DNA of 64,000 nt from Phycisphaerae bacterium (GTDB lineage: Bacteria; Planctomycetota; Phycisphaerae; SM23-33): positions 6,781 to 70,780 of the forward strand of contig PUND01000134.1 in NCBI GenBank assembly GCA_003551645.1. The letters run 5' to 3'. Below the pieces are notes generated by a model. It searched no databases, had not been told where the DNA came from, and worked only from the letters and a program-made list of their open reading frames with translations. Numbering within the stretch: the first letter of the stretch is position 1; each line of letters starts with the position of its first letter. Below are positions 1 through 64,000 of the stretch, in pieces. The translations under genes and the position numbers were made by a program.

Positions 1-2928
1 GAAGACGAAATGGAGCATTGGGTCTGGCGGCAGAACCGCGAGGGGGTGAATGTCGCGCTGGGTCCGCTGGGGGCGAGGATGGAGTCGGAAGACTTCCCCG
101 CCTCCCGTTTGCCGGAGCTGCATGACGGCAGGATAGACAGAAGTGCCCGGCGGCTGGAAACGGGGGAATACCGGCTGTTCCTTGCCGGCGCCGGGCCTGC
201 TCGGGTCAACCGTATCGTCTTCGCGGCCGAGAGGTGGAGGCGCCGGTTGCGGCTGGTGGTCGAGTCGGCCGACGGGCAGGGCGGTTATGAACGCATAGCA
301 GTTATTCGGGATGTCGAGCTGGACGAGCCGCACCTGAGGGTCCTGGAGTTCGACCCGATAGACACCGAGGAGATCCGGCTGACGCTTGAGCTGACCGAAG
401 GCAGATGGCTGGGGATGGCCTTCCACGATATCCAGGTCTTCGAAGGCCCGCTGGCTGACAAGTCGGAGTCGGTGCTGTCGATCGGCGGAGCGATGATATC
501 CCGGTTGGAGTACGGCGGGTCGGTGTTCCATACCCACGACGTTCGCTCCGACGTCGGCCATCTGCTCACCCCGCCCGAAGGCAGGAACTTCTACGCAAGG
601 AGTCGGCGCAGAGGCCAGCCGGCGTGGACGGAGCCGATAACGCTGGCTTTCCAGGCCAACCGCACGGCCCTTATAAGCTCCATCGAGCTTTGGCCGGCGG
701 ACCACGACGCCCGACGGAACTACATGCCCGGGCGCATCCGTCTGTCGGCCTCGCTGGCCCAGCCGTTCGACGGCTACGAGCCGGTTGGCGAGTTCGAGGT
801 CACCGAAGACGGCTCTCCCTGGCGGCTGGAGTTTGCCGAACCAGTCGAGGCGCGGTTCCTGCGTGTGGAGATGAAGACCCGCGGCGACATGCCGGAAGTC
901 AGCGTGGGCGAGCTTGTGATTCGCGAGGGGACCGGTCCTGGCTACGTCAGCGTGATGATCCGCGGCGATGGGGTCGAGTGGCGCAGGCGGCAGCAGCCCA
1001 CGCTTGTGGAGCTTCTGGGCGACGAGGCCGACAAGCTGCGGCGGATAGAGCCGGAAGCGCTTGCCGGCTCGGCCGTCGATGCGACGATGAACGAATGGAT
1101 TGGTTCGACGGTTGACGGCCCGAACGTAAGGCACGTTTACCGAATCGACGTTGACTACGACCCGCAAACCGAGGTGCCCGAACTGCAGGTCCACATGGCG
1201 CCTTTCCTGCGCGGGCGGGTGCGCTTGCTGGGTGCACAGGGCCAGGAGGTGGACTCTCCTTCGCCGGACGACCAGACCGGAACGTCGCTGCGATATCCCC
1301 CCGCGATTGAACCGGGGGAGTATCTGCTGGAGGTGACGTCGGCGCCGATTTATCTGTTCATGGGGTTCGACTCCAGCGGGAGCATGGGCCGGGCGCTGCC
1401 GATTACACACCGCACTCTGCCGGAGCTTACCGACAACCTCCCTGAAGGCGTGTACGTGGCTCTGGGCAACTCTCAGCGCGACCGGGAGACCGGCAAGCGT
1501 TTCACGCTTTTCAGCGAATACACAAACGACGGCGAGGCGCTTCGTCACGCCATGACCGAGCATAAAGAGCAAGGCAACACGATGTTCGTCACCGGCGGCG
1601 GGTCGGACTGGTACAACTTCCTGCGGGACATGCTGGAATGGGCCGACGAAAACACGCCGCCCGAGGCGGTGGGCGCGAAGTTGCTGGTGGCCGACGGCGT
1701 CGGCGCCGGCGACTACGGTACCATGTGGGACCGCCTGCATCTGAGCCGGCAGCGGCTGTACACGGTCGGCTGGGGCAGCAGGACGCTGCGGCTGGACTAC
1801 GTGGACCGCTCGACCGGCTGGACGGCCGCCAGGGGCCTGTTCAACGCCGCGTGGTATCGCGACGGGCGATACTTCGAGCCGCAGCGGGATGAGGAGATTG
1901 TCGAGACCTACCGGGCGGTCTTAGACGACATGCAGACCCCGGCCGACTATGCGCTGCGCGTCAATACCAGGCAAAGGCAAGCCGGTCTGCTGGCGACGTC
2001 GGCGCCGGAGGGCGAAAACCTGCCCATCCTCTTCGTGCTCGACGCCTCCGGAAGCATGATGATCGAGCTTGAGGGCAGGACCAGATTTGACGTGGCTAAG
2101 GACGTTATAGAAGACATGGTCAACAGCTTGCCGGATGGTTCGCACGTCGGCCTGCGCGTTTATGGTCATCGATACCGCGCCTACGGCGCCGAACGTGAAA
2201 GGGCCGCGGTCGATTCGGAGCTGCTAATACCAGTCGGCCCGCTGAACCGGTCGGAGTTCATCGCCACGGTTCGCGGCCTAAACGCGCGAGGAGCAACGCC
2301 GCTTGCCCATACCATCGAGCAGATTCCCGGCGACCTTCGCGGCGTCGAACGGCCCCGGGTGGTGGTCCTGACCGACGGGGTCGAGAGCTTCCGGCGGGAC
2401 CCGGTCGCCAAGTGCAGGGCGTTGCGGCGGCGGTTCCCGGATATGGAGTTCGCAGTAGTGGGCTTCATGATCGATTTGATGGTGGACAGGGAGAACCTGC
2501 GCGGCATGGCCGAGGCGGGCCAGGGCCTGTATTACAACGCGATGGATTCCGACTCGCTGGTGAGGTCGCTGGAGCAGGCGCTGAACCCGGTGATTCGCTA
2601 CGAGGTCGTGGACGGCCAGGGCAGGCGGGCGGCCGCCGGACGTTTCGGCGACAGCCACGAACTGCTACAGGGTCGATACACGCTGCGTGCGGCCATCGGC
2701 GACGGTGTGGCAGTATTGCCGCTGGACATAGAGCCGGGCCTGACCGTGGATATTGCGGCCTCGGATTTGCCGGCGCCGTCGGCCGATGAGGCGCCGATTG
2801 TGGCGGAGACCCGTGAGCCGGATGAGCCGGAGCCGGCCGCCCCGGCGAGGTTCTGCACACAATGCGGGCATCGGCTGATGGAAGGCGCCAGGTTCTGCAC
2901 GCAGTGCGGGTCGCCGAGGAGCAACTGA
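1..2928 (+). CDS. Large secreted/adhesin-like protein, 5' partial. N-terminal discoidin/F5-8-type-C-like repeats, two von Willebrand factor A domains and a C-terminal tandem zinc ribbon.
   Basis: The reading frame is open back to window position 1, so the gene probably starts upstream. Two vWA MIDAS-type motifs are visible (FMGFDSSGSMGRAL; LFVLDASGSMMIEL). Repeated segments of the kind ...IRLxxSL...ARFLRVEM are typical of discoidin/galactose-binding-like folds. The C-terminus reads FCTQCGHRLMEGARFCTQCGSP (CxxC-x9-CxxC). Confidence 0.6.
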   Translation, partial: EDEMEHWVWRQNREGVNVALGPLGARMESEDFPASRLPELHDGRIDRSARRLETGEYRLFLAGAGPARVNRIVFAAERWRRRLRLVVESADGQGGYERIAVIRDVELDEPHLRVLEFDPIDTEEIRLTLELTEGRWLGMAFHDIQVFEGPLADKSESVLSIGGAMISRLEYGGSVFHTHDVRSDVGHLLTPPEGRNFYARSRRRGQPAWTEPITLAFQANRTALISSIELWPADHDARRNYMPGRIRLSASLAQPFDGYEPVGEFEVTEDGSPWRLEFAEPVEARFLRVEMKTRGDMPEVSVGELVIREGTGPGYVSVMIRGDGVEWRRRQQPTLVELLGDEADKLRRIEPEALAGSAVDATMNEWIGSTVDGPNVRHVYRIDVDYDPQTEVPELQVHMAPFLRGRVRLLGAQGQEVDSPSPDDQTGTSLRYPPAIEPGEYLLEVTSAPIYLFMGFDSSGSMGRALPITHRTLPELTDNLPEGVYVALGNSQRDRETGKRFTLFSEYTNDGEALRHAMTEHKEQGNTMFVTGGGSDWYNFLRDMLEWADENTPPEAVGAKLLVADGVGAGDYGTMWDRLHLSRQRLYTVGWGSRTLRLDYVDRSTGWTAARGLFNAAWYRDGRYFEPQRDEEIVETYRAVLDDMQTPADYALRVNTRQRQAGLLATSAPEGENLPILFVLDASGSMMIELEGRTRFDVAKDVIEDMVNSLPDGSHVGLRVYGHRYRAYGAERERAAVDSELLIPVGPLNRSEFIATVRGLNARGATPLAHTIEQIPGDLRGVERPRVVVLTDGVESFRRDPVAKCRALRRRFPDMEFAVVGFMIDLMVDRENLRGMAEAGQGLYYNAMDSDSLVRSLEQALNPVIRYEVVDGQGRRAAAGRFGDSHELLQGRYTLRAAIGDGVAVLPLDIEPGLTVDIAASDLPAPSADEAPIVAETREPDEPEPAAPARFCTQCGHRLMEGARFCTQCGSPRSN

Positions 2929-2996
2929 CGGTTGCCGGCCATGTCGGTGGCCCGGATGGTGCGTCGCCTTGCAGGTCCGGGCCTCACCGGCCGCGC

Positions 2997-3032
2997 GGGG
3001 CGTCGGTGAACCTCGATATCGAGCTGGCCGAT
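2997..3032. repeat. Copy 1 of a perfect 36-bp direct repeat (ggggcgtcggtgaacctcgatatcgagctggccgat).
   Basis: An identical 36-mer occurs again at ~5233-5268, read by eye. Coordinates are +/-2 nt. Confidence 0.7.
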
Positions 3033-3206
3033 GCCGCAATCAACGCCCCGCAGGAGCTTCAGGCAAAGGTCCGCCGGCTGTACGCGCTTGCCCGTTAGGC
3101 CGTCGCCGAGGAATTGCAGCGTGATGGTCATATTACTCTCGGCTACCAGCGGCGATCGCCGCCGCCGGCGCTGGCGGGACAGGTTGCCCGATGAGTCCAA
3201 GGCCCA

Positions 3207-3695
3207 TCAAGAGGGCGATTTTTCGCCTGGTTCGATCTGCGAGGCGAAGCGCTCCAGCTCTGTCTTGTGCGAGCCGGCCTTGACGTCCTTTTGTCGGAAC
3301 CCGGCCGTGGCAGTGGCGTCGCAGGCGGCGACCCGCTCCATCTCCGCCAGCGTCTTGTCGATACCGGATGTGCGCGTGGTGCAGAACACCGCCAGGCGGG
3401 AGATATTACCCGCGGCATCCGTGAGATACGTCCGCACTGCCGTGCACATGGTGTTCGCCCATACCGGCGTGCCGACGACGACCATCTCATAGTCGCCCGG
3501 GTCGTGAGACGGCGGGGCGATGGGTACGGCCTTTCGCAGGGCGGCATCCTTGCCGGCGGCGATATACCCCAGTTTGCCGCTGCGGCTCTTGGTGTCCTGA
3601 AGCTCCTCGACGTCCGCACCTAGCCGCTCGGCCAGTTCCGTTGCCACCTGGTGCGTAACCCCCGTCCTCGAGTAGTAAACCACCAGTGTTTTCAC
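3207..3695 (-). CDS. Flavodoxin-family protein.
   Basis: The N-terminus MKTLVVYYSRTGVTHQVATELAERLG is the classic flavodoxin FMN-binding start. The length of 162 aa fits the family. Confidence 0.6.
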   Translation of the reverse strand: MKTLVVYYSRTGVTHQVATELAERLGADVEELQDTKSRSGKLGYIAAGKDAALRKAVPIAPPSHDPGDYEMVVVGTPVWANTMCTAVRTYLTDAAGNISRLAVFCTTRTSGIDKTLAEMERVAACDATATAGFRQKDVKAGSHKTELERFASQIEPGEKSPS

Positions 3696-4026
3696 GGCCG
3701 TCCGTCCTTTCCGAGGCGATGGACCGAAGTCTCTGTCGGCGTTTTCCCATCCCTCGCGACGGCTGTCAAGGTCCGCGCCGCACAGGCCTCAACCAGCCAC
3801 GCTCGCTTGAGCCGGTATCATAAGCATACGGATCTGTGCAATTCCAGGACAACGGATTTTCGGCAACTCCCGCTATCGAGCGGGTTCTGGCAGATGGGCG
3901 GAATCGAGGTTGTGCATAATCGCGGTGGCGAGGGCCTGCAACGGCGTCGACGAGGGAGCTTGCGGCCGAACTTTCGGTCTTCGTGATTCCGGCGGTCCGC
4001 CTGCCCCGCCGAGGCCGGGCGCCGGC

Positions 4027-4073
4027 GCAAAACAACACCCCGCCGATGTCAGCGGGGCGTTTTTGTGTTTTGC
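4027..4073 (-). terminator. Bidirectional intrinsic terminator: a GC hairpin flanked by an A-tract and a T-tract, 25 nt downstream of the PEP-CTERM gene stop.
   Basis: The sequence is gcaaaacaacaCCCCGCcgatgtcaGCGGGGcgtttttgtgttttgc, a 6-bp GC stem with an 8-nt loop. A U-run follows on the + strand and the upstream A-tract gives a U-run on the - strand. Confidence 0.6.
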
Positions 4074-4096
4074 ATTTGCCTTGTCTTCGCGGCCGG

Positions 4097-4798
4097 CTAT
4101 CTCCGCTTACGCAGAAGCACACCCAGCCCGCCGATGCCCAGAAGACCCATCGTCGCCGGCTCGGGGATGACTCCCGCGTTGCCGGAGAAGGAGCTGTTTG
4201 CCGTGGCCTCTCCGGTCTCCGGGTCCGGCGTGATGTTCGTCAGCGTGAAGCTCATGTCCTCGACCGGCACGAGCTGGATATCCGCGCCGGCGGGAAATAT
4301 GTTCATCGCCTCCGCCAGGTCCAGGAATGCCTGGCCGGGTGTATAGTTCATGGCCCCGCCAATGGCCTCTTCCTCGCTTGATGCGGAGATAGCCGCACTG
4401 GAGGAACCGTCAACCGCCAGCACATGAGCACGTTTAAAATCACCGCCGACGATCAGATCCCCCTCGCTGTCCGTATAGCTGAATTCGCCATCGAAGTAGA
4501 GGATGTTGCCGATTCCGACTTCCTCGAAGTCGACCTGCTCGGCCCAGAAGTCAAAATGGGCGTCGCTGAACGTGGTCACTGTGGGGTCGGCGTCGAACTG
4601 GACGGTGAGGTCCACCAGCGCATCTGCAGTGAGCGTCGGATCACCAACGCCATCGTCACTGTAGAGAAACATCTGCTGTGGATCGGCGGTATTGACGTCG
4701 AATCCGAAGGTTACCGGAATTACGTCGCCAAGGGCGTCGCCGCCAATAGCGCAAACCAATACGGTCGCTAGTCCGACTTTGAGCCAAGTCGAAGACAT
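4097..4798 (-). CDS. PEP-CTERM sorting-domain secreted protein, a putative exosortase substrate.
   Basis: The C-terminus reads ...GVIPEPATMGLLGIGGLGVLLRKRR, which is the PEP motif followed by a TM helix and a basic tail. The N-terminal signal peptide is MSSTWLKVGLATVLVCAIGG. The start was moved to the second ATG (M7 of the track ORF) because GGAGG sits 7 nt upstream of it. Confidence 0.75.
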   Translation of the reverse strand: MSSTWLKVGLATVLVCAIGGDALGDVIPVTFGFDVNTADPQQMFLYSDDGVGDPTLTADALVDLTVQFDADPTVTTFSDAHFDFWAEQVDFEEVGIGNILYFDGEFSYTDSEGDLIVGGDFKRAHVLAVDGSSSAAISASSEEEAIGGAMNYTPGQAFLDLAEAMNIFPAGADIQLVPVEDMSFTLTNITPDPETGEATANSSFSGNAGVIPEPATMGLLGIGGLGVLLRKRR

Positions 4799-4867
4799 TT
4801 GAACTCCTCCTATCATGTTAGCTGAGCGATTACACGAAACGGCACTGAGCGTTATGCACGTAGAGTT

Positions 4868-4896
4868 TATATATCACGGCTTGTCCAATATGTCAA
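4868..4896 (-). promoter_or_regulatory. Consensus sigma70-type promoter (TTGACA, 17 nt spacer, TATATA) driving the PEP-CTERM gene. A GGAGG Shine-Dalgarno lies at ~4806-4811.
   Basis: The minus strand reads gtgcTTGACAtattggacaagccgtgaTATATAaactcta....ataGGAGGAGttcaaATG. The element is embedded in a ~300-bp AT-rich stretch (4800-5100) inside an otherwise high-GC genome. Confidence 0.55.
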
Positions 4897-5172
4897 GCAC
4901 AATTCCCCCGAATTTTGAAGTATTTCATAATTCTATTTCCTGCAAGGGTTTGCTGATTGCCTGTGCCGCTGTTGTCGCCTCTGTCAGCAGCGGGTAGATA
5001 AACAAATCAGCAACGTCATCATTGTTCAAAGCCCCTTGCAGATACGTAAATAAGCCCCAAAACACGCTATAACTATATGAGAAGGGGAGTTAGCGGTCCG
5101 GCCAGGGTATGCCGGGCGGTCTCGCGGCCGAACGGCTGTTGATCACTGCATAACAGGACGAAAGGGAGTGTC

Positions 5173-5277
5173 ATGATCCGCCTGGACGTCGGATTGAGCA
5201 GAAAAGTCGGCGAGCCGGACTTCGGCTCCCGAGGGGCGTCGGTGAACCTCGATATCGAGCTGGCCGATTTCTTCTGA
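5173..5277 (+). CDS. Small ORF of 34 aa (MIRLDVGLSRKVGEPDFGSRGASVNLDIELADFF) with a good Shine-Dalgarno. Its 3' part is the second copy of the 36-bp repeat.
   Basis: AAAGGGAG sits 4-5 nt upstream of the ATG. The peptide shares ...GASVNLDIELAD with the ORF at 2862-3098 through the repeat. Function is unknown. Confidence 0.35.
   Translation: MIRLDVGLSRKVGEPDFGSRGASVNLDIELADFF
5233..5268. repeat. Copy 2 of the perfect 36-bp direct repeat.
   Basis: It is identical to 2997-3032. The two copies flank the flavodoxin + PEP-CTERM segment. Confidence 0.7.
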
Positions 5278-5323
5278 GGATTTTTAGACGCCCTCTGAAA
5301 GATACACCCGCCAGCGGGATATT

Positions 5324-5623
5324 GTGCCCGCCGAGCGCCTGGCCGGGTGCAGCCCGTCCATCATCGGTGTGGGTGCGACAGGCAGACAGGTGGCCCTTCA
5401 GCTTGCGGCCATCGGCGTGCCACATCTGAAGATGATTAACTTCGATACCGTCGAGCAGGTCAACCGCGCCTCCCAGGGCTTTTTGGAAAACGACCTGGGC
5501 CGGGCCAAGGCGCGTGGTACCGAGGTGCTTTATCAAGCAGTAGCCCTGGTCCTGGAATCGGTAACCTCACAAGACGCCTTTGGCTGGTTCGAACCGTGCG
5601 GATACCGCCAGATAAAGGGTTAA
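5324..5623 (+). pseudogene. Truncated ThiF/MoeB/E1-like adenylyltransferase fragment of 99 aa.
   Basis: IIGVGATGRQVALQLAAIGVPHLKMINFDTVEQVNRASQGF matches the E1 Rossmann motif (GxGxxG ... LaraGVG.l.lvDfD.Ve.SNLnRQ). The ORF stops after ~100 aa, 6 nt before the convergent 879-aa gene. Full ThiF-family proteins are 250 aa or longer. Confidence 0.55.
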
Positions 5624-5628
5624 CTGCT

Positions 5629-8268
5629 CTAGCCGCCTCGATAGCACACCGCCCGCTGCTGCATCGCGTCGGCGTTGAGAGTAATGCCGGCATCAGGTGT
5701 GTCGATAACCCGGACGACCCGCGAAAAATCACCAGCACCCGGCAGCAGTTCCGCCAGGCGGTTTTCGCCGGTTTCCAGAAAGTCGCGGTTCAGCGCGTTG
5801 CCGTCGCGCTCGGGGAACAGCGCCACATAGAGGATGTCGCTTTCGACGAGGTCGTTGAAATAGTGCGTTCCCAGCGACACATCAGGTATGACCTCGCCTG
5901 TGGCGGTGACGATCTCACATAGCGCCGCGACGGTGTTTATTTCCGCGAAACTCGTCGGCACTCCCAGAGACGGCGTAGTGGTGCCCCATCTTCCCGGACC
6001 AACCAGCACCACCGCCTTGTCCTGAGCATCGTCGAGGTGCGCGAGCCGACCGACCAGCCTGGCGACTGAGTATTTATCCGCCTGTGTAAGCCGGGCGTAT
6101 GCTTCCGGAACGACGTAGATAAAGCGGTCTATTCGCTGCCGACGACTGCGGCCTATGACGGCGCCCGCGGCGCTTAGAACCAGGTCCCGCTCGGAAATAT
6201 CCGGTGGCAACGGAACGCTGCTGCCGCTGCCGGCGACCTGTAGCGGACGACACTGCACCAGGTTGATGCTCGGTTTATCACCTTCGAAAAAGTTGGCGGT
6301 GAACTCAACATCAACCGGGTAATCGTAGGCCGCCTCCAGGATGCTCAGCATCCCGCGCATGTCCTCCACGAAGCCGGTCGAATTGAGCAGTTTGTCGAAG
6401 TCCAGTATTCGGGCGGACTCGGCCGGTACGCCGGCCGACTTCGCACGGCGGCGAAGCTCGGGGTCTTCGGAGGCGAACAGATCAACCGGAAGCGACGAGC
6501 TTTCTCGCAGGACATCCTGAAACCGTCGCGTGACAAGCTGGTTGGCATGGAGGTCCAGCAGGTCCACCCGCCGCTGAGTGTGGTTGCGGGCCTCGTCGGT
6601 GTCCCCTTCGGGTCTGTGCCGCGGGGCGTTCAGTGCGACGATGCGGGTGTAGTCGTCGTCGGCGCGGTCCACCGCGCGAGTGCCCAGGCCGAACACCAGC
6701 CGCAGAAGCCCCGCTTCGGGGTCTATCCGCTCACTCCAGCGGTACGGGTTGAACGAAAGCCCCACTCCGGCGATGTGGGGGTAATACATATCACCGTGCA
6801 TCGAGCCGCTTACGCGCTGCACCAGAAGCGCCATCTGCTCGTCTTTGTCCAGCAGGCCGCGCTGTGCCCGGTAGCGAAGCGCCTTTTCGCTCATTGTGCT
6901 GGCGTAGATGGTCCTTACCGCCGAGGTGAAATCCTCCAGCCGACGGTCGCGAGAGCCCTGGTTGGCGCAGAAGACGCTCTCGTATTTGCCGGCGAATGCG
7001 TTTCCAAAGTTGTCTTCCAGCAGACTGCTTGAACGGACGATGATCGGGCTTTGCCCGAAGTAGTCCAGCATGTCGGCGAACTGCCTGCGGATATCGTCGG
7101 GGAAACCGCCTCGCAGAATACCCTGCCGGGCGCGCTCGGCGCCCTGGAGGAAGGTATCCGGATTCCTCTGCTGCTGGCGGACCCACCATATGCCGTTGCG
7201 GACCAGGAAGCTGTAAAACACGTCCGAGCCGATGTAGAAAGAATCGTGCGGTTCCAGTCGCTCCGTCCAGCGGTCGTCGTGGTTGCGGAGGATCGCACGG
7301 GCCAGCAGCATGCCGACGGCCTTTCCGCCGATAAGCCCGGTGCCAATCATCCTTCGCCCGACGGCCAGCACATCGCGAAGGTCCATGTGCCGCTCGATAA
7401 GCTCCGAGACCCGCAGCTCGCGCGACAGCACCATTCGCGCCAGCCGGCGGAATTGCTCAAGACCGTCCTGCCGCCCGCGCCGCCCGCTTTCGACATCTTT
7501 GAGTACGTCCTCGGCGGCCAGGAAGGTCCGCTCCCATACTCCGGCGCCTTCTCCGGAGACCAGCCGTCGCCAGGGCATGGTGGTGAGTATCTCGGCTATT
7601 GTCGCGCTTTGGGTGACGGGCATGAACTGCTCGCCGTCGCGCCTGTGCAGCATGTACATCGTCGGCGAGTGCCGCTGCTGGACCTTCAGCGGCTGGATGT
7701 ACAGTTGCGACTTGTGGCGGAAGACATCCACCAGAACCTGGGCCGTTTCGGCGATGGCCCCGGTGGCGTGGGCGGAGTGGTGGTTACGCAGCAGGGCGAA
7801 GTAGGCGACCGTCTCCATGTCGAACAGGTAAGGGCATGTAAGCATGAAGAAGTTGCCCAGCATCTGGTCGCTGTACCAGTCAACGGTCAGTTCCGAGAGG
7901 CAGTCGAAGACATAGAACGCCCCGCGTCCGGCCTGCTCGATAACACTGTGGACCTGGGTGAGAAAATGCTCGAAGCCGTCCTCCGGACGAAGCTCGTGCG
8001 TCTGGGCCGAAACACCGTCAGGCACGACCCGGCGATGCTTGGCGAAACGGAAATATATCAGCCGCCGTCCGCCGTCGCCGGCCGCCCGGCAGTACGGTCC
8101 GGTGAGGTCCGTGTAGTCGTCTATCGAATCGACCTGCCAGACGATGTTGTCTCCCGGGATTATCCCCCTGAGCACCCGGTCCAGCCCCTCCAGGCCTGTG
8201 CTGAGTCTCGCGTCGATTTGCGCCATCTTCCTGACCTCGTGTTTAGTGCCGCAGAAAATTCGGCTCAT
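5629..8268 (-). CDS. PEP/pyruvate-binding (PPDK_N ATP-grasp) domain protein with an extra ~270-aa N-terminal domain.
   Basis: The central region IGGKAVGMLLARAIL ... IVRSSSLLEDNFGNAFAGKYESV ... MALLVQRVSGSMHGDMYYPHIAGVGLSFNPY ... INLVQCRPL matches the pyruvate-phosphate-dikinase / PEP-synthase N-terminal nucleotide-binding domain. The N-terminus TGLEGLDRVLRGIIPGDNIVWQVDS resembles the RecA/KaiC GLDxxLgGGlP motif but has no Walker A. Confidence 0.6.
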   Translation of the reverse strand: MSRIFCGTKHEVRKMAQIDARLSTGLEGLDRVLRGIIPGDNIVWQVDSIDDYTDLTGPYCRAAGDGGRRLIYFRFAKHRRVVPDGVSAQTHELRPEDGFEHFLTQVHSVIEQAGRGAFYVFDCLSELTVDWYSDQMLGNFFMLTCPYLFDMETVAYFALLRNHHSAHATGAIAETAQVLVDVFRHKSQLYIQPLKVQQRHSPTMYMLHRRDGEQFMPVTQSATIAEILTTMPWRRLVSGEGAGVWERTFLAAEDVLKDVESGRRGRQDGLEQFRRLARMVLSRELRVSELIERHMDLRDVLAVGRRMIGTGLIGGKAVGMLLARAILRNHDDRWTERLEPHDSFYIGSDVFYSFLVRNGIWWVRQQQRNPDTFLQGAERARQGILRGGFPDDIRRQFADMLDYFGQSPIIVRSSSLLEDNFGNAFAGKYESVFCANQGSRDRRLEDFTSAVRTIYASTMSEKALRYRAQRGLLDKDEQMALLVQRVSGSMHGDMYYPHIAGVGLSFNPYRWSERIDPEAGLLRLVFGLGTRAVDRADDDYTRIVALNAPRHRPEGDTDEARNHTQRRVDLLDLHANQLVTRRFQDVLRESSSLPVDLFASEDPELRRRAKSAGVPAESARILDFDKLLNSTGFVEDMRGMLSILEAAYDYPVDVEFTANFFEGDKPSINLVQCRPLQVAGSGSSVPLPPDISERDLVLSAAGAVIGRSRRQRIDRFIYVVPEAYARLTQADKYSVARLVGRLAHLDDAQDKAVVLVGPGRWGTTTPSLGVPTSFAEINTVAALCEIVTATGEVIPDVSLGTHYFNDLVESDILYVALFPERDGNALNRDFLETGENRLAELLPGAGDFSRVVRVIDTPDAGITLNADAMQQRAVCYRGG

Positions 8269-8271
8269 ATG

Positions 8272-8529
8272 TTAACTGCCGAGGCGCCTCGTACGCGCGG
8301 GAAAAAAGCGCTTCCGTTTTGATCGGTTGGCTTGCCGGGAAACTCCCTGTCGCATGCGGTGGCGCTGTTCTTGGGTTGCCTCGGCCAGGGGCGCCGGGTC
8401 GTCGCGAGGGCAAACTGCTTCCGGCGTGATCGTCCACTCGCCCCAGTCGAAATCATGCTCAATCCAACCGGCCTCATAGACGTAGCCGACGAACTGCTGC
8501 GCCGGTTGGGAAAGCCAGTAGTGGGGCAT
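8272..8529 (-). CDS. Small 85-aa Trp/Tyr-rich hypothetical protein, probably co-transcribed with the PPDK_N protein.
   Basis: Its stop is 3 nt from the start codon of the 879-aa gene on the same strand. The composition looks protein-like (HYWLSQPAQQFVGYVYEAGWIEHDFDWGEWTI). No family was recognised. Confidence 0.35.
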   Translation of the reverse strand: MPHYWLSQPAQQFVGYVYEAGWIEHDFDWGEWTITPEAVCPRDDPAPLAEATQEQRHRMRQGVSRQANRSKRKRFFPARTRRLGS

Positions 8530-8869
8530 AGTGAAGACCCCCGGTTTGGTCTTTGCCGGTGAGACCCATTGACCAAAGCTGCCGCCGGGTTCTTCCAGGC
8601 GCGGCAGGAACGTCGCCAGCCCATCACAAGCTGACCACCCACTCTCGCCTCCTGGCCGTGCTTCAGGAGGCGAGGCGAGAGGATAAGGGTCACGAGCTGC
8701 TTTTCACCCCCCGGCCTTCGCGGAAATACCCCGAAGGCGGCAGGTTAAACGCACCTCAGCGGCGAGTCGCCAAATCGGGACAAAACCGGGACAATCGGGG
8801 CGCACAAAAATGCCGACATGTCGCAAGAACTGTGTTTGTTACGCCTTACGAACGCCGGCTCTTTTGTAA

Positions 8870-8956
<87 letters not shown>

Positions 8957-9283
8957 ATGAAAGGCATTGTACGGGTGTTTGTTCTGGCTGGCAACCGAGC
9001 AGCGGGCGACGTTAATGTCGTACTTGCAGATGATGGGCGTCAGTGTGGTCCGCGGCCGCTACAGCCATCGCCGCCCCGGCCGCGGAAGTGAGCGACAGAA
9101 CGGTCACGTGACGGTCGCCGCAACGAATGATGCCGGCCGGTTGCCGCACGGTTCGGAGGAGCCGATTAGAAGTGCTGAACTTGCACAGCCCGTTGGTACG
9201 ATTTAAACTATGGTAGGCAATGCCGTGCCCGGCGAATTTGTCCGATACTATAGCGCCGTCGGCGTGTTCAAAGCACAGTCCCG

Positions 9284-10417
9284 ATGTGCTCGGCCCGGGC
9301 GGCGGAGACCGCGATGACCAACGTAAGCATTTTTGAAGCGACGGTAGAGCACTTCCTCGCGCCTATCATGTCTTACATGCGCGATCCGGATATCTCGGAG
9401 ATCATGGTCAACGCTCCGGACGAGATATACATCGAGCGTCAGGGCCGCGTAGAGAAGACCGACGCCCGCTTCGACGACGAGGAGGCCCTGCTGGCGGCGG
9501 TCAAAAACGTGCTCCAGTACACCGGCAAGCAGGTGTCCCAGCAGCAGCCGCTGGTGGATTCGCGCCTTCCGGACGGCAGCCGTGTTCATGTCATCCTGAG
9601 ACCGCTGTGCCGGACCAGCACTGTGATGTGCATCCGCAAGTTCGCCAAGACCCTGCTGGACGCCGACCGCCTGCTGGAGCTTGGCTCATGGACGCCGGAG
9701 ATGATGGGCTATCTGCGAGTCTGCGTGCAGGGCGCGAAGAACATACTGCTGGCCGGCGGAACCAGCAGCGGAAAGACCTCGTTGCTGAATGTGCTGAGCG
9801 GTTTCGTGCCCGACGACCAGCGGGTTGTGGTGATAGAGGACTCCGCCGAGCTTGATTTTCAGAAGCCGCACGTGCTGTCGCTGGAGAGCCGCCCGCCGGA
9901 CCGCTGGGGCAGGGGCGAGGTGACGATACGCGAGTTGTTCCGCTCGGCCCTTCGCCTGCGGCCGGACAGGGTGATTATCGGGGAGGTCCGCGGCGGCGAG
10001 GCCCTGGACGTGATACAGGCGATGACCTCCGGACACGCCGGCAGCATGACCACGCTGCACGCCACCGGGGGGCTGGACGCCCTGAACCGCCTGGAGACGC
10101 TGGCGATGATGTCCACGGTGGAGCTGCCGCTGCACGCCTTGCGGGCGCAGATCGCCTCGGCCATCGACGTGCTGGTGCAGGTCACGCGATTCCCGGACGG
10201 CAGGCGGATGGTGACGGGGTCTTCGGAAGTGCTTCCGCTGGGGGATGATGGAAAATATCGCATTCAGGAGATATTCCGATACGAGCCGCCCGCGGCCGGC
10301 GGAGAGGACCGTCTGACGTGGACCGGTCAGAAATCCCTTTTCGCCGATCAGGCGAGCATTCGCAAGCTCCGCGAACATTGGGGCCAGGCGGGGTTCGTAT
10401 TCGGGGGTGAAATGTAG
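9284..10417 (+). CDS. cpaF: CpaF/TadA-family Tad pilus ATPase, short form without an N-terminal accessory domain.
   Basis: Walker A reads [15 protein letters not shown]. The family regions DPDISEIMVNAPDEIYIERQG and ...DRVIIGEVRGGEALDVIQAMTSGHAGSMTTLHA are present. An alternative start lies at 9314 (MTNV..., preceded by GGAG). Confidence 0.8.
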   Translation: MCSARAAETAMTNVSIFEATVEHFLAPIMSYMRDPDISEIMVNAPDEIYIERQGRVEKTDARFDDEEALLAAVKNVLQYTGKQVSQQQPLVDSRLPDGSRVHVILRPLCRTSTVMCIRKFAKTLLDADRLLELGSWTPEMMGYLRVCVQGAKNILLAGGTSSGKTSLLNVLSGFVPDDQRVVVIEDSAELDFQKPHVLSLESRPPDRWGRGEVTIRELFRSALRLRPDRVIIGEVRGGEALDVIQAMTSGHAGSMTTLHATGGLDALNRLETLAMMSTVELPLHALRAQIASAIDVLVQVTRFPDGRRMVTGSSEVLPLGDDGKYRIQEIFRYEPPAAGGEDRLTWTGQKSLFADQASIRKLREHWGQAGFVFGGEM

Positions 10418-10421
10418 TACA

Positions 10422-10619
10422 ATGAACGTGGATAGAATGCCTGGTGGAATACGGAAAAAACGGCTTGCCGAGGACCAGTCGGGGCAGACCACCATTGAGT
10501 GGGTGCTGCTGCTGGGCGCTTTCGGTATTCCCATGGTGTACATGATGGTGCTGCTGCTGGCCACGCTGAGCGAGCACTACCGCATGGTGACTTTTATTCA
10601 GACGCTACCGCTGCCCTGA
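10422..10619 (+). CDS. flp: Flp-family type IVb pilin (paralog 1).
   Basis: The leader is followed by G/QTTIEWVLLLGAFGI, an Flp cleavage-site motif G/xxxxE(Y/W) plus a hydrophobic helix. Start ATGs at 10407, 10422 and 10437 are all possible. Confidence 0.6.
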   Translation: MNVDRMPGGIRKKRLAEDQSGQTTIEWVLLLGAFGIPMVYMMVLLLATLSEHYRMVTFIQTLPLP

Positions 10620-10677
10620 CGGGCCGACGGGCGGCGGGCGAGCCATACTGGTCGGCCCGGGAACGGATGGTTGATTC

Positions 10678-10887
10678 ATGAGACAGACAGGAAGCATAAC
10701 CCAGCGGCTCAAGGCCCTGCATCGCGACGAACGTGGCGCGGACATGGTGGAGTACATCCTGCTGATAGCGGCGGTGGCGCTGCCGCTGCTGGCGGTGCTG
10801 ATCTTCTTCTGGCGTGATATCTCCGAGCGCGTCAGCTCGCTTTGGCGCGACGTGTGGGGCGACGCCGAAGAAGGCATGCCTCGCTGA
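10678..10887 (+). CDS. flp: Flp-family type IVb pilin (paralog 2).
   Basis: ERGADMVEYILLIAAVALPLLAVLIF is the canonical G/xxxVEY Flp motif plus a hydrophobic stretch. Length is 69 aa. Confidence 0.75.
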   Translation: MRQTGSITQRLKALHRDERGADMVEYILLIAAVALPLLAVLIFFWRDISERVSSLWRDVWGDAEEGMPR

Positions 10888-10919
10888 GCACTGACCGCTC
10901 GGGCTGAGGTGAACCGTCT

Positions 10920-11492
10920 ATGCCGCCGCTAGCGGAGATGTGGCCGTTCGCGGTGCTGGGTGTGGTGGTGGTCGTGGCGGCCATTTCCGACGTCCGCACC
11001 GGAAGGGTCCCGAACGCTGTTACTTACCCGGCCATCGCCGTAGGGCTTCTGGCACACACGCTGCTGGGAGGCATGCGCGGCGAAGGCCCGGGGATCGGTC
11101 TGTACGCGTCGGCGGCGGGTCTGGCTGCGGGCTTTCTGCCGATGCTGGTGGTGTGGCTGGCCGGCGGCATCGGCGGCGGCGACGCGAAGCTCATGGCCGC
11201 GGTCGGGGCGCTGACCGGCTGGCGGTTCGCCTTGTCGGCGCTGTTTTATGGCCTTGTCGTGGCGGTGGTCCTGGCGCTGATAGTGATGGTGCGAAAGCGC
11301 ATCGTGCGCCGGACGCTGCGACGATTGTTCGGTTTTCTGGTGCTTTTGCTGACGCCCTCCAAACCGGCGGATCCAGCCGCCGAGGGAAGCGAGAAAATAC
11401 CGTTCGCGCTGGCGCTTTGCATAGGCGCCGGGGCGGCGCTGGCCGAGGTGGTTATGCGAGGCCAGCACGCTATGAAACTGCTGGGCCTCTGA
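10920..11492 (+). CDS. cpaA: Prepilin peptidase CpaA/TadV (A24 family).
   Basis: The N-terminus is polytopic, and ISDVRTGRVPN is the conserved D...R.IPN motif of A24 peptidases. A second Asp region is present (GGGDAKLMAA). Confidence 0.75.
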   Translation: MPPLAEMWPFAVLGVVVVVAAISDVRTGRVPNAVTYPAIAVGLLAHTLLGGMRGEGPGIGLYASAAGLAAGFLPMLVVWLAGGIGGGDAKLMAAVGALTGWRFALSALFYGLVVAVVLALIVMVRKRIVRRTLRRLFGFLVLLLTPSKPADPAAEGSEKIPFALALCIGAGAALAEVVMRGQHAMKLLGL

Positions 11493-11565
11493 GTCGCGAC
11501 GCAGCGGCCTCGGCGGCCCTTGGCAGAGCAATCCGGGAATTGGCTGCCGCAGACGCTTTCGGACA

Positions 11566-12504
11566 ATGATTAACGGTCAAGGAAAACGTGACCGCATGGT
11601 CGCCAGGGCATGCGCCGGCGGACTGCTGGTGCTGCTGGTCGGCGGCATATTCGCGGCGGTGTTTTTCGGTGGCGGTATTGTCGGCGCCGGAGACAACGAG
11701 CGACACTGGCTGCCGGCGGCGGTGACCAGTCCGCTGTTTATCGCTTGCGCGGCCGTGGCGCTGGTCAGCGCGGTGCTGGCGGCATGGCTGGCCGGGGCCT
11801 TGGTGCTTGCCGGAAGAAGACAGCGCAGCCACGACGGGGCCGAAGGCGGCGCAATGATCGAGTTCGCACTGGTGCTGCCGTTTCTGCTGATGATCGTGCT
11901 GGTGATGATACAGTCGGCGCTGCTCATGGGCGCTCAGCTTTGCGTCAATTACGCCGCGTACAGCGCCGCTCGCAGCGCAGTTGTGCAGATTCCATCGGAT
12001 CGTGGATACAACGAACCGCCTAACATGCCGGGCAGCAGCAAGATGGAGCGTGTGCGGCTGGCCGCTTTGTGGGCGGTGCTGCCGATCAGCTCCGGCGGCT
12101 TCGAACACACTTCCCCGGACGGACAGACGCTGCGGGACGGGCTTGAAAGATTTTTCCGCAACTATGGCGAAGATGTTCCCGGTTGGGTGGACGGGCGCCT
12201 CGGACGCAAGCTTGCCTACGCGCGGGCACACACTGAGGTTTCACTGACCGAGCCGACACATACGTCGGGCCATACGCTCCCCAGCGGCGAAACTTACACC
12301 GGCTACGCCACGCACGCCGACGTTCGCGCGGAGGTGGAGCACACAATTTACCTGTCGGTGCCGTTCGCGGCGCGGATGTTCGCAGTGCTGGGCGGCGGCG
12401 TTCGCCTCGGCCCGGGGGAGCACGGGATGCCGCTTAAGGCCCACTGCACGCTGATAAACCAGGGCCAGCAGAATTATGTGGATGTTGAAGTGTGGGACGA
12501 TTGA
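11566..12504 (+). CDS. TadE/TadG-like pseudopilin-type pilus assembly protein.
   Basis: GAMIEFALVLPFLLMIVLVMIQSALLMG is the TadE-like N-terminal motif. The start is uncertain: the 95 aa upstream are hydrophobic and low-complexity, and an internal start near 11854 is possible. Confidence 0.55.
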   Translation: MINGQGKRDRMVARACAGGLLVLLVGGIFAAVFFGGGIVGAGDNERHWLPAAVTSPLFIACAAVALVSAVLAAWLAGALVLAGRRQRSHDGAEGGAMIEFALVLPFLLMIVLVMIQSALLMGAQLCVNYAAYSAARSAVVQIPSDRGYNEPPNMPGSSKMERVRLAALWAVLPISSGGFEHTSPDGQTLRDGLERFFRNYGEDVPGWVDGRLGRKLAYARAHTEVSLTEPTHTSGHTLPSGETYTGYATHADVRAEVEHTIYLSVPFAARMFAVLGGGVRLGPGEHGMPLKAHCTLINQGQQNYVDVEVWDD

Positions 12505-12553
12505 GCGACCCAAGCGGCGGCGGATGCCGCCAAGGTAGACCGGGACGGAACGG

Positions 12554-15250
12554 ATGACAGAGGATAAGGCGAACAACAGTGAAGGGCGCGGCGACGAAGT
12601 CGGACTGCCGGCCGGCACGAAGATAGGCAAATACGAGGTTCGTGAACGGCTGGGCATTGGCGGTCAGGCCATCGTGTATCGCTGCTACGACCCCACTCTT
12701 GAACGCGATGTTGCGATCAAGCAGATATCTTCGCATCTTTCCGAGGACGAGGAGTTCGTAAGCCGTTTTCGCCGCGAGGCGCAGGTGCTGGCCCGCGTCG
12801 GTGCAATGCAGCCGGCCGTCATCACCATTCACGAACTGCTCGAGGACGAGCGCGGGCTGTTCATCGTCATGGAATATGTCCGCGGGGAAACACTCGAGAC
12901 CGTCATACGGAACTACGACGGTCCGGCGGAGACCAGGGCGGTTCTTCAGCTTATCTGGCGACTGGCGGCTGCGCTGCACGACGTGCATAAGGCGGGAATC
13001 ATCCACCGCGACCTCAAACCCGGTAACATCATCGTCTCCGAGGGGCTTCGGCCGAAGATATCGGACTTCGGCCTGGCGGCCGCCGGGGCCGAGCAGACCT
13101 CGGTGCTGATGGGCACTACCAAGTACATGGCCCCGGAGCTTTTTGAGGGTAAGCCGGCCGACGCCCGCGTTGATATGTACTCGCTGGGCTTCATCGCCTA
13201 TGAGATGCTGCTGGGTCGCGAGAAGTTCAACGAGGTCTTCGCCGATGTGGTTCGTGACCGCCACACCGCCGCCATGCGATGGATGAAATGGCACGGTAAC
13301 AAACAGGTCCAGGCCCCGGCTCTGCACGAGCTTAACCCGTCGGTCCCCAAGGCGCTTTCGGGCATCGTGGCGAAGATGATCGCCAAGGATCCCGACGAGC
13401 GATTCCAGACGATGGAGGAACTTGGCCGGGCGATAAAGCAGCATTTCTCCCCGCGTTTTCGTGCGGCGGGAGCAGGAGCGGGTATCGCGGCCGGCGGCGA
13501 GGGGCAAGGACCGCCGGCGGAAGGCAGGTCCGAAAAGTCTATCGCCCCGGAGGAGGGCGACGAGCTTGAACTGGAACTCGAGGAGCCACCTCCGACGGCG
13601 CCCATACCTAGCGGGCGGTTCTCGACGCGTCTGAAGATCGGGCTGGCTGCCTTCATTGGCCTGGTGATAGTTGTCGGCGGCGTGGCGATAGGCGTTCGAA
13701 TGGGCCGCGAGCGGGCGGACATTGCGGGAGAGTACTCAAGGGCGGCAGACCTTTATGAGGAAGGCAAGCTGGAGCACGACCGCGACAAGCTCGCCGAGGC
13801 CGCCGAACGGTTTGAACATATTCGCGTCGAGCACGGTGGCACCGAGGCGGCCGCACGCGCGTCGGTCCGCGTTCACATGGCCAGGGCGCATGTGGCCGTG
13901 CTGGACCAGGACTGGGACGCCGCGGCCAAGGAGGAGGCCTCGTCCAAGGACCACCTGCGGACGGTCCAGAGGGAAGAACTGGCCCCAGTTTCCTGGGTGC
14001 GTGAGATCGACGACGAAATCGACGGTTTCGAGGCCTACCGGCTTAACGCCCGCACCTTCGCCAGTGCGGAACGACAGGCCCGCGACCGGATGGCCGCGGG
14101 GCGGTTCGACGAAGCCGAGACCGGCTTCCAAAGAGAGCTTGAGGGCCTGACTCTGACCGATTGGCTGCGCGAGCGGCGAGACGAGTTTCTGCACGAGCTT
14201 CGGCGACAGCGCGTGGTTACGACGTTCGAAGACGCCGTAGAGCGGGGCGACGATCTTGCCGAGCAGCAGGAGTACGAGCAGGCAGCCGAGTCGTACGCCG
14301 AGGCCGAGCAGGCACTTGAGTCGGAGTATGCCGAGGAGGTCCTTTCGTCCGACGAACTGACGTCTATGCGGAACGAACTCTCGGAAAAGACCGAGGAACT
14401 GGACGAGGACCGCCGTTACGCCGAGGCAATCGAGGCGGCCGATCAGGCCGCCGATAACCAGGCCAAAATCCGACACCTGGAAACGGCGGCGGAAATCAGA
14501 CCATCGGATGAGCTGCAACAGCGCATAGACCGGCTCCAGGCCGACATCCACTACGAGCAGGCCCAGCGGATGCGGGACAGAGGCGACTTTTCCGGGGCGA
14601 TGAGGGCGCTGGAGCAGTCGCTGGAATACGCGGACCGCGAAGACGTCCGGCGTGAGATGGAGAACCTGAGCGGGCGGATAGAGAAGCTGGAACTGACCCA
14701 GGCCGGCGACGAGGCCGCTGATGCCGGGAACCTCGAACAGGCGCTTTCAAAGTATCGCCAGGCGGCGGAACTGGAGCAGACACAACAGTTACGTGAGAAG
14801 ATCAATCTCGCTGAATTCCAGCTTCAATTCGCCGAGGCCGAACGTCTGAGGGAGGAGGGCGAGTTCGACGAGGCCGTCGAGGCCTACGAGCGCGCAAGGC
14901 AGATTCGCCCGCAGGCCGAGCCGCAGGTTGAGGCCCGACTGTCGGAGATGATGCAGCGCAGGCAATACGACGAACTGATTGCCCAGGGCGACGAGCACCT
15001 GCAGGAGGATCGGTGGCACCGGGCGATGAACAAGTTTAAAGAGGCCCAGGAGGTAATGGACACCGAGGAGGTCGCCCGTAGGCAGGACCGCGCCAACCAT
15101 ATGCGCTATAAGGCCGAAGGCAACGATGCGATGGAGCGTGGGAACTACTCTGAAGCGCTGGGCTATTTCAGAATCGCCGAGCGGTTCGAAAGCACGCAGG
15201 AAATTGAGAACCTGATAGCCGAAGCCCGGGCGCGCGCCGAGTCGCAGTAG
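12554..15250 (+). CDS. Hanks-type Ser/Thr protein kinase with one TM helix and a ~500-aa Glu/Arg/Ala/Gln-rich helical C-terminal region.
   Basis: The kinase subdomains are GIGGQAIVYRCYD...VAIKQI, HRDLKPGNII, DFGLA, APE, and the TM helix is IGLAAFIGLVIVVGGVAIGV. The C-terminus is coiled-coil/TPR-like low complexity. Confidence 0.85.
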   Translation: MTEDKANNSEGRGDEVGLPAGTKIGKYEVRERLGIGGQAIVYRCYDPTLERDVAIKQISSHLSEDEEFVSRFRREAQVLARVGAMQPAVITIHELLEDERGLFIVMEYVRGETLETVIRNYDGPAETRAVLQLIWRLAAALHDVHKAGIIHRDLKPGNIIVSEGLRPKISDFGLAAAGAEQTSVLMGTTKYMAPELFEGKPADARVDMYSLGFIAYEMLLGREKFNEVFADVVRDRHTAAMRWMKWHGNKQVQAPALHELNPSVPKALSGIVAKMIAKDPDERFQTMEELGRAIKQHFSPRFRAAGAGAGIAAGGEGQGPPAEGRSEKSIAPEEGDELELELEEPPPTAPIPSGRFSTRLKIGLAAFIGLVIVVGGVAIGVRMGRERADIAGEYSRAADLYEEGKLEHDRDKLAEAAERFEHIRVEHGGTEAAARASVRVHMARAHVAVLDQDWDAAAKEEASSKDHLRTVQREELAPVSWVREIDDEIDGFEAYRLNARTFASAERQARDRMAAGRFDEAETGFQRELEGLTLTDWLRERRDEFLHELRRQRVVTTFEDAVERGDDLAEQQEYEQAAESYAEAEQALESEYAEEVLSSDELTSMRNELSEKTEELDEDRRYAEAIEAADQAADNQAKIRHLETAAEIRPSDELQQRIDRLQADIHYEQAQRMRDRGDFSGAMRALEQSLEYADREDVRREMENLSGRIEKLELTQAGDEAADAGNLEQALSKYRQAAELEQTQQLREKINLAEFQLQFAEAERLREEGEFDEAVEAYERARQIRPQAEPQVEARLSEMMQRRQYDELIAQGDEHLQEDRWHRAMNKFKEAQEVMDTEEVARRQDRANHMRYKAEGNDAMERGNYSEALGYFRIAERFESTQEIENLIAEARARAESQ

Positions 15251-15351
15251 CCGGGAAATCGGCGGATTCGACGGCGCGGATGGCGAAATAAGATGCAACA
15301 TTAGGGCGGAAACACTCGTATAAACGAGTCCCGCCTTACACGGATACACCA

Positions 15352-18246
15352 GTGAACGACTTGCCTTCAAATACCGTGTTCGGAACCCGGACAATTTCAC
15401 CCGCCGGCTACTCACACCGGAGCCGACGCGGGCAGGTACTTGCACTGACGCTGATTGCGCTTGCGGCGCTGGTGGGGCTGGTGATGTTCGTTTACAACGT
15501 CGGTCACCAGGTCAACCGGCGCTCGGACCTTCAGAAAACCGCCGACTCCACCGCGACGGCCGGGGCGTCGTGGATGTCGCGAAGTATGAACGTGGTGGCG
15601 ATGAATAACCTCGCCCAGGCGCGCATGCTTTCGCTTGTACCGGTTCTGGACGCGATACCGCTGTCCGCTGAGATCACCCTCCAGGAGATGATCCTGGACA
15701 TGGAGACCGGCGACTCTCTGCCGATGGGTCTGACGCGCCAGCTCCAGCGGGGTGTTCCAAATACGCGACAGGAGCAGGCCTACGTTGAGCAGTCCCGACT
15801 CGATGCAACCGTTGCCGACGCGGTTCTGTTCATGCCGGCCGACGAGCCTGAGCTTGAGCCGATCTGGCCGCTGCCCTCGGATGTTCGAGCGCGCATTGCG
15901 TCCGTGGGAAGAGTCGTGGGCAACGACGACGCGGGGTTCGAGACCAGCGGCGATTGGCGCACCACCAGCGGCGTCGTCAACGCCCACCGAGGAAGCTCCG
16001 CCGAGACGCTTCAGCAAGGCGCCAGCGCCAGATGGACGACCACATTGCCCGCCCCCGGCAGTTACGACGTTTATGCCTGGTGGAGCAGCACCACCGACGG
16101 GACAAACCGAGATTCCTCGGCCAGGTACAGCGTCGGCGGCAGCAGGGTTACCCGCAACCAGAATCGCAACTGCGGTACGTGGAATCGGCTGGGCACTTTC
16201 AGCTTCAGTGAAAACCAGCAGGGCGAAGTCGTTGCGAGTGTCACCGTAGAGCGAACCAGCCGTGGCGGCGATGTTGGGGGCCCCAGGGTGAATTTCGTCC
16301 GGACCGGGCTTGAGAAGCTTGAAGCCCAGATGACACCCGGCGACGACGGGGAGTTTCAGAGCCAGTTCGACGCGCTGAGCCAGCTCGACGAGGCGCTGGA
16401 CAGCCCGGAGAAGCTCGAATCTGGCGATGGACACGACATACGCAGCACCACCCACTGGAACCCCGGTACGGGCCTGGCCGACAGGGGCGAGCTGTGGGAG
16501 GCGATGATAACCCTGGACGAAGTGAGCCAGGCGACCGTGGATTCGGCCGGACTGCTGGCCCAGGCCGATGCCGTCCGCTTCGGCGAGGCAAATGATGTCG
16601 ATACCTCCGCCGTAGTGCCGGTAAGACCGAAGATTCCGGCAAGGCGGGGCGAGTTCGAGGACTTCCTTCCGGTGCTGGGCGGACATCTGACCGTTACCAG
16701 CGATAGCGCCGAGATGAGCATGCCCATCTATCCGGCGGTCAACACCATCAACCAGTTAAGCGTTCGGCTGCAGGAGCTGGAAGATGAGATGCAGGAGCTC
16801 CAGAGAAAGTTGGACGAGCTTCTGAGACTGCCGCCTGAAGAGGCGGATGAGGAAGAGACAGAGCGAGAAATAGAGGAAATCGAGCAGCGTATGAACCGGT
16901 TGCTGGACCGGATTCTGCGCCTGGAGCGGCGGAAGGAATCGCTGCTTGGCGGGCTTCACAATCGCGGCCGGGGCGGGGCGATTCCGGACTGGGAATACCC
17001 TCACCGACTCGGTCCCTTCGCTCGCCTGCTGCGGTGGCGGCACAACATCCGCGAGCGTGTCAACGGCGGCGGCACTCCGCCTTCGGACCCCGGATGGGGA
17101 GGCGACCCGGAGGTCGGCGCGCCGCGAATGCCCGGCGGCGGGGGGAGCTGGCGGACAATAGGGTACCGGACTTACGGGCCTTACTGGTGGGCGATGGACC
17201 GCATGTACCACTCTTTCGGGCTTGTCGGACGGCGGACCGGCCCGGCCGACGTCAGCCGCTTTGTCTCGAACCACCGGCTCATCTCAAACATCAAGTTCGG
17301 GTACCTTTTCGGTCTGGATGAGCCGCAGACCGTCAAGTACGCCCGGCGATGGATTACCGACTTCGAGGAGGCCAGGGAATACGCCTCCGACCCGGAGCGG
17401 CGAAGGCGCATAATCCGGACGCGGTACTACAGGCCGCTGGTGATGTCGTCGGTAAGCTGGGACAGCGACGACTGGCTGAAAGACCCGTCCACTTACTGGA
17501 GCCCGCGGAACCACATATCCCCGCCGGACGACCCCAGGGCGTCGCTGTGGGTCAGCGAGTCCCGCGGCTGGCGGGACGTGGAGCAGTTCCGCCCCGAGGC
17601 CGAGCGCGTCAACGACTACATCTGGCGATGGAGTCGCAGTTACGACGAGGTCGCCTTCGACCAGCGCGTGAACCTCTACCCTCGCTACGACTCAAATACC
17701 GGCGAGCCGATACCGTGGGAGCTGTACATATGTAGCTGGTTCATCTTCGGCGGCATCGAGGTGTACGAGGAAACAGTCGAGGTGTCCAACCCGTTCAACT
17801 TTTCCAGCGGAGATTCACTGCCGGCGCCGATGCTGCTGGATACCTCCGACGGCGACTACGACCCGACCATTCCGCCGGGCCGGGTTACGCCGGATGAGGA
17901 GAACTCCTTCCGCAGGCAGTATTTCACACTGCTGGGCGTCGCCAGACAGAACGACGACGGCGTGGTCTGGCCACAGCAGTTCTACAGCGCCGACCCGACC
18001 GAATCGATGCTGGCGATCTCGCAGGCCAGGATGTTCAACAACCGCAGCTTCGATCTCTGGACGCAGGACTGGCAGAATCAGTTGGCGCCGGTGACCGGCT
18101 GGACCTCGTGGATTCAGCGGCTCCGTGACGGCATCCCCGATGCCGGGGACATGGGCGAGCTGCTCAGCGAAGAGGAGCTGGAAGATATAGAACGTTATAT
18201 GTCGGCTCTGGAGGGCCGGATGCTGGAGCTGTTCATGACCCACTGA
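15352..18246 (+). CDS. Large TadG-like (Tad_N-domain) pilus-associated protein with a beta-sandwich domain and an acidic coiled-coil segment.
   Basis: The N-terminus has a TM helix followed by RRSDLQKTADSTATAGASWM, matching the TadE/G-like N-terminal motif (..LQnAADAAALAGA). An internal segment reads YAWWSSTTDGTNRDSSARYSVGGSRVTRNQNRNCGTWNRLGTFSF and resembles golvesin-C-terminal-like/CBM domains. A further segment ELEDEMQELQRKLDELLRLPPEEADEEETEREIEEIEQRMNRLLDRILRLERRKE is coiled coil. Confidence 0.6.
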   Translation: MNDLPSNTVFGTRTISPAGYSHRSRRGQVLALTLIALAALVGLVMFVYNVGHQVNRRSDLQKTADSTATAGASWMSRSMNVVAMNNLAQARMLSLVPVLDAIPLSAEITLQEMILDMETGDSLPMGLTRQLQRGVPNTRQEQAYVEQSRLDATVADAVLFMPADEPELEPIWPLPSDVRARIASVGRVVGNDDAGFETSGDWRTTSGVVNAHRGSSAETLQQGASARWTTTLPAPGSYDVYAWWSSTTDGTNRDSSARYSVGGSRVTRNQNRNCGTWNRLGTFSFSENQQGEVVASVTVERTSRGGDVGGPRVNFVRTGLEKLEAQMTPGDDGEFQSQFDALSQLDEALDSPEKLESGDGHDIRSTTHWNPGTGLADRGELWEAMITLDEVSQATVDSAGLLAQADAVRFGEANDVDTSAVVPVRPKIPARRGEFEDFLPVLGGHLTVTSDSAEMSMPIYPAVNTINQLSVRLQELEDEMQELQRKLDELLRLPPEEADEEETEREIEEIEQRMNRLLDRILRLERRKESLLGGLHNRGRGGAIPDWEYPHRLGPFARLLRWRHNIRERVNGGGTPPSDPGWGGDPEVGAPRMPGGGGSWRTIGYRTYGPYWWAMDRMYHSFGLVGRRTGPADVSRFVSNHRLISNIKFGYLFGLDEPQTVKYARRWITDFEEAREYASDPERRRRIIRTRYYRPLVMSSVSWDSDDWLKDPSTYWSPRNHISPPDDPRASLWVSESRGWRDVEQFRPEAERVNDYIWRWSRSYDEVAFDQRVNLYPRYDSNTGEPIPWELYICSWFIFGGIEVYEETVEVSNPFNFSSGDSLPAPMLLDTSDGDYDPTIPPGRVTPDEENSFRRQYFTLLGVARQNDDGVVWPQQFYSADPTESMLAISQARMFNNRSFDLWTQDWQNQLAPVTGWTSWIQRLRDGIPDAGDMGELLSEEELEDIERYMSALEGRMLELFMTH

Positions 18247-18297
18247 CCGCCCCGGCCGCCGGCTGTATCGCCGCGAAAGATTCGACGAGTTGACAAG

Positions 18298-18906
18298 ATG
18301 AATCATAACCGAAAAAATCGATCCGCACAGCTGCGAGGGACCGCGCTGGCCGAGACCATAATGGTCATACCGATGTTGGGCTTCGTGCTGGCGTTGACGT
18401 TCTTTTTCGGCTGGGCGATGCGCAACCAGCAGGGTGTCCGACAGGCGGCGCACTACTCGGCATGGCGGCGCGTGTTACGGAACGAAGGCAGCAGCTCAAG
18501 CGACCTGAACCGCAAGTTCCTCTTCGACGCGGCCTCGCCGGTGGAAACCTCCGGAAGCAGGGCCGGTAAGCCGACCCTTGAGGACTACGCGGACTTCGCC
18601 CGAGGATTCAGCAAGCCGGCCGGACAGATGGTCCAGGAGACGGCCGTGGAAAACTATCCCCGCGGACACTCGTCGCGCGTGGCCGCGGAGTTTCCTTCGG
18701 ACGTGGGCCTCTGGCGGGCTTTCAGCGGCGCCATCCGCGCCCGCCACACGCGGGAGGGCGTCGAGTGGCGTCGGGGAGAGGCCTCGGTCGAACGGGCGGT
18801 CCGTGAACTGCATATGACAGGCATAGAACAGACGCTGGACAACATACCCCCGCCGGGTAACGTGCTCGCCGATCGCATACGCGACCTGTACCGTAGTCCC
18901 TGGTAG
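18298..18906 (+). CDS. tadE: TadE-family pilus assembly protein.
   Basis: A basic leader is followed by GTALAETIMVIPMLGFVLALTFFFGW. Confidence 0.65.
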   Translation: MNHNRKNRSAQLRGTALAETIMVIPMLGFVLALTFFFGWAMRNQQGVRQAAHYSAWRRVLRNEGSSSSDLNRKFLFDAASPVETSGSRAGKPTLEDYADFARGFSKPAGQMVQETAVENYPRGHSSRVAAEFPSDVGLWRAFSGAIRARHTREGVEWRRGEASVERAVRELHMTGIEQTLDNIPPPGNVLADRIRDLYRSPW

Positions 18907-18924
18907 CTTGCCCACCTTTGGCTC

Positions 18925-19527
18925 ATGACAGACGATGCGAACACCCCGCTGTCGGACAGCCGGCCCGCGGACGAAGAGACGCGAGCAAGGCGAATAGGGC
19001 CGGGGCTGCTGTTTGTATGTTTCCTGGTCGCGGGTGTCTTCGCGGCCTGGCAGGGGCATCGGATATGGTTCGCACCGGCGGCCGAGCCGGATGAGCGGGA
19101 TCTGACCGACCTGAGCATCCCGGCGACCGTGCCGGATGATGAACGGTTCCTGCATGAGCCGCTGTCGGTGGCGAACCTGACGCGGCTTGCCGATGAGCCG
19201 GGCGGCATAGCTCCGCCGCCCCAGGCCAGACGACTTCGTGCCTTCGAGCGAAGCGACGGGCGGCTGACAGAGCAGTTCGCCACCTATGAGCTGCCGGCGG
19301 AGTCGGCGTCGGCCGCCGTGGAGCACTACCGTGCGGTGCTGTCGGAAGCCGGCTTGGACCCGTTCGGTGAGGCCGAGAGCGACCACGGCCGCGTGCTGGT
19401 GTTCGGCCGTGATGAGACACAGGTTGTGGTCGGCTTGCGTGAGCGGGCCGAAAAAGAGAAGATAGACCTAACACTGAGCATAATGATGCCGGCCAAGCGT
19501 GCCGGTGAATCAGGAGAGGAGCCCTGA
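18925..19527 (+). CDS. Hypothetical membrane-anchored protein in the Tad locus.
   Basis: There is a single TM helix (GLLFVCFLVAGVFAAW). No motif was recognised. The assignment rests on position between tadE and cpaB. Confidence 0.4.
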   Translation: MTDDANTPLSDSRPADEETRARRIGPGLLFVCFLVAGVFAAWQGHRIWFAPAAEPDERDLTDLSIPATVPDDERFLHEPLSVANLTRLADEPGGIAPPPQARRLRAFERSDGRLTEQFATYELPAESASAAVEHYRAVLSEAGLDPFGEAESDHGRVLVFGRDETQVVVGLRERAEKEKIDLTLSIMMPAKRAGESGEEP

Positions 19528-20295
19528 ATGGCCGAGGAAGCCCCCGGGGTACAGAACAAGTGGCTGCTGGTTATAGCGGTCGTCATAGGTCTTGTCGTCG
19601 TTGCCCTGCACAACGTGCATGTGGGCGCGGTGCGCAGGCAGGCCAGAGGTCGTGAGCTTCAGCTTCTGCGGACCAGAGTGGACCTCGAGCCGGGCGCCCG
19701 TATCGAGCGGGCGGACCTGGAGGTCGTTACGATCCGCGAGGAAAACGCCGAGCCGTTCGGCAACGTGCTTACCGAAAGGGACATCGGAACCGCCGTCCGC
19801 GAGAACGTCAACCAGCGGATTCCGGCGGGGCGGTGGCTTACCTGGGAGCACTTTCTGGGCGAAGCCGCACGCAGGCCGGCCGAGAGCATCGACCCTGACA
19901 AGGTCAGTTGCGTCATCGACATCGACGGAAGCCCCGGCGAGCTGCTGACCGTCGGAGACCGGGTGAATGTCCTGGGTGTCTTCGCGGTGGGCGGCCGCGG
20001 GGCCCGGACGTACCGCGTGGTGGAAAGCGTACCTGTAATCGCCATCGACGGCCGGACCGAGCCGGGAACCAGGCGGACGAATTTCCGCCAGGTTCAGGTC
20101 ATCGTCGACCGCGAAGTTTCGCCGAAGCTCAAGAACGTGCTGACCCACAGGCGGGGCGAGGTCTGGCTTGAGGTGCTGCATCCGGAGGCGGGTATCCCCG
20201 AAGACGCCGGACAGATAAACCCCGAGCTTACGCCGCTGACCGAATCCGCCGCCGGGGACGAGCGCGGACAGATACAGGTCGAGAACGACTTTTAG
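19528..20295 (+). CDS. cpaB: CpaB/RcpC-family Flp pilus assembly protein.
   Basis: There is an N-terminal TM helix (WLLVIAVVIGLVVVAL) and a SAF-like region (RTRVDLEPGARIERADLEVVTIRE). The length of ~255 aa and the position before cpaF fit. Confidence 0.6.
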   Translation: MAEEAPGVQNKWLLVIAVVIGLVVVALHNVHVGAVRRQARGRELQLLRTRVDLEPGARIERADLEVVTIREENAEPFGNVLTERDIGTAVRENVNQRIPAGRWLTWEHFLGEAARRPAESIDPDKVSCVIDIDGSPGELLTVGDRVNVLGVFAVGGRGARTYRVVESVPVIAIDGRTEPGTRRTNFRQVQVIVDREVSPKLKNVLTHRRGEVWLEVLHPEAGIPEDAGQINPELTPLTESAAGDERGQIQVENDF

Positions 20296-20321
20296 AAACG
20301 CCGGCGACTTCGTGAGCAAGC

Positions 20322-22199
20322 ATGGAAATATGGGTATATAATCAGTACACCGACCAGCGCGACAGGGTCCAGGCCGACGGCGGAGAAATCAACATAGGCC
20401 GCGAGGACAACAACGACGTGGTCCTTCGCAGCCAGTTCGTGTCCCGACATCACGCCCGGATAGTCCGTGAGGGAAAGTCGTTCTTCATCGAGTCGCTTGG
20501 TCTTAACGGCACGATAGTGGCCAACGACCTTGTGCCCGCGCACCAGAAGCGGAAGCTCGGCTTTGGCGACGAGATCCGCATCGGCGAGTTCGTGCTGTAC
20601 ATGATGGAGCCGGCGGCCAGGCGGATCGGAACCGGCGAAAGGGCCGAGTCGCCGCGCAAGCGGGTTATCGACCTCGAGCAGCGGATGCACGCCGAACTGC
20701 TTGGGCTGCTGAACCTTCGCGTCACCGGCCAGCGCAGCGGCGCCGACGAACAGCACGTCAAGCTCATCAAGCGCCACCTGGCCGAGATTATCGAGAAACA
20801 CCGGGGCCAAATAGACGCCGAGATGACCGAGTATCTTGTCGGGGAATATCTCTGGCGTTGCGTGGTTACCGAGCTTGCCCGCCGTGCTACCGGCAAGCTG
20901 GTGTACAGCTACGGCTTCGAGGATACAGACGTGGTCTCGCCCCGCCACGAGGACGCGGTCAACAGGATGGTCGGCGACGTCATCAGCGCGTTTCCCCTGC
21001 GGCTTCGCCCGCATACCGTCAAGGATGACGTCGCGGCCGTCGAGAAGCACTGGGACGAGCAGTTGGAGTCGCTGAAAAACCGCATCAGCCCCGAATTGCG
21101 GGACTACATCGTCCGGAGGATGGTCTCAAAGGAGATCGAGGACGTCGTGCTCGGCTACGGGCCGCTGCAGGACCTGCTGGAGATGCCCAACGTCAACGAG
21201 ATTATGGTCGTGGGCAAGGACCGCATCTATGTCGAGAAGGACGGCGTTGTGCAGGACACCGGTAGGAGCTTTTTCACCGACGAGATCGTCCAGAGCGTCA
21301 TCGAACGTATCATAACGCCCATCGGCCGGCGTATAGACCGCTCCACCCCGCTGGTGGACGCCCGCCTGCCGGACGGCTCGCGGGTAAACGCCATCATCAA
21401 CCCGCTCAGTTTGTCCGGGCCGGTGCTGACCATCCGCAAATTCGCCCGCGTGCCGTTCACCATCGACGACCTCATCGAACAAGGCACGATGACCGAAAAC
21501 GTCGCCAATTTCCTCCGGGCTTGCGTCGTGGGGCGGAAGAACCTGATGATGTCTGGCGGAACCAGCAGCGGCAAGACCACCACGCTGAACGTGCTGGCGA
21601 ACTTTATCCCGCCGGAAGAGCGGATAATCACCATCGAGGAATCGGCCGAGCTGCAACTGCCACAGGAGCACTTGGTCCGCCTGGAGACACGCCCGGCGAA
21701 CATCGAGGGCCGCGGTGCCTACAGCATTCGCGAGCTGGTCCGCAACGCGCTGCGGATGCGTCCGGACCGGATTATCGTCGGCGAGGTTCGCGGGCCTGAG
21801 GCACTGGACATGCTCCAGGCGATGAACACCGGGCACGACGGCTCGCTGAGCACCATTCACGCGAACAATCCGGTCGATACACTGATGCGTATCGAGACGA
21901 TGGTGCTCATGGCGGTGGAGATGCCGGTTCGCGCCATCCGTGAGCAGATAGTCGCGGCGCTGGATCTGACCGTCCAGATAGCCCGGTTCGCCGGCGGGCA
22001 GCGGCGCGTAACCCACGTCTCGGAGATTACCGGAATCGACCCGGACACCGGACGAGCGATGACCGAGGATATCTTCGCCATGCGGTCGGCCGACGAAAGG
22101 GGACGAGGCGAGGGCAACATCAGGCACACCGGATACATACCCACCTTTGCCGACGAGCTGGTGGGTAAGGGTCTGCTGGATGTGGAGGTGTTTACGTGA
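20322..22199 (+). CDS. cpaF: CpaF/TadA-family Tad pilus ATPase with an N-terminal FHA domain.
   Basis: The FHA domain is [51 protein letters not shown]. Walker A is [15 protein letters not shown]. The family regions [31 protein letters not shown] are present. Confidence 0.85.
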
Positions 22200-23065
22200 G
22201 CGAGGCGTTGGTTATTTCGCCGGCTGTAACCGATCTGGTGCTCAGCGGAGTCATGTTCGCCGCGATGTTGCTGGCGGTGGTTATAGGCCTGAGGCCTCTG
22301 CAGCGGCTGGTGCGACACCAGGAGCAGCAGTTCGACCGGGTGCTTCGGGGGCAGTTGCTGATGGACATCAAACCGCGCTCGGCAACGGTGGCCACGGTGT
22401 TCTTCGTCGTGCTCTGCGGCGCGGTGGGATACCTTCTGCTCCAGAGCATGGTCGCGGTTTTACTCTTCGCCGTGGGTGGGACGGTGGCGCCGGTTCTGGC
22501 GCTGAGGTGGCTTCGCGCCCGCCGCATACAAAAGCTGGAAAGTCAGCTTGTCGAGGGCATACACACCCTGGCCGCCGGTGTCCGCGCCGGGCTTAACCTT
22601 GTGCAGTCGCTGGAGCTGGTCGCCCGCGACGGGCCTGTTCCGCTGAAGCAGGAGTTCAGCCACCTGATTCGCGAGTACGAGTACGGCACGCCGCTTGACC
22701 AGGCCATGGACAACGCCGGCACGCGGATCGGCTCGGGCGATTTCCGCCTGCTTTTCAGCGCCCTGCAGACCCACCGCGAGCGGGGCGGCGATCTGGGCGA
22801 TACGCTGGATCGCATCGCTGCCAGCATTCGCGAGATTCAGCGTCTGGAAAGCCGCGTCGAGGCCCTGACCGCCGAGGGGCGGGTCACAGCCAGGGTCCTG
22901 GCTGGTTTCCCCGCGGTCGTGCTGGGCATCATTTATCTGATAGACGCAGCGCCGGTGTCGCTGCTGTTTACCGACACGGTGGGCAAGGCCATACTGACCG
23001 CGATAGTGGTGCTTAACGTTTTGAGCTTCCTGTGGATTCGCCGTATTGTGGCCATCGACATCTGA
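22196..23065 (+). CDS. tadB: TadB (T2SS-F/GspF-like inner-membrane platform protein).
   Basis: It is polytopic, with a T2SSF-type cytoplasmic domain (IREYEYGTPLDQAMDNAGTRIGSGDFRLLFSALQTHRERGGDL). Its start overlaps the cpaF stop (GTGA). Confidence 0.75.
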   Translation: MSEALVISPAVTDLVLSGVMFAAMLLAVVIGLRPLQRLVRHQEQQFDRVLRGQLLMDIKPRSATVATVFFVVLCGAVGYLLLQSMVAVLLFAVGGTVAPVLALRWLRARRIQKLESQLVEGIHTLAAGVRAGLNLVQSLELVARDGPVPLKQEFSHLIREYEYGTPLDQAMDNAGTRIGSGDFRLLFSALQTHRERGGDLGDTLDRIAASIREIQRLESRVEALTAEGRVTARVLAGFPAVVLGIIYLIDAAPVSLLFTDTVGKAILTAIVVLNVLSFLWIRRIVAIDI

Positions 23066-23066
23066 A

Positions 23067-24008
23067 ATGCCTAACAGCACATACATCATGGTCGCCGGAG
23101 TCGGCATTGGTCTTATGGACGTGCTCTTGTCGGTCGGCATATTCGCGGCGGTTACGCTGCTGATTGTGGGCGTGTTCAGCCAGCCGGGCCGCATCCAGCG
23201 CAGCGCCGAGCGGGAGGCCGCCATCGCCACCGGCCACACCGACCGCAAGACGGTCTTTGAAAGCGCCGCACTGCGCCCGCTGATGTGGCTGCTGCTGGCA
23301 CTGGGCCATCGCCTGGCCATTCCGCGGACCAAAGACTGGATCCGCCGCAAGCTTATCGCCGGCGGCAACCCCAACTACCACACGCCGGAGGAGTACGTGG
23401 CGCTGTCGTTGCTTACCGGCATTGCGCTGATGGTGGTTCTGGAAGCGCTTCACCTGGTGCTGACCGGGCAGCTTTCGATCTTCCTGGGAGTGGTGGGGTT
23501 TGTCGGAGGCGTGCTGCTGTCGGTTTACCAGCTTCACGACCGGGCCGCCAAGAGGGTCCGCGAGATATCCAAGCGACTGCCTTACACGCTGGATTTGATA
23601 TCCCTGGCGATGGGGGCCGGAGCGACGTTCACCGAGGCCGCCCAGACCGTCGTCCGCGAGAACGTGGAAGACCCCCTTAACGTCGAACTGAAGTCGATGC
23701 TGGCCGAGATAGACCTCGGGGCGACCCGCAGGCGGGCGCTTCAGAACCTCGCGGCGCGGATACCACTGTCGGCCCTGCACAGCATCATCGCCAGCATCAT
23801 CCAGGCCGAGGAGCTTGGCACGCCGCTGAGCGATGTGCTCCACGACCAGTCGGCATTGCTTCGTCAGCGTCGGTGGGTCCGCGCCGAGAACGCCGCGGCC
23901 GCCGCCGGCGTCAAGATACTCGTGCCCTGTCTGCTGCTGGTGATGGCGGTCATGCTGGCGGTATTCGGGCCTTTTATTGTTAAGTTCATCAGGGGCGACC
24001 TTTTCTGA
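23067..24008 (+). CDS. tadC: TadC (T2SS-F-like inner-membrane platform protein).
   Basis: The T2SSF domain reads LPYTLDLISLAMGAGATFTEAAQTVVREN...ALHSIIASIIQAEELGTPLSDVL. The ATG at 23067 directly follows the tadB stop. Confidence 0.75.
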   Translation: MPNSTYIMVAGVGIGLMDVLLSVGIFAAVTLLIVGVFSQPGRIQRSAEREAAIATGHTDRKTVFESAALRPLMWLLLALGHRLAIPRTKDWIRRKLIAGGNPNYHTPEEYVALSLLTGIALMVVLEALHLVLTGQLSIFLGVVGFVGGVLLSVYQLHDRAAKRVREISKRLPYTLDLISLAMGAGATFTEAAQTVVRENVEDPLNVELKSMLAEIDLGATRRRALQNLAARIPLSALHSIIASIIQAEELGTPLSDVLHDQSALLRQRRWVRAENAAAAAGVKILVPCLLLVMAVMLAVFGPFIVKFIRGDLF

Positions 24009-25144
24009 TGGCCAAGAGCAGACCATACCTCGTTTTCGTCTCCGGCCCGCAAGAGGGCTGGCGCGTCATGCTGCACTCGCGCCCGATGGAGGCCGGCCGG
24101 GTTCCCACGGCCGATATACAGCTTACCGAGAACTACTCCTCGCGAAGGCAGATGTTGTTTCGTCGCCGGGGCGATGAGTGGACAGTGGAAAATCTTTCCA
24201 CCAACGGTACGCGCATAAACGGACGCAACTACCGCGAGGGACAGCAGATTATCCTCGGTACCGGCGACCTTATCGGTATCGGCGCCGAGACGCGAATCCT
24301 CTACGTCGGCCCTGAAGATGACCCGGACGAGGTCCTGCGGCAGTGGCACGAGGACCACGAAACCGGGACCGAAGCCGAGCAGGGGGAGACCGGCGAGCAG
24401 CCGGCCGACGCCGAGAAGCCCCAACCAGCCCCGACTCCCGCAGCCGACAACGGCGATGCGCCGGTAACCGGACGACTGCCCACCGGGCCGCTGACGTCCG
24501 ACCTGTCGGCGCCTGGAAGCGAGCAGGAAGAGGAAGACGCCGAAGAGGCCGACCGGGAACGGTCCGCCAAGCGGAAGAAGTACCTGATGTTCGCCATGGT
24601 GTACGGCGTGGGGTTTATCGTCCTGCTGGCGGTTCTGTACTCGCTGCGGGGCGACGGCGGGACACTGGAGCCGACGGGCATGCCGCCGGTGTTGGGCGAG
24701 GAGGACATCCGCGACGCCATCGAGACATCACTGCGCAGACCGGCCAACCCGAGCCGAGGCGTTGAGATGCTGGAAAGAGCCGAGATGTATTACTACGACC
24801 GCCACCTGCGGGAAGGAAACCTCTATCGGGCGGTCAAGTGCTTCAAGCTCCACCTGGCGTACGCAGGCAGGAGCGACTTCGCCGAGCTGAAGCACTCGCG
24901 AATGCACCGGGACGCGACGCAGGAACTGGCCCGCATGGTCACAGACCAGTACCGCCACGCCTATCGCCTGCTTCGCAACCGCGACTGGTCGGCCGCCGAC
25001 GATGCCTTCCGACGACTCCAGCGGATCTACCCCGCCGCCGGCGAGCCGGAACCCCGCAGCACCGATCCTGTGATGAACCCGGAAGGCCCCGTCTGGTCAA
25101 ACATCGTCGAGCATTTGACCTACATCCGTCGAAGGACCGACTGA
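24008..25144 (+). CDS. FHA-domain protein with an acidic linker, a TM helix and a C-terminal helical domain.
   Basis: The N-terminus YLVFVSGPQEGWRVMLHSRPMEAGRVPTADIQLTENYSSRRQMLFRRRGDEWTVENLSTNGTRINGRNY is an FHA fold. The TM helix is YLMFAMVYGVGFIVLLAVLY. Confidence 0.7.
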   Translation: MAKSRPYLVFVSGPQEGWRVMLHSRPMEAGRVPTADIQLTENYSSRRQMLFRRRGDEWTVENLSTNGTRINGRNYREGQQIILGTGDLIGIGAETRILYVGPEDDPDEVLRQWHEDHETGTEAEQGETGEQPADAEKPQPAPTPAADNGDAPVTGRLPTGPLTSDLSAPGSEQEEEDAEEADRERSAKRKKYLMFAMVYGVGFIVLLAVLYSLRGDGGTLEPTGMPPVLGEEDIRDAIETSLRRPANPSRGVEMLERAEMYYYDRHLREGNLYRAVKCFKLHLAYAGRSDFAELKHSRMHRDATQELARMVTDQYRHAYRLLRNRDWSAADDAFRRLQRIYPAAGEPEPRSTDPVMNPEGPVWSNIVEHLTYIRRRTD

Positions 25145-25155
25145 AGGCGGCCGGT

Positions 25156-26958
25156 TCAGTACACGCGCGTGGGGTCAAAGCCCAGCTTGCCCGGCCCTGA
25201 GGTGCGGCCCGTGAGTATGTCCGCGGCGGCGCTGATCGACTCGGTCGTGGGGCTGAACGTGACGACTACGTTTCGGGCCGGTTCCGGAACCAGCATCGGG
25301 TAGGGGCAGTTGCACACAAGCACCGTCGGCTTTTTCAACGATTCGATACGCTCGAGATCGGCGCGCGGGCTGCGGCGGCCGCGGTCGTACCAGCCGGTAT
25401 GGACGATAACGTCTGCGTGGGAGGCGCGTTCGGTAATCGCCGGCCAGGCGCGGTCGAGCCGGCCGGCGTCGTAGTCGGTATAGATCGCATCCACGCCGCG
25501 TGCGAGCAGGGCCTCGAACAGCGAGCCGCAGTGGGCGTGGGCGCTGCCGTGCAGCAGGTGCATGCCGTGGGGTTGTTCGATTACCAGCACCCGCGAGTCG
25601 GCGGGCAGTGACGTTGCCAGGCCGTCGTCGCGGAGCACCACGGCCGAGCCAGCGGCGGCCTCGGCGGCGATTTCGGCGTTTCGTGGATTTCGCAGCGACT
25701 CCTCGGCCGCCTGCGGGTCCACGATGCCCATCTCGCCGCTCAGAAGCCCGTGCTCATCCTTGACCGTCAGGACGCGGCGGACCGATTCGTCCACTCTGGA
25801 TTCACTGATCCGCCCGCTCCTGACCGCCTCCAGCAGCGCCTTGTACACCTCGCCGCGGAGTGCATTTTCATCCTTCAGCAGAATCACGTCCACCCCCGCC
25901 TCGATAGAGCGGACGGCCGCTTCGGGAACCTCGTAGCGGGCGACCAGCCCGCCCATGGTGAACGAGTCGGTGATGATAACACCGTCGAAGCCCAGCTCCC
26001 GCCGAAGCACGCCGGTGACGATGGGTCCGGACAGCGTGGAGACCTCGTGCGAGCCGTCCAGCGCCGGGTAAACCGAGTGAGCCAGCATCACCGCGGGCAG
26101 CCCGGCCTCTATCAGAGCGCGGTAAGGCGCCAGATGCACGCCACGCATGCGATCGTCGGATTCCTCGATAATCGGCACATCGTGGTGGGCGTCCAGGGCC
26201 GAGTGCCCGCGCCCCGGGAAGTGCTTGGCCGTGGCGACCAGTCGGCCTTCACGATAGCCGGTGATGGTCTGGGTTGCCATCTCGGCCACGAGCTCCGGAA
26301 GGGGACCGTAGCTCCGCGTGCCGATCTCCGGGTTCGACGGGTCGGTGTTCACGTCCACGCAGGGCGAGTGGACCCAGTCTATGCCGATGGGCTTGAGCTG
26401 ATCGGCCGTCGCCCGTCCGACCCGGCGGCACAGCGACGGGTCGTCCGCGGCGGCCAGCCCCATCGGGTGCGGAAAGCTGAACGCCCCGCGCGGCAGGAAG
26501 TCGGCGCTGCCGTTGCCCTCGAAATCCAGCGAGAAGTACAGCGGCACCCCCGCGCCGGTCTCCAGCGAGCGACGGCGGAGCGTGTTGAGCACATCGGCGT
26601 ACTCGGCCGCCGAGCACCGCACCGGCCCGGCCGAGGAGTTGTAAACACGTTCGCGGAGTTCCGGGTCGCGTCGGACGCGGGCGACTCCGGGGTGGTCGTC
26701 GCTTAGGTAGCGGACGAACTTCTTCGCGTAGGGCGTAACCCGGAAGCCGGCCGGGTGGTACCTCTCGATGACCTCCACGATGTCCGGATGCGGGTACGTC
26801 CCGCAGAAGCCGTAGCAGAGCATCTGCCCGACCCTCTCGCGGAGGTCCATCCTGCCCAGAAAAGCATCGACTGTCCTGCTCATAAGCTTATGGCTCCGAC
26901 CAGGAAGGATTCTTACATCCGTGAATACGGGGTGCGGAATCCGAAATCCCAAACTCAA
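25156..26958 (-). CDS. Glycoside hydrolase family 3 protein (NagZ / beta-hexosaminidase-like N-domain plus a C-terminal domain).
   Basis: The GH3 signature KHFPGRGHSALDAHHDVPII is present, along with conserved GH3 N-terminal blocks (VGQMLCYGF..., GIDWVHSPCVDVNTDPSNPEIGTRSYG). Confidence 0.75.
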   Translation of the reverse strand: MSLGFRIPHPVFTDVRILPGRSHKLMSRTVDAFLGRMDLRERVGQMLCYGFCGTYPHPDIVEVIERYHPAGFRVTPYAKKFVRYLSDDHPGVARVRRDPELRERVYNSSAGPVRCSAAEYADVLNTLRRRSLETGAGVPLYFSLDFEGNGSADFLPRGAFSFPHPMGLAAADDPSLCRRVGRATADQLKPIGIDWVHSPCVDVNTDPSNPEIGTRSYGPLPELVAEMATQTITGYREGRLVATAKHFPGRGHSALDAHHDVPIIEESDDRMRGVHLAPYRALIEAGLPAVMLAHSVYPALDGSHEVSTLSGPIVTGVLRRELGFDGVIITDSFTMGGLVARYEVPEAAVRSIEAGVDVILLKDENALRGEVYKALLEAVRSGRISESRVDESVRRVLTVKDEHGLLSGEMGIVDPQAAEESLRNPRNAEIAAEAAAGSAVVLRDDGLATSLPADSRVLVIEQPHGMHLLHGSAHAHCGSLFEALLARGVDAIYTDYDAGRLDRAWPAITERASHADVIVHTGWYDRGRRSPRADLERIESLKKPTVLVCNCPYPMLVPEPARNVVVTFSPTTESISAAADILTGRTSGPGKLGFDPTRVY

Positions 26959-27268
26959 AACAAATCGAAAATCAGAAGCACGAATATTCCAAACAATTTC
27001 CGCAGCCCGAACATGGCCGTCATTTCGATTTTGCTTCGCACTCCGCTCCGCCCTGCATAGCGGCTACGCAGAGCAGGGTTTCGTATTTCGTGCTTGCCTT
27101 ATGTCGGCGCAATAATAAACGGGCGCCGCTGAATGTCCAGCGCATGGGGACAGGCGGAAGTTCCCCCGTGTCTCCGCCTGACGGCGTCGCCAGGGGCTAC
27201 TCTCAACCATCCCCTGAACCTGATCTGGCCGTCGGCATTCGATACACCAGTGTCGGCCCCGACGCCGT

Positions 27269-28006
27269 TTATCGTCCGCGTCGGGGTCCGCGAGGCGTTA
27301 TGCCGCGCTGCTCCATTCGCTCGCGAAGCGCCCTCATGAACTCGCTGAAGCGGGCTCGGTTCTCGGGGTCGCTGTGTTCGATTCTCCTTTTCATCCGCTC
27401 GGCCATTTCGGCCGTGGTCCGGCCTCGTCGCCGACCTTCGCCCCGGGACGGGCTTTCGTCGTCACGGGCCGCGGATGTGCGGTCCTGTCGGTCGGTCGTC
27501 CCTGACCGTGCATCGTCGCCGGTGGGGCGCATCGGACGCTCCCGCATCCGGTCGATTATCCGGTCCAGGTACTCCCCACGCTCTTCGGGCGGAAGCTCGA
27601 AGTAGTCATCCATCACCTGTTCCTGCATCTGTCGCATCCGCTGCCGTCCCGCGTCGGCCATGTTGCGGGATAACTGCTCCCGCTGCTCGTCGCTCAGCCC
27701 CTCGGCCCGGAAAACCTGCCGCATATCCAGCCGCCCCTCTTCACGGGCGCGGGTCAGGTAGTCCTGTTTCTGGGAGTCGCTGAGCTTGGCGAAGCTCTCC
27801 GAGGCGACGTATTCCAGGACCTGTTCGGAAGTCTGTTTGGCCGGGTCCGGCGGTCCTCTGAAGCCCGCCCACAGAATCACCGCCCCGGCCGCCACCACCA
27901 CAACCACGGCGGCGGACGCCACCCAGGCCTTCCGCCGGGACACTAACTTGAGAAAGCCGTTGATGCTCATGTCGTCACTCCAGGTCGCCGACATGCCCGT
28001 CGGCAA
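27269..28006 (-). CDS. Hypothetical membrane-anchored, highly charged protein, possibly a Spy/CpxP-like periplasmic helical protein.
   Basis: An N-terminal TM helix is followed by an E/R/D/Q-rich helical sequence (LTRAREEG..., [31 protein letters not shown]). The opposite-strand ORF (27090-27605) is Arg/Ser-rich junk. Confidence 0.4.
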
Positions 28007-28544
28007 AGAGGTAGTTCATCGCGCCGGCCGTGCCGGGCGGTCCGTGGAACGGCTCGTAGTCGTTCATCACCGGCCTGCGGTCCAGGCCCATGCGCTGACT
28101 GAGGAAGTCTTCGGACACCCTGCGTCCGCCGAGCGTACTATGATACTCGTAGCTCGACCCCTCCCGAAGGTAGTACTTCTGGTCCGGATCGGCCGGGCAG
28201 CGCAGGGTCTCGGGCCTGGACAGAAACTGCCCAAGCACCTCGGCGATAGGCGGCGAGTCGGTCAGGCCCAGCGAGGGCATCTGTGCGGCCTCGGGCATGA
28301 AGTCCCGGGACTCGTTAAGATACATCTGGAGACCGGCGCCGACGGCATGAAGGTTGGTTGCGCAAGTCGTGCGTCTAGCGGCCTCTCTGGCCTGGCCTAT
28401 CGCGGGCAGGAGGATGCCCATCAACAGGGCAATGATGGTGATGACCATCAGCAGCTCGATCAGCGTAAAGGCCTTCCGACGACGGCCACAGGCCGTTCCG
28501 ATATGTCCTTGTTTTCTCACTGGAGCGCCTCCCGTCTTGCGCAT
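27975..28544 (-). CDS. DUF1559 / prepilin-type N-terminal cleavage-methylation domain protein (Planctomycete 'H-X9-DG' family).
   Basis: The pilin-like N-terminus is [25 protein letters not shown]. The C-terminal H-X9-DG motif is ...[12 protein letters not shown]. The start was taken at the internal Met (MRKTGG...); the track ORF extends to 28724. Confidence 0.7.
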
Positions 28545-28814
28545 TGGTATAACGCAATAGCCCGTCGCATATTGCATGCGGTTGTGGCCTGGCGGTCGGG
28601 GCGGCCCTGCCAAAGCGGCTTTTTTGACAGTCCGGCCCCGCCGTTCTGGCACGCGCGGGCCATTATTCGCTGAGGATAAGTTCCTTATATAAATGATATT
28701 GTGGTAAAGGCACGGAGATTGCAAGGATGTCTAGAGGAATGTGCGCGTAGAATACGCGATGGAAGGGTTTGGGATTTTTCCGGCACTGAGGCACAAAACA
28801 GAAGGCGACGAGTT

Positions 28815-30749
28815 ATGGCTTCCAACAAAGTAATCGGTATCGACCTGGGAACGACAAACAGTTGCGTGGCGCTGATGGAAGGCAGTGAGCCGAAGGTGCT
28901 CATCAACCAGCAGGGCAGCAGGGTGACGCCTTCGGTGGTGGCCTTTACCGACAAGGGCGAGCGGCTCGTCGGTCAGCCGGCCAAGCATCAGCAGGTCACC
29001 AACCCGAAAAACACGGTCTTCTCCATCAAGCGATTCATGGGCCGGCGTCATAGCGAGGTGAAAGAGGAAGAAAAGCAGGTCCCCTACGAGGTAGTCGGCG
29101 GCCCGGAAGAGCTGGTCCGCGTGAAGGTCCGCGACAAGGAGTACACGCCGCAGGAAGTCAGCGCGATGACCCTCCAGAACCTCAAGCAGACGGCCGAGGA
29201 TTATCTCGGAGAGGAGGTTACCCGCGCCGTTGTCACCGTACCGGCGTACTTCAACGACTCCCAGCGGACCGCCACCAAGGAGGCCGGCGAAGTCGCCGGT
29301 CTGAAGGTCGAGCGGATCATCAACGAACCGACCGCCGCGGCGCTTGCGTATGGCTGCGAGACGGGCAAGAGCCAGAAGGTAGCGGTCTTCGACTTCGGAG
29401 GCGGTACCTTCGATATATCCATCCTGGATATCGGTGAGAACGTCTTCGAGGTGGTATCCACTCACGGCGACACCCACCTCGGCGGCGACGACCTCGACGA
29501 GATACTCATCAACCACATCGCCGACGAGTTCAAGCAGCAGGAAGGAATCGACCTGCGGCAGGACGCGATGGCGCTTCAGCGGCTCAAAGAGGCCGCCGAG
29601 AAGGCAAAGTGCGAGCTGTCCACCGCTCGCGAGGCGAACATCAACCTTCCGTTCATCACCGCCACGCAGGAAGGCCCCAAGCACCTGCAGACCACGCTGA
29701 CGCGGGCGAAGTTCGAGCAGCTATGCGAGCCGGTGCTCAACCGGCTCATAGCCCCTTGCAAGCAGGCGATGTCCGACGCGAAGCTCTCGGCCGGCGAACT
29801 GGACGAGGTGCTGCTGGTCGGCGGCTCCACGCGGATACCCAAGGTCCGCGAGATAACCAAAGAGATTTTCGGCAAGGAGCCGAACAAGTCCATCAACCCC
29901 GACGAGGCGGTCGCCCTCGGAGCGGCGATACAGGGAGGAATCCTCGCCGGCGACATCGAGGAGGAGATGGTCCTGCTGGACGTCACTCCGCTGTCGCTGG
30001 GCGTCGAGACGCTCGGCGGGGTGATGACCAAGCTGATCGAGCGGAACACCACCATCCCCTGCGAGAAGAAAGAGGTCTTCTCGACGGCCGCCGACAACCA
30101 GACGGAAGTCACCATCCACGTGCTCCAGGGCGAGCGGGAGTTCGCAAAGGACAACCGCACGCTCGGCAGGTTCAACCTGACGGGCATACCGCCGGCCCCG
30201 CGAGGAGTGCCTCAGATAGAGGTAACCTTCAAGATCGACGCAAACGGCATCCTGAACGTCTCGGCCAAGGACACCGCCACCGGCAAGGAGCAGAGCATAG
30301 AGATCAAGGGCACTTCCGGCCTGAGCGAGCAGGACGTCGAGAAGATGCGCAAGGATGCCGAGGAACACGCCGAAGAGGACCGCAAGCACCGCGAGCTGGT
30401 GGACCTGAAGAACCAGTCCGACGCGATGGTCTATCAGATGGAAAAGATGCTCTCCGACCAGGGAGAGAGCATCCCGGCCGAGGACCGGAGCAACATCGAA
30501 AGCGCCCTGAGCAACCTGAAAGAGGCGATGAAGGGCGACGACGCCGATGCCATCAAGCGTGCGATGAGTAACGTCGAGCAGGCGTCGCACAAGGTCGCCC
30601 AGCAGATGTATCAGCAGGCCGGCGGGGCGGCCGGTCAGCAGGCCGCCGGCGGGCCTCAGCCGGGCGCGGGCGGCGACGAAGGCGGCCAGCAGGGCAAAGG
30701 CGACGACGGCGACGACGTTATAGACGCCGAATACGAAGTTAAGGAGTAG
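28815..30749 (+). CDS. dnaK: Molecular chaperone DnaK (Hsp70).
   Basis: [22 protein letters not shown] and the rest of the Hsp70 sequence are present, with a Gly/acidic tail. The start was moved to the internal ATG ([12 protein letters not shown]...). Confidence 0.95.
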
Positions 30750-30785
30750 CCCACGTCGCGGCGTCAAATCGCCGATGTGCGTATT

Positions 30786-30824
30786 ATAACCGGAGGCGGC
30801 AGTTGCCCTCGGCGGCTGCCGCTT
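30786..30824 (+). terminator. Possible intrinsic terminator downstream of dnaK.
   Basis: GCGGCAG-ttgccctcggcgg-CTGCCGC is followed by ttccgtggtttt. The loop is long and the U-tract is interrupted. Confidence 0.3.
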
Positions 30825-30865
30825 CCGTGGTTTTACGTATCCGTTTGCCGCTGGCGGAACAGGCG

Positions 30866-31720
30866 ATGAGACGCTCGAGAGCACCAGTCCCGCTGATGTG
30901 CATGGCGGCCGTTCTGGCCGTGACGATGATCGCCGGCTGCGCACCTCGACAGCCCTATGTAAACCAGGCCCGGCTCGAACGGGGGCTTGTCATAGTCCTG
31001 CCCGGCATCGAGGGCGGCAGCGTGCTTAACCGGGCGATATGCCGCGGGCTGGACGAGGGCGGCGTCAACACCGCAATAGAGCTGTACGACTGGACCTCTC
31101 GGCTGGGGCCTCTGTACAACCTTCGCGCCAAGCGGCGGAATCGACGCGTCGCCGGTGAAATAGCCGACCGAATCGTTCGCTACCAGGCGGAGTATCCCGA
31201 CCGGCCGGTACTGCTGGTCGGCCAGAGCGGCGGCGGGGCGATGGCCGTCTGGGCGATAGAGGCACTACCGCCCGGAAGCGAAGTGGACGGCGCGGTCCTG
31301 CTGTCGGCCTCGCTGTCGCCGAGGTACAACCTGGACGAGGCGCTGAGCAACACACGTCGCGGGATAGTGAACTTCCACTCACGTCGGGACTGGTTCCTGC
31401 TGGGCGTCGGCACCACGCTGGCCGGGACCATGGACGGCGAGCACGCCTCCTCGGCCGGCAGGACCGGGTTCGTACCCCCTAAGGACATTCCGGTACCGGA
31501 CAACTACACCTGGCTTTTCCAGATTCCCTGGCGGGAGGAGATGGCCGAGACCGGTCACGTCGGCGGACACCTCTCGGCCAGCGCGGCCGGGTTCATCTCA
31601 ACCTACGTGGCGCCCTTTGTCATAACCAGACAGTGGAACCGGCAACTCGTCCATGGGGTCATCAGCCGCGAGTGGTTCAAAGCCGGTCAACCGGGCGGGA
31701 ACTATTATCGGCCCGAATGA
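30866..31720 (+). CDS. Lipoprotein, alpha/beta-hydrolase-like.
   Basis: The lipoprotein signal is MRRSRAPVPLMCMAAVLAVTMIAGC. GQSGG is a nucleophile-elbow-like GxSxG motif inside VLLVGQSGGGAMAVWA. The track ORF starts 21 codons earlier. Confidence 0.5.
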   Translation: MRRSRAPVPLMCMAAVLAVTMIAGCAPRQPYVNQARLERGLVIVLPGIEGGSVLNRAICRGLDEGGVNTAIELYDWTSRLGPLYNLRAKRRNRRVAGEIADRIVRYQAEYPDRPVLLVGQSGGGAMAVWAIEALPPGSEVDGAVLLSASLSPRYNLDEALSNTRRGIVNFHSRRDWFLLGVGTTLAGTMDGEHASSAGRTGFVPPKDIPVPDNYTWLFQIPWREEMAETGHVGGHLSASAAGFISTYVAPFVITRQWNRQLVHGVISREWFKAGQPGGNYYRPE

Positions 31721-32289
31721 CTCACGTCCCCGCGGCCCTGAGCCGTCCCAAAGCAGTCCTGATTAAAGCTTCCGCCGCCGATACGCCGATGGTGGCACTG
31801 AAAGCGCATGGGAGCACGCCTTTGACGGATAAACACGACGGTAACGGAAACGTGGACGCCGCACGCGACGACTACGCCGGACAGGTGCTGGGTGCAGCCA
31901 GCGGCCCGGCCGGGGCATACCTGGCGACCGAGCTTGCCACCGCACCGCCGCGCCGGCTCCGCAGATACCTTATGGACGCCGCGGTTCGCTGCTGCCGCGA
32001 GGCCGTGGACGCCCTGGACGCCGACGACGCCGAACGCGCCCGATCGCGGCTGGAACGGGCGAGGCAGTTGCTCCGGCAACTCCGCGACACACTCGGGACC
32101 CCGGCAGGCGAGCACGTTCGCCGCGCGCATGAGCTTTATGCCAGTGCCGACAGAATGCTCATCGAAGCCGGCCACTACACCCGCCGAAGGACCGTGCTCG
32201 AGACGGTGGACCTGCTTATCGCGCGGCGATCCGTGCTTACCTCACCGGCCAGGGACACCCGGCCGCGCAAGTCCGCGTGGCTGGCATGA
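31717..32289 (+). CDS. Hypothetical protein, weakly FliS-like (helical-bundle export chaperone pattern).
   Basis: ...ATAPPRRLRRYLMDAAV...ERARQLLRQLRDTL...GEHVRRAHELYASADRMLIEAGHYTRRRTVLETVDLLIA parallels the FliS consensus (SASP..Li.mLydGa ... GGEia.nL..LY.ym.rrL..An). The ATG overlaps the upstream stop (ATGA). No flagellar genes are nearby. Confidence 0.3.
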   Translation: MTHVPAALSRPKAVLIKASAADTPMVALKAHGSTPLTDKHDGNGNVDAARDDYAGQVLGAASGPAGAYLATELATAPPRRLRRYLMDAAVRCCREAVDALDADDAERARSRLERARQLLRQLRDTLGTPAGEHVRRAHELYASADRMLIEAGHYTRRRTVLETVDLLIARRSVLTSPARDTRPRKSAWLA

Positions 32290-32473
32290 ACAGCAGCCGC
32301 CTGCTCAGAGCCGAACCCCTGCCGCCATGACGCCGCCGCATTGGCGGCCCGGGAGCGATATCAGGCGCGCATTCAGAAAAATGCCGGATATGCAGCGTAT
32401 TTTCCGCTTCGGTTCCGCCTTTTGCCCGGCTTCAAGCCCCCGCAAGCTCAAGCCACAGTGAGCCTTCCATGGC

Positions 32474-33508
32474 TCAGGTGACCGTGGACCTGATCAGGTC
32501 GATGTTCTCGAGTATCCACTGCACCTTGCGGCGAATCATCTGCAGGAAGGGGAAGCCGCTGATTCGCCCGAAGCTGCCGGTCGCCGCGATCGGCAGCACG
32601 GCCTCGGCGATCATCGCCTCGCACATCAGATACGGCGCCGCCTTCAGCTCGGCGGTGGTAACAACGTTCGAGGCGTCATATCCGCGCAAGAACTGCTCGA
32701 ACCTGGGTCGGTCAACATGCGCCGGCCATTCCAGCGGGTTATCCGATCCCCCGATAATCGAAAACTGCAACGCCCCGTTGGCCAGATCAATCACCCTCGG
32801 GTGCAGCCGGGCCGCGTCGTAGTCTATGACCGCCACCACCTTCCGGTCACGGAACAGCATGTTCCCCGGATGCCAGTCGCCGTGGACTATCTGCCGCTTC
32901 CAGTTGTTCACGCCGACGGCGTTGGCCTGTTCGGCGCAGTGGCGGTAAGCCCGACTGAGCGCCCCCACGGTATCGGTCAGTTCCTGTGTTGACGGGCGGG
33001 ACTCCATCGGCAGCGAACCGACAGTGTTCCTGATGGACTGCTCGATCGTCTCGGCGTCGTGATAGCTGCCGGTCGGCGGGGTGTACGCCCCGGAAAAGTC
33101 CTCCAGCAGCTTGTGGTACAGTCCTTGGACGCGCCCGGCGCTGTATGTGGCCTCGGTGGAGCCGTCGTAGCCCTGCCCCTCGACGAACTCGAACATCTCG
33201 TAGATGTTCGAATCGAGCACCAGCATTGAGTTGTTGTCCTCGCGGGTTCCTACCAGGTGCGGCAGGGGGAAGTTCCGGGCCGCCAGGCGAAGCTGTATCT
33301 CATGGGTGAACGCGACCTTGTCGAGGTCGTCCTTGCCCTTGGCGCGGCGCTTGAACAGGAACCTGCCGCGGTCGGTCTCGATAATGACCTTCGGGCTGCG
33401 GTACGAGCCGCGGGCGAATCCATGAATAGTGCGGACCTTGCCCACGTCGTAGTGCTTCAGGCACCGCTCAAGCTCCTGGCGTGAAAATGTCTCACGATCC
33501 TGTTTCAT
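32474..33508 (-). CDS. Phosphotransferase (APH / homoserine-kinase-type-II family) protein.
   Basis: The Brenner motif HGDWHPGNMLF and the VIDYD motif are present. The length of ~340 aa fits the family. Confidence 0.65.
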   Translation of the reverse strand: MKQDRETFSRQELERCLKHYDVGKVRTIHGFARGSYRSPKVIIETDRGRFLFKRRAKGKDDLDKVAFTHEIQLRLAARNFPLPHLVGTREDNNSMLVLDSNIYEMFEFVEGQGYDGSTEATYSAGRVQGLYHKLLEDFSGAYTPPTGSYHDAETIEQSIRNTVGSLPMESRPSTQELTDTVGALSRAYRHCAEQANAVGVNNWKRQIVHGDWHPGNMLFRDRKVVAVIDYDAARLHPRVIDLANGALQFSIIGGSDNPLEWPAHVDRPRFEQFLRGYDASNVVTTAELKAAPYLMCEAMIAEAVLPIAATGSFGRISGFPFLQMIRRKVQWILENIDLIRSTVT

Positions 33509-33616
33509 CGGAATCGACTGACAGTCGAATCATAGTGTCACAGGCGTTGTTTGCAAAGCGTCTGGTCTTGCCCGTGCTGGACCGCCAGGTCCGCCGGTGC
33601 GTATAATCAGCCGCTG

Positions 33617-34492
33617 ATGGTCAGAATCGTCGTAACAGCCGACCTGCATTACAACATTTCGCGCTCGCGCGAACCGGCGCGACGCGTGGCGGACGACGCT
33701 TGCTCCGCCGGAGGCGACGCGATTGTGCTTGTCGGCGATACTGCCGGGGCGGCCACCGGCCCGCTGCTGGAGTGCCTGCGGCTGTTCGAGCGGTTCCCCG
33801 GACGGAAACTGCTCGTACCCGGCAACCACTGCCTCTGGTGCCGCGACGGTGAGGACTCGCTGACCCGCTACGAGAGCGTGGTGCCGGCCGTGGCGGCCGA
33901 GGCGGGCTTCCATGTCCTCGACCACGACCCGGTAGTCATCGGCGATGTGGGACTGGCCGGCTCCATCGGCTGGTACGACTACTCCTTCGCCGACGAGTCG
34001 CTGGATATCCCCGAGCCGTTCTACCGGGCCAAGGTCGCTCCCGGAGCGGCGGCGGTCCTTACCGAACACCGCTGGCTCGTGGAGGCCCATCGACCGCGGC
34101 TTCATGAGCGGCACTACATGCTCGGCGCCCGCTGGATGGACGGCCGATATGTCCGGCTGGGCATGAGCGACGAGGAGTTTCTGGGGCTGCTCTGTGATAA
34201 GCTCGCCGGTCAATTGCGACGCCTTGCGGACTCGGCCGGCGGAATAGTCGCGTTCACTCACCACCTGCCGTTCGATGAGCTTGTCCCTCGGAACCGTCCG
34301 GACCGGTTCGCGTTCGCGGCCGCCTACATGGGTTCGCCGCGGCTGGGGCGCGTGCTGCTGAGCGAGCCGAAACTTTCGCACGTGTTCTGCGGGCACTCCC
34401 ACTGGCCCGGACGATGGGAAATCGACGGCGTTACCGTCGTCAACGTCGGAAGTACCTACAGCAATAAGCGCCTGGAGGTCCTGGAACTGTGA
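33617..34492 (+). CDS. Calcineurin-like metallophosphoesterase.
   Basis: The motifs are VVTADLHYN, VLVGDTAG, VPGNHC, FTHHLP and CGHSHWPG. The start is the internal ATG (MVRIVVTADLHY). Confidence 0.7.
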   Translation: MVRIVVTADLHYNISRSREPARRVADDACSAGGDAIVLVGDTAGAATGPLLECLRLFERFPGRKLLVPGNHCLWCRDGEDSLTRYESVVPAVAAEAGFHVLDHDPVVIGDVGLAGSIGWYDYSFADESLDIPEPFYRAKVAPGAAAVLTEHRWLVEAHRPRLHERHYMLGARWMDGRYVRLGMSDEEFLGLLCDKLAGQLRRLADSAGGIVAFTHHLPFDELVPRNRPDRFAFAAAYMGSPRLGRVLLSEPKLSHVFCGHSHWPGRWEIDGVTVVNVGSTYSNKRLEVLEL

Positions 34493-35865
34493 AAATGTCC
34501 GACAAAGCGATCAGAATCGCCGTCCTGGCACTTGCCTGTTGTGTCGCGGCCGAAGCCGCCGGGGAGTTGCCTCCGGACAACCCGCGGGTAACGCCGGTGG
34601 TTACGGCCTACCGAAAGGTCCGGCCGGCGGTGGTGAACATATCATCGGAAACGATAGTCGAAACCCGGCGCGGCTTCGGACGCGATCCATTCGAGGACAT
34701 CTTCCCCATACCCGACCCGTTCACGAGGCGGGTTCCGGTGGAGTCGCTGGGGAGCGGATTCCTTATCCATCGCGACGGATATGTTGTCACCAACGCCCAT
34801 GTGATCCGGCGGGCGCGTGCGATTCGCGTCTCGCTGCAGGACGGTGGGAGCTTCGACGCCCGCGTCATCAGCGCCGCGCCCGAACACGACCTTGCCGTGC
34901 TCAAGATAGAAGCCGACGACGGCGACCTGCCGTACCTGCCGCCCGGCAGAAGCGACGACTTGATGGTCGGCGAAATCGTAATCGCCATCGGCAACCCGCT
35001 GGGTTACGCCAACTCGCTGACCACCGGCGTCGTCAGCGCCGTTAACAGGAATCTGGACTTCCGCGGCGGCGTCAGCTACGAGGGGCTTATCCAGACCGAC
35101 GCGCCCATCAACCCCGGCAACAGCGGCGGACCGCTGCTGAACATCAAGGGCGAGCTTATCGGTATCAACACCGCCATCCGCGCCGATGCCCAGAACATCG
35201 GCTTCGCGATACCCATCGGCACGCTCATCGAGGAGCTGCCCGATCTGCTGGATTTTGAGCGCATCAACCGCGTGGAGTTCGGCGCCTCCGTTGTCCAGCG
35301 GTTAAGCGACGACGGCTGGGAGGTGATCGTATCGGCCGTCGACCAGGACAGCCCCGCCTCGGCCGCGCTGTACGCCGGCGACCGGATCGTCGGTATCAAC
35401 GGCAGGGAGGTGGAGCACATCTTCGACTTCACCTGCGATATGCTCTCGATGCCCGCGGATGAGGAGATCAATTTCAGCGTGGTCCGCGACGGCCTCCGGC
35501 GGGAGGCCGCCATCCGCCTGACGTCCAGGCCACGGCCCGACGGCAAGGCCCTGGCCGAGCGGCATTTCGGGCTTACACTGCGCCCGATAGACCAGGAGTT
35601 GGCCCGTGATCTGCGCCTGGCGACCGACCGCGGTCTTCTGGTGGTGGGCCTCGAGGACGGCTCGCCGGCCGACGCTCTGGGCATCGGACTAAAGGACATC
35701 CTGTTTCAGGTGGATCGGTTCTACGTGGACGACCTCGAGACGCTCGGCGAGATACTGGAATCGGTCCGGCCCGGCCAGGCGGTCCGAGCGGGCATCGTCC
35801 GCGGCAACGTTGCCGTATGGGCAAACATCCGCGCACGAGCGGCGGACGAAAGGCAGGGCATATGA
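34489..35865 (+). CDS. HtrA/DegP-family periplasmic serine protease with PDZ domains.
   Basis: A signal peptide is present. The catalytic His/Asp/Ser triad of S1C proteases is visible in TNAHV, DLAVLKI and GNSGGPLLN. A C-terminal PDZ-like region follows. The ATG overlaps the upstream stop. Confidence 0.8.
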   Translation: MKMSDKAIRIAVLALACCVAAEAAGELPPDNPRVTPVVTAYRKVRPAVVNISSETIVETRRGFGRDPFEDIFPIPDPFTRRVPVESLGSGFLIHRDGYVVTNAHVIRRARAIRVSLQDGGSFDARVISAAPEHDLAVLKIEADDGDLPYLPPGRSDDLMVGEIVIAIGNPLGYANSLTTGVVSAVNRNLDFRGGVSYEGLIQTDAPINPGNSGGPLLNIKGELIGINTAIRADAQNIGFAIPIGTLIEELPDLLDFERINRVEFGASVVQRLSDDGWEVIVSAVDQDSPASAALYAGDRIVGINGREVEHIFDFTCDMLSMPADEEINFSVVRDGLRREAAIRLTSRPRPDGKALAERHFGLTLRPIDQELARDLRLATDRGLLVVGLEDGSPADALGIGLKDILFQVDRFYVDDLETLGEILESVRPGQAVRAGIVRGNVAVWANIRARAADERQGI

Positions 35866-37070
35866 AGATCGTCATCGCGCCCGATTCGTACAAGGAATCG
35901 CTGCCGGCGGCGGATGCGGCCGCCGCGATGGGCGAAGGAGTGCTGGACGCCTGCTCCGGCGCCGTTGTGGACCTGTGCCCGCTTGCGGACGGCGGAGAGG
36001 GGACTGTCGCGGCATTGTCGGCGGCGACCGGAGGCCGGCTCATAACCGCCGACGTGTTCGACCCCATCGGCAGGCCCATCCGCGCCCGGCTGGCGCTTCT
36101 GGGGACCACGACCGGCGCTGGGCTGCCGGGCGAGTTGGGCTTCTCGGCGGCCGTGGCGGAACCGGCCGGCGAGCCGTCACCGGGGCATACCGCCGTGGTG
36201 GAGATGGCCGCGGCGTCGGGGCTGGCGTTGGTGCCGCCGGAACACCGCGACCCCCTGCGGACGACAAGCTATGGAACCGGCCAGCTTATCGAGGCCGCTC
36301 TGGACGCCGGAGCCGAGGAGATAATCATCGGTATCGGCGGCTCGGCGACCTGCGACGGCGGCAGCGGCGCCGCACAGGCGCTCGGCGTGCTGTTTGCCGA
36401 TGCCCGGGGCGCGGAGCTTGTGTGGGGGTTGTCCGGGGGGCGGCTGGCGGAGGTGGACGACATCGACCTGTCCGGCCGGGATGAGCGTCTGGAGCGGGTC
36501 CGGATTCGCGTCGCCTGCGACGTTACCAATCCCCTGACCGGCCCGGACGGCGCGGCCAGGGTTTACGCTCCGCAAAAGGGCGCCACACCGGAGGCCGTCG
36601 AGACGCTGGAGGCGAATCTGAAGCGCCTGGCCGAGGTCATCCGCCACCGACTGTGCGTTGATGTGGAGCGGCTTGCGGGCGCCGGGGCGGCCGGCGGGCT
36701 GGGGGCGGGGCTGGTCGCCTTCGCCGGCGCGACGCTTGAAGAAGGCATCGAGCTTATTGCCGAGGCGGTCCGGCTGCGGCGACGCCTGGCGGGCGCCGAC
36801 CTGCTTATCACCGGCGAGGGCCGGCTCGACGCCTCAAGCGGGTTCGGCAAGGCGACGGTGGGGGCGGCCCGCATCGCGGCCGACTGCGGCGTGCCGGCTG
36901 TGTGCGTGCCGGGCACGACGGACGGCGAGCCGGGCGTTGAGCGGCTGTTCTCATCGGTGCGGCCGCTGGCCAGGACCAGCGAGGCGGCGGAGCTGGCGAT
37001 ACGCGAGCCGGCCCGGCTGATTCGGGAACGGACCGCCGAGGCGGTGCGGGAATTCATCAGCGCCGGCTGA
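35862..37070 (+). CDS. Glycerate kinase (GlxK/GarK family).
   Basis: MKIVIAPDSYKESL and ...LITGEGRLDASSGFGKA are characteristic of the family. The ATG overlaps the htrA-like stop. Confidence 0.8.
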   Translation: MKIVIAPDSYKESLPAADAAAAMGEGVLDACSGAVVDLCPLADGGEGTVAALSAATGGRLITADVFDPIGRPIRARLALLGTTTGAGLPGELGFSAAVAEPAGEPSPGHTAVVEMAAASGLALVPPEHRDPLRTTSYGTGQLIEAALDAGAEEIIIGIGGSATCDGGSGAAQALGVLFADARGAELVWGLSGGRLAEVDDIDLSGRDERLERVRIRVACDVTNPLTGPDGAARVYAPQKGATPEAVETLEANLKRLAEVIRHRLCVDVERLAGAGAAGGLGAGLVAFAGATLEEGIELIAEAVRLRRRLAGADLLITGEGRLDASSGFGKATVGAARIAADCGVPAVCVPGTTDGEPGVERLFSSVRPLARTSEAAELAIREPARLIRERTAEAVREFISAG

Positions 37071-37134
37071 GCCGGCTTGTCCGCGGACGCCGGCGGCGGT
37101 AAGCTGCCCGCTTTCGGACGCTCCTGGAAATAAC

Positions 37135-38430
37135 ATGGATTACTTCGAATACACTAACGGCGCCCTTCGCTGCGAGCACGTGCCGGTGTCCGAGATCGCC
37201 GCCCACGTGGGAACGCCGACTTACGTTTACTCCGCGGCCACGCTGCTGCACCACCACAAGGCGATAGCCGAGGCGTTCGACGAGTTGAGCCCCACGGTGT
37301 GCTTTTCGGTTAAGTCGCTCGGTAACGTGCACATCCTGCGCCTGCTGGCCGAGGCCGGCAGCGGCTTTGACGTGGTATCCGGCGGGGAGCTGGCGCGGGT
37401 GCTCGCGGCCGGCGGCGAGGCGGCAAAGGTGGCGTTTGCCGGGGTCGGCAAGACTGACCGGGAGATCGCCGAGGCGGTCGATGCCGGCATCATGGTCTTC
37501 AACGTCGAAAGCGAGCAGGAGTTCGAGACCCTCTCTCGCATCGCCGGCGAGCGAGGACGGAAGGTCCGGGCGGCGCTGCGGATAAACCCCGACGTGTACG
37601 ACCTGGCAACGCACCGATACACCACCACCGGGAAAAAGGCCACCAAGTTCGGCGTGGACATCGACCGGGCGGAGGATTTCTTCGACGCACATGGCCGAGA
37701 TGAGCACGTCCGGCTCGACGGCGTGGACATGCACATCGGCTCGCCGATCTACTCGGCCGAGCCGTACGTCCAGGCCATCGGCCGGTCGCTGGAGCTTGTG
37801 GATCGGCTGCGGTCGAAGGGTCATGAGATTTCGCTGCTGGACCTGGGCGGCGGATTCGCCGCGGACTATGAACAGGGTGCGTCGCCGCTGGCCGCTGACT
37901 ACGCCGAGCGGATAGTCCCGCTGCTGAAAGGCAGGGACCTGGAACTGGTGGTGGAGCCGGGTCGGCAGATCGCCTGCAACGCCGGGATACTGCTGACGAG
38001 GGTCCAGTACGTCAAGCAGGGCGGCGACAGGCGGTTCGTGATATGCGACGCCGCCATGAACGATCTGCTCCGTCCGGCGCTGTACGACGCCGAGCACTTC
38101 GCCTATCCGGTGCTGCTGCCGGCCGGCGAGCCGCCGCCGCATCGCAGCGCGGGCTACGAACCGGAAGGCGGCGTTAAGGTGGACCTCGTCGGCGGGGTCT
38201 GTGAGACGTCGGACTTTCTGGCCCGCGACAGGTCGCTGCCGCCGCTGGATCGCGGCGACCTGATGGCGATTTTTTCAGCGGGGGCTTACGGCTTCGTGAT
38301 GTCCAGCCAGTACAACGCCCGGCCGAGGGCGGCAGAGGTCCTGGTCCGCGGAGACTGGTGGCGAATCATCCGCCGACGCGAAACCTACCAGGATCTGATG
38401 GGGCCGGAAATCGTTGAGTGGACGGATTAG
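37135..38430 (+). CDS. lysA: Diaminopimelate decarboxylase.
   Basis: The fold-III PLP decarboxylase motifs are CFSVKSLGNVHILRLLAEAGSGFDVVSGGEL and RINPDV...YTTTGKKATKFGVD. A C-terminal CETSDF-like block is present. Confidence 0.85.
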   Translation: MDYFEYTNGALRCEHVPVSEIAAHVGTPTYVYSAATLLHHHKAIAEAFDELSPTVCFSVKSLGNVHILRLLAEAGSGFDVVSGGELARVLAAGGEAAKVAFAGVGKTDREIAEAVDAGIMVFNVESEQEFETLSRIAGERGRKVRAALRINPDVYDLATHRYTTTGKKATKFGVDIDRAEDFFDAHGRDEHVRLDGVDMHIGSPIYSAEPYVQAIGRSLELVDRLRSKGHEISLLDLGGGFAADYEQGASPLAADYAERIVPLLKGRDLELVVEPGRQIACNAGILLTRVQYVKQGGDRRFVICDAAMNDLLRPALYDAEHFAYPVLLPAGEPPPHRSAGYEPEGGVKVDLVGGVCETSDFLARDRSLPPLDRGDLMAIFSAGAYGFVMSSQYNARPRAAEVLVRGDWWRIIRRRETYQDLMGPEIVEWTD

Positions 38431-38472
38431 GCGCGAAAAGGCAAGTCGGGGCGGCCGGTCTTGGCCCGCGGG

Positions 38473-39273
38473 TCAGTCCTTCAGCAGGCCTCGCAGAAAT
38501 GCGACGTTCTTCTTCGCCGTTTCCACGGGGTCTTCACCGCCTGTTTCGATAACTGCCCAGCCGTCGTACCCGACCGCTCGCAGTGCCTGCACAACGCCTC
38601 GGAAATCCACGTCGCCCTCACCGAGGGGGATGTCGTAGTCCGGCGGCTGGCCGGAGACCAGCCGGACGTCCTTGAAGTGCACCTGTGCTATGCGGCCCGG
38701 TCCGAGGTCTCGTATGAAGGTGACCGGATCGAGCTTTCGCGCGTAGGCGTTGCCGGTGTCGTAGTAAACCTTCACGTTGGGCGACCCGGACAACGCGTCC
38801 AGCAGATATTCAATCTGGTCGGCGTTGAGCATGGACTCGATTCCGAGCGTGACGCCGGCCTGCTCGGCCGGCTCGATAAGCTCGTTCAGCGCCTCGGCGG
38901 CCTTGTCCAGCTCGTCGGAGAATTCGATGGCGTTCTGTCCGAAAAACGGCACCAGCACCACCGACGCGCCCGCCTCGGCGGCCACCGCTATCGTCCGGCG
39001 CAGCAGGTCGAGCGTTTCACCGGCCGCATCGACGCCGTTTATCAGCGACGGCTTCTTGTTGATGACGCCCACGCACAAGCTCGGCAGCTCAAGCCCGTGT
39101 TCGTCGGCCAGCGCCTTCAACTCGGCGGCGTGTCCGTCTTCTTCAAGCTTCGAGGCCTCTTCGGACGTGTAGTACATCGCTTCAACGCCGTCGGCACCCG
39201 CCTCGGCGGCCCTCTTGAAGGCCTCGGCGCGCGTCTCAGCGCCAAGAAACATGTCTGTTATGCCGATTTTCAT
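38473..39273 (-). CDS. Sugar phosphate isomerase/epimerase (xylose-isomerase-like TIM barrel).
   Basis: The assignment rests on the family pattern MKIGITDMFLG...AGADGVEAMYY... and the length of 266 aa. Confidence 0.6.
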   Translation of the reverse strand: MKIGITDMFLGAETRAEAFKRAAEAGADGVEAMYYTSEEASKLEEDGHAAELKALADEHGLELPSLCVGVINKKPSLINGVDAAGETLDLLRRTIAVAAEAGASVVLVPFFGQNAIEFSDELDKAAEALNELIEPAEQAGVTLGIESMLNADQIEYLLDALSGSPNVKVYYDTGNAYARKLDPVTFIRDLGPGRIAQVHFKDVRLVSGQPPDYDIPLGEGDVDFRGVVQALRAVGYDGWAVIETGGEDPVETAKKNVAFLRGLLKD

Positions 39274-39297
39274 GAAGAAGTCCCTTGCGGCGGCCGG

Positions 39298-39678
39298 TCA
39301 GTCTGCCGCCTCGATTTTGATTTCGGCGCCGTCGGCGACCGATTTAAGTGCTGTTGCGTCGCCCCGAACCCGACCGATGGGGTTGACCGGGCCGACCGCC
39401 CTGGGAACGCCGTCAGCACCGCTGGCGGGCGTGGGGCCGAAGAACACACACAAGGCCCGTCCCTCGGGCCAATAGGCAAGCTCGCCGATTTCCATTTCTG
39501 CGCGAGCATCATCCTCCGCGGGCAGAGCCAGCGGCGTGGCGAAGTAAATCTCCTCGCCCCAGGTATTGACTGTTCCGGAAATCGGCAGTGAATCCGCGAC
39601 GGCCTGTGCCGTAGCCGTGTCGTTCAACTGTCCGTCCAGCGACACATCACCGGCGGTTATGGTAATGGATATACCCAT
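39298..39678 (-). CDS. Cyclophilin-like fold protein (TM1367/DUF3830-like).
   Basis: The pattern EIGELAYWPEGRALCVFFGPTP...VNPIG is typical of the cyclophilin-like superfamily small proteins. Confidence 0.5.
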   Translation of the reverse strand: MGISITITAGDVSLDGQLNDTATAQAVADSLPISGTVNTWGEEIYFATPLALPAEDDARAEMEIGELAYWPEGRALCVFFGPTPASGADGVPRAVGPVNPIGRVRGDATALKSVADGAEIKIEAAD

Positions 39679-39709
39679 CTGATGTCATCCTCGCTCGCTG
39701 CCTCGGCCG

Positions 39710-40015
39710 TCACAGTCCGCATCCGACGGCCAGGCATATCAGCCGGGTCTCGGCCACGTTGGTCAGCGTGTGGCGTTCTCCGGCCGTGGCTACGGCCACA
39801 TGTCCGCTCTGCAATTGGTGTTGCTGGTCCTCGGCCTCGACGACGGCCGTGCCGGCTATCACGTAGTAAGACCACCGGCCCTGACGGACCGGGATGCTCT
39901 GCCCCGGTTCGAGGCATAGCATCTCGACTGTTACAGCTTCGTCTTTGTGCAACTGCACCCGTTGCGGCCTGGCCGACGCGAACCGCGCCTTGGCAATGGC
40001 ATTGACCGTGTCCAT
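39710..40015 (-). CDS. Cupin-domain protein.
   Basis: It is 101 aa and shows the cupin two-motif pattern (LEPGQSIPVRQGRWSYYVIAGTAVVE...GHVAVATAGERHTLTN). Confidence 0.55.
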   Translation of the reverse strand: MDTVNAIAKARFASARPQRVQLHKDEAVTVEMLCLEPGQSIPVRQGRWSYYVIAGTAVVEAEDQQHQLQSGHVAVATAGERHTLTNVAETRLICLAVGCGL

Positions 40016-40417
40016 TTTTCGACCCTACCGCGTCGTTGCGTCTGTCCCGCGGCGACACGTTGACAGGCGCAGCCGAAGCAATGTCTGTTATGCGGCTCCT
40101 TCCACTTTCACGGATATCCCGGTCGGTTCCGCCGTGGTTATCAGCCGCCGGTTCCGTATCAACGGCCCGGGCGACCGTGCGTTAAGTCTGTCCGCGGCCC
40201 TGATGGCGGACTTCATGCGGCCGGTGCCGCGGCCGCCTGGGCGCAGCTATTATATCTGGGCCTAAAACCCGGAATTGCCTTATGCTAATGTTATCGTCGC
40301 ACCGGCGGCGTTTGCAACAATATACCTGCTCAGGAAATGAAAAGCGGCAGTCGGTTGCCGGGAAGTTAATGGTTTCAGGGTGAAATCGGCTGCCTGCGGC
40401 GTTATCAATTACCCAAC

Positions 40418-42064
40418 ATGCGGATAGCTCTGGCACAGTACAAACCGACCGTCGGAGACATCGCCGCCAATGCCGCGACGACAGCCCGGCTTATCGACGA
40501 GGCCGTAGAACAGGGCGCCGATCTGGTGGTCTTTCCGGAGCTTTCGATAATGGGCTATCCGCCGCGCGACCTGCTGCGCAAGGACCGCTTCCTGGCCGAC
40601 GCCGCCGAGGCGATTGAGCGGCTGGCCCGCCGCTGCACCGGCACGACGGCCATAGTGGGCACGGCCCGGCCGAACCCCGGCAAACGGGGAAGGCCGCTGG
40701 AGAATGTCGCTGTTGTCCTCACCGACGGTGAGGTGGCCGGCTATCACGCCAAGCGTCTCCTGCCGAGCTACGACGTGTTCGACGAGACACGTTACTTCGA
40801 GCCGGGCGAGAATGCCGCGGTTATCGAAGTCGGCGGTATGCGGGTTGGGCTGAGTGTATGTGAAGATCTCTGGGACGCCGACGCCCTGGGGCGCGAGTTG
40901 TACGGTGTGGACCCCGTGGCCGAGCTTGCCGAGGCCGGCGCGCAGGTGGTGGTCAACCCGGCGGCGAGTCCGTATCAGCAGCACAAGGCCGGGCTGCGGG
41001 AGGAGCTGTTCGCTCGCCAGGCGGCGCGGGCGGGGGCGGCGGTGGTTTACGTCAACCAGGTCGGAGGCAACGACGAGCTGGTCTTCGACGGCGGCAGTTG
41101 CGTGATTTCCGCTTCGGGCACACTGTTGGCCAGGGCGCGGGCTTTCGAGCCGGATTTGCTGGTGGTGGATATGGAGGCGGGGCGTGGACGTATCGAGCCG
41201 CTGGACGATGAGATAGACCGTCTGGGTCAGGCGCTGCGTCTGGGGCTTGGCGACTACGCCCGCAAGTGCGGCTTTGACAGCGTGGTGCTTGGGCTTTCCG
41301 GCGGTCTGGACTCGGCCGTGACGGCGGTGCTCGCGGCGGACGCCCTCGGGCCGGAAAGCGTCCACGCGCTTGCGCTGCCGAGCCGGTACAGTAGCGAACA
41401 CAGCGTCGCCGACGCTGCGGAGCTGGCGCGGAATGTCGGCATATGCTACCGGGAGGTATCCATCGAGCAGGCCCATGTCGCCTGTGAACGTATGCTGGCG
41501 GCCGACCTTCGGGACGCCCCTGGAGCGGAGGTGGCCGTGGAGAATGTCCAGGCCCGCCTGCGCGGGCTGGCGGTGATGGCCATCAGCAACGCCTGGGGGC
41601 GGTTGGCGCTGGCGACAGGGAACAAGTCGGAGCTTTCCTGCGGATACTGCACGCTGTACGGCGACATGTCGGGCGGGCTGGCGCCGATAGGCGACGTGTT
41701 GAAGACGAGGGTGTACGAGCTGGCCGAGCGGATTAACGAAAATGCCTCTGTCGAGCGCATACCCCGGCGGACCATCACCAAGCCGCCCTCGGCGGAGCTT
41801 AAGCCCGGTCAGGTGGATCAGGACAAACTGCCGCCCTATGATGTCCTTGACGGGATATTGTCGCGGTATGTGGAGTTGGATTGGACCGCGGAGCAGACAA
41901 TCGCCGATGGTTTCGATGAGGAGCTTGTGCGAAAGGTGGTGCGGATGGTTGACGGCGCAGAGCACAAGCGAAGGCAAGCTGCTCCAGTGCTTAAGGTTAC
42001 AGGCAGGGCCTTCGGTACTGGCCGGCGGATGCCTATCGCTCAGCGCTACCGGCCTGAGAAGTAA
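40418..42064 (+). CDS. nadE: Glutamine-dependent NAD+ synthetase.
   Basis: The N-terminal half is a nitrilase/CN-hydrolase domain (MRIALAQYKP...VVFPELSIMGYPP). The C-terminal half is an NAD synthetase PP-loop domain (VVLGLSGGLDSAV). Confidence 0.9.
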   Translation: MRIALAQYKPTVGDIAANAATTARLIDEAVEQGADLVVFPELSIMGYPPRDLLRKDRFLADAAEAIERLARRCTGTTAIVGTARPNPGKRGRPLENVAVVLTDGEVAGYHAKRLLPSYDVFDETRYFEPGENAAVIEVGGMRVGLSVCEDLWDADALGRELYGVDPVAELAEAGAQVVVNPAASPYQQHKAGLREELFARQAARAGAAVVYVNQVGGNDELVFDGGSCVISASGTLLARARAFEPDLLVVDMEAGRGRIEPLDDEIDRLGQALRLGLGDYARKCGFDSVVLGLSGGLDSAVTAVLAADALGPESVHALALPSRYSSEHSVADAAELARNVGICYREVSIEQAHVACERMLAADLRDAPGAEVAVENVQARLRGLAVMAISNAWGRLALATGNKSELSCGYCTLYGDMSGGLAPIGDVLKTRVYELAERINENASVERIPRRTITKPPSAELKPGQVDQDKLPPYDVLDGILSRYVELDWTAEQTIADGFDEELVRKVVRMVDGAEHKRRQAAPVLKVTGRAFGTGRRMPIAQRYRPEK

Positions 42065-42144
42065 TCACGCCTGCGGGACGTTTTGCTGAAACAAATCAGG
42101 CCACCGGGCGCTTAAAGCTTCAGTGTAAGCGCCGCACATCCGAA

Positions 42145-42735
42145 TTGAGCGGAAGTCGGGCTTATCCGGCTTCAAGGTCTGGGCCGTGTCCCGGTGTTTT
42201 TCAACGGGTGACGAACATGCAGCTAGTCTGCCGACATTGCGGCTGGGTTCTGGATGTTGAGGCCGATCAGGCCGGCGAGGTTGTGCCGTGTCCACGTTGC
42301 GGCCAGGATGTCCGCATACCGGGTGATGGTCCGAGTGATGACGACCTCGATGCGGATGCGGAAGTCGGCTTTGCGGATCAGGCCCGAGCTGCTATGAAAC
42401 GCCCTCTCAGGGCCAATGTGACCTGTCCGCGATGCGAGCATGTGTTCACCGTTGGTCTGCGGATGTGCGGCCGGTCGGTTCACTGCCCCTCGTGCAGGGT
42501 TCCGGTACGGATACCCTATCCGGACGAGCGGCAAGTCGGGGCGTCCGGCGAACCGGCACAACCGCCGGCGCAGTCGGTGAATCCCCCTGCCAAGAAGCCG
42601 CGCGGCAAACATTCTGGCAAGCCCGGCAGCAGGAACCGGCTGAATTTCAGGCAGGGCTGGGTGCTGGTACTGGTCCCGGTGGTAGTGCTGGCCCTTGTCG
42701 GCGTGGCGGCCATACTGAAGCTCATCTGGTCCTGA
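42145..42735 (+). CDS. Membrane-anchored protein with two zinc ribbons.
   Basis: The two ribbons are CRHCGW...CPRCGQ and CPRCEH...CPSCRV. A C-terminal TM helix follows (WVLVLVPVVVLALVGVAAILKLIW). The start is possibly at 42217 (MQLVCRHCG). Confidence 0.45.
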   Translation: MSGSRAYPASRSGPCPGVFQRVTNMQLVCRHCGWVLDVEADQAGEVVPCPRCGQDVRIPGDGPSDDDLDADAEVGFADQARAAMKRPLRANVTCPRCEHVFTVGLRMCGRSVHCPSCRVPVRIPYPDERQVGASGEPAQPPAQSVNPPAKKPRGKHSGKPGSRNRLNFRQGWVLVLVPVVVLALVGVAAILKLIWS

Positions 42736-42827
42736 AAGGTCATAGCACCCGGGGATGTACCCAGGCGGTTGCGGCGCGGTGATGCCATTAGGGCTTTTTG
42801 TGGAATGCCTGTCGTGTTGAGGCCGGG

Positions 42828-42945
42828 GAGGTTAGCATTTGTCGCCTGGCGGGGTGGTAAGCATTCAGACGCCCCCTGACGAGGGTTTGGCGGATTGTGG
42901 CCGCCAGGGGCTATTCTCAGATGCCCCTGATGGGGGCTTGGCCGG
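42828..42945. repeat. Imperfect tandem repeat of ~30-50-nt units, each containing a short GC hairpin. It lies just upstream of the DUF1638 gene.
   Basis: The first unit is cagacgccccctgacgagggtttggcgg and the second is cagatgcccctgatgggggcttggccgg, ~80% identical. The GGTtAGCATT / GGTaAGCATTc motif recurs, as do CCCC-tgat-GGGG-type stems. Confidence 0.5.
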
Positions 42946-42984
42946 CCCGGGCCGCCGGCCCCGCGGAGTCAGAGGTCAGAGGAC

Positions 42985-43758
42985 ATGGAACGGAAGAAAC
43001 TCATCTTCATCGGCTGCGATGTGATGTACCGCGAGGCGTGCGCCCTTGCCGCGAAAAGCCCGCACAGGGTGGACCTGAGGTTTGTGCCAAAGAGCTTGCA
43101 CGATGACTCCGACGCGATGCGCGAAAAGCTCCAGCAGGAGATTGACGCCGTGGACCCCGAAACCGGCTACCACGGCATTCTGCTGGGCTTCGGGCGGTGC
43201 AATGACGGCGTTGTGGGGATAACAGCTCGCCACACTCCGCTGGTGATACCCAGGGCGCACGACTGCATCACGCTGTTCTTCGGCTCGCGGGAGGAGTTTA
43301 AGCGCAACTTTGCGGACAACCCGGGCACATATTATATGACGACCGGATGGTACGAACGCTCCGAAGGCAGAGGGCTTGAGGACCAGTCCGACCTGAAACA
43401 CCTGCCGGTGGTCGGCTCGTACGATGAGCTTGTGCGGCAATACGGCCGCGAGAATGCCGACTACATCGCCGAAACGCTGGGCGGCTGGTCCGCGAAATAC
43501 TCCAGAATGCTTTATCTGGAGATGGGCGCCACCGACGAGCGGCCGATACTCAGCGCGGCCCGGGCCGAGGCGGAAAGCCGCGGCTGGCAGTTCCTGCAAC
43601 GCAAGGGCGACTGGACGCTTCTGGAGAAGTTCTTCTTCGGCCGGTGGGATGAGGACTTCGTGGTAATACCGGCCGGCGGACGGGTGGCCGCCTGCAACGA
43701 CGACCGCATACTGGACGTGGAGCTGACCTTCGAGAATCCGGACCCGCAGAGCCAGTAG
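42985..43758 (+). CDS. DUF1638 domain protein.
   Basis: The N-terminus MERKKLIFIGCDVMYREA... and the length of ~257 aa fit the DUF1638 family. That family is usually found near corrinoid/methyltransferase genes. Confidence 0.5.
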   Translation: MERKKLIFIGCDVMYREACALAAKSPHRVDLRFVPKSLHDDSDAMREKLQQEIDAVDPETGYHGILLGFGRCNDGVVGITARHTPLVIPRAHDCITLFFGSREEFKRNFADNPGTYYMTTGWYERSEGRGLEDQSDLKHLPVVGSYDELVRQYGRENADYIAETLGGWSAKYSRMLYLEMGATDERPILSAARAEAESRGWQFLQRKGDWTLLEKFFFGRWDEDFVVIPAGGRVAACNDDRILDVELTFENPDPQSQ

Positions 43759-43884
43759 AGAATTTCTGAAGCCGTTCCCTCAAATGACACGGGCACCCTG
43801 GCCCACGCACCGTCCAGAAGCACCCGTTTTCATCCGCGTCCATCCCCGCCTCGGTTGGCAAGAACGAGGTCCATCGCGCCCTGC

Positions 43885-44697
43885 TTACAGGCGCCGCAGG
43901 TGAAACCCGCCGTCCACGTTTATGATCTCCCCGGTCGAAAATGGCAGCAGGTCGTCGGCGACGGCCGCCACCGCTCGGGCCACATCGCTTGCGCGTCCCC
44001 AGCGGCGAAGCGGCGTCAGGCCCTCGGCTATCAAAGAGTCGTAACGCGAATGCGAAGGATCAGCCGGGCCTGCCGATATAAGCCCCACCCGCAACTCGTA
44101 CACGTTTATCCCGAACTCACCGAGCACGTCGGCGAAGAGACGGCTCATCATGGACACGCCGGCTCGCGCGATACACTGCGGGCCGTGGTCGCCGCTGGTG
44201 GTATAGGCGCTGATGGAGTTGATGGTCACTATCCGCGGGTCGGATATCTGCCCGGCCTCGGCCAGGCGGACCATCTCGTTGGCGACTAGCTTTGTCAGAA
44301 ACAGCGTCGCCGTCAGTTGCATATCCAGCACGCGGTAGTAGGTTTCCTCGGTAAGCTCCAACAGGTCCTCGGTGGGGCGGGGCTGTGCGGGCGGTGAGTT
44401 CACCAGCATGTCGATGCGGCCGAATTCTTCCAGCACTCGCTCAACCAATTGCTCGCGGTCCTGAGGCGAGGTCAGGTCGGCGGCCGAGCACTCGACGCGT
44501 CCTCCGGCGTCTTCGGCGGCGGCGGATATCTCCGCGACGCAATCGTCGGCCGAACGCACCGAAGGCCCATATTGCACGAAAATGTCCCAGCCCCTTCCGG
44601 CAAGCTCCACGGCTACCGATTTGCCCAGACCAGCCGCACCGGCGGTTATCAGCGCCGCCCGCCGCGGGGAATCCTCAAAATTCTCGCTCGTGTTCAT
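43885..44697 (-). CDS. SDR-family oxidoreductase.
   Basis: ALITAGAAGLGKSVA is the Rossmann TGxxxGxG motif. NSISAY...SGDHGPQCIARAG carries the catalytic Ser/Tyr/Lys region. Confidence 0.7.
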   Translation of the reverse strand: MNTSENFEDSPRRAALITAGAAGLGKSVAVELAGRGWDIFVQYGPSVRSADDCVAEISAAAEDAGGRVECSAADLTSPQDREQLVERVLEEFGRIDMLVNSPPAQPRPTEDLLELTEETYYRVLDMQLTATLFLTKLVANEMVRLAEAGQISDPRIVTINSISAYTTSGDHGPQCIARAGVSMMSRLFADVLGEFGINVYELRVGLISAGPADPSHSRYDSLIAEGLTPLRRWGRASDVARAVAAVADDLLPFSTGEIINVDGGFHLRRL

Positions 44698-44821
44698 ACC
44701 TTTTGCATTATCGGCCGGTCGGCTCGTTTAGGATTGGTCAACTTCATCCGTGCCGCCCCTTGTGCCGCGGGGCGCTGCGCGGTATGTCCCACACAGAGAC
44801 ACATGTGAAAGGAGTGCCGAG

Positions 44822-45343
44822 ATGGATACCCTTACCGCCATTCACGCCAGGCGCAGCGTCAGGAAGTTCCGCCCCGATCCGGTTGACCGGGAGGATCTGC
44901 AGCGCATAGTCGCCGCCGCTATTGATGCGCCCTCCGGCTGCAACGCACAGTTGCGCCAGTATGTGATAGTTGACGATGTCGAAGTGATGGACAAACTCCG
45001 CGGCTTCAGCCATGCCCTTGAGGCGGCCCCGGCGGCGGTCGTGCTTGTCATTGACCCCAAGCCGACGCGGTTCGGCGAGTTCTGGGTGCAGGACGCCTCG
45101 GCGGCGATGCAGAACATGCTTCTGGCGGCCGAGGCCCTCGGATACGGCGCCTGCTGGGTGGAGGGCGCCATACGCCGCCACGAAAAGGATATAGCCGACA
45201 TGCTCGGCGTTCCCGAACCGCTGCGGGTGTGGTCGATCATGCCCGTCGGCCGACCAGACGGGCGCCCGGACCGGCCGGAAAAATCCGACCCGGACGAGGT
45301 GACCCACTTCAACGCCTTCGGACGGAAAGCAGACCGCCGGTAA
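44822..45343 (+). CDS. Nitroreductase-family protein.
   Basis: AIHARRSVRKFRPDPV...IVAAAIDAPSGCNAQ is the nitroreductase N-terminal signature. The start is at the internal ATG. Confidence 0.7.
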   Translation: MDTLTAIHARRSVRKFRPDPVDREDLQRIVAAAIDAPSGCNAQLRQYVIVDDVEVMDKLRGFSHALEAAPAAVVLVIDPKPTRFGEFWVQDASAAMQNMLLAAEALGYGACWVEGAIRRHEKDIADMLGVPEPLRVWSIMPVGRPDGRPDRPEKSDPDEVTHFNAFGRKADRR

Positions 45344-45542
45344 GCGCCCCACGTGCCACAAGCAGCCCGCGGTGGCTGAAGCAACTCCGTTTCCGCCCGG
45401 CCATAGGGCGGCTGCGAACATTGGGCGGCTGTTGGCGCGGGCGTCGCGGAAGCTTACTGTAGCGGCAGTTGAGCTTGCGGCCATGCTGGAAGACCGGACA
45501 CAATCGCAAAATGACGGCTCTCGGCCGCCCCACAAAGGGTGG

Positions 45543-45839
45543 ATGTCTTTCGTGTGTCTGGCGATGTTCACGTTGTTTGTGCTGACTTTACCGCGTCTGG
45601 GATATGCGCCGCTTCTGAGAACGTGGCGATGGGCCGGCGGCGAACTTATCTTGGATATAATGAGCTTGCTCGGTCTGATAGGCGGCTTGGTCGCCGCGGT
45701 GTACCTGCCGCTTCGATTCCGCATGATAATGATGCTCCCGCAGGCGGTGAAGGTGGCCGGCCTGGTCGGCGCTGGCGGGCTTATCGTGCATCTGGGTTTC
45801 TCGCTGCTGAACCTTGTGATTGTCCTGCTGGCCACCTGA
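45543..45839 (+). CDS. Small hypothetical membrane protein with about 3 TM helices.
   Basis: The evidence is hydrophobic helices only. The start is uncertain because the track ORF begins at 45372. Confidence 0.25.
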   Translation: MSFVCLAMFTLFVLTLPRLGYAPLLRTWRWAGGELILDIMSLLGLIGGLVAAVYLPLRFRMIMMLPQAVKVAGLVGAGGLIVHLGFSLLNLVIVLLAT

Positions 45840-45884
45840 GCCGGCGGACATGCGGACAGGAAAGTCCGGGACGGGAGAGAAACG

Positions 45885-46679
45885 ATGGATCGTACCAAAC
45901 GAACGGTCGTTTACGCGGCACTGGCAATGGCGATGGCGGCGCTGGCCGGCTGCAACGCGCAGATGCCGCCGGAGGCGCAGCAGATGTTGACGGTGGGGCT
46001 GGATGCCTATGAGGCGGGCGATGACGACGCCGTTATCGAGGGTATGGACCGGTTCATCGCCGAATATCCGCGCGTCCGCGGCGTCGAGCAGGCGTATTAC
46101 CTGCGCGGGCTGACGCACTATCGGGCGGATCGGATCGACCTGGCGTGGAGCGACCTTGCCGAGGCGGTCGGACGCTCCGATGACGGGGTGCTCCGGGCCA
46201 AGGCGCGCGTGACACTCGGCGACATCGCCTACGACGGCGACGATATCTCCGAGGCCGAGGACCACTACCGCCGGGCGCTGGACGATGTAGGGCAGGAGCA
46301 GGCCCCGGCCGATCACGCGCGCTATCGGTTGGGAAGCGTTCTCCAGCGGCAGGGCCGCTGGCGGGAGGCCGACCTGCACTTCAACCGGGTGATATATGCT
46401 TTCCCGCATTCTCGCTTCGCCGCCCCCGCCGAACGGCGGGTCCACGCGCGGGCCTGGACCATCCAGGCGGGCGCCTTCAACCAGCGGTCCAACGCGGACG
46501 TACTGGCCGACACGCTGCGGGCCGCCGGGCTCGACGCGGAGGCCCGGGCCACACTGGCCGAGAGCGGCCCGCGATACGTGGTGCAGGTCGGCAGGTACGA
46601 TTCCTACGATGCCGCGGCCGCCGCGCTGGAAAACGTCCACCGTCACGAGCCGCAGGCGTTTGTGACGGTGACGCGATGA
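45885..46679 (+). CDS. Lipoprotein with a TPR-like region and a C-terminal SPOR (peptidoglycan-binding) domain.
   Basis: The lipobox is AALAGC. The C-terminus WTIQAGAFNQRSNADVLADTLRAAGLDAEA...YVVQVGRYDSYDAAAAAL fits the SPOR fold pattern. Confidence 0.6.
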   Translation: MDRTKRTVVYAALAMAMAALAGCNAQMPPEAQQMLTVGLDAYEAGDDDAVIEGMDRFIAEYPRVRGVEQAYYLRGLTHYRADRIDLAWSDLAEAVGRSDDGVLRAKARVTLGDIAYDGDDISEAEDHYRRALDDVGQEQAPADHARYRLGSVLQRQGRWREADLHFNRVIYAFPHSRFAAPAERRVHARAWTIQAGAFNQRSNADVLADTLRAAGLDAEARATLAESGPRYVVQVGRYDSYDAAAAALENVHRHEPQAFVTVTR

Positions 46680-46746
46680 GTCCTTGTGGGACGGGCTGAG
46701 GAGGTTCGCGGTGGCTGTGCTCTCGCGGCTGCTGAAGGTCGGGACG

Positions 46747-48342
46747 ATGGCCGAGTCCATGACGGTCTATGTCCCGGCTATGATGCTCCAGAAGGGCGTC
46801 GGCCTGGTTCGGCTTCTGCTGCTGGTGCACTTGCTCAGCAACGTGGAGTACGGCCTGTGGGCGGTGGGGGCCTTCCTGTTCGACATCATCACCCCGGTTG
46901 TAACACTCGGCAGCAACCACGGTCTTACACGATACGTGGGTCTCTACGAGGCGCGGGGCGAGATTCGCTCCTTCTACAGGCGCATCCGCTGGCCGATTCT
47001 GGCCGTGTGCGTTCTGCTGACAGCCGGGGCGTTCTCAGGCGCGGACCTGCTTGCGCGACATGTGGTCGCGTCGCGGGCCGAGGCGGAGGTCGCCGACGCC
47101 GCACGCTACATGCGGGTGTGTCTGGCGGCGCTGGCCAACGTGCTGGTCATGGCGCTGTACCTGAACCTGCTGAGTTTCCTGTACGGGCTGCGGACCTATC
47201 GGCTGATTGCCGCGCTTGAAGTGTTGTTCAGCGTGGGCTTCACCGTATTGGCGGTCGTTGTGGTCCTGGCGGCGCCCACCGGAGAGGCGGTGCTGCTGTC
47301 GCACTCGGCGGCCGTGACTGTGGCGCTGGTGACCGGGCTGGTCCTGCTGCAGGCCGGGCTGAGGCGGCACGTCGCCGGCGCCGGGGAGGGCGACTTCTCG
47401 CAGCCGGCGCCGGTGCCGACGGCGGATGCCGACGAAAGCGCCGTGGCCGACTCCGTCGCGCCCGCTTCCGGCGGGGCCGAGACTACGGCGCCCGAAGGCC
47501 TGTGGGCGACGTTCGCCCGCATACTCCGGTTCGGGCTGATCGCGCTGGTCAGCAACGTCCTGTGGAACCTGCTGGGCTACGTCAGCTACTACCTTACGCA
47601 TCGGCGGTTCGGCGAGCAGGCCGGCGGCACGTTCCAGGCTTATATGCGGCTGCTTGGCCAGCCGGTGATGGCGCTTTCCTCCGCGGCGTGGGCGGTGGTT
47701 TTCACGCACGTGGTGCGCCGCTGGGAGGCCGACAGGCAAGTCGGCTCGGACTCGGGTTCGGGAGCCGACGCGTTTGAGACGCTTCAGACTGCTTACAAGG
47801 CGGTCGGGCTGGCGCTGATGACGGTTGGCGTGCTGCTGTATGTGACCGCGCCGTTGTGGGTCCGCATCATGCCCGTGGAAATGGTCGAGGTCGGACGGTC
47901 GCTGGTGCCGGGTCTGCTGATGTTCTTCCAGTCGCTGGCGCACCTTGCGCTTCTGACGATGCTGGCCAAGCTGCGAGAGCGGCCGGCGGTTATCGCGATG
48001 GCGGCGGTGGTGGGGGCCGCGGCAAACGTGGCACTGGCGCTGTGGTGGATGCCGGCCCACGGACCTGCCGGGGCGGCCAGGGCCGCCGGGGTGGGCATGT
48101 ACGTCGGCGGCGGCGCCGTGGCGGCGGGGTATTTCCTGCTTACACGGCTGAGGATGCGGCGGGGCACATACCTGGTGCTGGCGGCGCCGGCGTTGTTCCT
48201 GCTTCCGGTCGTCATTGTCGGTCCGCTCTGGGCGGCGGTTCTTATTGCGGCATGGCTGACGGCGCTGGTGTTCAGCGGCCGGGAGAAAGACCGGCTCGTC
48301 TCGGCTGCGAAGGATATGCTCAGCCGCGGACGCTCAGGGTAG
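46747..48342 (+). CDS. MOP-superfamily polysaccharide/oligosaccharide flippase (Wzx/MurJ-like).
   Basis: It is about 530 aa with 12 or more predicted TM helices, and the N-terminal pattern MAESMTVYVPAMMLQKGVGLVRLLLLVHLL is typical of polysaccharide biosynthesis protein family members. Confidence 0.55.
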   Translation: MAESMTVYVPAMMLQKGVGLVRLLLLVHLLSNVEYGLWAVGAFLFDIITPVVTLGSNHGLTRYVGLYEARGEIRSFYRRIRWPILAVCVLLTAGAFSGADLLARHVVASRAEAEVADAARYMRVCLAALANVLVMALYLNLLSFLYGLRTYRLIAALEVLFSVGFTVLAVVVVLAAPTGEAVLLSHSAAVTVALVTGLVLLQAGLRRHVAGAGEGDFSQPAPVPTADADESAVADSVAPASGGAETTAPEGLWATFARILRFGLIALVSNVLWNLLGYVSYYLTHRRFGEQAGGTFQAYMRLLGQPVMALSSAAWAVVFTHVVRRWEADRQVGSDSGSGADAFETLQTAYKAVGLALMTVGVLLYVTAPLWVRIMPVEMVEVGRSLVPGLLMFFQSLAHLALLTMLAKLRERPAVIAMAAVVGAAANVALALWWMPAHGPAGAARAAGVGMYVGGGAVAAGYFLLTRLRMRRGTYLVLAAPALFLLPVVIVGPLWAAVLIAAWLTALVFSGREKDRLVSAAKDMLSRGRSG

Positions 48343-48486
48343 CGTAAGATTCAGCTCCGGCGTGCCAGCCCCGGTGGGGCAGCGATGCGGCCGCCTGGCT
48401 GGCCGGGGCGCTTTCGGCCTGTCTTTGAAGGTGTTTACTTCACCGTGGTCCGCCATGTGCCGATGAAAACGGGGTAAGGGAGGATC

Positions 48487-49767
48487 ATGGGCGAACGTGA
48501 CACCAAACCTGCCCCCCCGCCGGTAGCGGGGGTTTCGGAAATCTACGCCCGCGGACTCCGTCTATTTGTGCAAGAGTCGTATAACAAGGCGCTTGCGACT
48601 CTGGAGCCGCTGGCCGAGCGAGCCGACCTCGCCGGGGTCATGGCCCGGTTTTATCGTGGCCTTTGCTGGCGCGGTCTGGGTGTCCGCGCGCTGATCGATG
48701 GCCGTCTCGAGAAGGCCGAAGAGTATCTGAACTCGGCACAGGCGATCCTTGGTCGCCGGTCCGACCTCTATGGGTATCTGGCGTCCGTATATGCGTTGAC
48801 GGGTCGTCACGAGGTGTGCGCCTCGGCCGCCGAAAAAGCGGCCCGGTACGCGGAAAGGGACTGCCCGGCAGTGCGACGCCGTTGCGCACAGGCGTTGTGG
48901 CGGGCGGGTCGTCGGGCGGAGGCGCACATGGTCCTGGCGGAATCGCTGCGGGTGCTCGGCCGTCGCAGCGAGCTTCTAATCCAGCAGGGCCTGTTCTTCG
49001 CGGCCGAGGAACACCGCGCCGAGGCCAGAGAGGCGCTTGCCGAGGCATGTAAGCTCAATGGCGCCGACCCCAATGCTCACTACTATCTCGGGCTTGCCGC
49101 CGCGGCCGACAAGGACCCGGTCTCGGCCGTTAGCGCCTTGCAGCGAGCCGTGGAGCTTCGCCCCGGAGATGTACTGGTGACCTGGCAGCTTTCCCTGGCT
49201 GTCAGGGCGGCCGCGGAAGCCGGCAAGAACGTGACCGTTCGGGTGCCGGAGCCGGAGAGGATTTGCTCGCCGTCGGGCGGCACGGAGCTGGCTCGCTATG
49301 TCGCGGCCGAACCGGACTTCGTGGATGCGTTCCTGTCTTTGCCGGAGAGCGACGTGGATGCCGAGCTTTTCGGCCTGCTGGCCGAGGTGCTGACCGCGGC
49401 GCTTGATGAGCATCCGAACTATGCGGACCTGCACCGCGGAAAGGCGCTGGTGCTCGAGCGGCTGGGCCGCCGGGAAGAGGCCGAAACACACTTGCACAGG
49501 GCGCTGAGTATAAACCCCGACTATCTGGCGGCGCGGCTGGATATGGCGAGGATGTGCCGGCTGTCGGGGCGGACGGCCGAGGCGCTGTCACACCTCGGCA
49601 GGGTGCTCGCGGCAGGGGGCGACTGGCCGGATGTGCACTGCATGGTCGGTCGTCTGCTCAGACACCGCGGCCGCCACAGCGAGGCCCGCAGGCACCTGCA
49701 GCGGGCCATCGAGCTGAACCCCCACTACCGCGAGGCCGCCGAGGAACTGGAATCGCTCGCCGCCTGA
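48487..49767 (+). CDS. TPR-repeat protein.
   Basis: Multiple 34-aa TPR-like units are visible, with W/LG/Y/A/F/A/P positions (...AHYYLGLAAAADKDPVSAVSALQRAVELRPGD...). Confidence 0.6.
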   Translation: MGERDTKPAPPPVAGVSEIYARGLRLFVQESYNKALATLEPLAERADLAGVMARFYRGLCWRGLGVRALIDGRLEKAEEYLNSAQAILGRRSDLYGYLASVYALTGRHEVCASAAEKAARYAERDCPAVRRRCAQALWRAGRRAEAHMVLAESLRVLGRRSELLIQQGLFFAAEEHRAEAREALAEACKLNGADPNAHYYLGLAAAADKDPVSAVSALQRAVELRPGDVLVTWQLSLAVRAAAEAGKNVTVRVPEPERICSPSGGTELARYVAAEPDFVDAFLSLPESDVDAELFGLLAEVLTAALDEHPNYADLHRGKALVLERLGRREEAETHLHRALSINPDYLAARLDMARMCRLSGRTAEALSHLGRVLAAGGDWPDVHCMVGRLLRHRGRHSEARRHLQRAIELNPHYREAAEELESLAA

Positions 49768-49782
49768 CGGAGGGATACGTTT

Positions 49783-51429
49783 GTGAGCTACCTGCTTGAA
49801 ATGCTCGGCCGAGGGGCCGATACCGACCTGGAAGACCTGCTGGCGCGTTACTACTGGTCGCCGCAGCCGAGGGACATCGACGAACTGCGCCAGGCCTGCG
49901 AGGACCGTCCGGACCGTCTGGAGGCGCACCTGCAACTGGGGCTTGCGTATCTGCGGGGTTCCGAGACAGAAGATGCGATTCGCCACCTCGGTCACGTGTG
50001 CCGGCAGAAGCCGGACCACCTGGCCGCGCGGCTGGCGCTGTCCTCGGCGTATCTTGAGCAGGGCGACGCGAACAGTGCGATTGACCACCTGCGAATAGCC
50101 AGTCAGAACCACCCGGGCGAGGTCCCGATACTGTTCGCGCTCGGTTTCTGCAACGAAAAGCTTAACGAGCGATCCACGGCGGCCGAATACTACCGCGACG
50201 TGGTCAGACGGGACGGCTCGTTCCTGGTGGCCAGGGAACGTCTGGCGGCCGTGGCGGTTGCGCTCGGCGAAACGGAGGAGGCGGTTCGCCAGTATGTCGC
50301 GCTTCGCGACGCCAGGCCGGAACTGACTTGGGTTCGCTGCGCTCTGGCTCACCTGTACTACCGCGCAGGTCAGTATGACCTGGCGGTTGATGAATTCGAG
50401 ACGGCCATCGCCATGGAGCCGGAGAACTGGGCACTGCTTGACGACCAGGTCGAGGCCCTCGCGGCGCAGGGTCAGCTCCGAGAGGCCATTGAGCGTCTGC
50501 ACTCTCTGGTCGCCGAGCAGGGCGACGTTGCCGATCTGCACGTGCGTCTTGCGGACCTGTACAGCCAGGTTGGCGACGACTCCGCGGCCATGAAGCACTA
50601 CCTGCATGCGATTGACCTGGAGCCGAACTACCTTGAGGGGCTGGTGAAGCTGGGCACACACCAGCTCATTTTCGGCCGCTGGGAGGAGGCGGCGGAGCTG
50701 TTCCACCGGGCGGCCGACCTGAACGACCAGGTGCTGCTGAGCTATGTGGGTCTTGGGGTGGCGCAGGCGGCGGCGGGACGCCGCCCGGATGCGATAAACA
50801 GTTTCGACCTCGCGGCCGCCGTTGAGCCGAACAGCACGCTGTTGCTGGCCGAGACCGCCCGTTTGCAGTTGAAGGTCGCCCTGGCCGATGAGTTCGCCAA
50901 GAGCTTTGAGACCGGCGAGCCGGCGAAGGTATCGGCGGCGGATCTGACGAACGACCATCTGCTGCATATGCAGATAGACCGACACGTCGAGGAGGTGGCG
51001 CGTCGGCCGGATCACGCCGACCTGCGATACCGTTACGGCGTGTTGCTGCGAGCCGAGGGTCGCCACGGCGACGCCCTCGAGCAGTTCCGCAAGGCGGTGG
51101 ACCTGAATCCCACATACGTTCAGGCGATTATGAAGCTGGGGCTTGTCCAGCAGGAGCTGGGCATGTACGAGGACGCCATCGAGACCTATAAGGCCGCCCT
51201 GGAGATAAAGCCCCATTATGTGGACCTGCACTACCGGCTGGGCGTGCTGTACACGGACCGCCGCATGTTCGAGGAGGCCGTGCAACACATGGAGGCGGCG
51301 TCGCGCGGGGCGCCGGACAATGAGCGGATACGGGCCGGACTGGCCCTGTCGCTGCAGAATATGGGCCTGATGGACCGCGCATCGGCGACCTGGCGGAGCT
51401 TGTGGAAGATACACCACGCCCACACCTGA
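49783..51429 (+). CDS. TPR-repeat protein.
   Basis: There are at least 10 TPR units (AHLQLGLAYLRGSETEDAIRHLGHVCRQKPDH..., YRYGVLLRAEGRHGDALEQFRKAVDLNPTY...). The start is GTG at 49783 or ATG at 49801. Confidence 0.7.
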   Translation: MSYLLEMLGRGADTDLEDLLARYYWSPQPRDIDELRQACEDRPDRLEAHLQLGLAYLRGSETEDAIRHLGHVCRQKPDHLAARLALSSAYLEQGDANSAIDHLRIASQNHPGEVPILFALGFCNEKLNERSTAAEYYRDVVRRDGSFLVARERLAAVAVALGETEEAVRQYVALRDARPELTWVRCALAHLYYRAGQYDLAVDEFETAIAMEPENWALLDDQVEALAAQGQLREAIERLHSLVAEQGDVADLHVRLADLYSQVGDDSAAMKHYLHAIDLEPNYLEGLVKLGTHQLIFGRWEEAAELFHRAADLNDQVLLSYVGLGVAQAAAGRRPDAINSFDLAAAVEPNSTLLLAETARLQLKVALADEFAKSFETGEPAKVSAADLTNDHLLHMQIDRHVEEVARRPDHADLRYRYGVLLRAEGRHGDALEQFRKAVDLNPTYVQAIMKLGLVQQELGMYEDAIETYKAALEIKPHYVDLHYRLGVLYTDRRMFEEAVQHMEAASRGAPDNERIRAGLALSLQNMGLMDRASATWRSLWKIHHAHT

Positions 51430-51646
51430 GGCGTCGGCTACGGGCGTGGCAGCCGGTGACCGGTACAGCGGGCTTGCCGGGGGCAAAGACCCGCCCGATC
51501 GTTAATCCGCTCAACCGAACAACCAGTCAACAAGTCAGCCAGTTACCCAGTTAACCAGCACCCACATCAGCAAGCCGCACACGGGGCGGTTCGTCCGACC
51601 CGTGCGGGCCGTCTTCCGCCACCGGACGCAGGGGGCGGCCACGGCG

Positions 51647-52831
51647 TCAGGACAGCAGTTTTTCCAGCCGATCCAGGCCGTCGTTTATCTGGTCCATGCC
51701 CGTGGCGAAGGTCAGGCGGACGCAGCGATCCTCGCCGAACGCGCAGCCCGGTATAAGGGCGATGCCCACCTGCTCCAGAGCGGCCTTGGCGAAGCTGAGC
51801 GAGTCGCCGACCTGCACATCGCCGATGGTCCTGCCGTAATGGCTGCTGACATCGGGGAAGCAGTAGAAGGCCCCGCCCGGCGTGGCGCACTCGACGCCTT
51901 CGATGGCGTTGAGTCGTTCGGTCATGTGCCGCCCTCTTCGCTCGAACTCGGTTCGCATCCGCTCGACCACCTCGGCCGCGGCGGGGTCGGTGTAGGCCGC
52001 GAGTGCTCCCGCCTGGCAGAAGCTGACCGGGTTGGTGGTCATGTGGCTCATCAACCGCCGGATCGCTCCGATGGCGTCGCTCGGGCCGGCGACCCAGCCC
52101 AGCCGCCAGCCGGTCATCGCAAATGTCTTGCTGAGACCGTTGAACGTGAGCGTTCGTTCGGGGAGGCGCTCGTCCAGCGACGCAAAGGACACAAACTTGT
52201 TATCTCCGAAGACGAGCTTTTCGTAAATCTCGTCCGAAAAGACGATGAGGTCGGTTTCGAGCACCACGTCGGCAAGGGCCTTCAGCTCTTCGGGCGTGTA
52301 GGTTACCCCGGCGGGATTGCTGGGCGAGTTCAGCAGCAGTACTCTGGCGTCGTCGGCCGCCCGCCGGAGCTGCTCGGGAGTTATCTTCATGCCGGTTTCC
52401 GGCGAGGTCGGCAGGGCGACCGGCTCGCCGCCGGCGAGCTTGACCTGTTCGGGGTAGCTGTTCCAGTAAGGTGTGGGGATGAGCACCTTCTCGCCGGCCT
52501 CAAGCAGCACCTGGAACGCACAGAAAAGGCCGTGCTTTCCACCGAAGGTCATGGCTATCTGTTCCGGCTCGACGGAAAGCCCGTTTTCATCGCGGAGCTT
52601 GGCGGCGATGGCCTGCAGCAGCGCCTTGCCCTGTTTGGGGACGTACTTGGTGTCGCCGGCGTCTAAGGCGGTCTTGGTGTCCCGCTTTATAAAATCCGGG
52701 GTGTCGAAGTCGGGTTCGCCGGCGGCGAAGCTTACGACGTCGTGGCCTTCGCTGAGCATCTGCTTGGCGCGGGTTGTGATGCCGATTGTCGCGCTGGGGC
52801 TGACGGACTGGATACGCTGTGTGAGTTTCAT
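51647..52831 (-). CDS. Aspartate/aromatic aminotransferase (class I PLP aminotransferase).
   Basis: The family regions are SFAAGEPDFDTPDFIK, NSPSNPAGV and LSKTFAMTGWRLGW, the last carrying the PLP-Lys. Length is 394 aa. Confidence 0.85.
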   Translation of the reverse strand: MKLTQRIQSVSPSATIGITTRAKQMLSEGHDVVSFAAGEPDFDTPDFIKRDTKTALDAGDTKYVPKQGKALLQAIAAKLRDENGLSVEPEQIAMTFGGKHGLFCAFQVLLEAGEKVLIPTPYWNSYPEQVKLAGGEPVALPTSPETGMKITPEQLRRAADDARVLLLNSPSNPAGVTYTPEELKALADVVLETDLIVFSDEIYEKLVFGDNKFVSFASLDERLPERTLTFNGLSKTFAMTGWRLGWVAGPSDAIGAIRRLMSHMTTNPVSFCQAGALAAYTDPAAAEVVERMRTEFERRGRHMTERLNAIEGVECATPGGAFYCFPDVSSHYGRTIGDVQVGDSLSFAKAALEQVGIALIPGCAFGEDRCVRLTFATGMDQINDGLDRLEKLLS

Positions 52832-53087
52832 TGCGGCACTCCTTGTTTATGTCAGGAACACACTTGCCCGGTGGGCGGTTCATACGGTTGTTCACAGTCT
52901 GGAACCGGCAGCAGGATAAACACGGGCGGCCGTCATGCCAGAAAAAAATATTCCAACCAATGTTCCGGTCGCCGGGAATTCAGCATCGGCAGGCGTGGAA
53001 AGCCGCCGAGTCGCCGCGCATGAAACGGGCGGCCATGTCGCGGCCGCCCGTTGGGTCAGGTAGTTTGGCTGTTTCGTCGGATCGGCC

Positions 53088-54473
53088 TCAGGGAGCGTCG
53101 GGGATATAGCCGGTAAAGGCCAGGAACCTGCCGGTGTCCAGAATCGGGATCATCATGCCGCGCGCCGTGGCTTGGATCTCCTGGAACCGCCTGTATCGCT
53201 CCAACTGCCGGTTGTACACCTCCCAGACACTCGGCGGTGCGGCTTCCGGCGGCTGGGTGGGCCGCTGGGGCGCGTGGCCGACTATTACGTAGTTGGTGCG
53301 GACCGTGACTTCATCGGCGATCCGTCCGTCCATGCGCCGGATAAGCTGCTTGACCTGCTCTCGGCCTTCCTCGGTAGGATCATCGGTGCCGAAGAGGTCG
53401 AAACGTCCGACGACGACGAATTCAAGCTCTCTGATGCCGTCGAAGATGATGTTGGCGACCACGTCGCCTTCCACTATCGGGTCGTCCTCGACCTGTTCGA
53501 CAATGCGGCACTCGCTGATGCGCTCTCCGACCTTGGTGACCACTAGACTACCCTTGCCGCGCGCCGGCTCCGCCTCTTCGTCCAACGCCGGTACTCTCTC
53601 GTCGTCATAGACGCTGAAGGTGAACCCGGGTCTGATATCGTCCCTGGAGCCGAGGTTGATATAGACGATGTTCTCCGCTTCCAAGACCCGTTCGACTTTT
53701 CCGTCCGGGCGGAGTGGACGTGCATCGATACCAACCTGCCTTTCCAGCCGGCTCCGCAGCCCCTCGACCATCGCCTCCATCTCGCCGATTGTGCCCTGCA
53801 GATCCTCGATGGTCTCGACTCGCTCGGCTATCTGGGCCTGCATGTCCGTTCGGACGCTGACGAGCCGCTGCTCGGATTCCTCAAGCTGGCTTTCCTGATC
53901 TTCCTGGAGACTCCCGATTCGCTGCTCCAGCTCGGCCAACTGCCCGCGGGCATCTTCCAGACTCTGCTCATACTGGGCTTCGATGTCCTGCAGCGCCTCG
54001 ATTCTCTCTTCCAGAGAACCCTCGCGCTCCTCCAGCGACGCCCGCAGCGATTCGATAGTTTCGTCTCTGCTGTCCACACGTTCCTTGAGCGAGATCACCA
54101 GCGGGGCCAATCCGCCGCGTTCGCCGGCCGCTTCGTAGGCCCTCTGCGCCTGGGCATCAGCCTGTTCCGGCTCGTCGGCCGCGGGGTGGACCAGGTTGGC
54201 AAGCTCCTGCATCTGGTAGAACATGTGCCCCAGCACGGTGCTGCCGAGCGTGCGGTCCTGTCGCTGTTGCAGCAACTCGGCAATTCGACCCTGCTCAATC
54301 TCGCGGTCACTGGCCAGGTGTTCGCGTAGCTGCTGCTCCTCGGCCGCAAGGGCTCGCTGTTCGTCGAAATTCAGGTAAAACAGCACAGCCATAACCGTCG
54401 CGATCAGAAACAGCATCACGAACACGATAAGCAGATACGGCGGGCCACTGCGCTTCTGAACTACCCGTGCCAT
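53088..54473 (-). CDS. Hypothetical membrane-anchored coiled-coil protein.
   Basis: An N-terminal TM helix is followed by ~250 aa of heptad-rich E/Q/L/R sequence and a ~180-aa C-terminal globular part. No family was recognised. Confidence 0.4.
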   Translation of the reverse strand: MARVVQKRSGPPYLLIVFVMLFLIATVMAVLFYLNFDEQRALAAEEQQLREHLASDREIEQGRIAELLQQRQDRTLGSTVLGHMFYQMQELANLVHPAADEPEQADAQAQRAYEAAGERGGLAPLVISLKERVDSRDETIESLRASLEEREGSLEERIEALQDIEAQYEQSLEDARGQLAELEQRIGSLQEDQESQLEESEQRLVSVRTDMQAQIAERVETIEDLQGTIGEMEAMVEGLRSRLERQVGIDARPLRPDGKVERVLEAENIVYINLGSRDDIRPGFTFSVYDDERVPALDEEAEPARGKGSLVVTKVGERISECRIVEQVEDDPIVEGDVVANIIFDGIRELEFVVVGRFDLFGTDDPTEEGREQVKQLIRRMDGRIADEVTVRTNYVIVGHAPQRPTQPPEAAPPSVWEVYNRQLERYRRFQEIQATARGMMIPILDTGRFLAFTGYIPDAP

Positions 54474-54650
54474 TCGTAAGCTCCTTGATACATCCCTGGT
54501 TGTCTGGGTGTGCCCGACGGCGGGACGGTTTGTGGTCTCTTCACGAAGATATTACAACCATGGTCGGGCCGGCGGGGTTCCGGCCGCCTGCGCCGGCAAG
54601 CCAATTCAGTATCCGAAAAGACAGCGGGCGTCGTCAACAGATTTTTCCGG

Positions 54651-56129
<1,479 letters not shown>

Positions 56130-56158
56130 CCGTTTGGCTTTCCGCTACGTCAAAGTCG

Positions 56159-57697
56159 CTACGTTCCGGCAAGGTCCGGCCTGAGTCGGCGGATGCCGGA
56201 GGCCTGCTCGAACATGTGTCCGGCCCGCAGGAGCGTCTGCTCGCTGAAGACCGGCCCGATGAGCTGTATGCCCAGCGGCAGCCCGGCCTTCGAGACGCCG
56301 CCGGGGATCGACAAACCCGGCAGCCCGGCGAGGTTCACCGAGATGGTGTAAATGTCGCCTAGGTACATCTGCAGCGGGTTGTCGGCCTTTTCGCCAAGCC
56401 GGTACGCCACGGTCGGCGCCACCGGACCGAGCAGGACGTCCACAGTTTCGAAGGCCCGTTCGAAGTCGCGATGAATCAACCGTCGGACCTTCATGGCCTT
56501 GTTGTAGTAGGCGTCGTAGTAGCCGGCCGACAGGGTGTAGGTTCCGAGCATGACACGGCGTTTGACCTCGTCGCCGAAGCCCTCGGCCCGCGTGCGGGAG
56601 TAAAGCTCCACGATGTCCCTGACCCGCTCGGCGGTGCGGTGTCCGAAGTGCACGCCGTCGAACCGGGCGAGGTTGCTGGACGCCTCGGCCATCGCGACGA
56701 TGTAGTAGCAGGCGACCGCGTGGGAACTGATGTTGCCTTCGTCGTCGCGATCGATAGCGCTATAGGGCAGCGAGACTTCGCGGACCTCGGCGCCCAGTGA
56801 TGCGTATGTCTCCGCGGCCGAGTCAATCGCCTGCCGGATGTCCGCATCCAGCGAATCGGATAAGAACTCCCGCACGACGCCGATTTTCAGATTCTCCAGG
56901 GGCGTATCCACCGTGGCCGGGTAGTCCGGCACATCTGCTGGCACGCTCGTGGAGTCGGCCGGATCGTGCCCGGAGATGGCGGCCGTCAAAAGCGCGCAGT
57001 CGGAAACGTCGCGCGCCAGCGGGCCTACCTGGTCCAAGCTGGAGCCGTATGTCACCACGCCGTATCGACTGACTCGCCCGTATGTGGGCCTGAAGCCGAC
57101 AACGCCGCAGAAGGCGGCCGGCTGGCGAATAGAACCGCCGGTGTCACTGCCCAGGGCCGCGGCGCATATCCCGGCCGAGACGGCCGCCGCCGAGCCGCCC
57201 GACGAGCCGCCGGGAACGCGCCCTGTGTCCCAGGGGTTCAGCGTCGGGCCGGTCGCGCTGGTTTCGGTGGTCGAGCCCATCGCGAACTCGTCGAGGTTGG
57301 TCTTGCCGAGCACAATCGCTCCGGCGTCTTCCAGCTTGCGGACCGCCGTGGCGGTGAACGGCGAACGGTAGTCGGCGAGGATGGCCGAGGAGCATGTCGT
57401 GCGTCCGTAGGCGGTGCAGAGGTTGTCCTTCAGCGCCACAGGCACGCCGGCCAGCGGGCCGGGCCGTTCGCCCGCCGAGAGTCTACGGTCGATATCCGAC
57501 GCCCGCTCCATCGCCCGGTCCCGGTGGACCTCGTTATAGGCGTGGAGCCGCGGGTCGATGCGGTCGATGGCTTCCAGGTACGCCTCCGCGGCCGCGACGG
57601 CGGATATGTCGCCGGCGGTTATCGCGTCGCGAAGCTCCACGGCCGAAAGTTCGGTTATGTCTGTCACGGGCTTACTCCCGGAGACGGGCTGATTCAA
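56159..57697 (-). CDS. gatA: Glutamyl-tRNA(Gln)/Asp-tRNA(Asn) amidotransferase subunit A.
   Basis: The amidase signature is GGSSGGSAAAVSAGICAAALGSDTGGSIRQPAAFCGVVGFRPTYGRVSRYG. The N-terminal GatA pattern is present. Confidence 0.9.
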   Translation of the reverse strand: MNQPVSGSKPVTDITELSAVELRDAITAGDISAVAAAEAYLEAIDRIDPRLHAYNEVHRDRAMERASDIDRRLSAGERPGPLAGVPVALKDNLCTAYGRTTCSSAILADYRSPFTATAVRKLEDAGAIVLGKTNLDEFAMGSTTETSATGPTLNPWDTGRVPGGSSGGSAAAVSAGICAAALGSDTGGSIRQPAAFCGVVGFRPTYGRVSRYGVVTYGSSLDQVGPLARDVSDCALLTAAISGHDPADSTSVPADVPDYPATVDTPLENLKIGVVREFLSDSLDADIRQAIDSAAETYASLGAEVREVSLPYSAIDRDDEGNISSHAVACYYIVAMAEASSNLARFDGVHFGHRTAERVRDIVELYSRTRAEGFGDEVKRRVMLGTYTLSAGYYDAYYNKAMKVRRLIHRDFERAFETVDVLLGPVAPTVAYRLGEKADNPLQMYLGDIYTISVNLAGLPGLSIPGGVSKAGLPLGIQLIGPVFSEQTLLRAGHMFEQASGIRRLRPDLAGT

Positions 57698-57996
57698 CTG
57701 CCGGTTCCGATGATGCGGGGGACCTGGAACATGTCGTCCCGGCGGTCGGGCGCGTTGGAAAGAGCGGCCTCCGGCGTCAGTGATTCGCCGGGGGCGTCTT
57801 CGGCGAAGACGTTTGTCAGCTCGACCGCGTGGGCCATCGGCTCGACGTTGTCGGTGTCAAGCTCACGGAGCTTGTCGAAGTAACCGATAATCTCGCCGAG
57901 CTGGCGCGAGAATGTCCGGACCTGTTCGTCGGTCAACTCGATCCGGCTGAGCTTGCCGACGTGGCGGACCAGATCGATGTCGATCTGCTTTGCCAT
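57694..57996 (-). CDS. gatC: Amidotransferase subunit C.
   Basis: [54 protein letters not shown] matches GatC. Its stop overlaps the gatA start. Confidence 0.85.
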
Positions 57997-58140
57997 CGCG
58001 TTGCTCCTTCCGTGTCGGTGTCGCACTATCTTTGCCGGCCGGCGGTCCGCTGTCAAATACAGTCGTTGCTTCTCGTTGACGCTTCAGGCGCGCCGTGCTA
58101 TATTCCTCCGTCCAAACCGGGTAGTGCCCGAAGGAGCCGT

Positions 58141-58368
58141 ATGCCCAAAGACGACGTCATAGAGGTTGAAGCGACGGTAAAGGCGGCGCTGCCGAACGCC
58201 ATGTTCCGCCTGGAGGTCCAGCTCGGGGACAAGACCCACGAGGTCCTCGGGCATATCTCCGGCAAGATGCGCCGTCACTACATCCGTATCACGCCGGGCG
58301 ACCGCGTCCTGGTCCAGCTAAGCCCGTACGACCTGTCGCGCGGCCGCATCGTCTATCGCCAGAGATAG
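58141..58368 (+). CDS. infA: Translation initiation factor IF-1.
   Basis: [75 protein letters not shown] is near-canonical IF-1. The start is the internal ATG of the track ORF. Confidence 0.95.
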
Positions 58369-58410
58369 CCCGGCCCGCGACGGGACTGGGTAGGGCCTGC
58401 CTGGGGATTG

Positions 58411-59055
58411 CTATTCCACTTCTTCGTGCGGCCGGGCCGGCAGGGAAGCGCCCTCCAGCATGAAGTTGGTGTATGCGCCTTCCAGAATGATCTCGCGGAT
58501 GTCGTCGGGCGAGAATATTTCCCATTCGGCCTCGATCCAGAAGCTATCGACCATGTCCAGGTCGTGCACATCCCCGGCGTTGACCACCGGGAGGTTGAAC
58601 CGTTCGGCGGCCTGCAGTGTCTGCAGGCCCTCCTCCGTGCCGTGGTTGGACGTGCGATACTCGATTGCGTCGGGGTAGTTGCCCCTGTCGAGCATGTCGT
58701 GCCCGTCGGGCCAGCGGAACGGATGCGCCAGTATCGTCAGATGTCCACGCGCCCGGGCCTCCTCCAGAATCTCCTGTTCATCACTCATCTCGAGAAAGGC
58801 CGGGTCCACCGTGCCCAGTACAAGAAGGTGCTGGAACGACTCTTGCCCGACGGTTATCTCCACGCCGGGGTATATCTTGATGTCGGGGTATCGTTGCTGG
58901 AGACGTTCGATCTCCCACTCGCGCCACACGGCGTTGTGTTCGGTTATGAAAACGGCGTCGAAGCCGGTCTCGATGAGTTTCTTCATCAGCCGGTCGGGTG
59001 TGGCCTTGGCGCAGGCACTATAGACCGATGTATGCAGGTGTAGTTGTATCTTCAT
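58411..59055 (-). CDS. PHP-domain metal-dependent phosphoesterase.
   Basis: MKIQLHLHTSVYSACA is the PHP motif I (HxH). FITEHN and ...ILAHPFR are further PHP motifs. Confidence 0.6.
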   Translation of the reverse strand: MKIQLHLHTSVYSACAKATPDRLMKKLIETGFDAVFITEHNAVWREWEIERLQQRYPDIKIYPGVEITVGQESFQHLLVLGTVDPAFLEMSDEQEILEEARARGHLTILAHPFRWPDGHDMLDRGNYPDAIEYRTSNHGTEEGLQTLQAAERFNLPVVNAGDVHDLDMVDSFWIEAEWEIFSPDDIREIILEGAYTNFMLEGASLPARPHEEVE

Positions 59056-59210
59056 GTCGGTTGCTTTCTTGTGGCTACACAACAATCATAACCTCTATTC
59101 CGGCTTATTCACGAAGAAACGGTCGTCTCAGTGAACAAGCCGCCGGGAAAGCATGTGCTTTCCTGAAGGCACATTATGAGCGAAAGCAATTCTTTCGCGG
59201 ATAATGTGGG

Positions 59211-60590
59211 CTAGAACTCCGCCGAGCGAGGGGTTCGCGGGAACGGAATCACATCGCGTATGTTGCCCAGTCCGGTGATAAACTGCAGACACCGCTCCAA
59301 TCCAAGCCCGAAGCCGGCGTGCGGCACGGTTCCGTATCGGCGCAAGTCAAGGTACCACCAGTATTCATCAGGATTCAGGCCCGCCTGGCTCATTCGCTCC
59401 GTCAACACCTCCGGCCGCTCCTCGCGCTGCGAGCCGCCGATTATCTCGCCTATCCTCGGCACCAGCACATCCATCGCGGCGACGGTCCGCTTATCATCGT
59501 TGATGCGCATGTAGAACGGCTTAATTTCCGCCGGGTAGTCCGTGACGACCACCGGCCCGGAGAACTTCTCCTCGGTGAGGTATCGTTCGTGCTCGGTCTG
59601 GAGGTCGGCGCCCCAGCGGGGCGGGTACTCCCATTTTCTGTCGGCGGCGGAGAGTATCTCCACGGCTTCGGTATAGCCGACGCGGAAGAAGGGCGTTTCG
59701 GCCACGTGGGTTAACGTTTCTATCAGCGTCTTGTCGATGCGGGTGTTGAAAAACTCCATATCCTCGCGGCATCGCTCCAGCACGCCCGCGAAGATGAATT
59801 TCAAGAAGTCCTCCGCCAGGTCGGCGTCGCCGGCGAGGTCGCAGAAGGCCATCTCCGGCTCGACCATCCAGAACTCGGCCAGGTGGCGGGGGGTGTTGGA
59901 GTTCTCGGCGCGGAAAGTCGGGCCGAAGGTGTACACCTTTCCCAGTGCGCAGGCGTACGTCTCCGCTTCGAGCTGGCCCGATACGGTCAGGTACGTCGGC
60001 CGGCCGAAAAACTCCCGTTCCGCATCCTCGCCTTCCTCGCGGTTGTCGGCGGCAAGGCGGAACAGCGCGCCGGCGCCCTCGCAGTCGCTGGCTGTGATAA
60101 TCGGCGTATGAACCTGCACGAACCCGCGCGACCGGAAGAACTCGTGAATCATCCCGGAGACTTCGCTGCGGACCCTGGCGACAGCGCCGAAGGTATTGGT
60201 CCTAGGCCGGAGGTGCGCCTGGCTGCGCAGAAACTCGAAGCTGTGCCGCTTCGGCTGGATCGGGTAGGCCTCTCCATCGGCGGGGCCGACGACGGCCAAA
60301 TCTTCGGCGTGCAGCTCAACGCTCTGACCCTTGGCCGGGCTTTCGACCAGCTTACCGGTCGCCGTCACCGACGTCCCGGCCGTCAGATGCACCACCTCGG
60401 AGTCGTAGTTGGGAAGCTCCTTGTCGGCGACCACCTGGAGATTGGCAAGGCAGGAGCCGTCGTTGACCTGCACAAAGCTGAAACCGCCCTTGCTGGTCCT
60501 GACCGTACGGACCCATCCGGCGACGGTAACGACCGTTCCCGCCGGCACGTCGGTAAGCGCATCACGAATGACAGTTCGTTCCGGGGTCAT
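59211..60590 (-). CDS. asnS: Asparaginyl-tRNA synthetase (class IIb).
   Basis: An N-terminal OB domain is present. [24 protein letters not shown] is the AsnRS-type motif 2. Motif 3 reads GGSQREER...[13 protein letters not shown]. Confidence 0.85.
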
Positions 60591-60766
60591 CTCTGTAGAT
60601 ATTGTCCTGGACGCGGGCGATCCGGGTCAAGTTTCCGTGGTTTGGTGCTTTCGGCAAGGCAAAGGCATGAGGTGTGGCTATCCCCGCCGGTGCTCAGGAA
60701 TGCGGCCTTCGGGCAGCCGCCGCGGGCCGGCGGGGTGGGCAACGCTCCATGAGCCGGGCCGCGCAG

Positions 60767-60800
60767 CAAAAAAGCGGGGACCTCACCCGACGACCGGGAA
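60767..60800 (-). terminator. Probable intrinsic terminator downstream of rpmB.
   Basis: The minus strand reads cccggucgucgggugagguccccgc followed by UUUUUUg. Confidence 0.4.
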
Positions 60801-60818
60801 TGCCGTCGGCGTCCGACT

Positions 60819-61085
60819 CTACTGTTCGGACTCTTCCGGCGGGGTGTAATTGCGCTTTGTGGGCTTGACGATGTAGCCGTCGCGAAGCGCCTTGGTCGAG
60901 GCCTTGACGCGAACTACCCGCCCGTCAATGACCGCGCGGACTCGCTGGATGTTGGCCTTGAACTTCCGGCGCGTCGTGCTGGTGGTCTTGACGCCGACCC
61001 CGCCGAGGTACTTGGCCCTTCCGCGTCGGCTGTGCTTCCGTCCGGCACGGGTCTGTTTCTGGGTAAACGGACACTTACGAGACAT
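60819..61085 (-). CDS. rpmB: 50S ribosomal protein L28.
   Basis: MSRKCPFTQKQTRAGRKHSRRG...RRKFKANIQRVRAVIDGRVVRVKASTKALR follows the L28 pattern. Confidence 0.75.
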   Translation of the reverse strand: MSRKCPFTQKQTRAGRKHSRRGRAKYLGGVGVKTTSTTRRKFKANIQRVRAVIDGRVVRVKASTKALRDGYIVKPTKRNYTPPEESEQ

Positions 61086-61130
61086 TTTTCGGCTCCCGCC
61101 GGCCTGCCCGCCTCGGGCGGGCGGCGTCGG

Positions 61131-63197
61131 CTATTCCTCTTCCTGCTCTGTCTTTTTCGACTGCTCGATAACCTGCTGCTGTACGTTGCCGGGGACCGGC
61201 TCGTAATGGCTGAACTCCATGGTGTAGCTGCCCTGCCCGCCGGTTATTGAACGAAGCTGACTGTTGTACTGCATCACTTCCGACAGCGGGGCGGTGGCCC
61301 TGACCACGCACATATTGCCCGGCAGCATGTCCTGGCCGCTGATGCGGCCTCGCCGGCCGGAAAGGTCGCTGGCAATGTCGCCCATGTGTTCCGCCGGGGT
61401 GGTAACCTCCAGCTCGACCATCGGCTCAAGGAGCGTGGGCTTGGCCTTTTGCACCGCGTCGAGGAAAGCGTATTTGCCGGCCGACTTGAACGCCACCTCC
61501 TTGGAATCCACAGGGTGGTGTTTGCCGTCGTAGATGCTGACGCGCACATCCTGCATCGGATACCCGGCGATCGCGCCGTTCTGCATGACCTCCTGGACGC
61601 CCTTTTCGATCGCCGGCAGGAACTGACGCGGGATCGACTCGCCGAACAGGTCGTTGACGAAGTCGAATCCCTCGCCGCGCTCAAGCGGCTCGACGCGGAG
61701 GAACACCTCGCCGAACTGACCGGCCCCGCCGGTCTGCTTCTTGTGGCGGTGATGGCCCTCGGCCTTGGCGGTGATGGTTTCGCGGTAGGGGATCTTCGGC
61801 GGCTTGGTCTCGACCTCAAGCTCGAACCGCGATGACATCTTTGTAAGCATAATCCGCAGGTGCAGGTCGCCTATGCCGCTGATGACCGTCTCGTTGGTCT
61901 GGGCGTCGCGGGTGGTAGTGAAGGTCGGATCCTCTTCGGATAGCCGGTGCAGCGCCTGGGATATCTTCTGCTCGTCGCCGCGGCTCTTGGGCATCACGGC
62001 CATCGAGAACATCGGCGTCGGTGTGGGCAGCATCGGGCGGAACACCGGCTGGGGCTGCTCGTGCAGCACATCGCCAGTCTCTATCTCCTCGACCTTCGAA
62101 AGCGCGACGATATCGCCGGCGACGGCCTTAGATATCTCGTCCGTCTGCTTGCACTGGACCTTGAATGGGTGCGAGAGTTTCATAGCCCGCCGGTCGTCCC
62201 GCAGACAGAAGCTGGTCTCCGGCGTTACCGTGCCCTGGAGTATGCGTATCCAGCTCATCTTGCCCACGTAGGGGTCGGCGGTGATCTTGAACGCCTGGCC
62301 GACGAACGGCTTGTCGGCATCGGCCGAGAGCGGGATTTCCTCCGCCGGCTGCTCTTCGGTGGATTCGGCGGCCGACCGGGCCGGCTTCAGCGCAACGTCC
62401 GCCGGCGAGGGGAAGTAGTTCACTACCGCGTCCATAAACTCTTTGACGCCGACCTCGGACTCCGCGGCCGTGAACAGGATCGGGATCACCGTGCCGGCGA
62501 CCATCGCGCTGGCGAACGCCGATGAGAGCTTCTCGGCCGGTACGTCCTCGCCGCCGAGGTACGCCTCCATCAGCGCCTCGTCGGACTCGATGACGCTCTC
62601 GATAATCTGCATGTGGGCGTCCGCGACGTCGCCGAAGTCGGCCTCTCCCGACTCGTTGGCGAAGACGTCGATAACGCCCGACCCGCCGCCGGTGGGCAGA
62701 TTCAGCGGCTGGCACGCAGAGCCGAACGACTCCTGTATCTGCCCGATAAGTCCGGACAGGTCCACGTTCTCGCCGTCGATTCGGTTGACGATGATCGCCG
62801 CCGGCATCTGATTCTCGCGGGCCAGGTTCATCAGCCGTCGTGCGTTGACCTCTATGCCCGCGATTGCCGACATCACGACCACGGCGGTGTCCACGCCGCT
62901 TAGCGACGCGATCGCGCCGCCGATGAAGTCCGGGTAACCGGGCGTGTCGATGAAATTAATGTGCTTTCCGGAGTGCGCGAGGTACGTCAGCGTCGGGTCC
63001 ACCGAGTGCTGCCGTTCGCGCTCTATGGCTGTGTAGTCCAGCTCGCTGGTGCCGTCATCGACCGAGCCGAGCCGGCCGGTGACGCCCGCGGCGTGCAGCA
63101 TGGCCTCGCCGAGCGTGGTCTTGCCCGAGCCGCCGTGGCCGACCAGAGCGATATTCCTGATGTCCTGCGGTTTAGAAGCCGGCATTGTTAACTCCAA
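61131..63197 (-). CDS. Elongation factor G family translational GTPase, probably an EF-G2-like paralog.
   Basis: The G-domain motifs are IRNIALVGHGGSGKTT (G1), DTPGYPDF (G3) and NRID (G4), with EF-G domains II-V (...GHHRHKKQTGGAGQFGEV...). Length is 688 aa. It is not in an rpsL-rpsG-fusA context. Confidence 0.75.
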   Translation of the reverse strand: MELTMPASKPQDIRNIALVGHGGSGKTTLGEAMLHAAGVTGRLGSVDDGTSELDYTAIERERQHSVDPTLTYLAHSGKHINFIDTPGYPDFIGGAIASLSGVDTAVVVMSAIAGIEVNARRLMNLARENQMPAAIIVNRIDGENVDLSGLIGQIQESFGSACQPLNLPTGGGSGVIDVFANESGEADFGDVADAHMQIIESVIESDEALMEAYLGGEDVPAEKLSSAFASAMVAGTVIPILFTAAESEVGVKEFMDAVVNYFPSPADVALKPARSAAESTEEQPAEEIPLSADADKPFVGQAFKITADPYVGKMSWIRILQGTVTPETSFCLRDDRRAMKLSHPFKVQCKQTDEISKAVAGDIVALSKVEEIETGDVLHEQPQPVFRPMLPTPTPMFSMAVMPKSRGDEQKISQALHRLSEEDPTFTTTRDAQTNETVISGIGDLHLRIMLTKMSSRFELEVETKPPKIPYRETITAKAEGHHRHKKQTGGAGQFGEVFLRVEPLERGEGFDFVNDLFGESIPRQFLPAIEKGVQEVMQNGAIAGYPMQDVRVSIYDGKHHPVDSKEVAFKSAGKYAFLDAVQKAKPTLLEPMVELEVTTPAEHMGDIASDLSGRRGRISGQDMLPGNMCVVRATAPLSEVMQYNSQLRSITGGQGSYTMEFSHYEPVPGNVQQQVIEQSKKTEQEEE

Positions 63198-63441
63198 TGG
63201 GGTTCAATGAGTATGTGAAACCGGGCGATCCACGACGATGCACACGCCGCCGGGAACGCTTCGACTGCTCCCAAGGAAGCCGTACATCTTATCGGTTTTG
63301 GGTCTGCAGACAAGGGCATTTTTGCCGCGGTTTTCCCGGCTGGTCTTACCAGGGCACAGGTTACCGGTCCCAAACCCCAGCAGCCGTCCGGCGGGAGTGC
63401 CCGGCCGCAAGGCGTGACCGGCCGGGGCAGGGGCGCTCGGC

Positions 63442-64000
63442 TCAGAGGATCCATTTGGTCTTTATGTTTCGCAAGCTGACGGCGAACAGGACCGCGCAGA
63501 AGGCCGCCAGCATCCCGAAATCCAGCACCGCCGGCATCGTCCCCGCCCGGCGCACCGACTCGTGCAGAAGGTCCACCCCGTAGGTCAGCGGCATTGCGTA
63601 CGACACCGGCCGAAGCCAGACCGGCAGCCGCTCGATGGGAAAAAACAGCCCGCACAGAAACAGCATGGGGAAGCGGAAGAAGTTGGAGAACGTCTGGGCC
63701 TCGAAGACCTCGCTGACCGAGACGGCGATAAACAGTCCCAGGAACGTCGAGCTGAACGCTATCAGCACCACCGCCGGGATAAGCGTGCCCCAGGATACGA
63801 CCGACAGGTCCATCAGAAACGCCGCCATTATGACCGGCACGAAGGCGTTGGCCACGCCGAAGACAATCGCGCCGGTGGTCTTGGCCAGCATCAGCAGCTC
63901 AAGCGGTATCGGCGCCAGCAGCAGCCGCTCGAATGACCTGTGTTTCTTCTCGAACGTGACGGTTACGGCCAGCATGCTGGTAGTGCCGAAAAGGACCGAT
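63442..64000 (-). CDS. ABC-2 type transporter permease; the N-terminus runs off the window end.
   Basis: It is a multi-TM protein with an ABC-2 family pattern. The reading frame is open beyond 63975 to the window edge. Confidence 0.55.
   Translation of the reverse strand, partial: SVLFGTTSMLAVTVTFEKKHRSFERLLLAPIPLELLMLAKTTGAIVFGVANAFVPVIMAAFLMDLSVVSWGTLIPAVVLIAFSSTFLGLFIAVSVSEVFEAQTFSNFFRFPMLFLCGLFFPIERLPVWLRPVSYAMPLTYGVDLLHESVRRAGTMPAVLDFGMLAAFCAVLFAVSLRNIKTKWIL

Follow-up and report, generated by a model that had tools for sequence, protein, structure and literature searches.

Several described systems leave a DNA segment bracketed by short direct repeats or mark the place where a mobile element has decayed. 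In Campbell-type integration, the segment lies between exact direct repeats (attL and attR), and recombination between them rebuilds a continuous gene sequence. Elements bounded in this way by an integrase carry direct repeats at both ends and a recombinase inside or beside the segment, restore an intact gene or site on excision and are of foreign composition. Insertion sequences and transposons are flanked by target-site duplications, which are likewise short direct repeats. Scars of decayed prophages, integrative elements or plasmids consist of short pseudogene fragments with in-frame stops and internal deletions, are found near synteny breakpoints and tRNA genes, and derive from parent elements that are multi-copy in related genomes. 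Lambda Red beta and lambda Exo (SynExo) modules, finally, pair a protein with a Red-beta C-terminal domain with an adjoining exonuclease gene. Red-type systems need about 36 nt of homology.

Here, we describe a locus in a 64-kb stretch of genomic DNA, called the window in the following. Its host is Phycisphaerae-like, judged by the nearest relatives. An earlier note on this stretch had observed exact 36-bp direct repeats at ~2997 and ~5233 that bracket a flavodoxin and a PEP-CTERM gene, and had read the segment as an integrated or excisable element whose joined ends form a 53-aa ORF. With Campbell-type integration the locus shares exact direct repeats whose recombination would rebuild continuous gene sequence, and it differs in that no recombinase was found among the ORFs scanned in 1-18 kb, that the rebuilt gene is dead, that the outer flank is an element remnant and that no empty site is known. 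Its resemblance to cryptic element scars extends to the fragments, the in-frame stops, the internal deletions, the nearby breakpoints and tRNA gene, and the multi-copy parent; in contrast to these, the two fragments have 36 nt in common and are permuted around two intact, host-like genes, and the type of parent element has neither a name nor a model in Pfam, NCBIfam or PHROGs. As argued below, the two repeat copies are probably the stretch shared by two dead and truncated copies of the 5' third of a single mobile-element gene. The features of the locus are listed in Table 1.

Table 1. Annotated features of the locus, with positions in the 64-kb window
Feature	Position	Strand	Remarks
Left pseudogene fragment of family gene	2997-3190	+	Codon 21 to ~62, possibly ~85 via low-complexity linker
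Repeat copy 1	2997-3032	+	Family codons 21-32 (GASVNLDIELAD)
Flavodoxin gene (Flavodoxin_4)	3207-3695	-	Full length; GC3 0.79; best non-self homologue 62% identical
GC-rich hairpin	4038-4057	none	Between the cassette genes; A-run before, T-run after
PEP-CTERM protein gene	4097-4816	-	GC3 0.72
Right pseudogene fragment of family gene	5160-5268	+	Ribosome-binding region and codons 1-32
Repeat copy 2	5233-5268	+	Same family codons 21-32
ThiF-like (E1-like) pseudogene fragment	5270-5578	+	Pfam ThiF positions 16-77 only
PEP/pyruvate-binding (PPDK_N) gene	5629-8268	-	2.7-kb synteny island
DUF6508 gene fragment	8272-8529	-	Profile positions 38-92 of 129; between PPDK_N gene and tRNA-Ser
tRNA-Ser(GGA)	8869-8957	-	Sole tRNA gene in the window

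The repeat pair and the gene fragments that carry it

Exact alignment of the two copies bears out the basic observation of the earlier note. The 36-mer, GGGGCGTCGGTGAACCTCGATATCGAGCTGGCCGAT, has two exact occurrences in the window without a mismatch between them, the flanks diverge, and both cassette genes lie between the copies. A repeat finder reports 39 nt if a single mismatch is tolerated (CGC versus CGA, each an Arg codon in the frame of the ORF), and outside these 39 nt the sequences are unrelated on both sides of both copies. The likeness of copy 1 to copy 2 stops sharply at 2996/2997 (2993/2994 when one mismatch is allowed), and the likeness of copy 2 to the parent gene family stops at 5268/5269. 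No third match was found in the window with up to 3 mismatches allowed, none in 100 dinucleotide-preserving shuffles, and no exact match to the 36-mer in JGI metagenome contigs; neither an empty site nor a circle junction was found in these contigs. A generic or REP-like dispersed repeat, which the earlier note had named among the findings that would refute its reading, was rejected: there are two copies in 64 kb, and the repeat codes for part of a protein family. The 12-bp palindrome CTCGATATCGAG inside the repeat was also rejected as a special feature, as the window contains 22 such palindromes versus 26 in shuffled sequence.

The coding parts on either side of the repeat read as had been described. 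Copy 2 closes an ORF of 34 aa at 5173-5277 (MIRLDVGLSRKVGEPDFGSRGASVNLDIELADFF), and copy 1 is continued in frame by AAINAPQELQAKVRRLYALAR, followed by TAG at 3096-3098. The order is thus R-C ... N-R, where N and C denote the N- and C-terminal coding parts and R the repeat; this permuted order, unlike that of a simple tandem duplication, is confirmed.

Joining the two parts gives a peptide of 53 aa, for which homologues cover the whole length, e.g., P0002 with 55% identity and 100% coverage. The rebuilt ORF thus matches an existing protein family without interruption, but it is not a small gene of its own. A six-frame scan of all 64 kb with a profile HMM of this family found two matching places only, at 5143-5274 (profile positions 3-31, E 1.5e-15) and at 2826-3095 (profile positions 21-54, E 8e-11). 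Since these matches cover consecutive and overlapping parts of the profile, the N and C pieces come from the same kind of gene. Even without the repeat, the C piece matches profile positions 35-66 by itself (29 bits), reading through the TAG. This stop corresponds to an internal alignment column that is occupied by Q, K, R, E, A or D in other members, and the residues AVAEEL beyond it still match invariant family positions (SVDxEL in the family). The join yields only family positions 1-54 ahead of the TAG, and a remnant of the C-terminal domain of the family was found nowhere in the window in any of the six frames. A stop codon in an internal column, homology beyond it and a missing C-terminal domain identify the rebuilt ORF as a truncated pseudogene. 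This pseudogene fragment covers no more than the first third of the family members, which have 140-180 aa when intact.

The parent gene family and its genomic context

Searched with the family profile, 1.84 billion representative proteins yielded 1429 family clusters (50% identity) at E<=1e-3, typically 110-190 aa long and with the matched domain at the N-terminus. In a scan of species-representative genomes we obtained 98 loci, nearly all from Planctomycetota MAGs (Phycisphaerae and Planctomycetia) and often with several copies per genome; these 98 fetched loci include neither the source genome nor its close relatives. Intact members have 140-180 aa and consist of three parts: an N-terminal domain (MLKLNAGFSRKVGEPNYGSRGASVNVELEVES...RIRxLFxLAxxSVDxEL; motif SRKVGEPxYGSRGASVN), a low-complexity linker and a conserved C-terminal domain (ATxSQVRAIxAI...LTxxEASxLIDxLK). 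The family has no match in Pfam, NCBIfam or PHROG, and a search against viral contigs returned no relatives. The structure that AlphaFold predicts for an intact member (mean pLDDT 79.8, with 93-97 in the C-terminal domain) has a beta-hairpin and a long helix, followed by a disordered linker and a three-helix C-terminal domain.

In 57 of 85 loci in other genomes, a PD-(D/E)XK gene (PF12705, Cas4-like, phrog_69 exonuclease) lies directly downstream of the family gene on the same strand. In 5 loci, a ThiF-like gene on the strand of the family gene is located at +2.5 to +3.4 kb, a DnaN-like clamp gene is found ~+2 kb downstream in 8 loci, and an AAA ATPase gene upstream in 14. The module of locus L017 comprises, in this order, an AAA ATPase, an IS, DUF3150, DUF1257, a 161-aa protein, the family gene, PD-(D/E)XK, two small genes, ThiF and XRE. 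Transposases are often located near the family loci. This gene context, together with the presence of several copies in one genome and of transposases close by, suggests that the family gene belongs to a mobile-element module. A literature search on DUF3150/ThiF elements gave nothing useful.

Intact family members look like small partner proteins with a Red-beta-like C-terminal domain that are paired with an exonuclease; both hallmarks of the lambda Red type, such a domain and an adjoining exonuclease gene, are present. The comparison with Red beta and Exo modules holds for the intact family and not for the fragments in the window. Both fragments match the N-domain profile of this unnamed Planctomycetota family, but they show neither a full-length gene nor a following PD-(D/E)XK gene, and no PD-(D/E)XK homologue was found near them.

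Damaged copies of the family gene also occur elsewhere. In locus L014, a stray 5' piece of ~80 nt is located 5.9 kb from the main copy, where a deletion has in turn joined the family gene to the nuclease gene, and truncated copies were observed in L002 and L019. A duplication of the coding stretch of the repeat in the manner of an att site, or the permuted arrangement as a whole, was found in none of the other 85 loci.

The cassette and its mosaic surroundings

The GC3 values of the two cassette genes (Table 1) compare with 0.76-0.83 in neighbouring genes, and only the spacer at 4817-5172 is AT-rich. The comparison of GC content and codon usage with the flanks that the earlier note had proposed was run and returned both genes as host-like; foreign composition was thus not seen. 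The hairpin between the two genes looks, from its sequence, like a bidirectional terminator. As usual cargo of the element, flavodoxin and PEP-CTERM genes were rejected, since neither adjoins the family gene in other genomes. The context of flavodoxin orthologues in L089 and L090 is unrelated and uninformative.

To the right of copy 2, the ThiF fragment begins within about 25 nt. An in-frame TAG interrupts it at 5285-5287, a start codon is lacking, and it ends before the stop codon of its neighbour at 5629. It resembles the ThiF-like genes of L011 and L017, which follow the family gene at a distance of ~2.6 kb. Its membership in the PRTRC system was rejected (TIGR03736, 15.8 bits versus a cut-off of 144.75), and the intact module of L017 likewise has no PRTRC match. 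As the right flank is a ThiF pseudogene of the same type of element, the supposed attB would be an element remnant and not a host site.

The PPDK_N gene has orthologues in contigs of three relatives (79-87% identical), where its neighbourhood is conserved, with genes for a 235-aa protein, STAS, an RNase-HII-like protein, MscS and an aldo-keto reductase to one side of it and dxs to the other. The window contains none of these neighbours at any place, and synteny is therefore broken at ~5629 and ~8367. L020 was ruled out as a further instance of a family gene next to PPDK, because its PPDK-like gene is a different paralogue of 1062 aa. An Rfam scan of the window found nothing beyond the tRNA. 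The left fragment sits between the host VWA gene and the flavodoxin gene, and a search with the VWA protein against metagenome contigs returned no relatives. Taken together, the locus is a mosaic of breakpoints.

Origin and meaning of the arrangement

The sequence across N-R and across R-C is that of the native gene, which requires that there were once either two gene copies or a circular form. We consider the first to be the probable origin. Two direct copies of the gene would have been present at some time, either by two insertions of a multi-copy element or by a local duplication of ~2.2 kb, and independent deletions, whose number and order we infer, would then have trimmed each of them. 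On the right side, codons 1-32 are fused to the 5' end of a ThiF-like pseudogene, as would be left by the loss of about 2.5 kb from within one copy of the element; the N-R-ThiF' order and strand are those of an intact element minus its middle (about 2.5 kb). The left fragment is a separate remnant and would stem from the second copy. With one remnant preserved from codon 21 on and the other up to codon 32, 12 codons (36 nt) are kept in both. Being the overlap of two trimmed copies, the repeat is then a passive scar. A rare RecA-type loop-out of the 2.2 kb could take place across it, and we see no sign of an excision system dedicated to the segment.

The perfect identity of the repeat copies deserves attention in this respect. 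Within-genome pairs of the family gene, 25 from 14 genomes, were compared over the equivalent 36-nt stretch: three are identical in 36/36 positions and a further 10 in 33-35. Perfect identity over 36 nt thus needs no single origin. Against a passive scar, it has to be noted that just 12% of these pairs are perfectly identical over the stretch, that integration of a circle through R predicts identical sequence, and that the anatomy fits both histories. A second full gene copy, the ancestral state or a close genome with the earlier arrangement was found neither among the fetched loci nor among metagenome contigs.

A template switch of the FoSTeS/MMBIR type would start from a single copy, of which ~130-200 nt were copied 2.2 kb upstream, and a later deletion fused codon 32 to ThiF. 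Two events suffice here, the left fragment is short and lies exactly at a junction of unrelated genes, and several breakpoints exist at the locus; but on the present sequence, such a history looks the same as that of two trimmed copies. We regard it as unlikely, though the best of the alternatives.

The integrated or excisable element proposed in the earlier note takes the form of a 2.2-kb N-R-C circle with the flavodoxin and PEP-CTERM genes that integrated through R, by a site-specific recombinase or by RecA on 36 bp of homology, and could be excised again. The R-C ... N-R order with exact direct repeats is just what Campbell-type integration leaves behind, the join is native gene sequence, and the region is rearranged with a tRNA-Ser gene 3.6 kb away. 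The proposal is supported in part, as regards the permuted order and the origin of both pieces from one kind of gene. However, the segment contains no integrase, excisionase, transposase or replication gene. The Pfam/NCBIfam scan of the main ORFs in 1-18 kb returned VWA, flavodoxin, PEP-CTERM, the ThiF fragment, PPDK_N, the DUF6508 fragment and Tad pilus genes; a recombinase (integrase, excisionase) or transposase is not among them; that no integrase is visible had been stated before and holds for these ORFs. Excision would restore a truncated pseudogene instead of an intact gene, the cassette is host-like in composition, and its two genes are not carried by the element elsewhere. In addition, the attachment site would have been a 36-bp remnant of the same gene that was already fused to ThiF', which demands more events than trimming of two copies, and the coding stretch is never duplicated like an att site in the 85 other loci. 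An excisable circle is thus unsupported, and integration of such a circle appears improbable.

An effect of assembly is about as improbable. Two or more tandem units of 2,236 bp (R-C-X-N) may have been collapsed to one, or a circle and a linear L-R-ThiF' path may have been threaded through a shared 36-mer node. The DNA apparently stems from a MAG contig of 104,495 bp, and a repeat node with two entries and two exits would give exactly such alternatives, which the sequence does not distinguish. On the other hand, most current metagenome assemblers finish with a k larger than a 36-bp repeat, both junctions are clean sequence, and every alternative still requires the L-R-ThiF' junction.

Target-site duplication by an IS or transposon was rejected: it gives the order N-R-insert-R-C, and the window has R-C-insert-N-R; moreover, terminal inverted repeats and a transposase are missing, and 36 bp is long for such a duplication. 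We consider it very improbable that the 2.2 kb form a true unit of loop-out or amplification, with repeats made by short-homology recombination through the exonuclease and partner of the element, that the family is an undescribed minimal annealase family, and that the locus records its activity on host genes.

Returning to the overlap of two trimmed copies, the locus is most likely an ordinary rearrangement scar of element decay with two ordinary genes and no sign of present mobility. It calls for caution in the interpretation of similar findings, as perfect direct repeats that seem to rebuild an ORF can be the overlap of two truncated genes of a multi-copy element. A by-product of the analysis perhaps carries more weight than the locus itself, namely a large protein family without a match in Pfam, NCBIfam or PHROG that is tightly paired with a PD-(D/E)XK exonuclease. 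Family and exonuclease together are a candidate module for recombination in Planctomycetota elements, with potential use for recombineering in a phylum where genetic engineering is difficult.

A palindrome within the direct repeat

Both copies of the 36-bp repeat contain the perfect 12-bp palindrome CTCGATATCGAG, which includes an EcoRV site. It codes for L-D-I-E; most members of the family, the mobile-element gene whose two pseudogene fragments overlap by the repeat, carry L-E-L-E at the same place. Palindromes of 12 bp are not over-represented in the window, where we observe 22 as compared to 26 in shuffled sequences.

Gene fragments and surroundings of the repeat

The ThiF-like (E1-like) pseudogene fragment next to repeat copy 2 is a remnant of the element and not host sequence. 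To its right, an isolated synteny island comprises the PEP/pyruvate-binding (PPDK_N) gene together with approximately 100 nt of its upstream region. Three relatives (79-87% identical) have conserved neighbours in common on both sides, none of which occurs in the whole 64-kb window. The DUF6508 fragment, located between the PPDK_N gene and a tRNA gene, is a further gene fragment of the same mosaic.

The spacer 5' of the PEP-CTERM gene, which lies between the repeat copies, has a GC content of 49%, whereas the window has 64%; homology of this spacer to the element loci was looked for and none was found. Two ORFs, approximately 11.8 kb apart, share an 84-nt stretch with 74% identity. The first stretch falls within an ORF for a T2SSE-type ATPase, part of a Tad-like pilus locus. 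The window may hold two ATPase paralogues of this type.

Features in the window and in two family-gene loci of other genomes
Feature	Position	Strand	Remark
Palindrome, repeat copy 1	3012-3023
Palindrome, repeat copy 2	5248-5259
PEP-CTERM upstream spacer	4817-5172
ThiF-like pseudogene fragment	5270-5578		in-frame TAG; directly 3' of repeat copy 2
PPDK_N synteny island	5629-8367
DUF6508 gene, truncated	8272-8529	-	profile positions 38-92 of 129
tRNA-Ser(GGA)	8869-8957
Similar stretch, ATPase ORF	9713-9796
Similar stretch, second ORF	21513-21596
Family gene, 5' fragment	L014:4055-4138
Family gene, main copy	L014:10001-10936
Family gene, interrupted	L058:10001-11261

Rearranged family genes in other genomes

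In locus L014, on a complete Phycisphaerales MAG chromosome, a stray 5' fragment of the family gene (about 80 nt) precedes the main copy by 5.9 kb on its upstream side. The fragment is 87% identical over 84 nt when the ribosome-binding region in front of it is counted, and its first 54 coding nucleotides are 96% identical. A deletion has joined the main copy in frame to the nuclease gene. In locus L058, approximately 0.87 kb interrupts the family gene after about codon 69 and encodes the C-terminal domain a second time, in a divergent form (ISEKQLGYARQL...LIDTLK); this may represent a domain duplication or swap.

Follow-up and report, generated by a model that had tools for sequence, protein, structure and literature searches.

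A Planctomycetota Operon for a Probable FHA-Type (Kil-Like) Tad/Flp Pilus with a Built-In Ser/Thr Kinase

Introduction

How could the assembly of a Tad/Flp pilus be controlled when its operon encodes a Hanks-type Ser/Thr kinase, two FHA-domain proteins and two CpaF-family ATPases, and no TadZ? This question is raised by a locus of a Phycisphaerae (Planctomycetota) MAG, analyzed within a DNA stretch of 64 kb (the window). Parts of the answer are already published, namely the FHA-CpaF architecture ("class III"), the FHA-rich Kil system of Myxococcus and the PpkA/Fha1 analogy.

Organization and Conservation of the Operon

Fourteen tightly packed genes form one Tad/Flp operon (window positions 9314–25144, Table 1). 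The first half encodes a short CpaF, two Flp pilins, a prepilin peptidase, TadE, a Hanks kinase-TM-TPR protein and TadG; the second half encodes another TadE, a protein of unknown function, CpaB, FHA-CpaF, TadB, TadC and an FHA-TM protein. All domain assignments of the preliminary description pass Pfam, and its list is extended here by two Flp pilins, an A24 prepilin peptidase, two TadE-like proteins, a TadG-like and a CpaB-like protein. The inner-membrane and pilin set (two Flp, TadV, two TadE, TadG, CpaB, TadB/TadC) is full. The marks of Tad/Flp systems are present: Flp prepilins with G/xxxxE[YW], a short TadV/CpaA-type peptidase, TadA/CpaF with TadB/TadC, TadE/TadF pseudopilins, TadG and RcpC/CpaB. 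The TadB/TadC pair, the peptidase and CpaB each occur once.

Table 1. Genes of the operon and the juxtamembrane motif of the kinase (positions in the window).
Feature	Length (aa)	Position	Strand	Evidence
cpaF1, short CpaF-like ATPase	367	9314..10417	+	T2SSE 5e-51, only domain
flpA, Flp-type prepilin	~60 (ORF open from 10407)	10437..10619	+	G/QTTIEW processing motif
flpB, Flp prepilin	69	10678..10887	+	G/ADMVEY; Flp_Fap 1.5e-4, Flp1_like 3.5e-4
tadV/cpaA prepilin peptidase	190	10920..11492	+	Peptidase_A24 4e-18
TadE-like pseudopilin 1	312	11566..12504	+	TadE 1.1e-8
Hanks-type Ser/Thr kinase	898	12554..15250	+	Pkinase 3.4e-50, TPR_2 3.6e-10
Kinase juxtamembrane motif T348-A-P-I-P352		13595..13609	+	predicted phospho-acceptor / FHA docking site (pT-x-x-I/L)
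TadG-like large minor pilin	964	15352..18246	+	Tad 5.3e-7, Golvesin_C 4.6e-13
TadE-like pseudopilin 2	202	18298..18906	+	TadE 3.9e-5
Conserved bitopic membrane protein, function unknown	200	18925..19527	+	TM segment 21-39
CpaB/RcpC-like protein	255	19528..20295	+	TIGR03177 1.6e-12 (under curated cut-off); iterated CpaB profile 5e-37
FHA-CpaF motor ATPase	625	20322..22199	+	FHA 7.4e-15, T2SSE 2.1e-56
tadB platform protein		22196..23065	+	T2SSF 4.5e-21
tadC platform protein		23046..24008	+	T2SSF 4e-17
FHA-TM protein	378	24008..25144	+	FHA 2.6e-11

The start of cpaF1 follows the source annotation, the longest ORF opening at 9284. FlpA has no Pfam match, and its place is kept in L081, L082, L085 and L001; both family matches of FlpB are under the Pfam cut-off, and its orthologues in L082 and L085 are called Flp_Fap. 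A frame at 10940–11569 that overlaps the peptidase gene is spurious. TadE-like pseudopilin 1 has, by its sequence, ~90 extra residues at the N-terminus. The TadG-like pilin contains an inserted carbohydrate-binding-like module (residues 188–296, nt 15913–16239), for which xanthan lyase 6f2p gave a match with its C-terminal module (2.8e-6); this pilin suggests polysaccharide adhesion. The bitopic protein matches no family or PDB entry, and its orthologues occupy the equivalent position in relatives. Orthologues of the CpaB/RcpC-like protein in L084 and L085 are called RcpC.

The same 14-gene order, kinase included, is found between differing flanks in L001, L081, L082, L083 (a truncated contig without the 5' genes and the N-terminal kinase domain of the kinase), L084, L085, L086, L088, L089 and L090. 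The preliminary description tied its reading to conservation of the kinase with the locus; since nine further Planctomycetota loci, whose flanks are unrelated, have this order with the kinase in it, the kinase belongs integrally to the operon. The arrangement is real and conserved, and a chance pattern is excluded. In other orders, the trio of FHA-CpaF, FHA-TM protein and kinase is found in L005 (cpaB, FHA-cpaF, tadB, tadC, FHA, kinase), L064 and L072, the last of which adds a PP2C to the association.

Among 80 CpaF loci, picked by similarity to FHA-CpaF and hence not an unbiased sample, 60/70 non-FHA loci have TadZ beside cpaF or fused to it, compared with 0/9 FHA-CpaF lineages (p = 4.5e-7). 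In comparison loci of the same selection, 6/7 FHA-CpaF lineages have a kinase within 10 kb, versus 2/42 non-FHA CpaF loci (p = 1.3e-5; the L006 kinase match is weak, 1e-6), and a second ATPase occurs in 5/7 versus 1/42 (p = 6e-5).

Two CpaF-Family ATPases

Pfam agrees with the proposal that the locus encodes two CpaF paralogs, the first a short core ATPase and the second with an N-terminal FHA domain. CpaF1 comprises the NTD and ATPase domain only, without IDR, three-helix bundle (3HB) or FHA: the alignment with Caulobacter CpaF (9e24) pairs its residue 17 with residue 150, and no more than 16 residues stand ahead of the NTD. The family is uniformly short (120 homologues, 366–404 aa, median 373 aa), and Walker A, Asp box, Walker B and His box are conserved throughout. 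The 3HB has been described as belonging to the minimal CpaF architecture and is predicted to contact the platform (PMC12019362); lacking the 3HB-NTD-CAD minimum, cpaF1 falls outside the three classes (I–III) of that work.

The second motor is built of FHA (1–95), six helices (111–276), NTD and ATPase domain (Pfam; AF2 model). FHA, linker, 3HB, NTD and CAD are all recognized (Pfam, AF2), as in class III CpaF (FHA-IDR-3HB-NTD-CAD), which was reported as a domain architecture only, mostly from betaproteobacteria (Nat Commun 2025, PMC12019362). The N-terminal fusion of FHA to CpaF and the helices kept before the NTD are common to both, whereas the linker here is predicted to be helical, not disordered (AF2 model), and a kinase and a 3HB-less CpaF accompany the protein. 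Its ATPase motifs are conserved in 120 homologues.

Against Caulobacter CpaF structures, the ATPase cores of cpaF1 and FHA-CpaF score 258 and 348 bits, respectively. The cpaF1 core is 43% identical to FHA-CpaF, which itself is 58% identical to ordinary CpaF. By sequence, both ATPases have intact catalytic motifs and belong to different clades; in an NJ tree with midpoint rooting (not ML), cpaF1 forms its own deep clade (bootstrap 100/100) and is not a recent duplicate. Across Planctomycetota, Myxococcota and other MAGs, this clade and FHA-CpaF are inherited together.

Kinase and FHA Domains

The Hanks-type kinase with TPR region, reported inside the locus by the preliminary description, is recovered by Pfam. 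The kinase is of receptor type: its kinase domain (27–288) is followed by a variable linker, one TM segment (~356–378) and then ~520 aa of extracytoplasmic helical/TPR structure. VAIK, HRD, DFG and APE are conserved, and more than 100 clusters (50% identity) match the protein end to end. Within the otherwise unconserved linker lies the motif T-A-x-[LIV]-P, kept among 123 diverged full-length family members (T 95%, A 87%, L/I/V at +3 95%, P 95%). It fits the pT+3 specificity of FHA domains and may act as a docking site; it could also serve some other purpose.

Both FHA regions pass the FHA HMMs and keep residues of the pThr pocket, in the FHA-TM protein partly conserved. In 120 FHA-CpaF homologues, G26, R27, S41 and R42 are conserved at 100%, N62 at 99% and H44 at 94%. 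The FHA-TM protein, which directly follows tadB and tadC as first described, consists of a cytoplasmic FHA domain (1–100; pLDDT >90, AF2), a disordered acidic/Pro linker, a TM segment (~191–213) and an all-helical extracytoplasmic domain (231–377). Its best Foldseek matches are the FHA domains of GarA/OdhI, DgcB and ArnA. G30, R31, S45 and R46 show no variation; Gln mostly replaces the canonical His, and only 6 of 9 homologues have the Asn that contacts pThr. Proteins of the same architecture lie directly 3' of tadC in L001, L005, L064 and L072.

Secretin, TadZ and Phosphatase

The lack of secretin and TadZ, first noted for the locus, extends over the 64 kb (9 kb upstream and 39 kb downstream of the operon). 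No match to Secretin or ParA/TadZ was obtained among ~50 window ORFs (Pfam), nor among all six-frame window ORFs of at least 50 aa with profiles built from related loci, and none in the window has a deviant Walker A. Ten Planctomycetota loci have no secretin within 10 kb, and the Planctomycetota relatives have no tadZ within this distance. In the non-planctomycete L006, L041, L064 and L072, a secretin gene is located between cpaB and FHA-cpaF. The missing linked secretin is specific to Planctomycetota, and TadZ is missing from FHA-CpaF systems altogether, not through a gap in the window. The gene for the outer-membrane secretin probably lies elsewhere in the genome. A PP2C profile gave no match in the operon, the window or any Planctomycetota locus, and matched in L072 only.

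Comparison with Known Systems

Canonical Tad/Cpa systems (Aggregatibacter tad, Caulobacter cpa) share with the operon Flp with G/xxxxEY, TadV, TadE/F, TadG, RcpC/CpaB, TadA/CpaF and TadB/TadC. They differ in having one bifunctional ATPase, an adjoining TadZ/CpaE and a linked secretin, with no FHA and no Hanks kinase.

In type IVa pili, two PilT/VirB11-like ATPases, PilB and PilT, work on one platform, and the smaller PilT consists of NTD and ATPase domain only. Two ATPases with one platform are found here as well, and cpaF1 has the PilT-like composition. CpaF1, whose retraction role is putative, belongs to the CpaF family and is not a PilT orthologue (pilT_fam 47 bits, cut-off 319).

Kil of Myxococcus xanthus is a Tad-like system (Seef et al. 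2021 eLife, PMC8460266; Herrou et al. 2025, PMC12075869), reported as limited to predatory deltaproteobacteria. Common to both are an FHA-CpaF motor (KilF), an FHA membrane protein (MXAN_4649) adjoining the platform genes, FHA and TPR accessory proteins, large TadG-type tip pilins and the absence of TadZ. Kil occupies two clusters with a linked short secretin (KilC) and a single ATPase described, and no Hanks kinase is named, whereas here one operon of a Planctomycetota host has an embedded kinase, a second, 3HB-less ATPase and no linked secretin. Nor does the motor appear as a KilF orthologue: in the NJ tree, which is without KilF itself, the Planctomycetota FHA-CpaF clade (bootstrap 97–100) stands apart from Myxococcota/deltaproteobacterial FHA-CpaFs.

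PpkA-PppA-Fha1 of the Pseudomonas aeruginosa T6SS places a TM Hanks kinase with an extracytoplasmic sensor and an FHA protein in the locus of the nanomachine. The likeness is a membrane Hanks kinase and an FHA protein within the locus of an envelope machine (see also citations in PMC8460266), here with intact catalytic motifs and, in FHA-CpaF, an intact pThr pocket. The differences are the T6SS machine, the dedicated PP2C, whose counterpart is not found here, and the soluble scaffold FHA protein, which is not fused to a motor ATPase. This analogy was drawn in the preliminary description and is supported as an interpretation, yet PpkA/Fha1-like signalling had already been proposed for Kil by its authors (PMC8460266).

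In Bdellovibrio bacteriovorus TadZA, a localisation module that binds RomR is fused at the TadA N-terminus (bioRxiv 10.64898/2026.07.08.737194). By analogy, TadZA is a precedent for such an N-terminal fusion to TadA; several tadA paralogues and FHA and TPR genes near the tad loci are further similarities. The fused module is ParA-like TadZ there and FHA here, where TadZ is absent.

Putative Mechanism and Alternatives

Judged from gene content and conservation, the operon is reasonably likely to be a Planctomycetota version of the FHA-type (Kil-like) Tad/Flp type IVc pilus machine with a kinase-FHA mechanism. The TPR region of the kinase would sense an envelope, surface or pilus signal; the kinase would autophosphorylate, most likely at the juxtamembrane T-A-x-[LIV]-P, and/or phosphorylate operon partners. 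The resulting pThr sites would be bound by the FHA domains of FHA-CpaF and the FHA-TM protein, and this binding could recruit and activate the motor at the TadB/TadC platform, a task that in canonical Tad belongs to the ParA-like TadZ/CpaE absent from the FHA-CpaF family. CpaF1 would serve the one platform as well, free of control by the kinase, most likely as an antagonistic (retraction) or alternative motor. Of the original proposal that the kinase generates pThr read by FHA domains, the domains, pockets and conserved linkage are borne out, and phosphorylation itself is a prediction. The absence of PP2C from operon and window, the His/Asn variation of the FHA-TM protein and the missing secretin count against this reading as a whole.

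In T3SS ring proteins, FHA domains function independently of phosphate. It is unlikely that those of the operon are likewise phospho-independent structural modules (as in YscD/PrgH), the kinase regulating other targets or transcription only: the G-R, S-R and N of the pThr pocket are 99–100% conserved in 120 FHA-CpaF homologues, the nearest structural matches of FHA-TM, GarA/OdhI and DgcB, are bona fide pThr binders, and all ten Planctomycetota loci have the kinase within the operon, while in rearranged loci of other phyla it re-associates with FHA-CpaF, once with a PP2C. What speaks for structural modules is that both FHA regions also match Yop-YscD_cpl, that FHA-TM shows Gln in place of the canonical His and varies at the Asn, that the operon lacks a phosphatase and that MXAN_4649 is called PrgH-like in the Kil supplement. 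That the operon encodes, instead of an adhesive pilus, a Kil-like apparatus for contact-dependent killing or secretion (a pseudopilus piston set off by contact through the kinase) seems highly improbable, despite the shared hallmarks (FHA-CpaF, FHA-TM by the platform genes, TPR proteins, absence of TadZ, large TadG-type tip) and the contact-triggered phospho-signalling proposed by the Kil authors. The operon has no linked toxin, T3SS* or secretin, the insert of TadG is similar to a polysaccharide-binding module, which fits adhesion, and the Planctomycetota FHA-CpaFs are separate from the Myxococcota and deltaproteobacterial ones in the tree. Phycisphaerae are not known to be predators.

In the preliminary description, the two ATPases could stand either for separate extension and retraction motors or for separate pili. 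The latter is unlikely because the operon has a single TadB/TadC platform pair, and two motors on one platform fit better. It is rather unlikely that the ATPases power two filaments, for example one per Flp pilin (both flp genes lie directly 3' of cpaF1), or that cpaF1 is redundant or dispensable, with no extension/retraction pair. Bdellovibrio has three tadA paralogues, of which tadA2 is dispensable, and Caulobacter CpaF alone drives extension and retraction (PMC12019362). Two filaments are opposed by the single TadB/TadC pair, peptidase and CpaB; redundancy is opposed by the distinct clade co-inherited with FHA-CpaF across phyla and by the catalytic motifs of cpaF1, whose conservation in 120 homologues argues for a maintained, non-redundant function.

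Conclusions

New in this analysis are the mutual exclusion of FHA-CpaF and TadZ, the co-occurrence of FHA-CpaF with a kinase and with a second ATPase, the 3HB-less cpaF1 clade, the T-A-x-[LIV]-P motif of the kinase and the secretin split between Planctomycetota and non-planctomycete relatives. With a kinase, two FHA domains and a second motor ATPase built into the operon, phosphorylation probably replaces the usual TadZ in controlling pilus assembly.

Composition of the Tad operon

The Tad locus comprises 14 genes at window positions 9314–25144 of the forward strand, spaced by no more than about 100 nt or slightly overlapping. Every domain call made there in the preliminary description was upheld; the pilins, the peptidase, the pseudopilins and CpaB were absent from that description.

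Genes of the Tad operon in transcriptional order (window coordinates)
Gene or protein	Position	Strand	Length	Features
cpaF1 (short CpaF-like ATPase)	9314–10417	+	367 aa	T2SSE 5e-51
Two Flp prepilins		+		motifs G/QTTIEW and G/ADMVEY
A24 prepilin peptidase	10920–11492	+		Peptidase family A24
TadE-like protein 1	11566–12504	+		first of two TadE-like genes
Hanks-type Ser/Thr kinase	12554–15250	+	898 aa	one TM segment; TPR in the C-terminal half
TadG-like protein	15352–18246	+	964 aa
Second TadE		+		directly 3' of the TadG-like gene
Bitopic protein	18925–19527	+	200 aa
CpaB-like protein		+		adjoins FHA-cpaF
FHA-CpaF (second ATPase)	20322–22199	+		FHA 7e-15, T2SSE 2e-56
TadB and TadC		+		single platform pair
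FHA-TM protein	24008–25144	+	378 aa

The operon is bordered immediately 5' by a tRNA-Ser(GGA) gene (8869–8957, reverse strand), the sole match of an Rfam scan, and downstream by a convergent GH3 gene (25156–26958). The latter was rejected as a member of the module, since beyond the window it adjoins the operon in just one related locus, L081. Promoter and terminator scans gave a signal no higher than background. A matchless frame of 209 aa (10940–11569) was set aside for the peptidase frame, which it overlaps, and the bitopic protein had no match among families or in the PDB.

The N-terminus of TadE-like protein 1 is extended by about 90 aa, including two hydrophobic segments, ahead of a prepilin-like motif (G/AMIEF); the length of the protein is kept in relatives (283–317 aa). 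The TadG-like protein contains an insert of about 110 aa (15913–16239) matching Golvesin_C in Pfam (4.6e-13) and, in the xanthan lyase of Paenibacillus (6f2p), the C-terminal module (2.8e-6); the protein with its insert may be a lectin-like pilus tip. The insert is present only in the window and L081, the TadG of other relatives being 650–700 aa long. In locus L090 (3782–7871) a tandem pair of TadG-like paralogues (696 and 662 aa) is found instead of one.

Putative components of phospho-signalling

The phosphothreonine pocket of the FHA-CpaF is strongly conserved (G26, R27, S41 and R42, 100%; N62, 99%; H44, 94%). In the FHA-TM protein, for which the search returned 10 homologues only, the G-R and S-R pairs are kept, the His is mostly Gln and the Asn is variable. 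The nearest structural neighbours of its modelled FHA domain are those of GarA/OdhI, DgcB and ArnA; in Foldseek searches with the full model this domain, and not the periplasmic helical domain, dominated the matches.

The kinase retains intact VAIK, HRD, DFG and APE motifs, and its end-to-end matches form more than 100 clusters at 50% identity. Across 123 such relatives, a T-A-x-[LIV]-P motif lies just before the TM segment inside an otherwise variable linker (T, L/I/V and P each conserved at about 95%, A at 87%). Many FHA domains prefer pT-x-x-I/L; the motif fits this preference, and its Thr (T348) is a candidate docking site for an FHA domain.

Conservation across Planctomycetota

Relatives of the FHA-CpaF form more than 120 clusters at 70–86% identity, all from Phycisphaerae/Planctomycetota MAGs. 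cpaF1 represents a Planctomycetota family of equal size, whose members often share contigs with FHA-CpaF. The gene order, with the kinase in place, recurs in nine more Planctomycetota loci (L081, L082, L084, L085, L086, L088, L089, L090 and the more distant L001). L083 agrees with L082 in protein and gene order on a 14 kb contig without the 5' genes or the N-terminal kinase domain of the kinase. The genes flanking the operon vary from locus to locus. Since the position of the kinase is constant in the nine loci while the flanks differ, the kinase is an integral member of the operon and not a passenger. In L005, from a different Phycisphaerales lineage, the order is cpaB, FHA-cpaF, tadB, tadC, FHA and then the kinase. 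In L084 a 23S_rRNA_IVP gene (PF05635; 12802–13074) sits between tadB and tadC.

FHA-CpaF loci in other phyla

A genome scan with one protein provided 80 CpaF loci from many phyla, mostly non-FHA and serving as controls. Outside Planctomycetota, full-length FHA-CpaF loci were found in L006 (Myxococcota), L041, L064 and L072, where the order is cpaB, secretin, FHA-cpaF, tadB, tadC and then the FHA-TM protein. L064 and L072 additionally possess a second, cpaF1-like ATPase and Hanks kinases that have TPR/Sel1 regions, and L072 has an extra PP2C phosphatase gene. Of 7 FHA-CpaF lineages, 6 have a kinase no farther than 10 kb away, versus 2 of 42 ordinary CpaF loci (p=1.3e-5); for a second ATPase the counts are 5/7 and 1/42 (p=6e-5). 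Weak phmmer matches to an FHA domain upstream of the L006 second ATPase were unconfirmed by Pfam and discarded. Between tadC and the cpaF1-like gene of L072 (14909–19070), an 822-aa protein that has one TM segment and a pair of FHA domains is encoded together with the PP2C and a short kinase-like ORF, so that this relative from outside the planctomycetes has the full set of kinase, phosphatase and FHA.

The two ATPases

Walker A, the Asp box, Walker B and the His box are kept in both ATPase families (120 homologues each). The short ATPases of the window, L001, L003, L006, L064, L072 and L082 form one clade (NJ bootstrap 100/100), which is the deepest split of the tree. Core identity is 43% between cpaF1 and FHA-CpaF versus 58% between FHA-CpaF and ordinary CpaFs. 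In cpaF1 only 16 residues are found ahead of the domain preceding the ATPase domain (NTD), its alignment with Caulobacter CpaF beginning at residue 150 of the latter, and the protein therefore has neither the IDR nor the three-helix bundle. This bundle is counted in the minimal CpaF architecture and predicted to touch the platform (PMC12019362). In FHA-CpaF six helices are kept between the FHA domain and the NTD. The two ATPases had been read as possible signs either of separate extension and retraction motors or of separate pili; the existence of two separate machines is disfavoured, as the operon has just one TadB/TadC pair.

Secretin and TadZ

About 50 ORFs, spanning the entire 64 kb, were scanned with Pfam, and neither a secretin nor a ParA/CpaE-like protein was revealed. 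Secretin and TadZ profiles made from related loci, which readily detect their targets in other loci, had no match in the six-frame ORFs of the window. The absence of both proteins, initially noted for the operon, thus holds over the 64-kb window. A TadZ-like gene is directly 5' of cpaF or fused to it in 60 of 70 ordinary loci versus none of 9 FHA-type lineages (p=4.5e-7); the absence of TadZ is therefore a trait of the FHA-CpaF family. By comparison, only the Planctomycetota version lacks a linked secretin: its cpaB lies right beside FHA-cpaF, and no secretin match was found within 10 kb in the loci of the Planctomycetota relatives.

In the Bdellovibrionales loci L015 (821–2992) and L025 (8831–11080), ORFs of 724 and 750 aa join a ParA-like region (KGGxGK[ST]) to a CpaF core. 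These TadZ-TadA fusions resemble the one described for Bdellovibrio, which also has extra tadA paralogues, in a 2026 preprint (10.64898/2026.07.08.737194).

Neighbours of the operon

Upstream of the operon, a 972-aa VWA and zinc-ribbon protein and a PEP-CTERM protein are encoded (10–2928, 4097–4816 (-)). In Sulfolobus, the VWA protein ArnB is the partner of ArnA, one of the proteins that the FHA-TM model resembles. Flagellation of the organism is suggested by two further proteins (31633–32289; 53088–54473 (-)), a FliS-like chaperone (1.8e-12) and one of coiled-coil type that weakly matches FlgT_C. An APH-family kinase-like protein (32474–33508 (-)) and a calcineurin-like phosphoesterase (33551–34492), about 8 kb downstream, are probably unrelated to the operon, since they are not kept beside it in relatives.

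Relation to known systems and significance

FHA-CpaF has already been published as 'class III' CpaF (PMC12019362). In the Tad-like Kil system of Myxococcus xanthus, the motor KilF is an FHA-CpaF, and one of several FHA proteins adjoins the platform genes; the analogy with the PpkA/Fha1 pathway of T6SS was drawn by the Kil authors (PMC8460266). The Kil authors named no kinase, described a single ATPase and reported the system as confined to predatory deltaproteobacteria. No paper was found on a Tad operon containing a Hanks kinase, on two CpaF or a conserved second CpaF lacking the three-helix bundle, on the present Planctomycetota system or on a Planctomycetes CpaF with a secretin.

The finding as a whole is judged real, and the preliminary reading, in which the kinase would phosphorylate a component of the locus that the FHA domains would read, largely right. 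The operon is a variant of FHA-type/Kil-like Tad systems, to which it adds an embedded kinase that bears a predicted docking motif, a minimal second motor inherited together with FHA-CpaF, and the mutual exclusivity of FHA-CpaF and TadZ. A broader joint reading is possible, though doubtful: FHA-type Tad systems would constitute a distinct cross-phylum type IVc class, in which a Hanks-kinase/FHA phospho-switch replaces TadZ for docking the motor on the platform, a kinase-blind ATPase of the cpaF1 clade without the bundle makes the opposite stroke, and the Planctomycetota version needs no dedicated linked secretin. If true, this would be a Tad pilus with two motors, in convergence with PilB/PilT.

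Tad pili are widespread organelles for adhesion and surface sensing. The operon bears on two questions, namely how a single CpaF changes from extension to retraction and back, and what triggers the FHA-rich Kil-type machines. In this natural system the kinase missing from Kil-type machines is found inside the machine's own operon, with T348 as a precise candidate docking site and an architecturally minimal second motor. Hundreds of environmental Planctomycetota share these features. That FHA-CpaF and TadZ exclude each other provides a simple testable rule for the recruitment of Tad motors, and Kil-like machinery is extended beyond predatory deltaproteobacteria.
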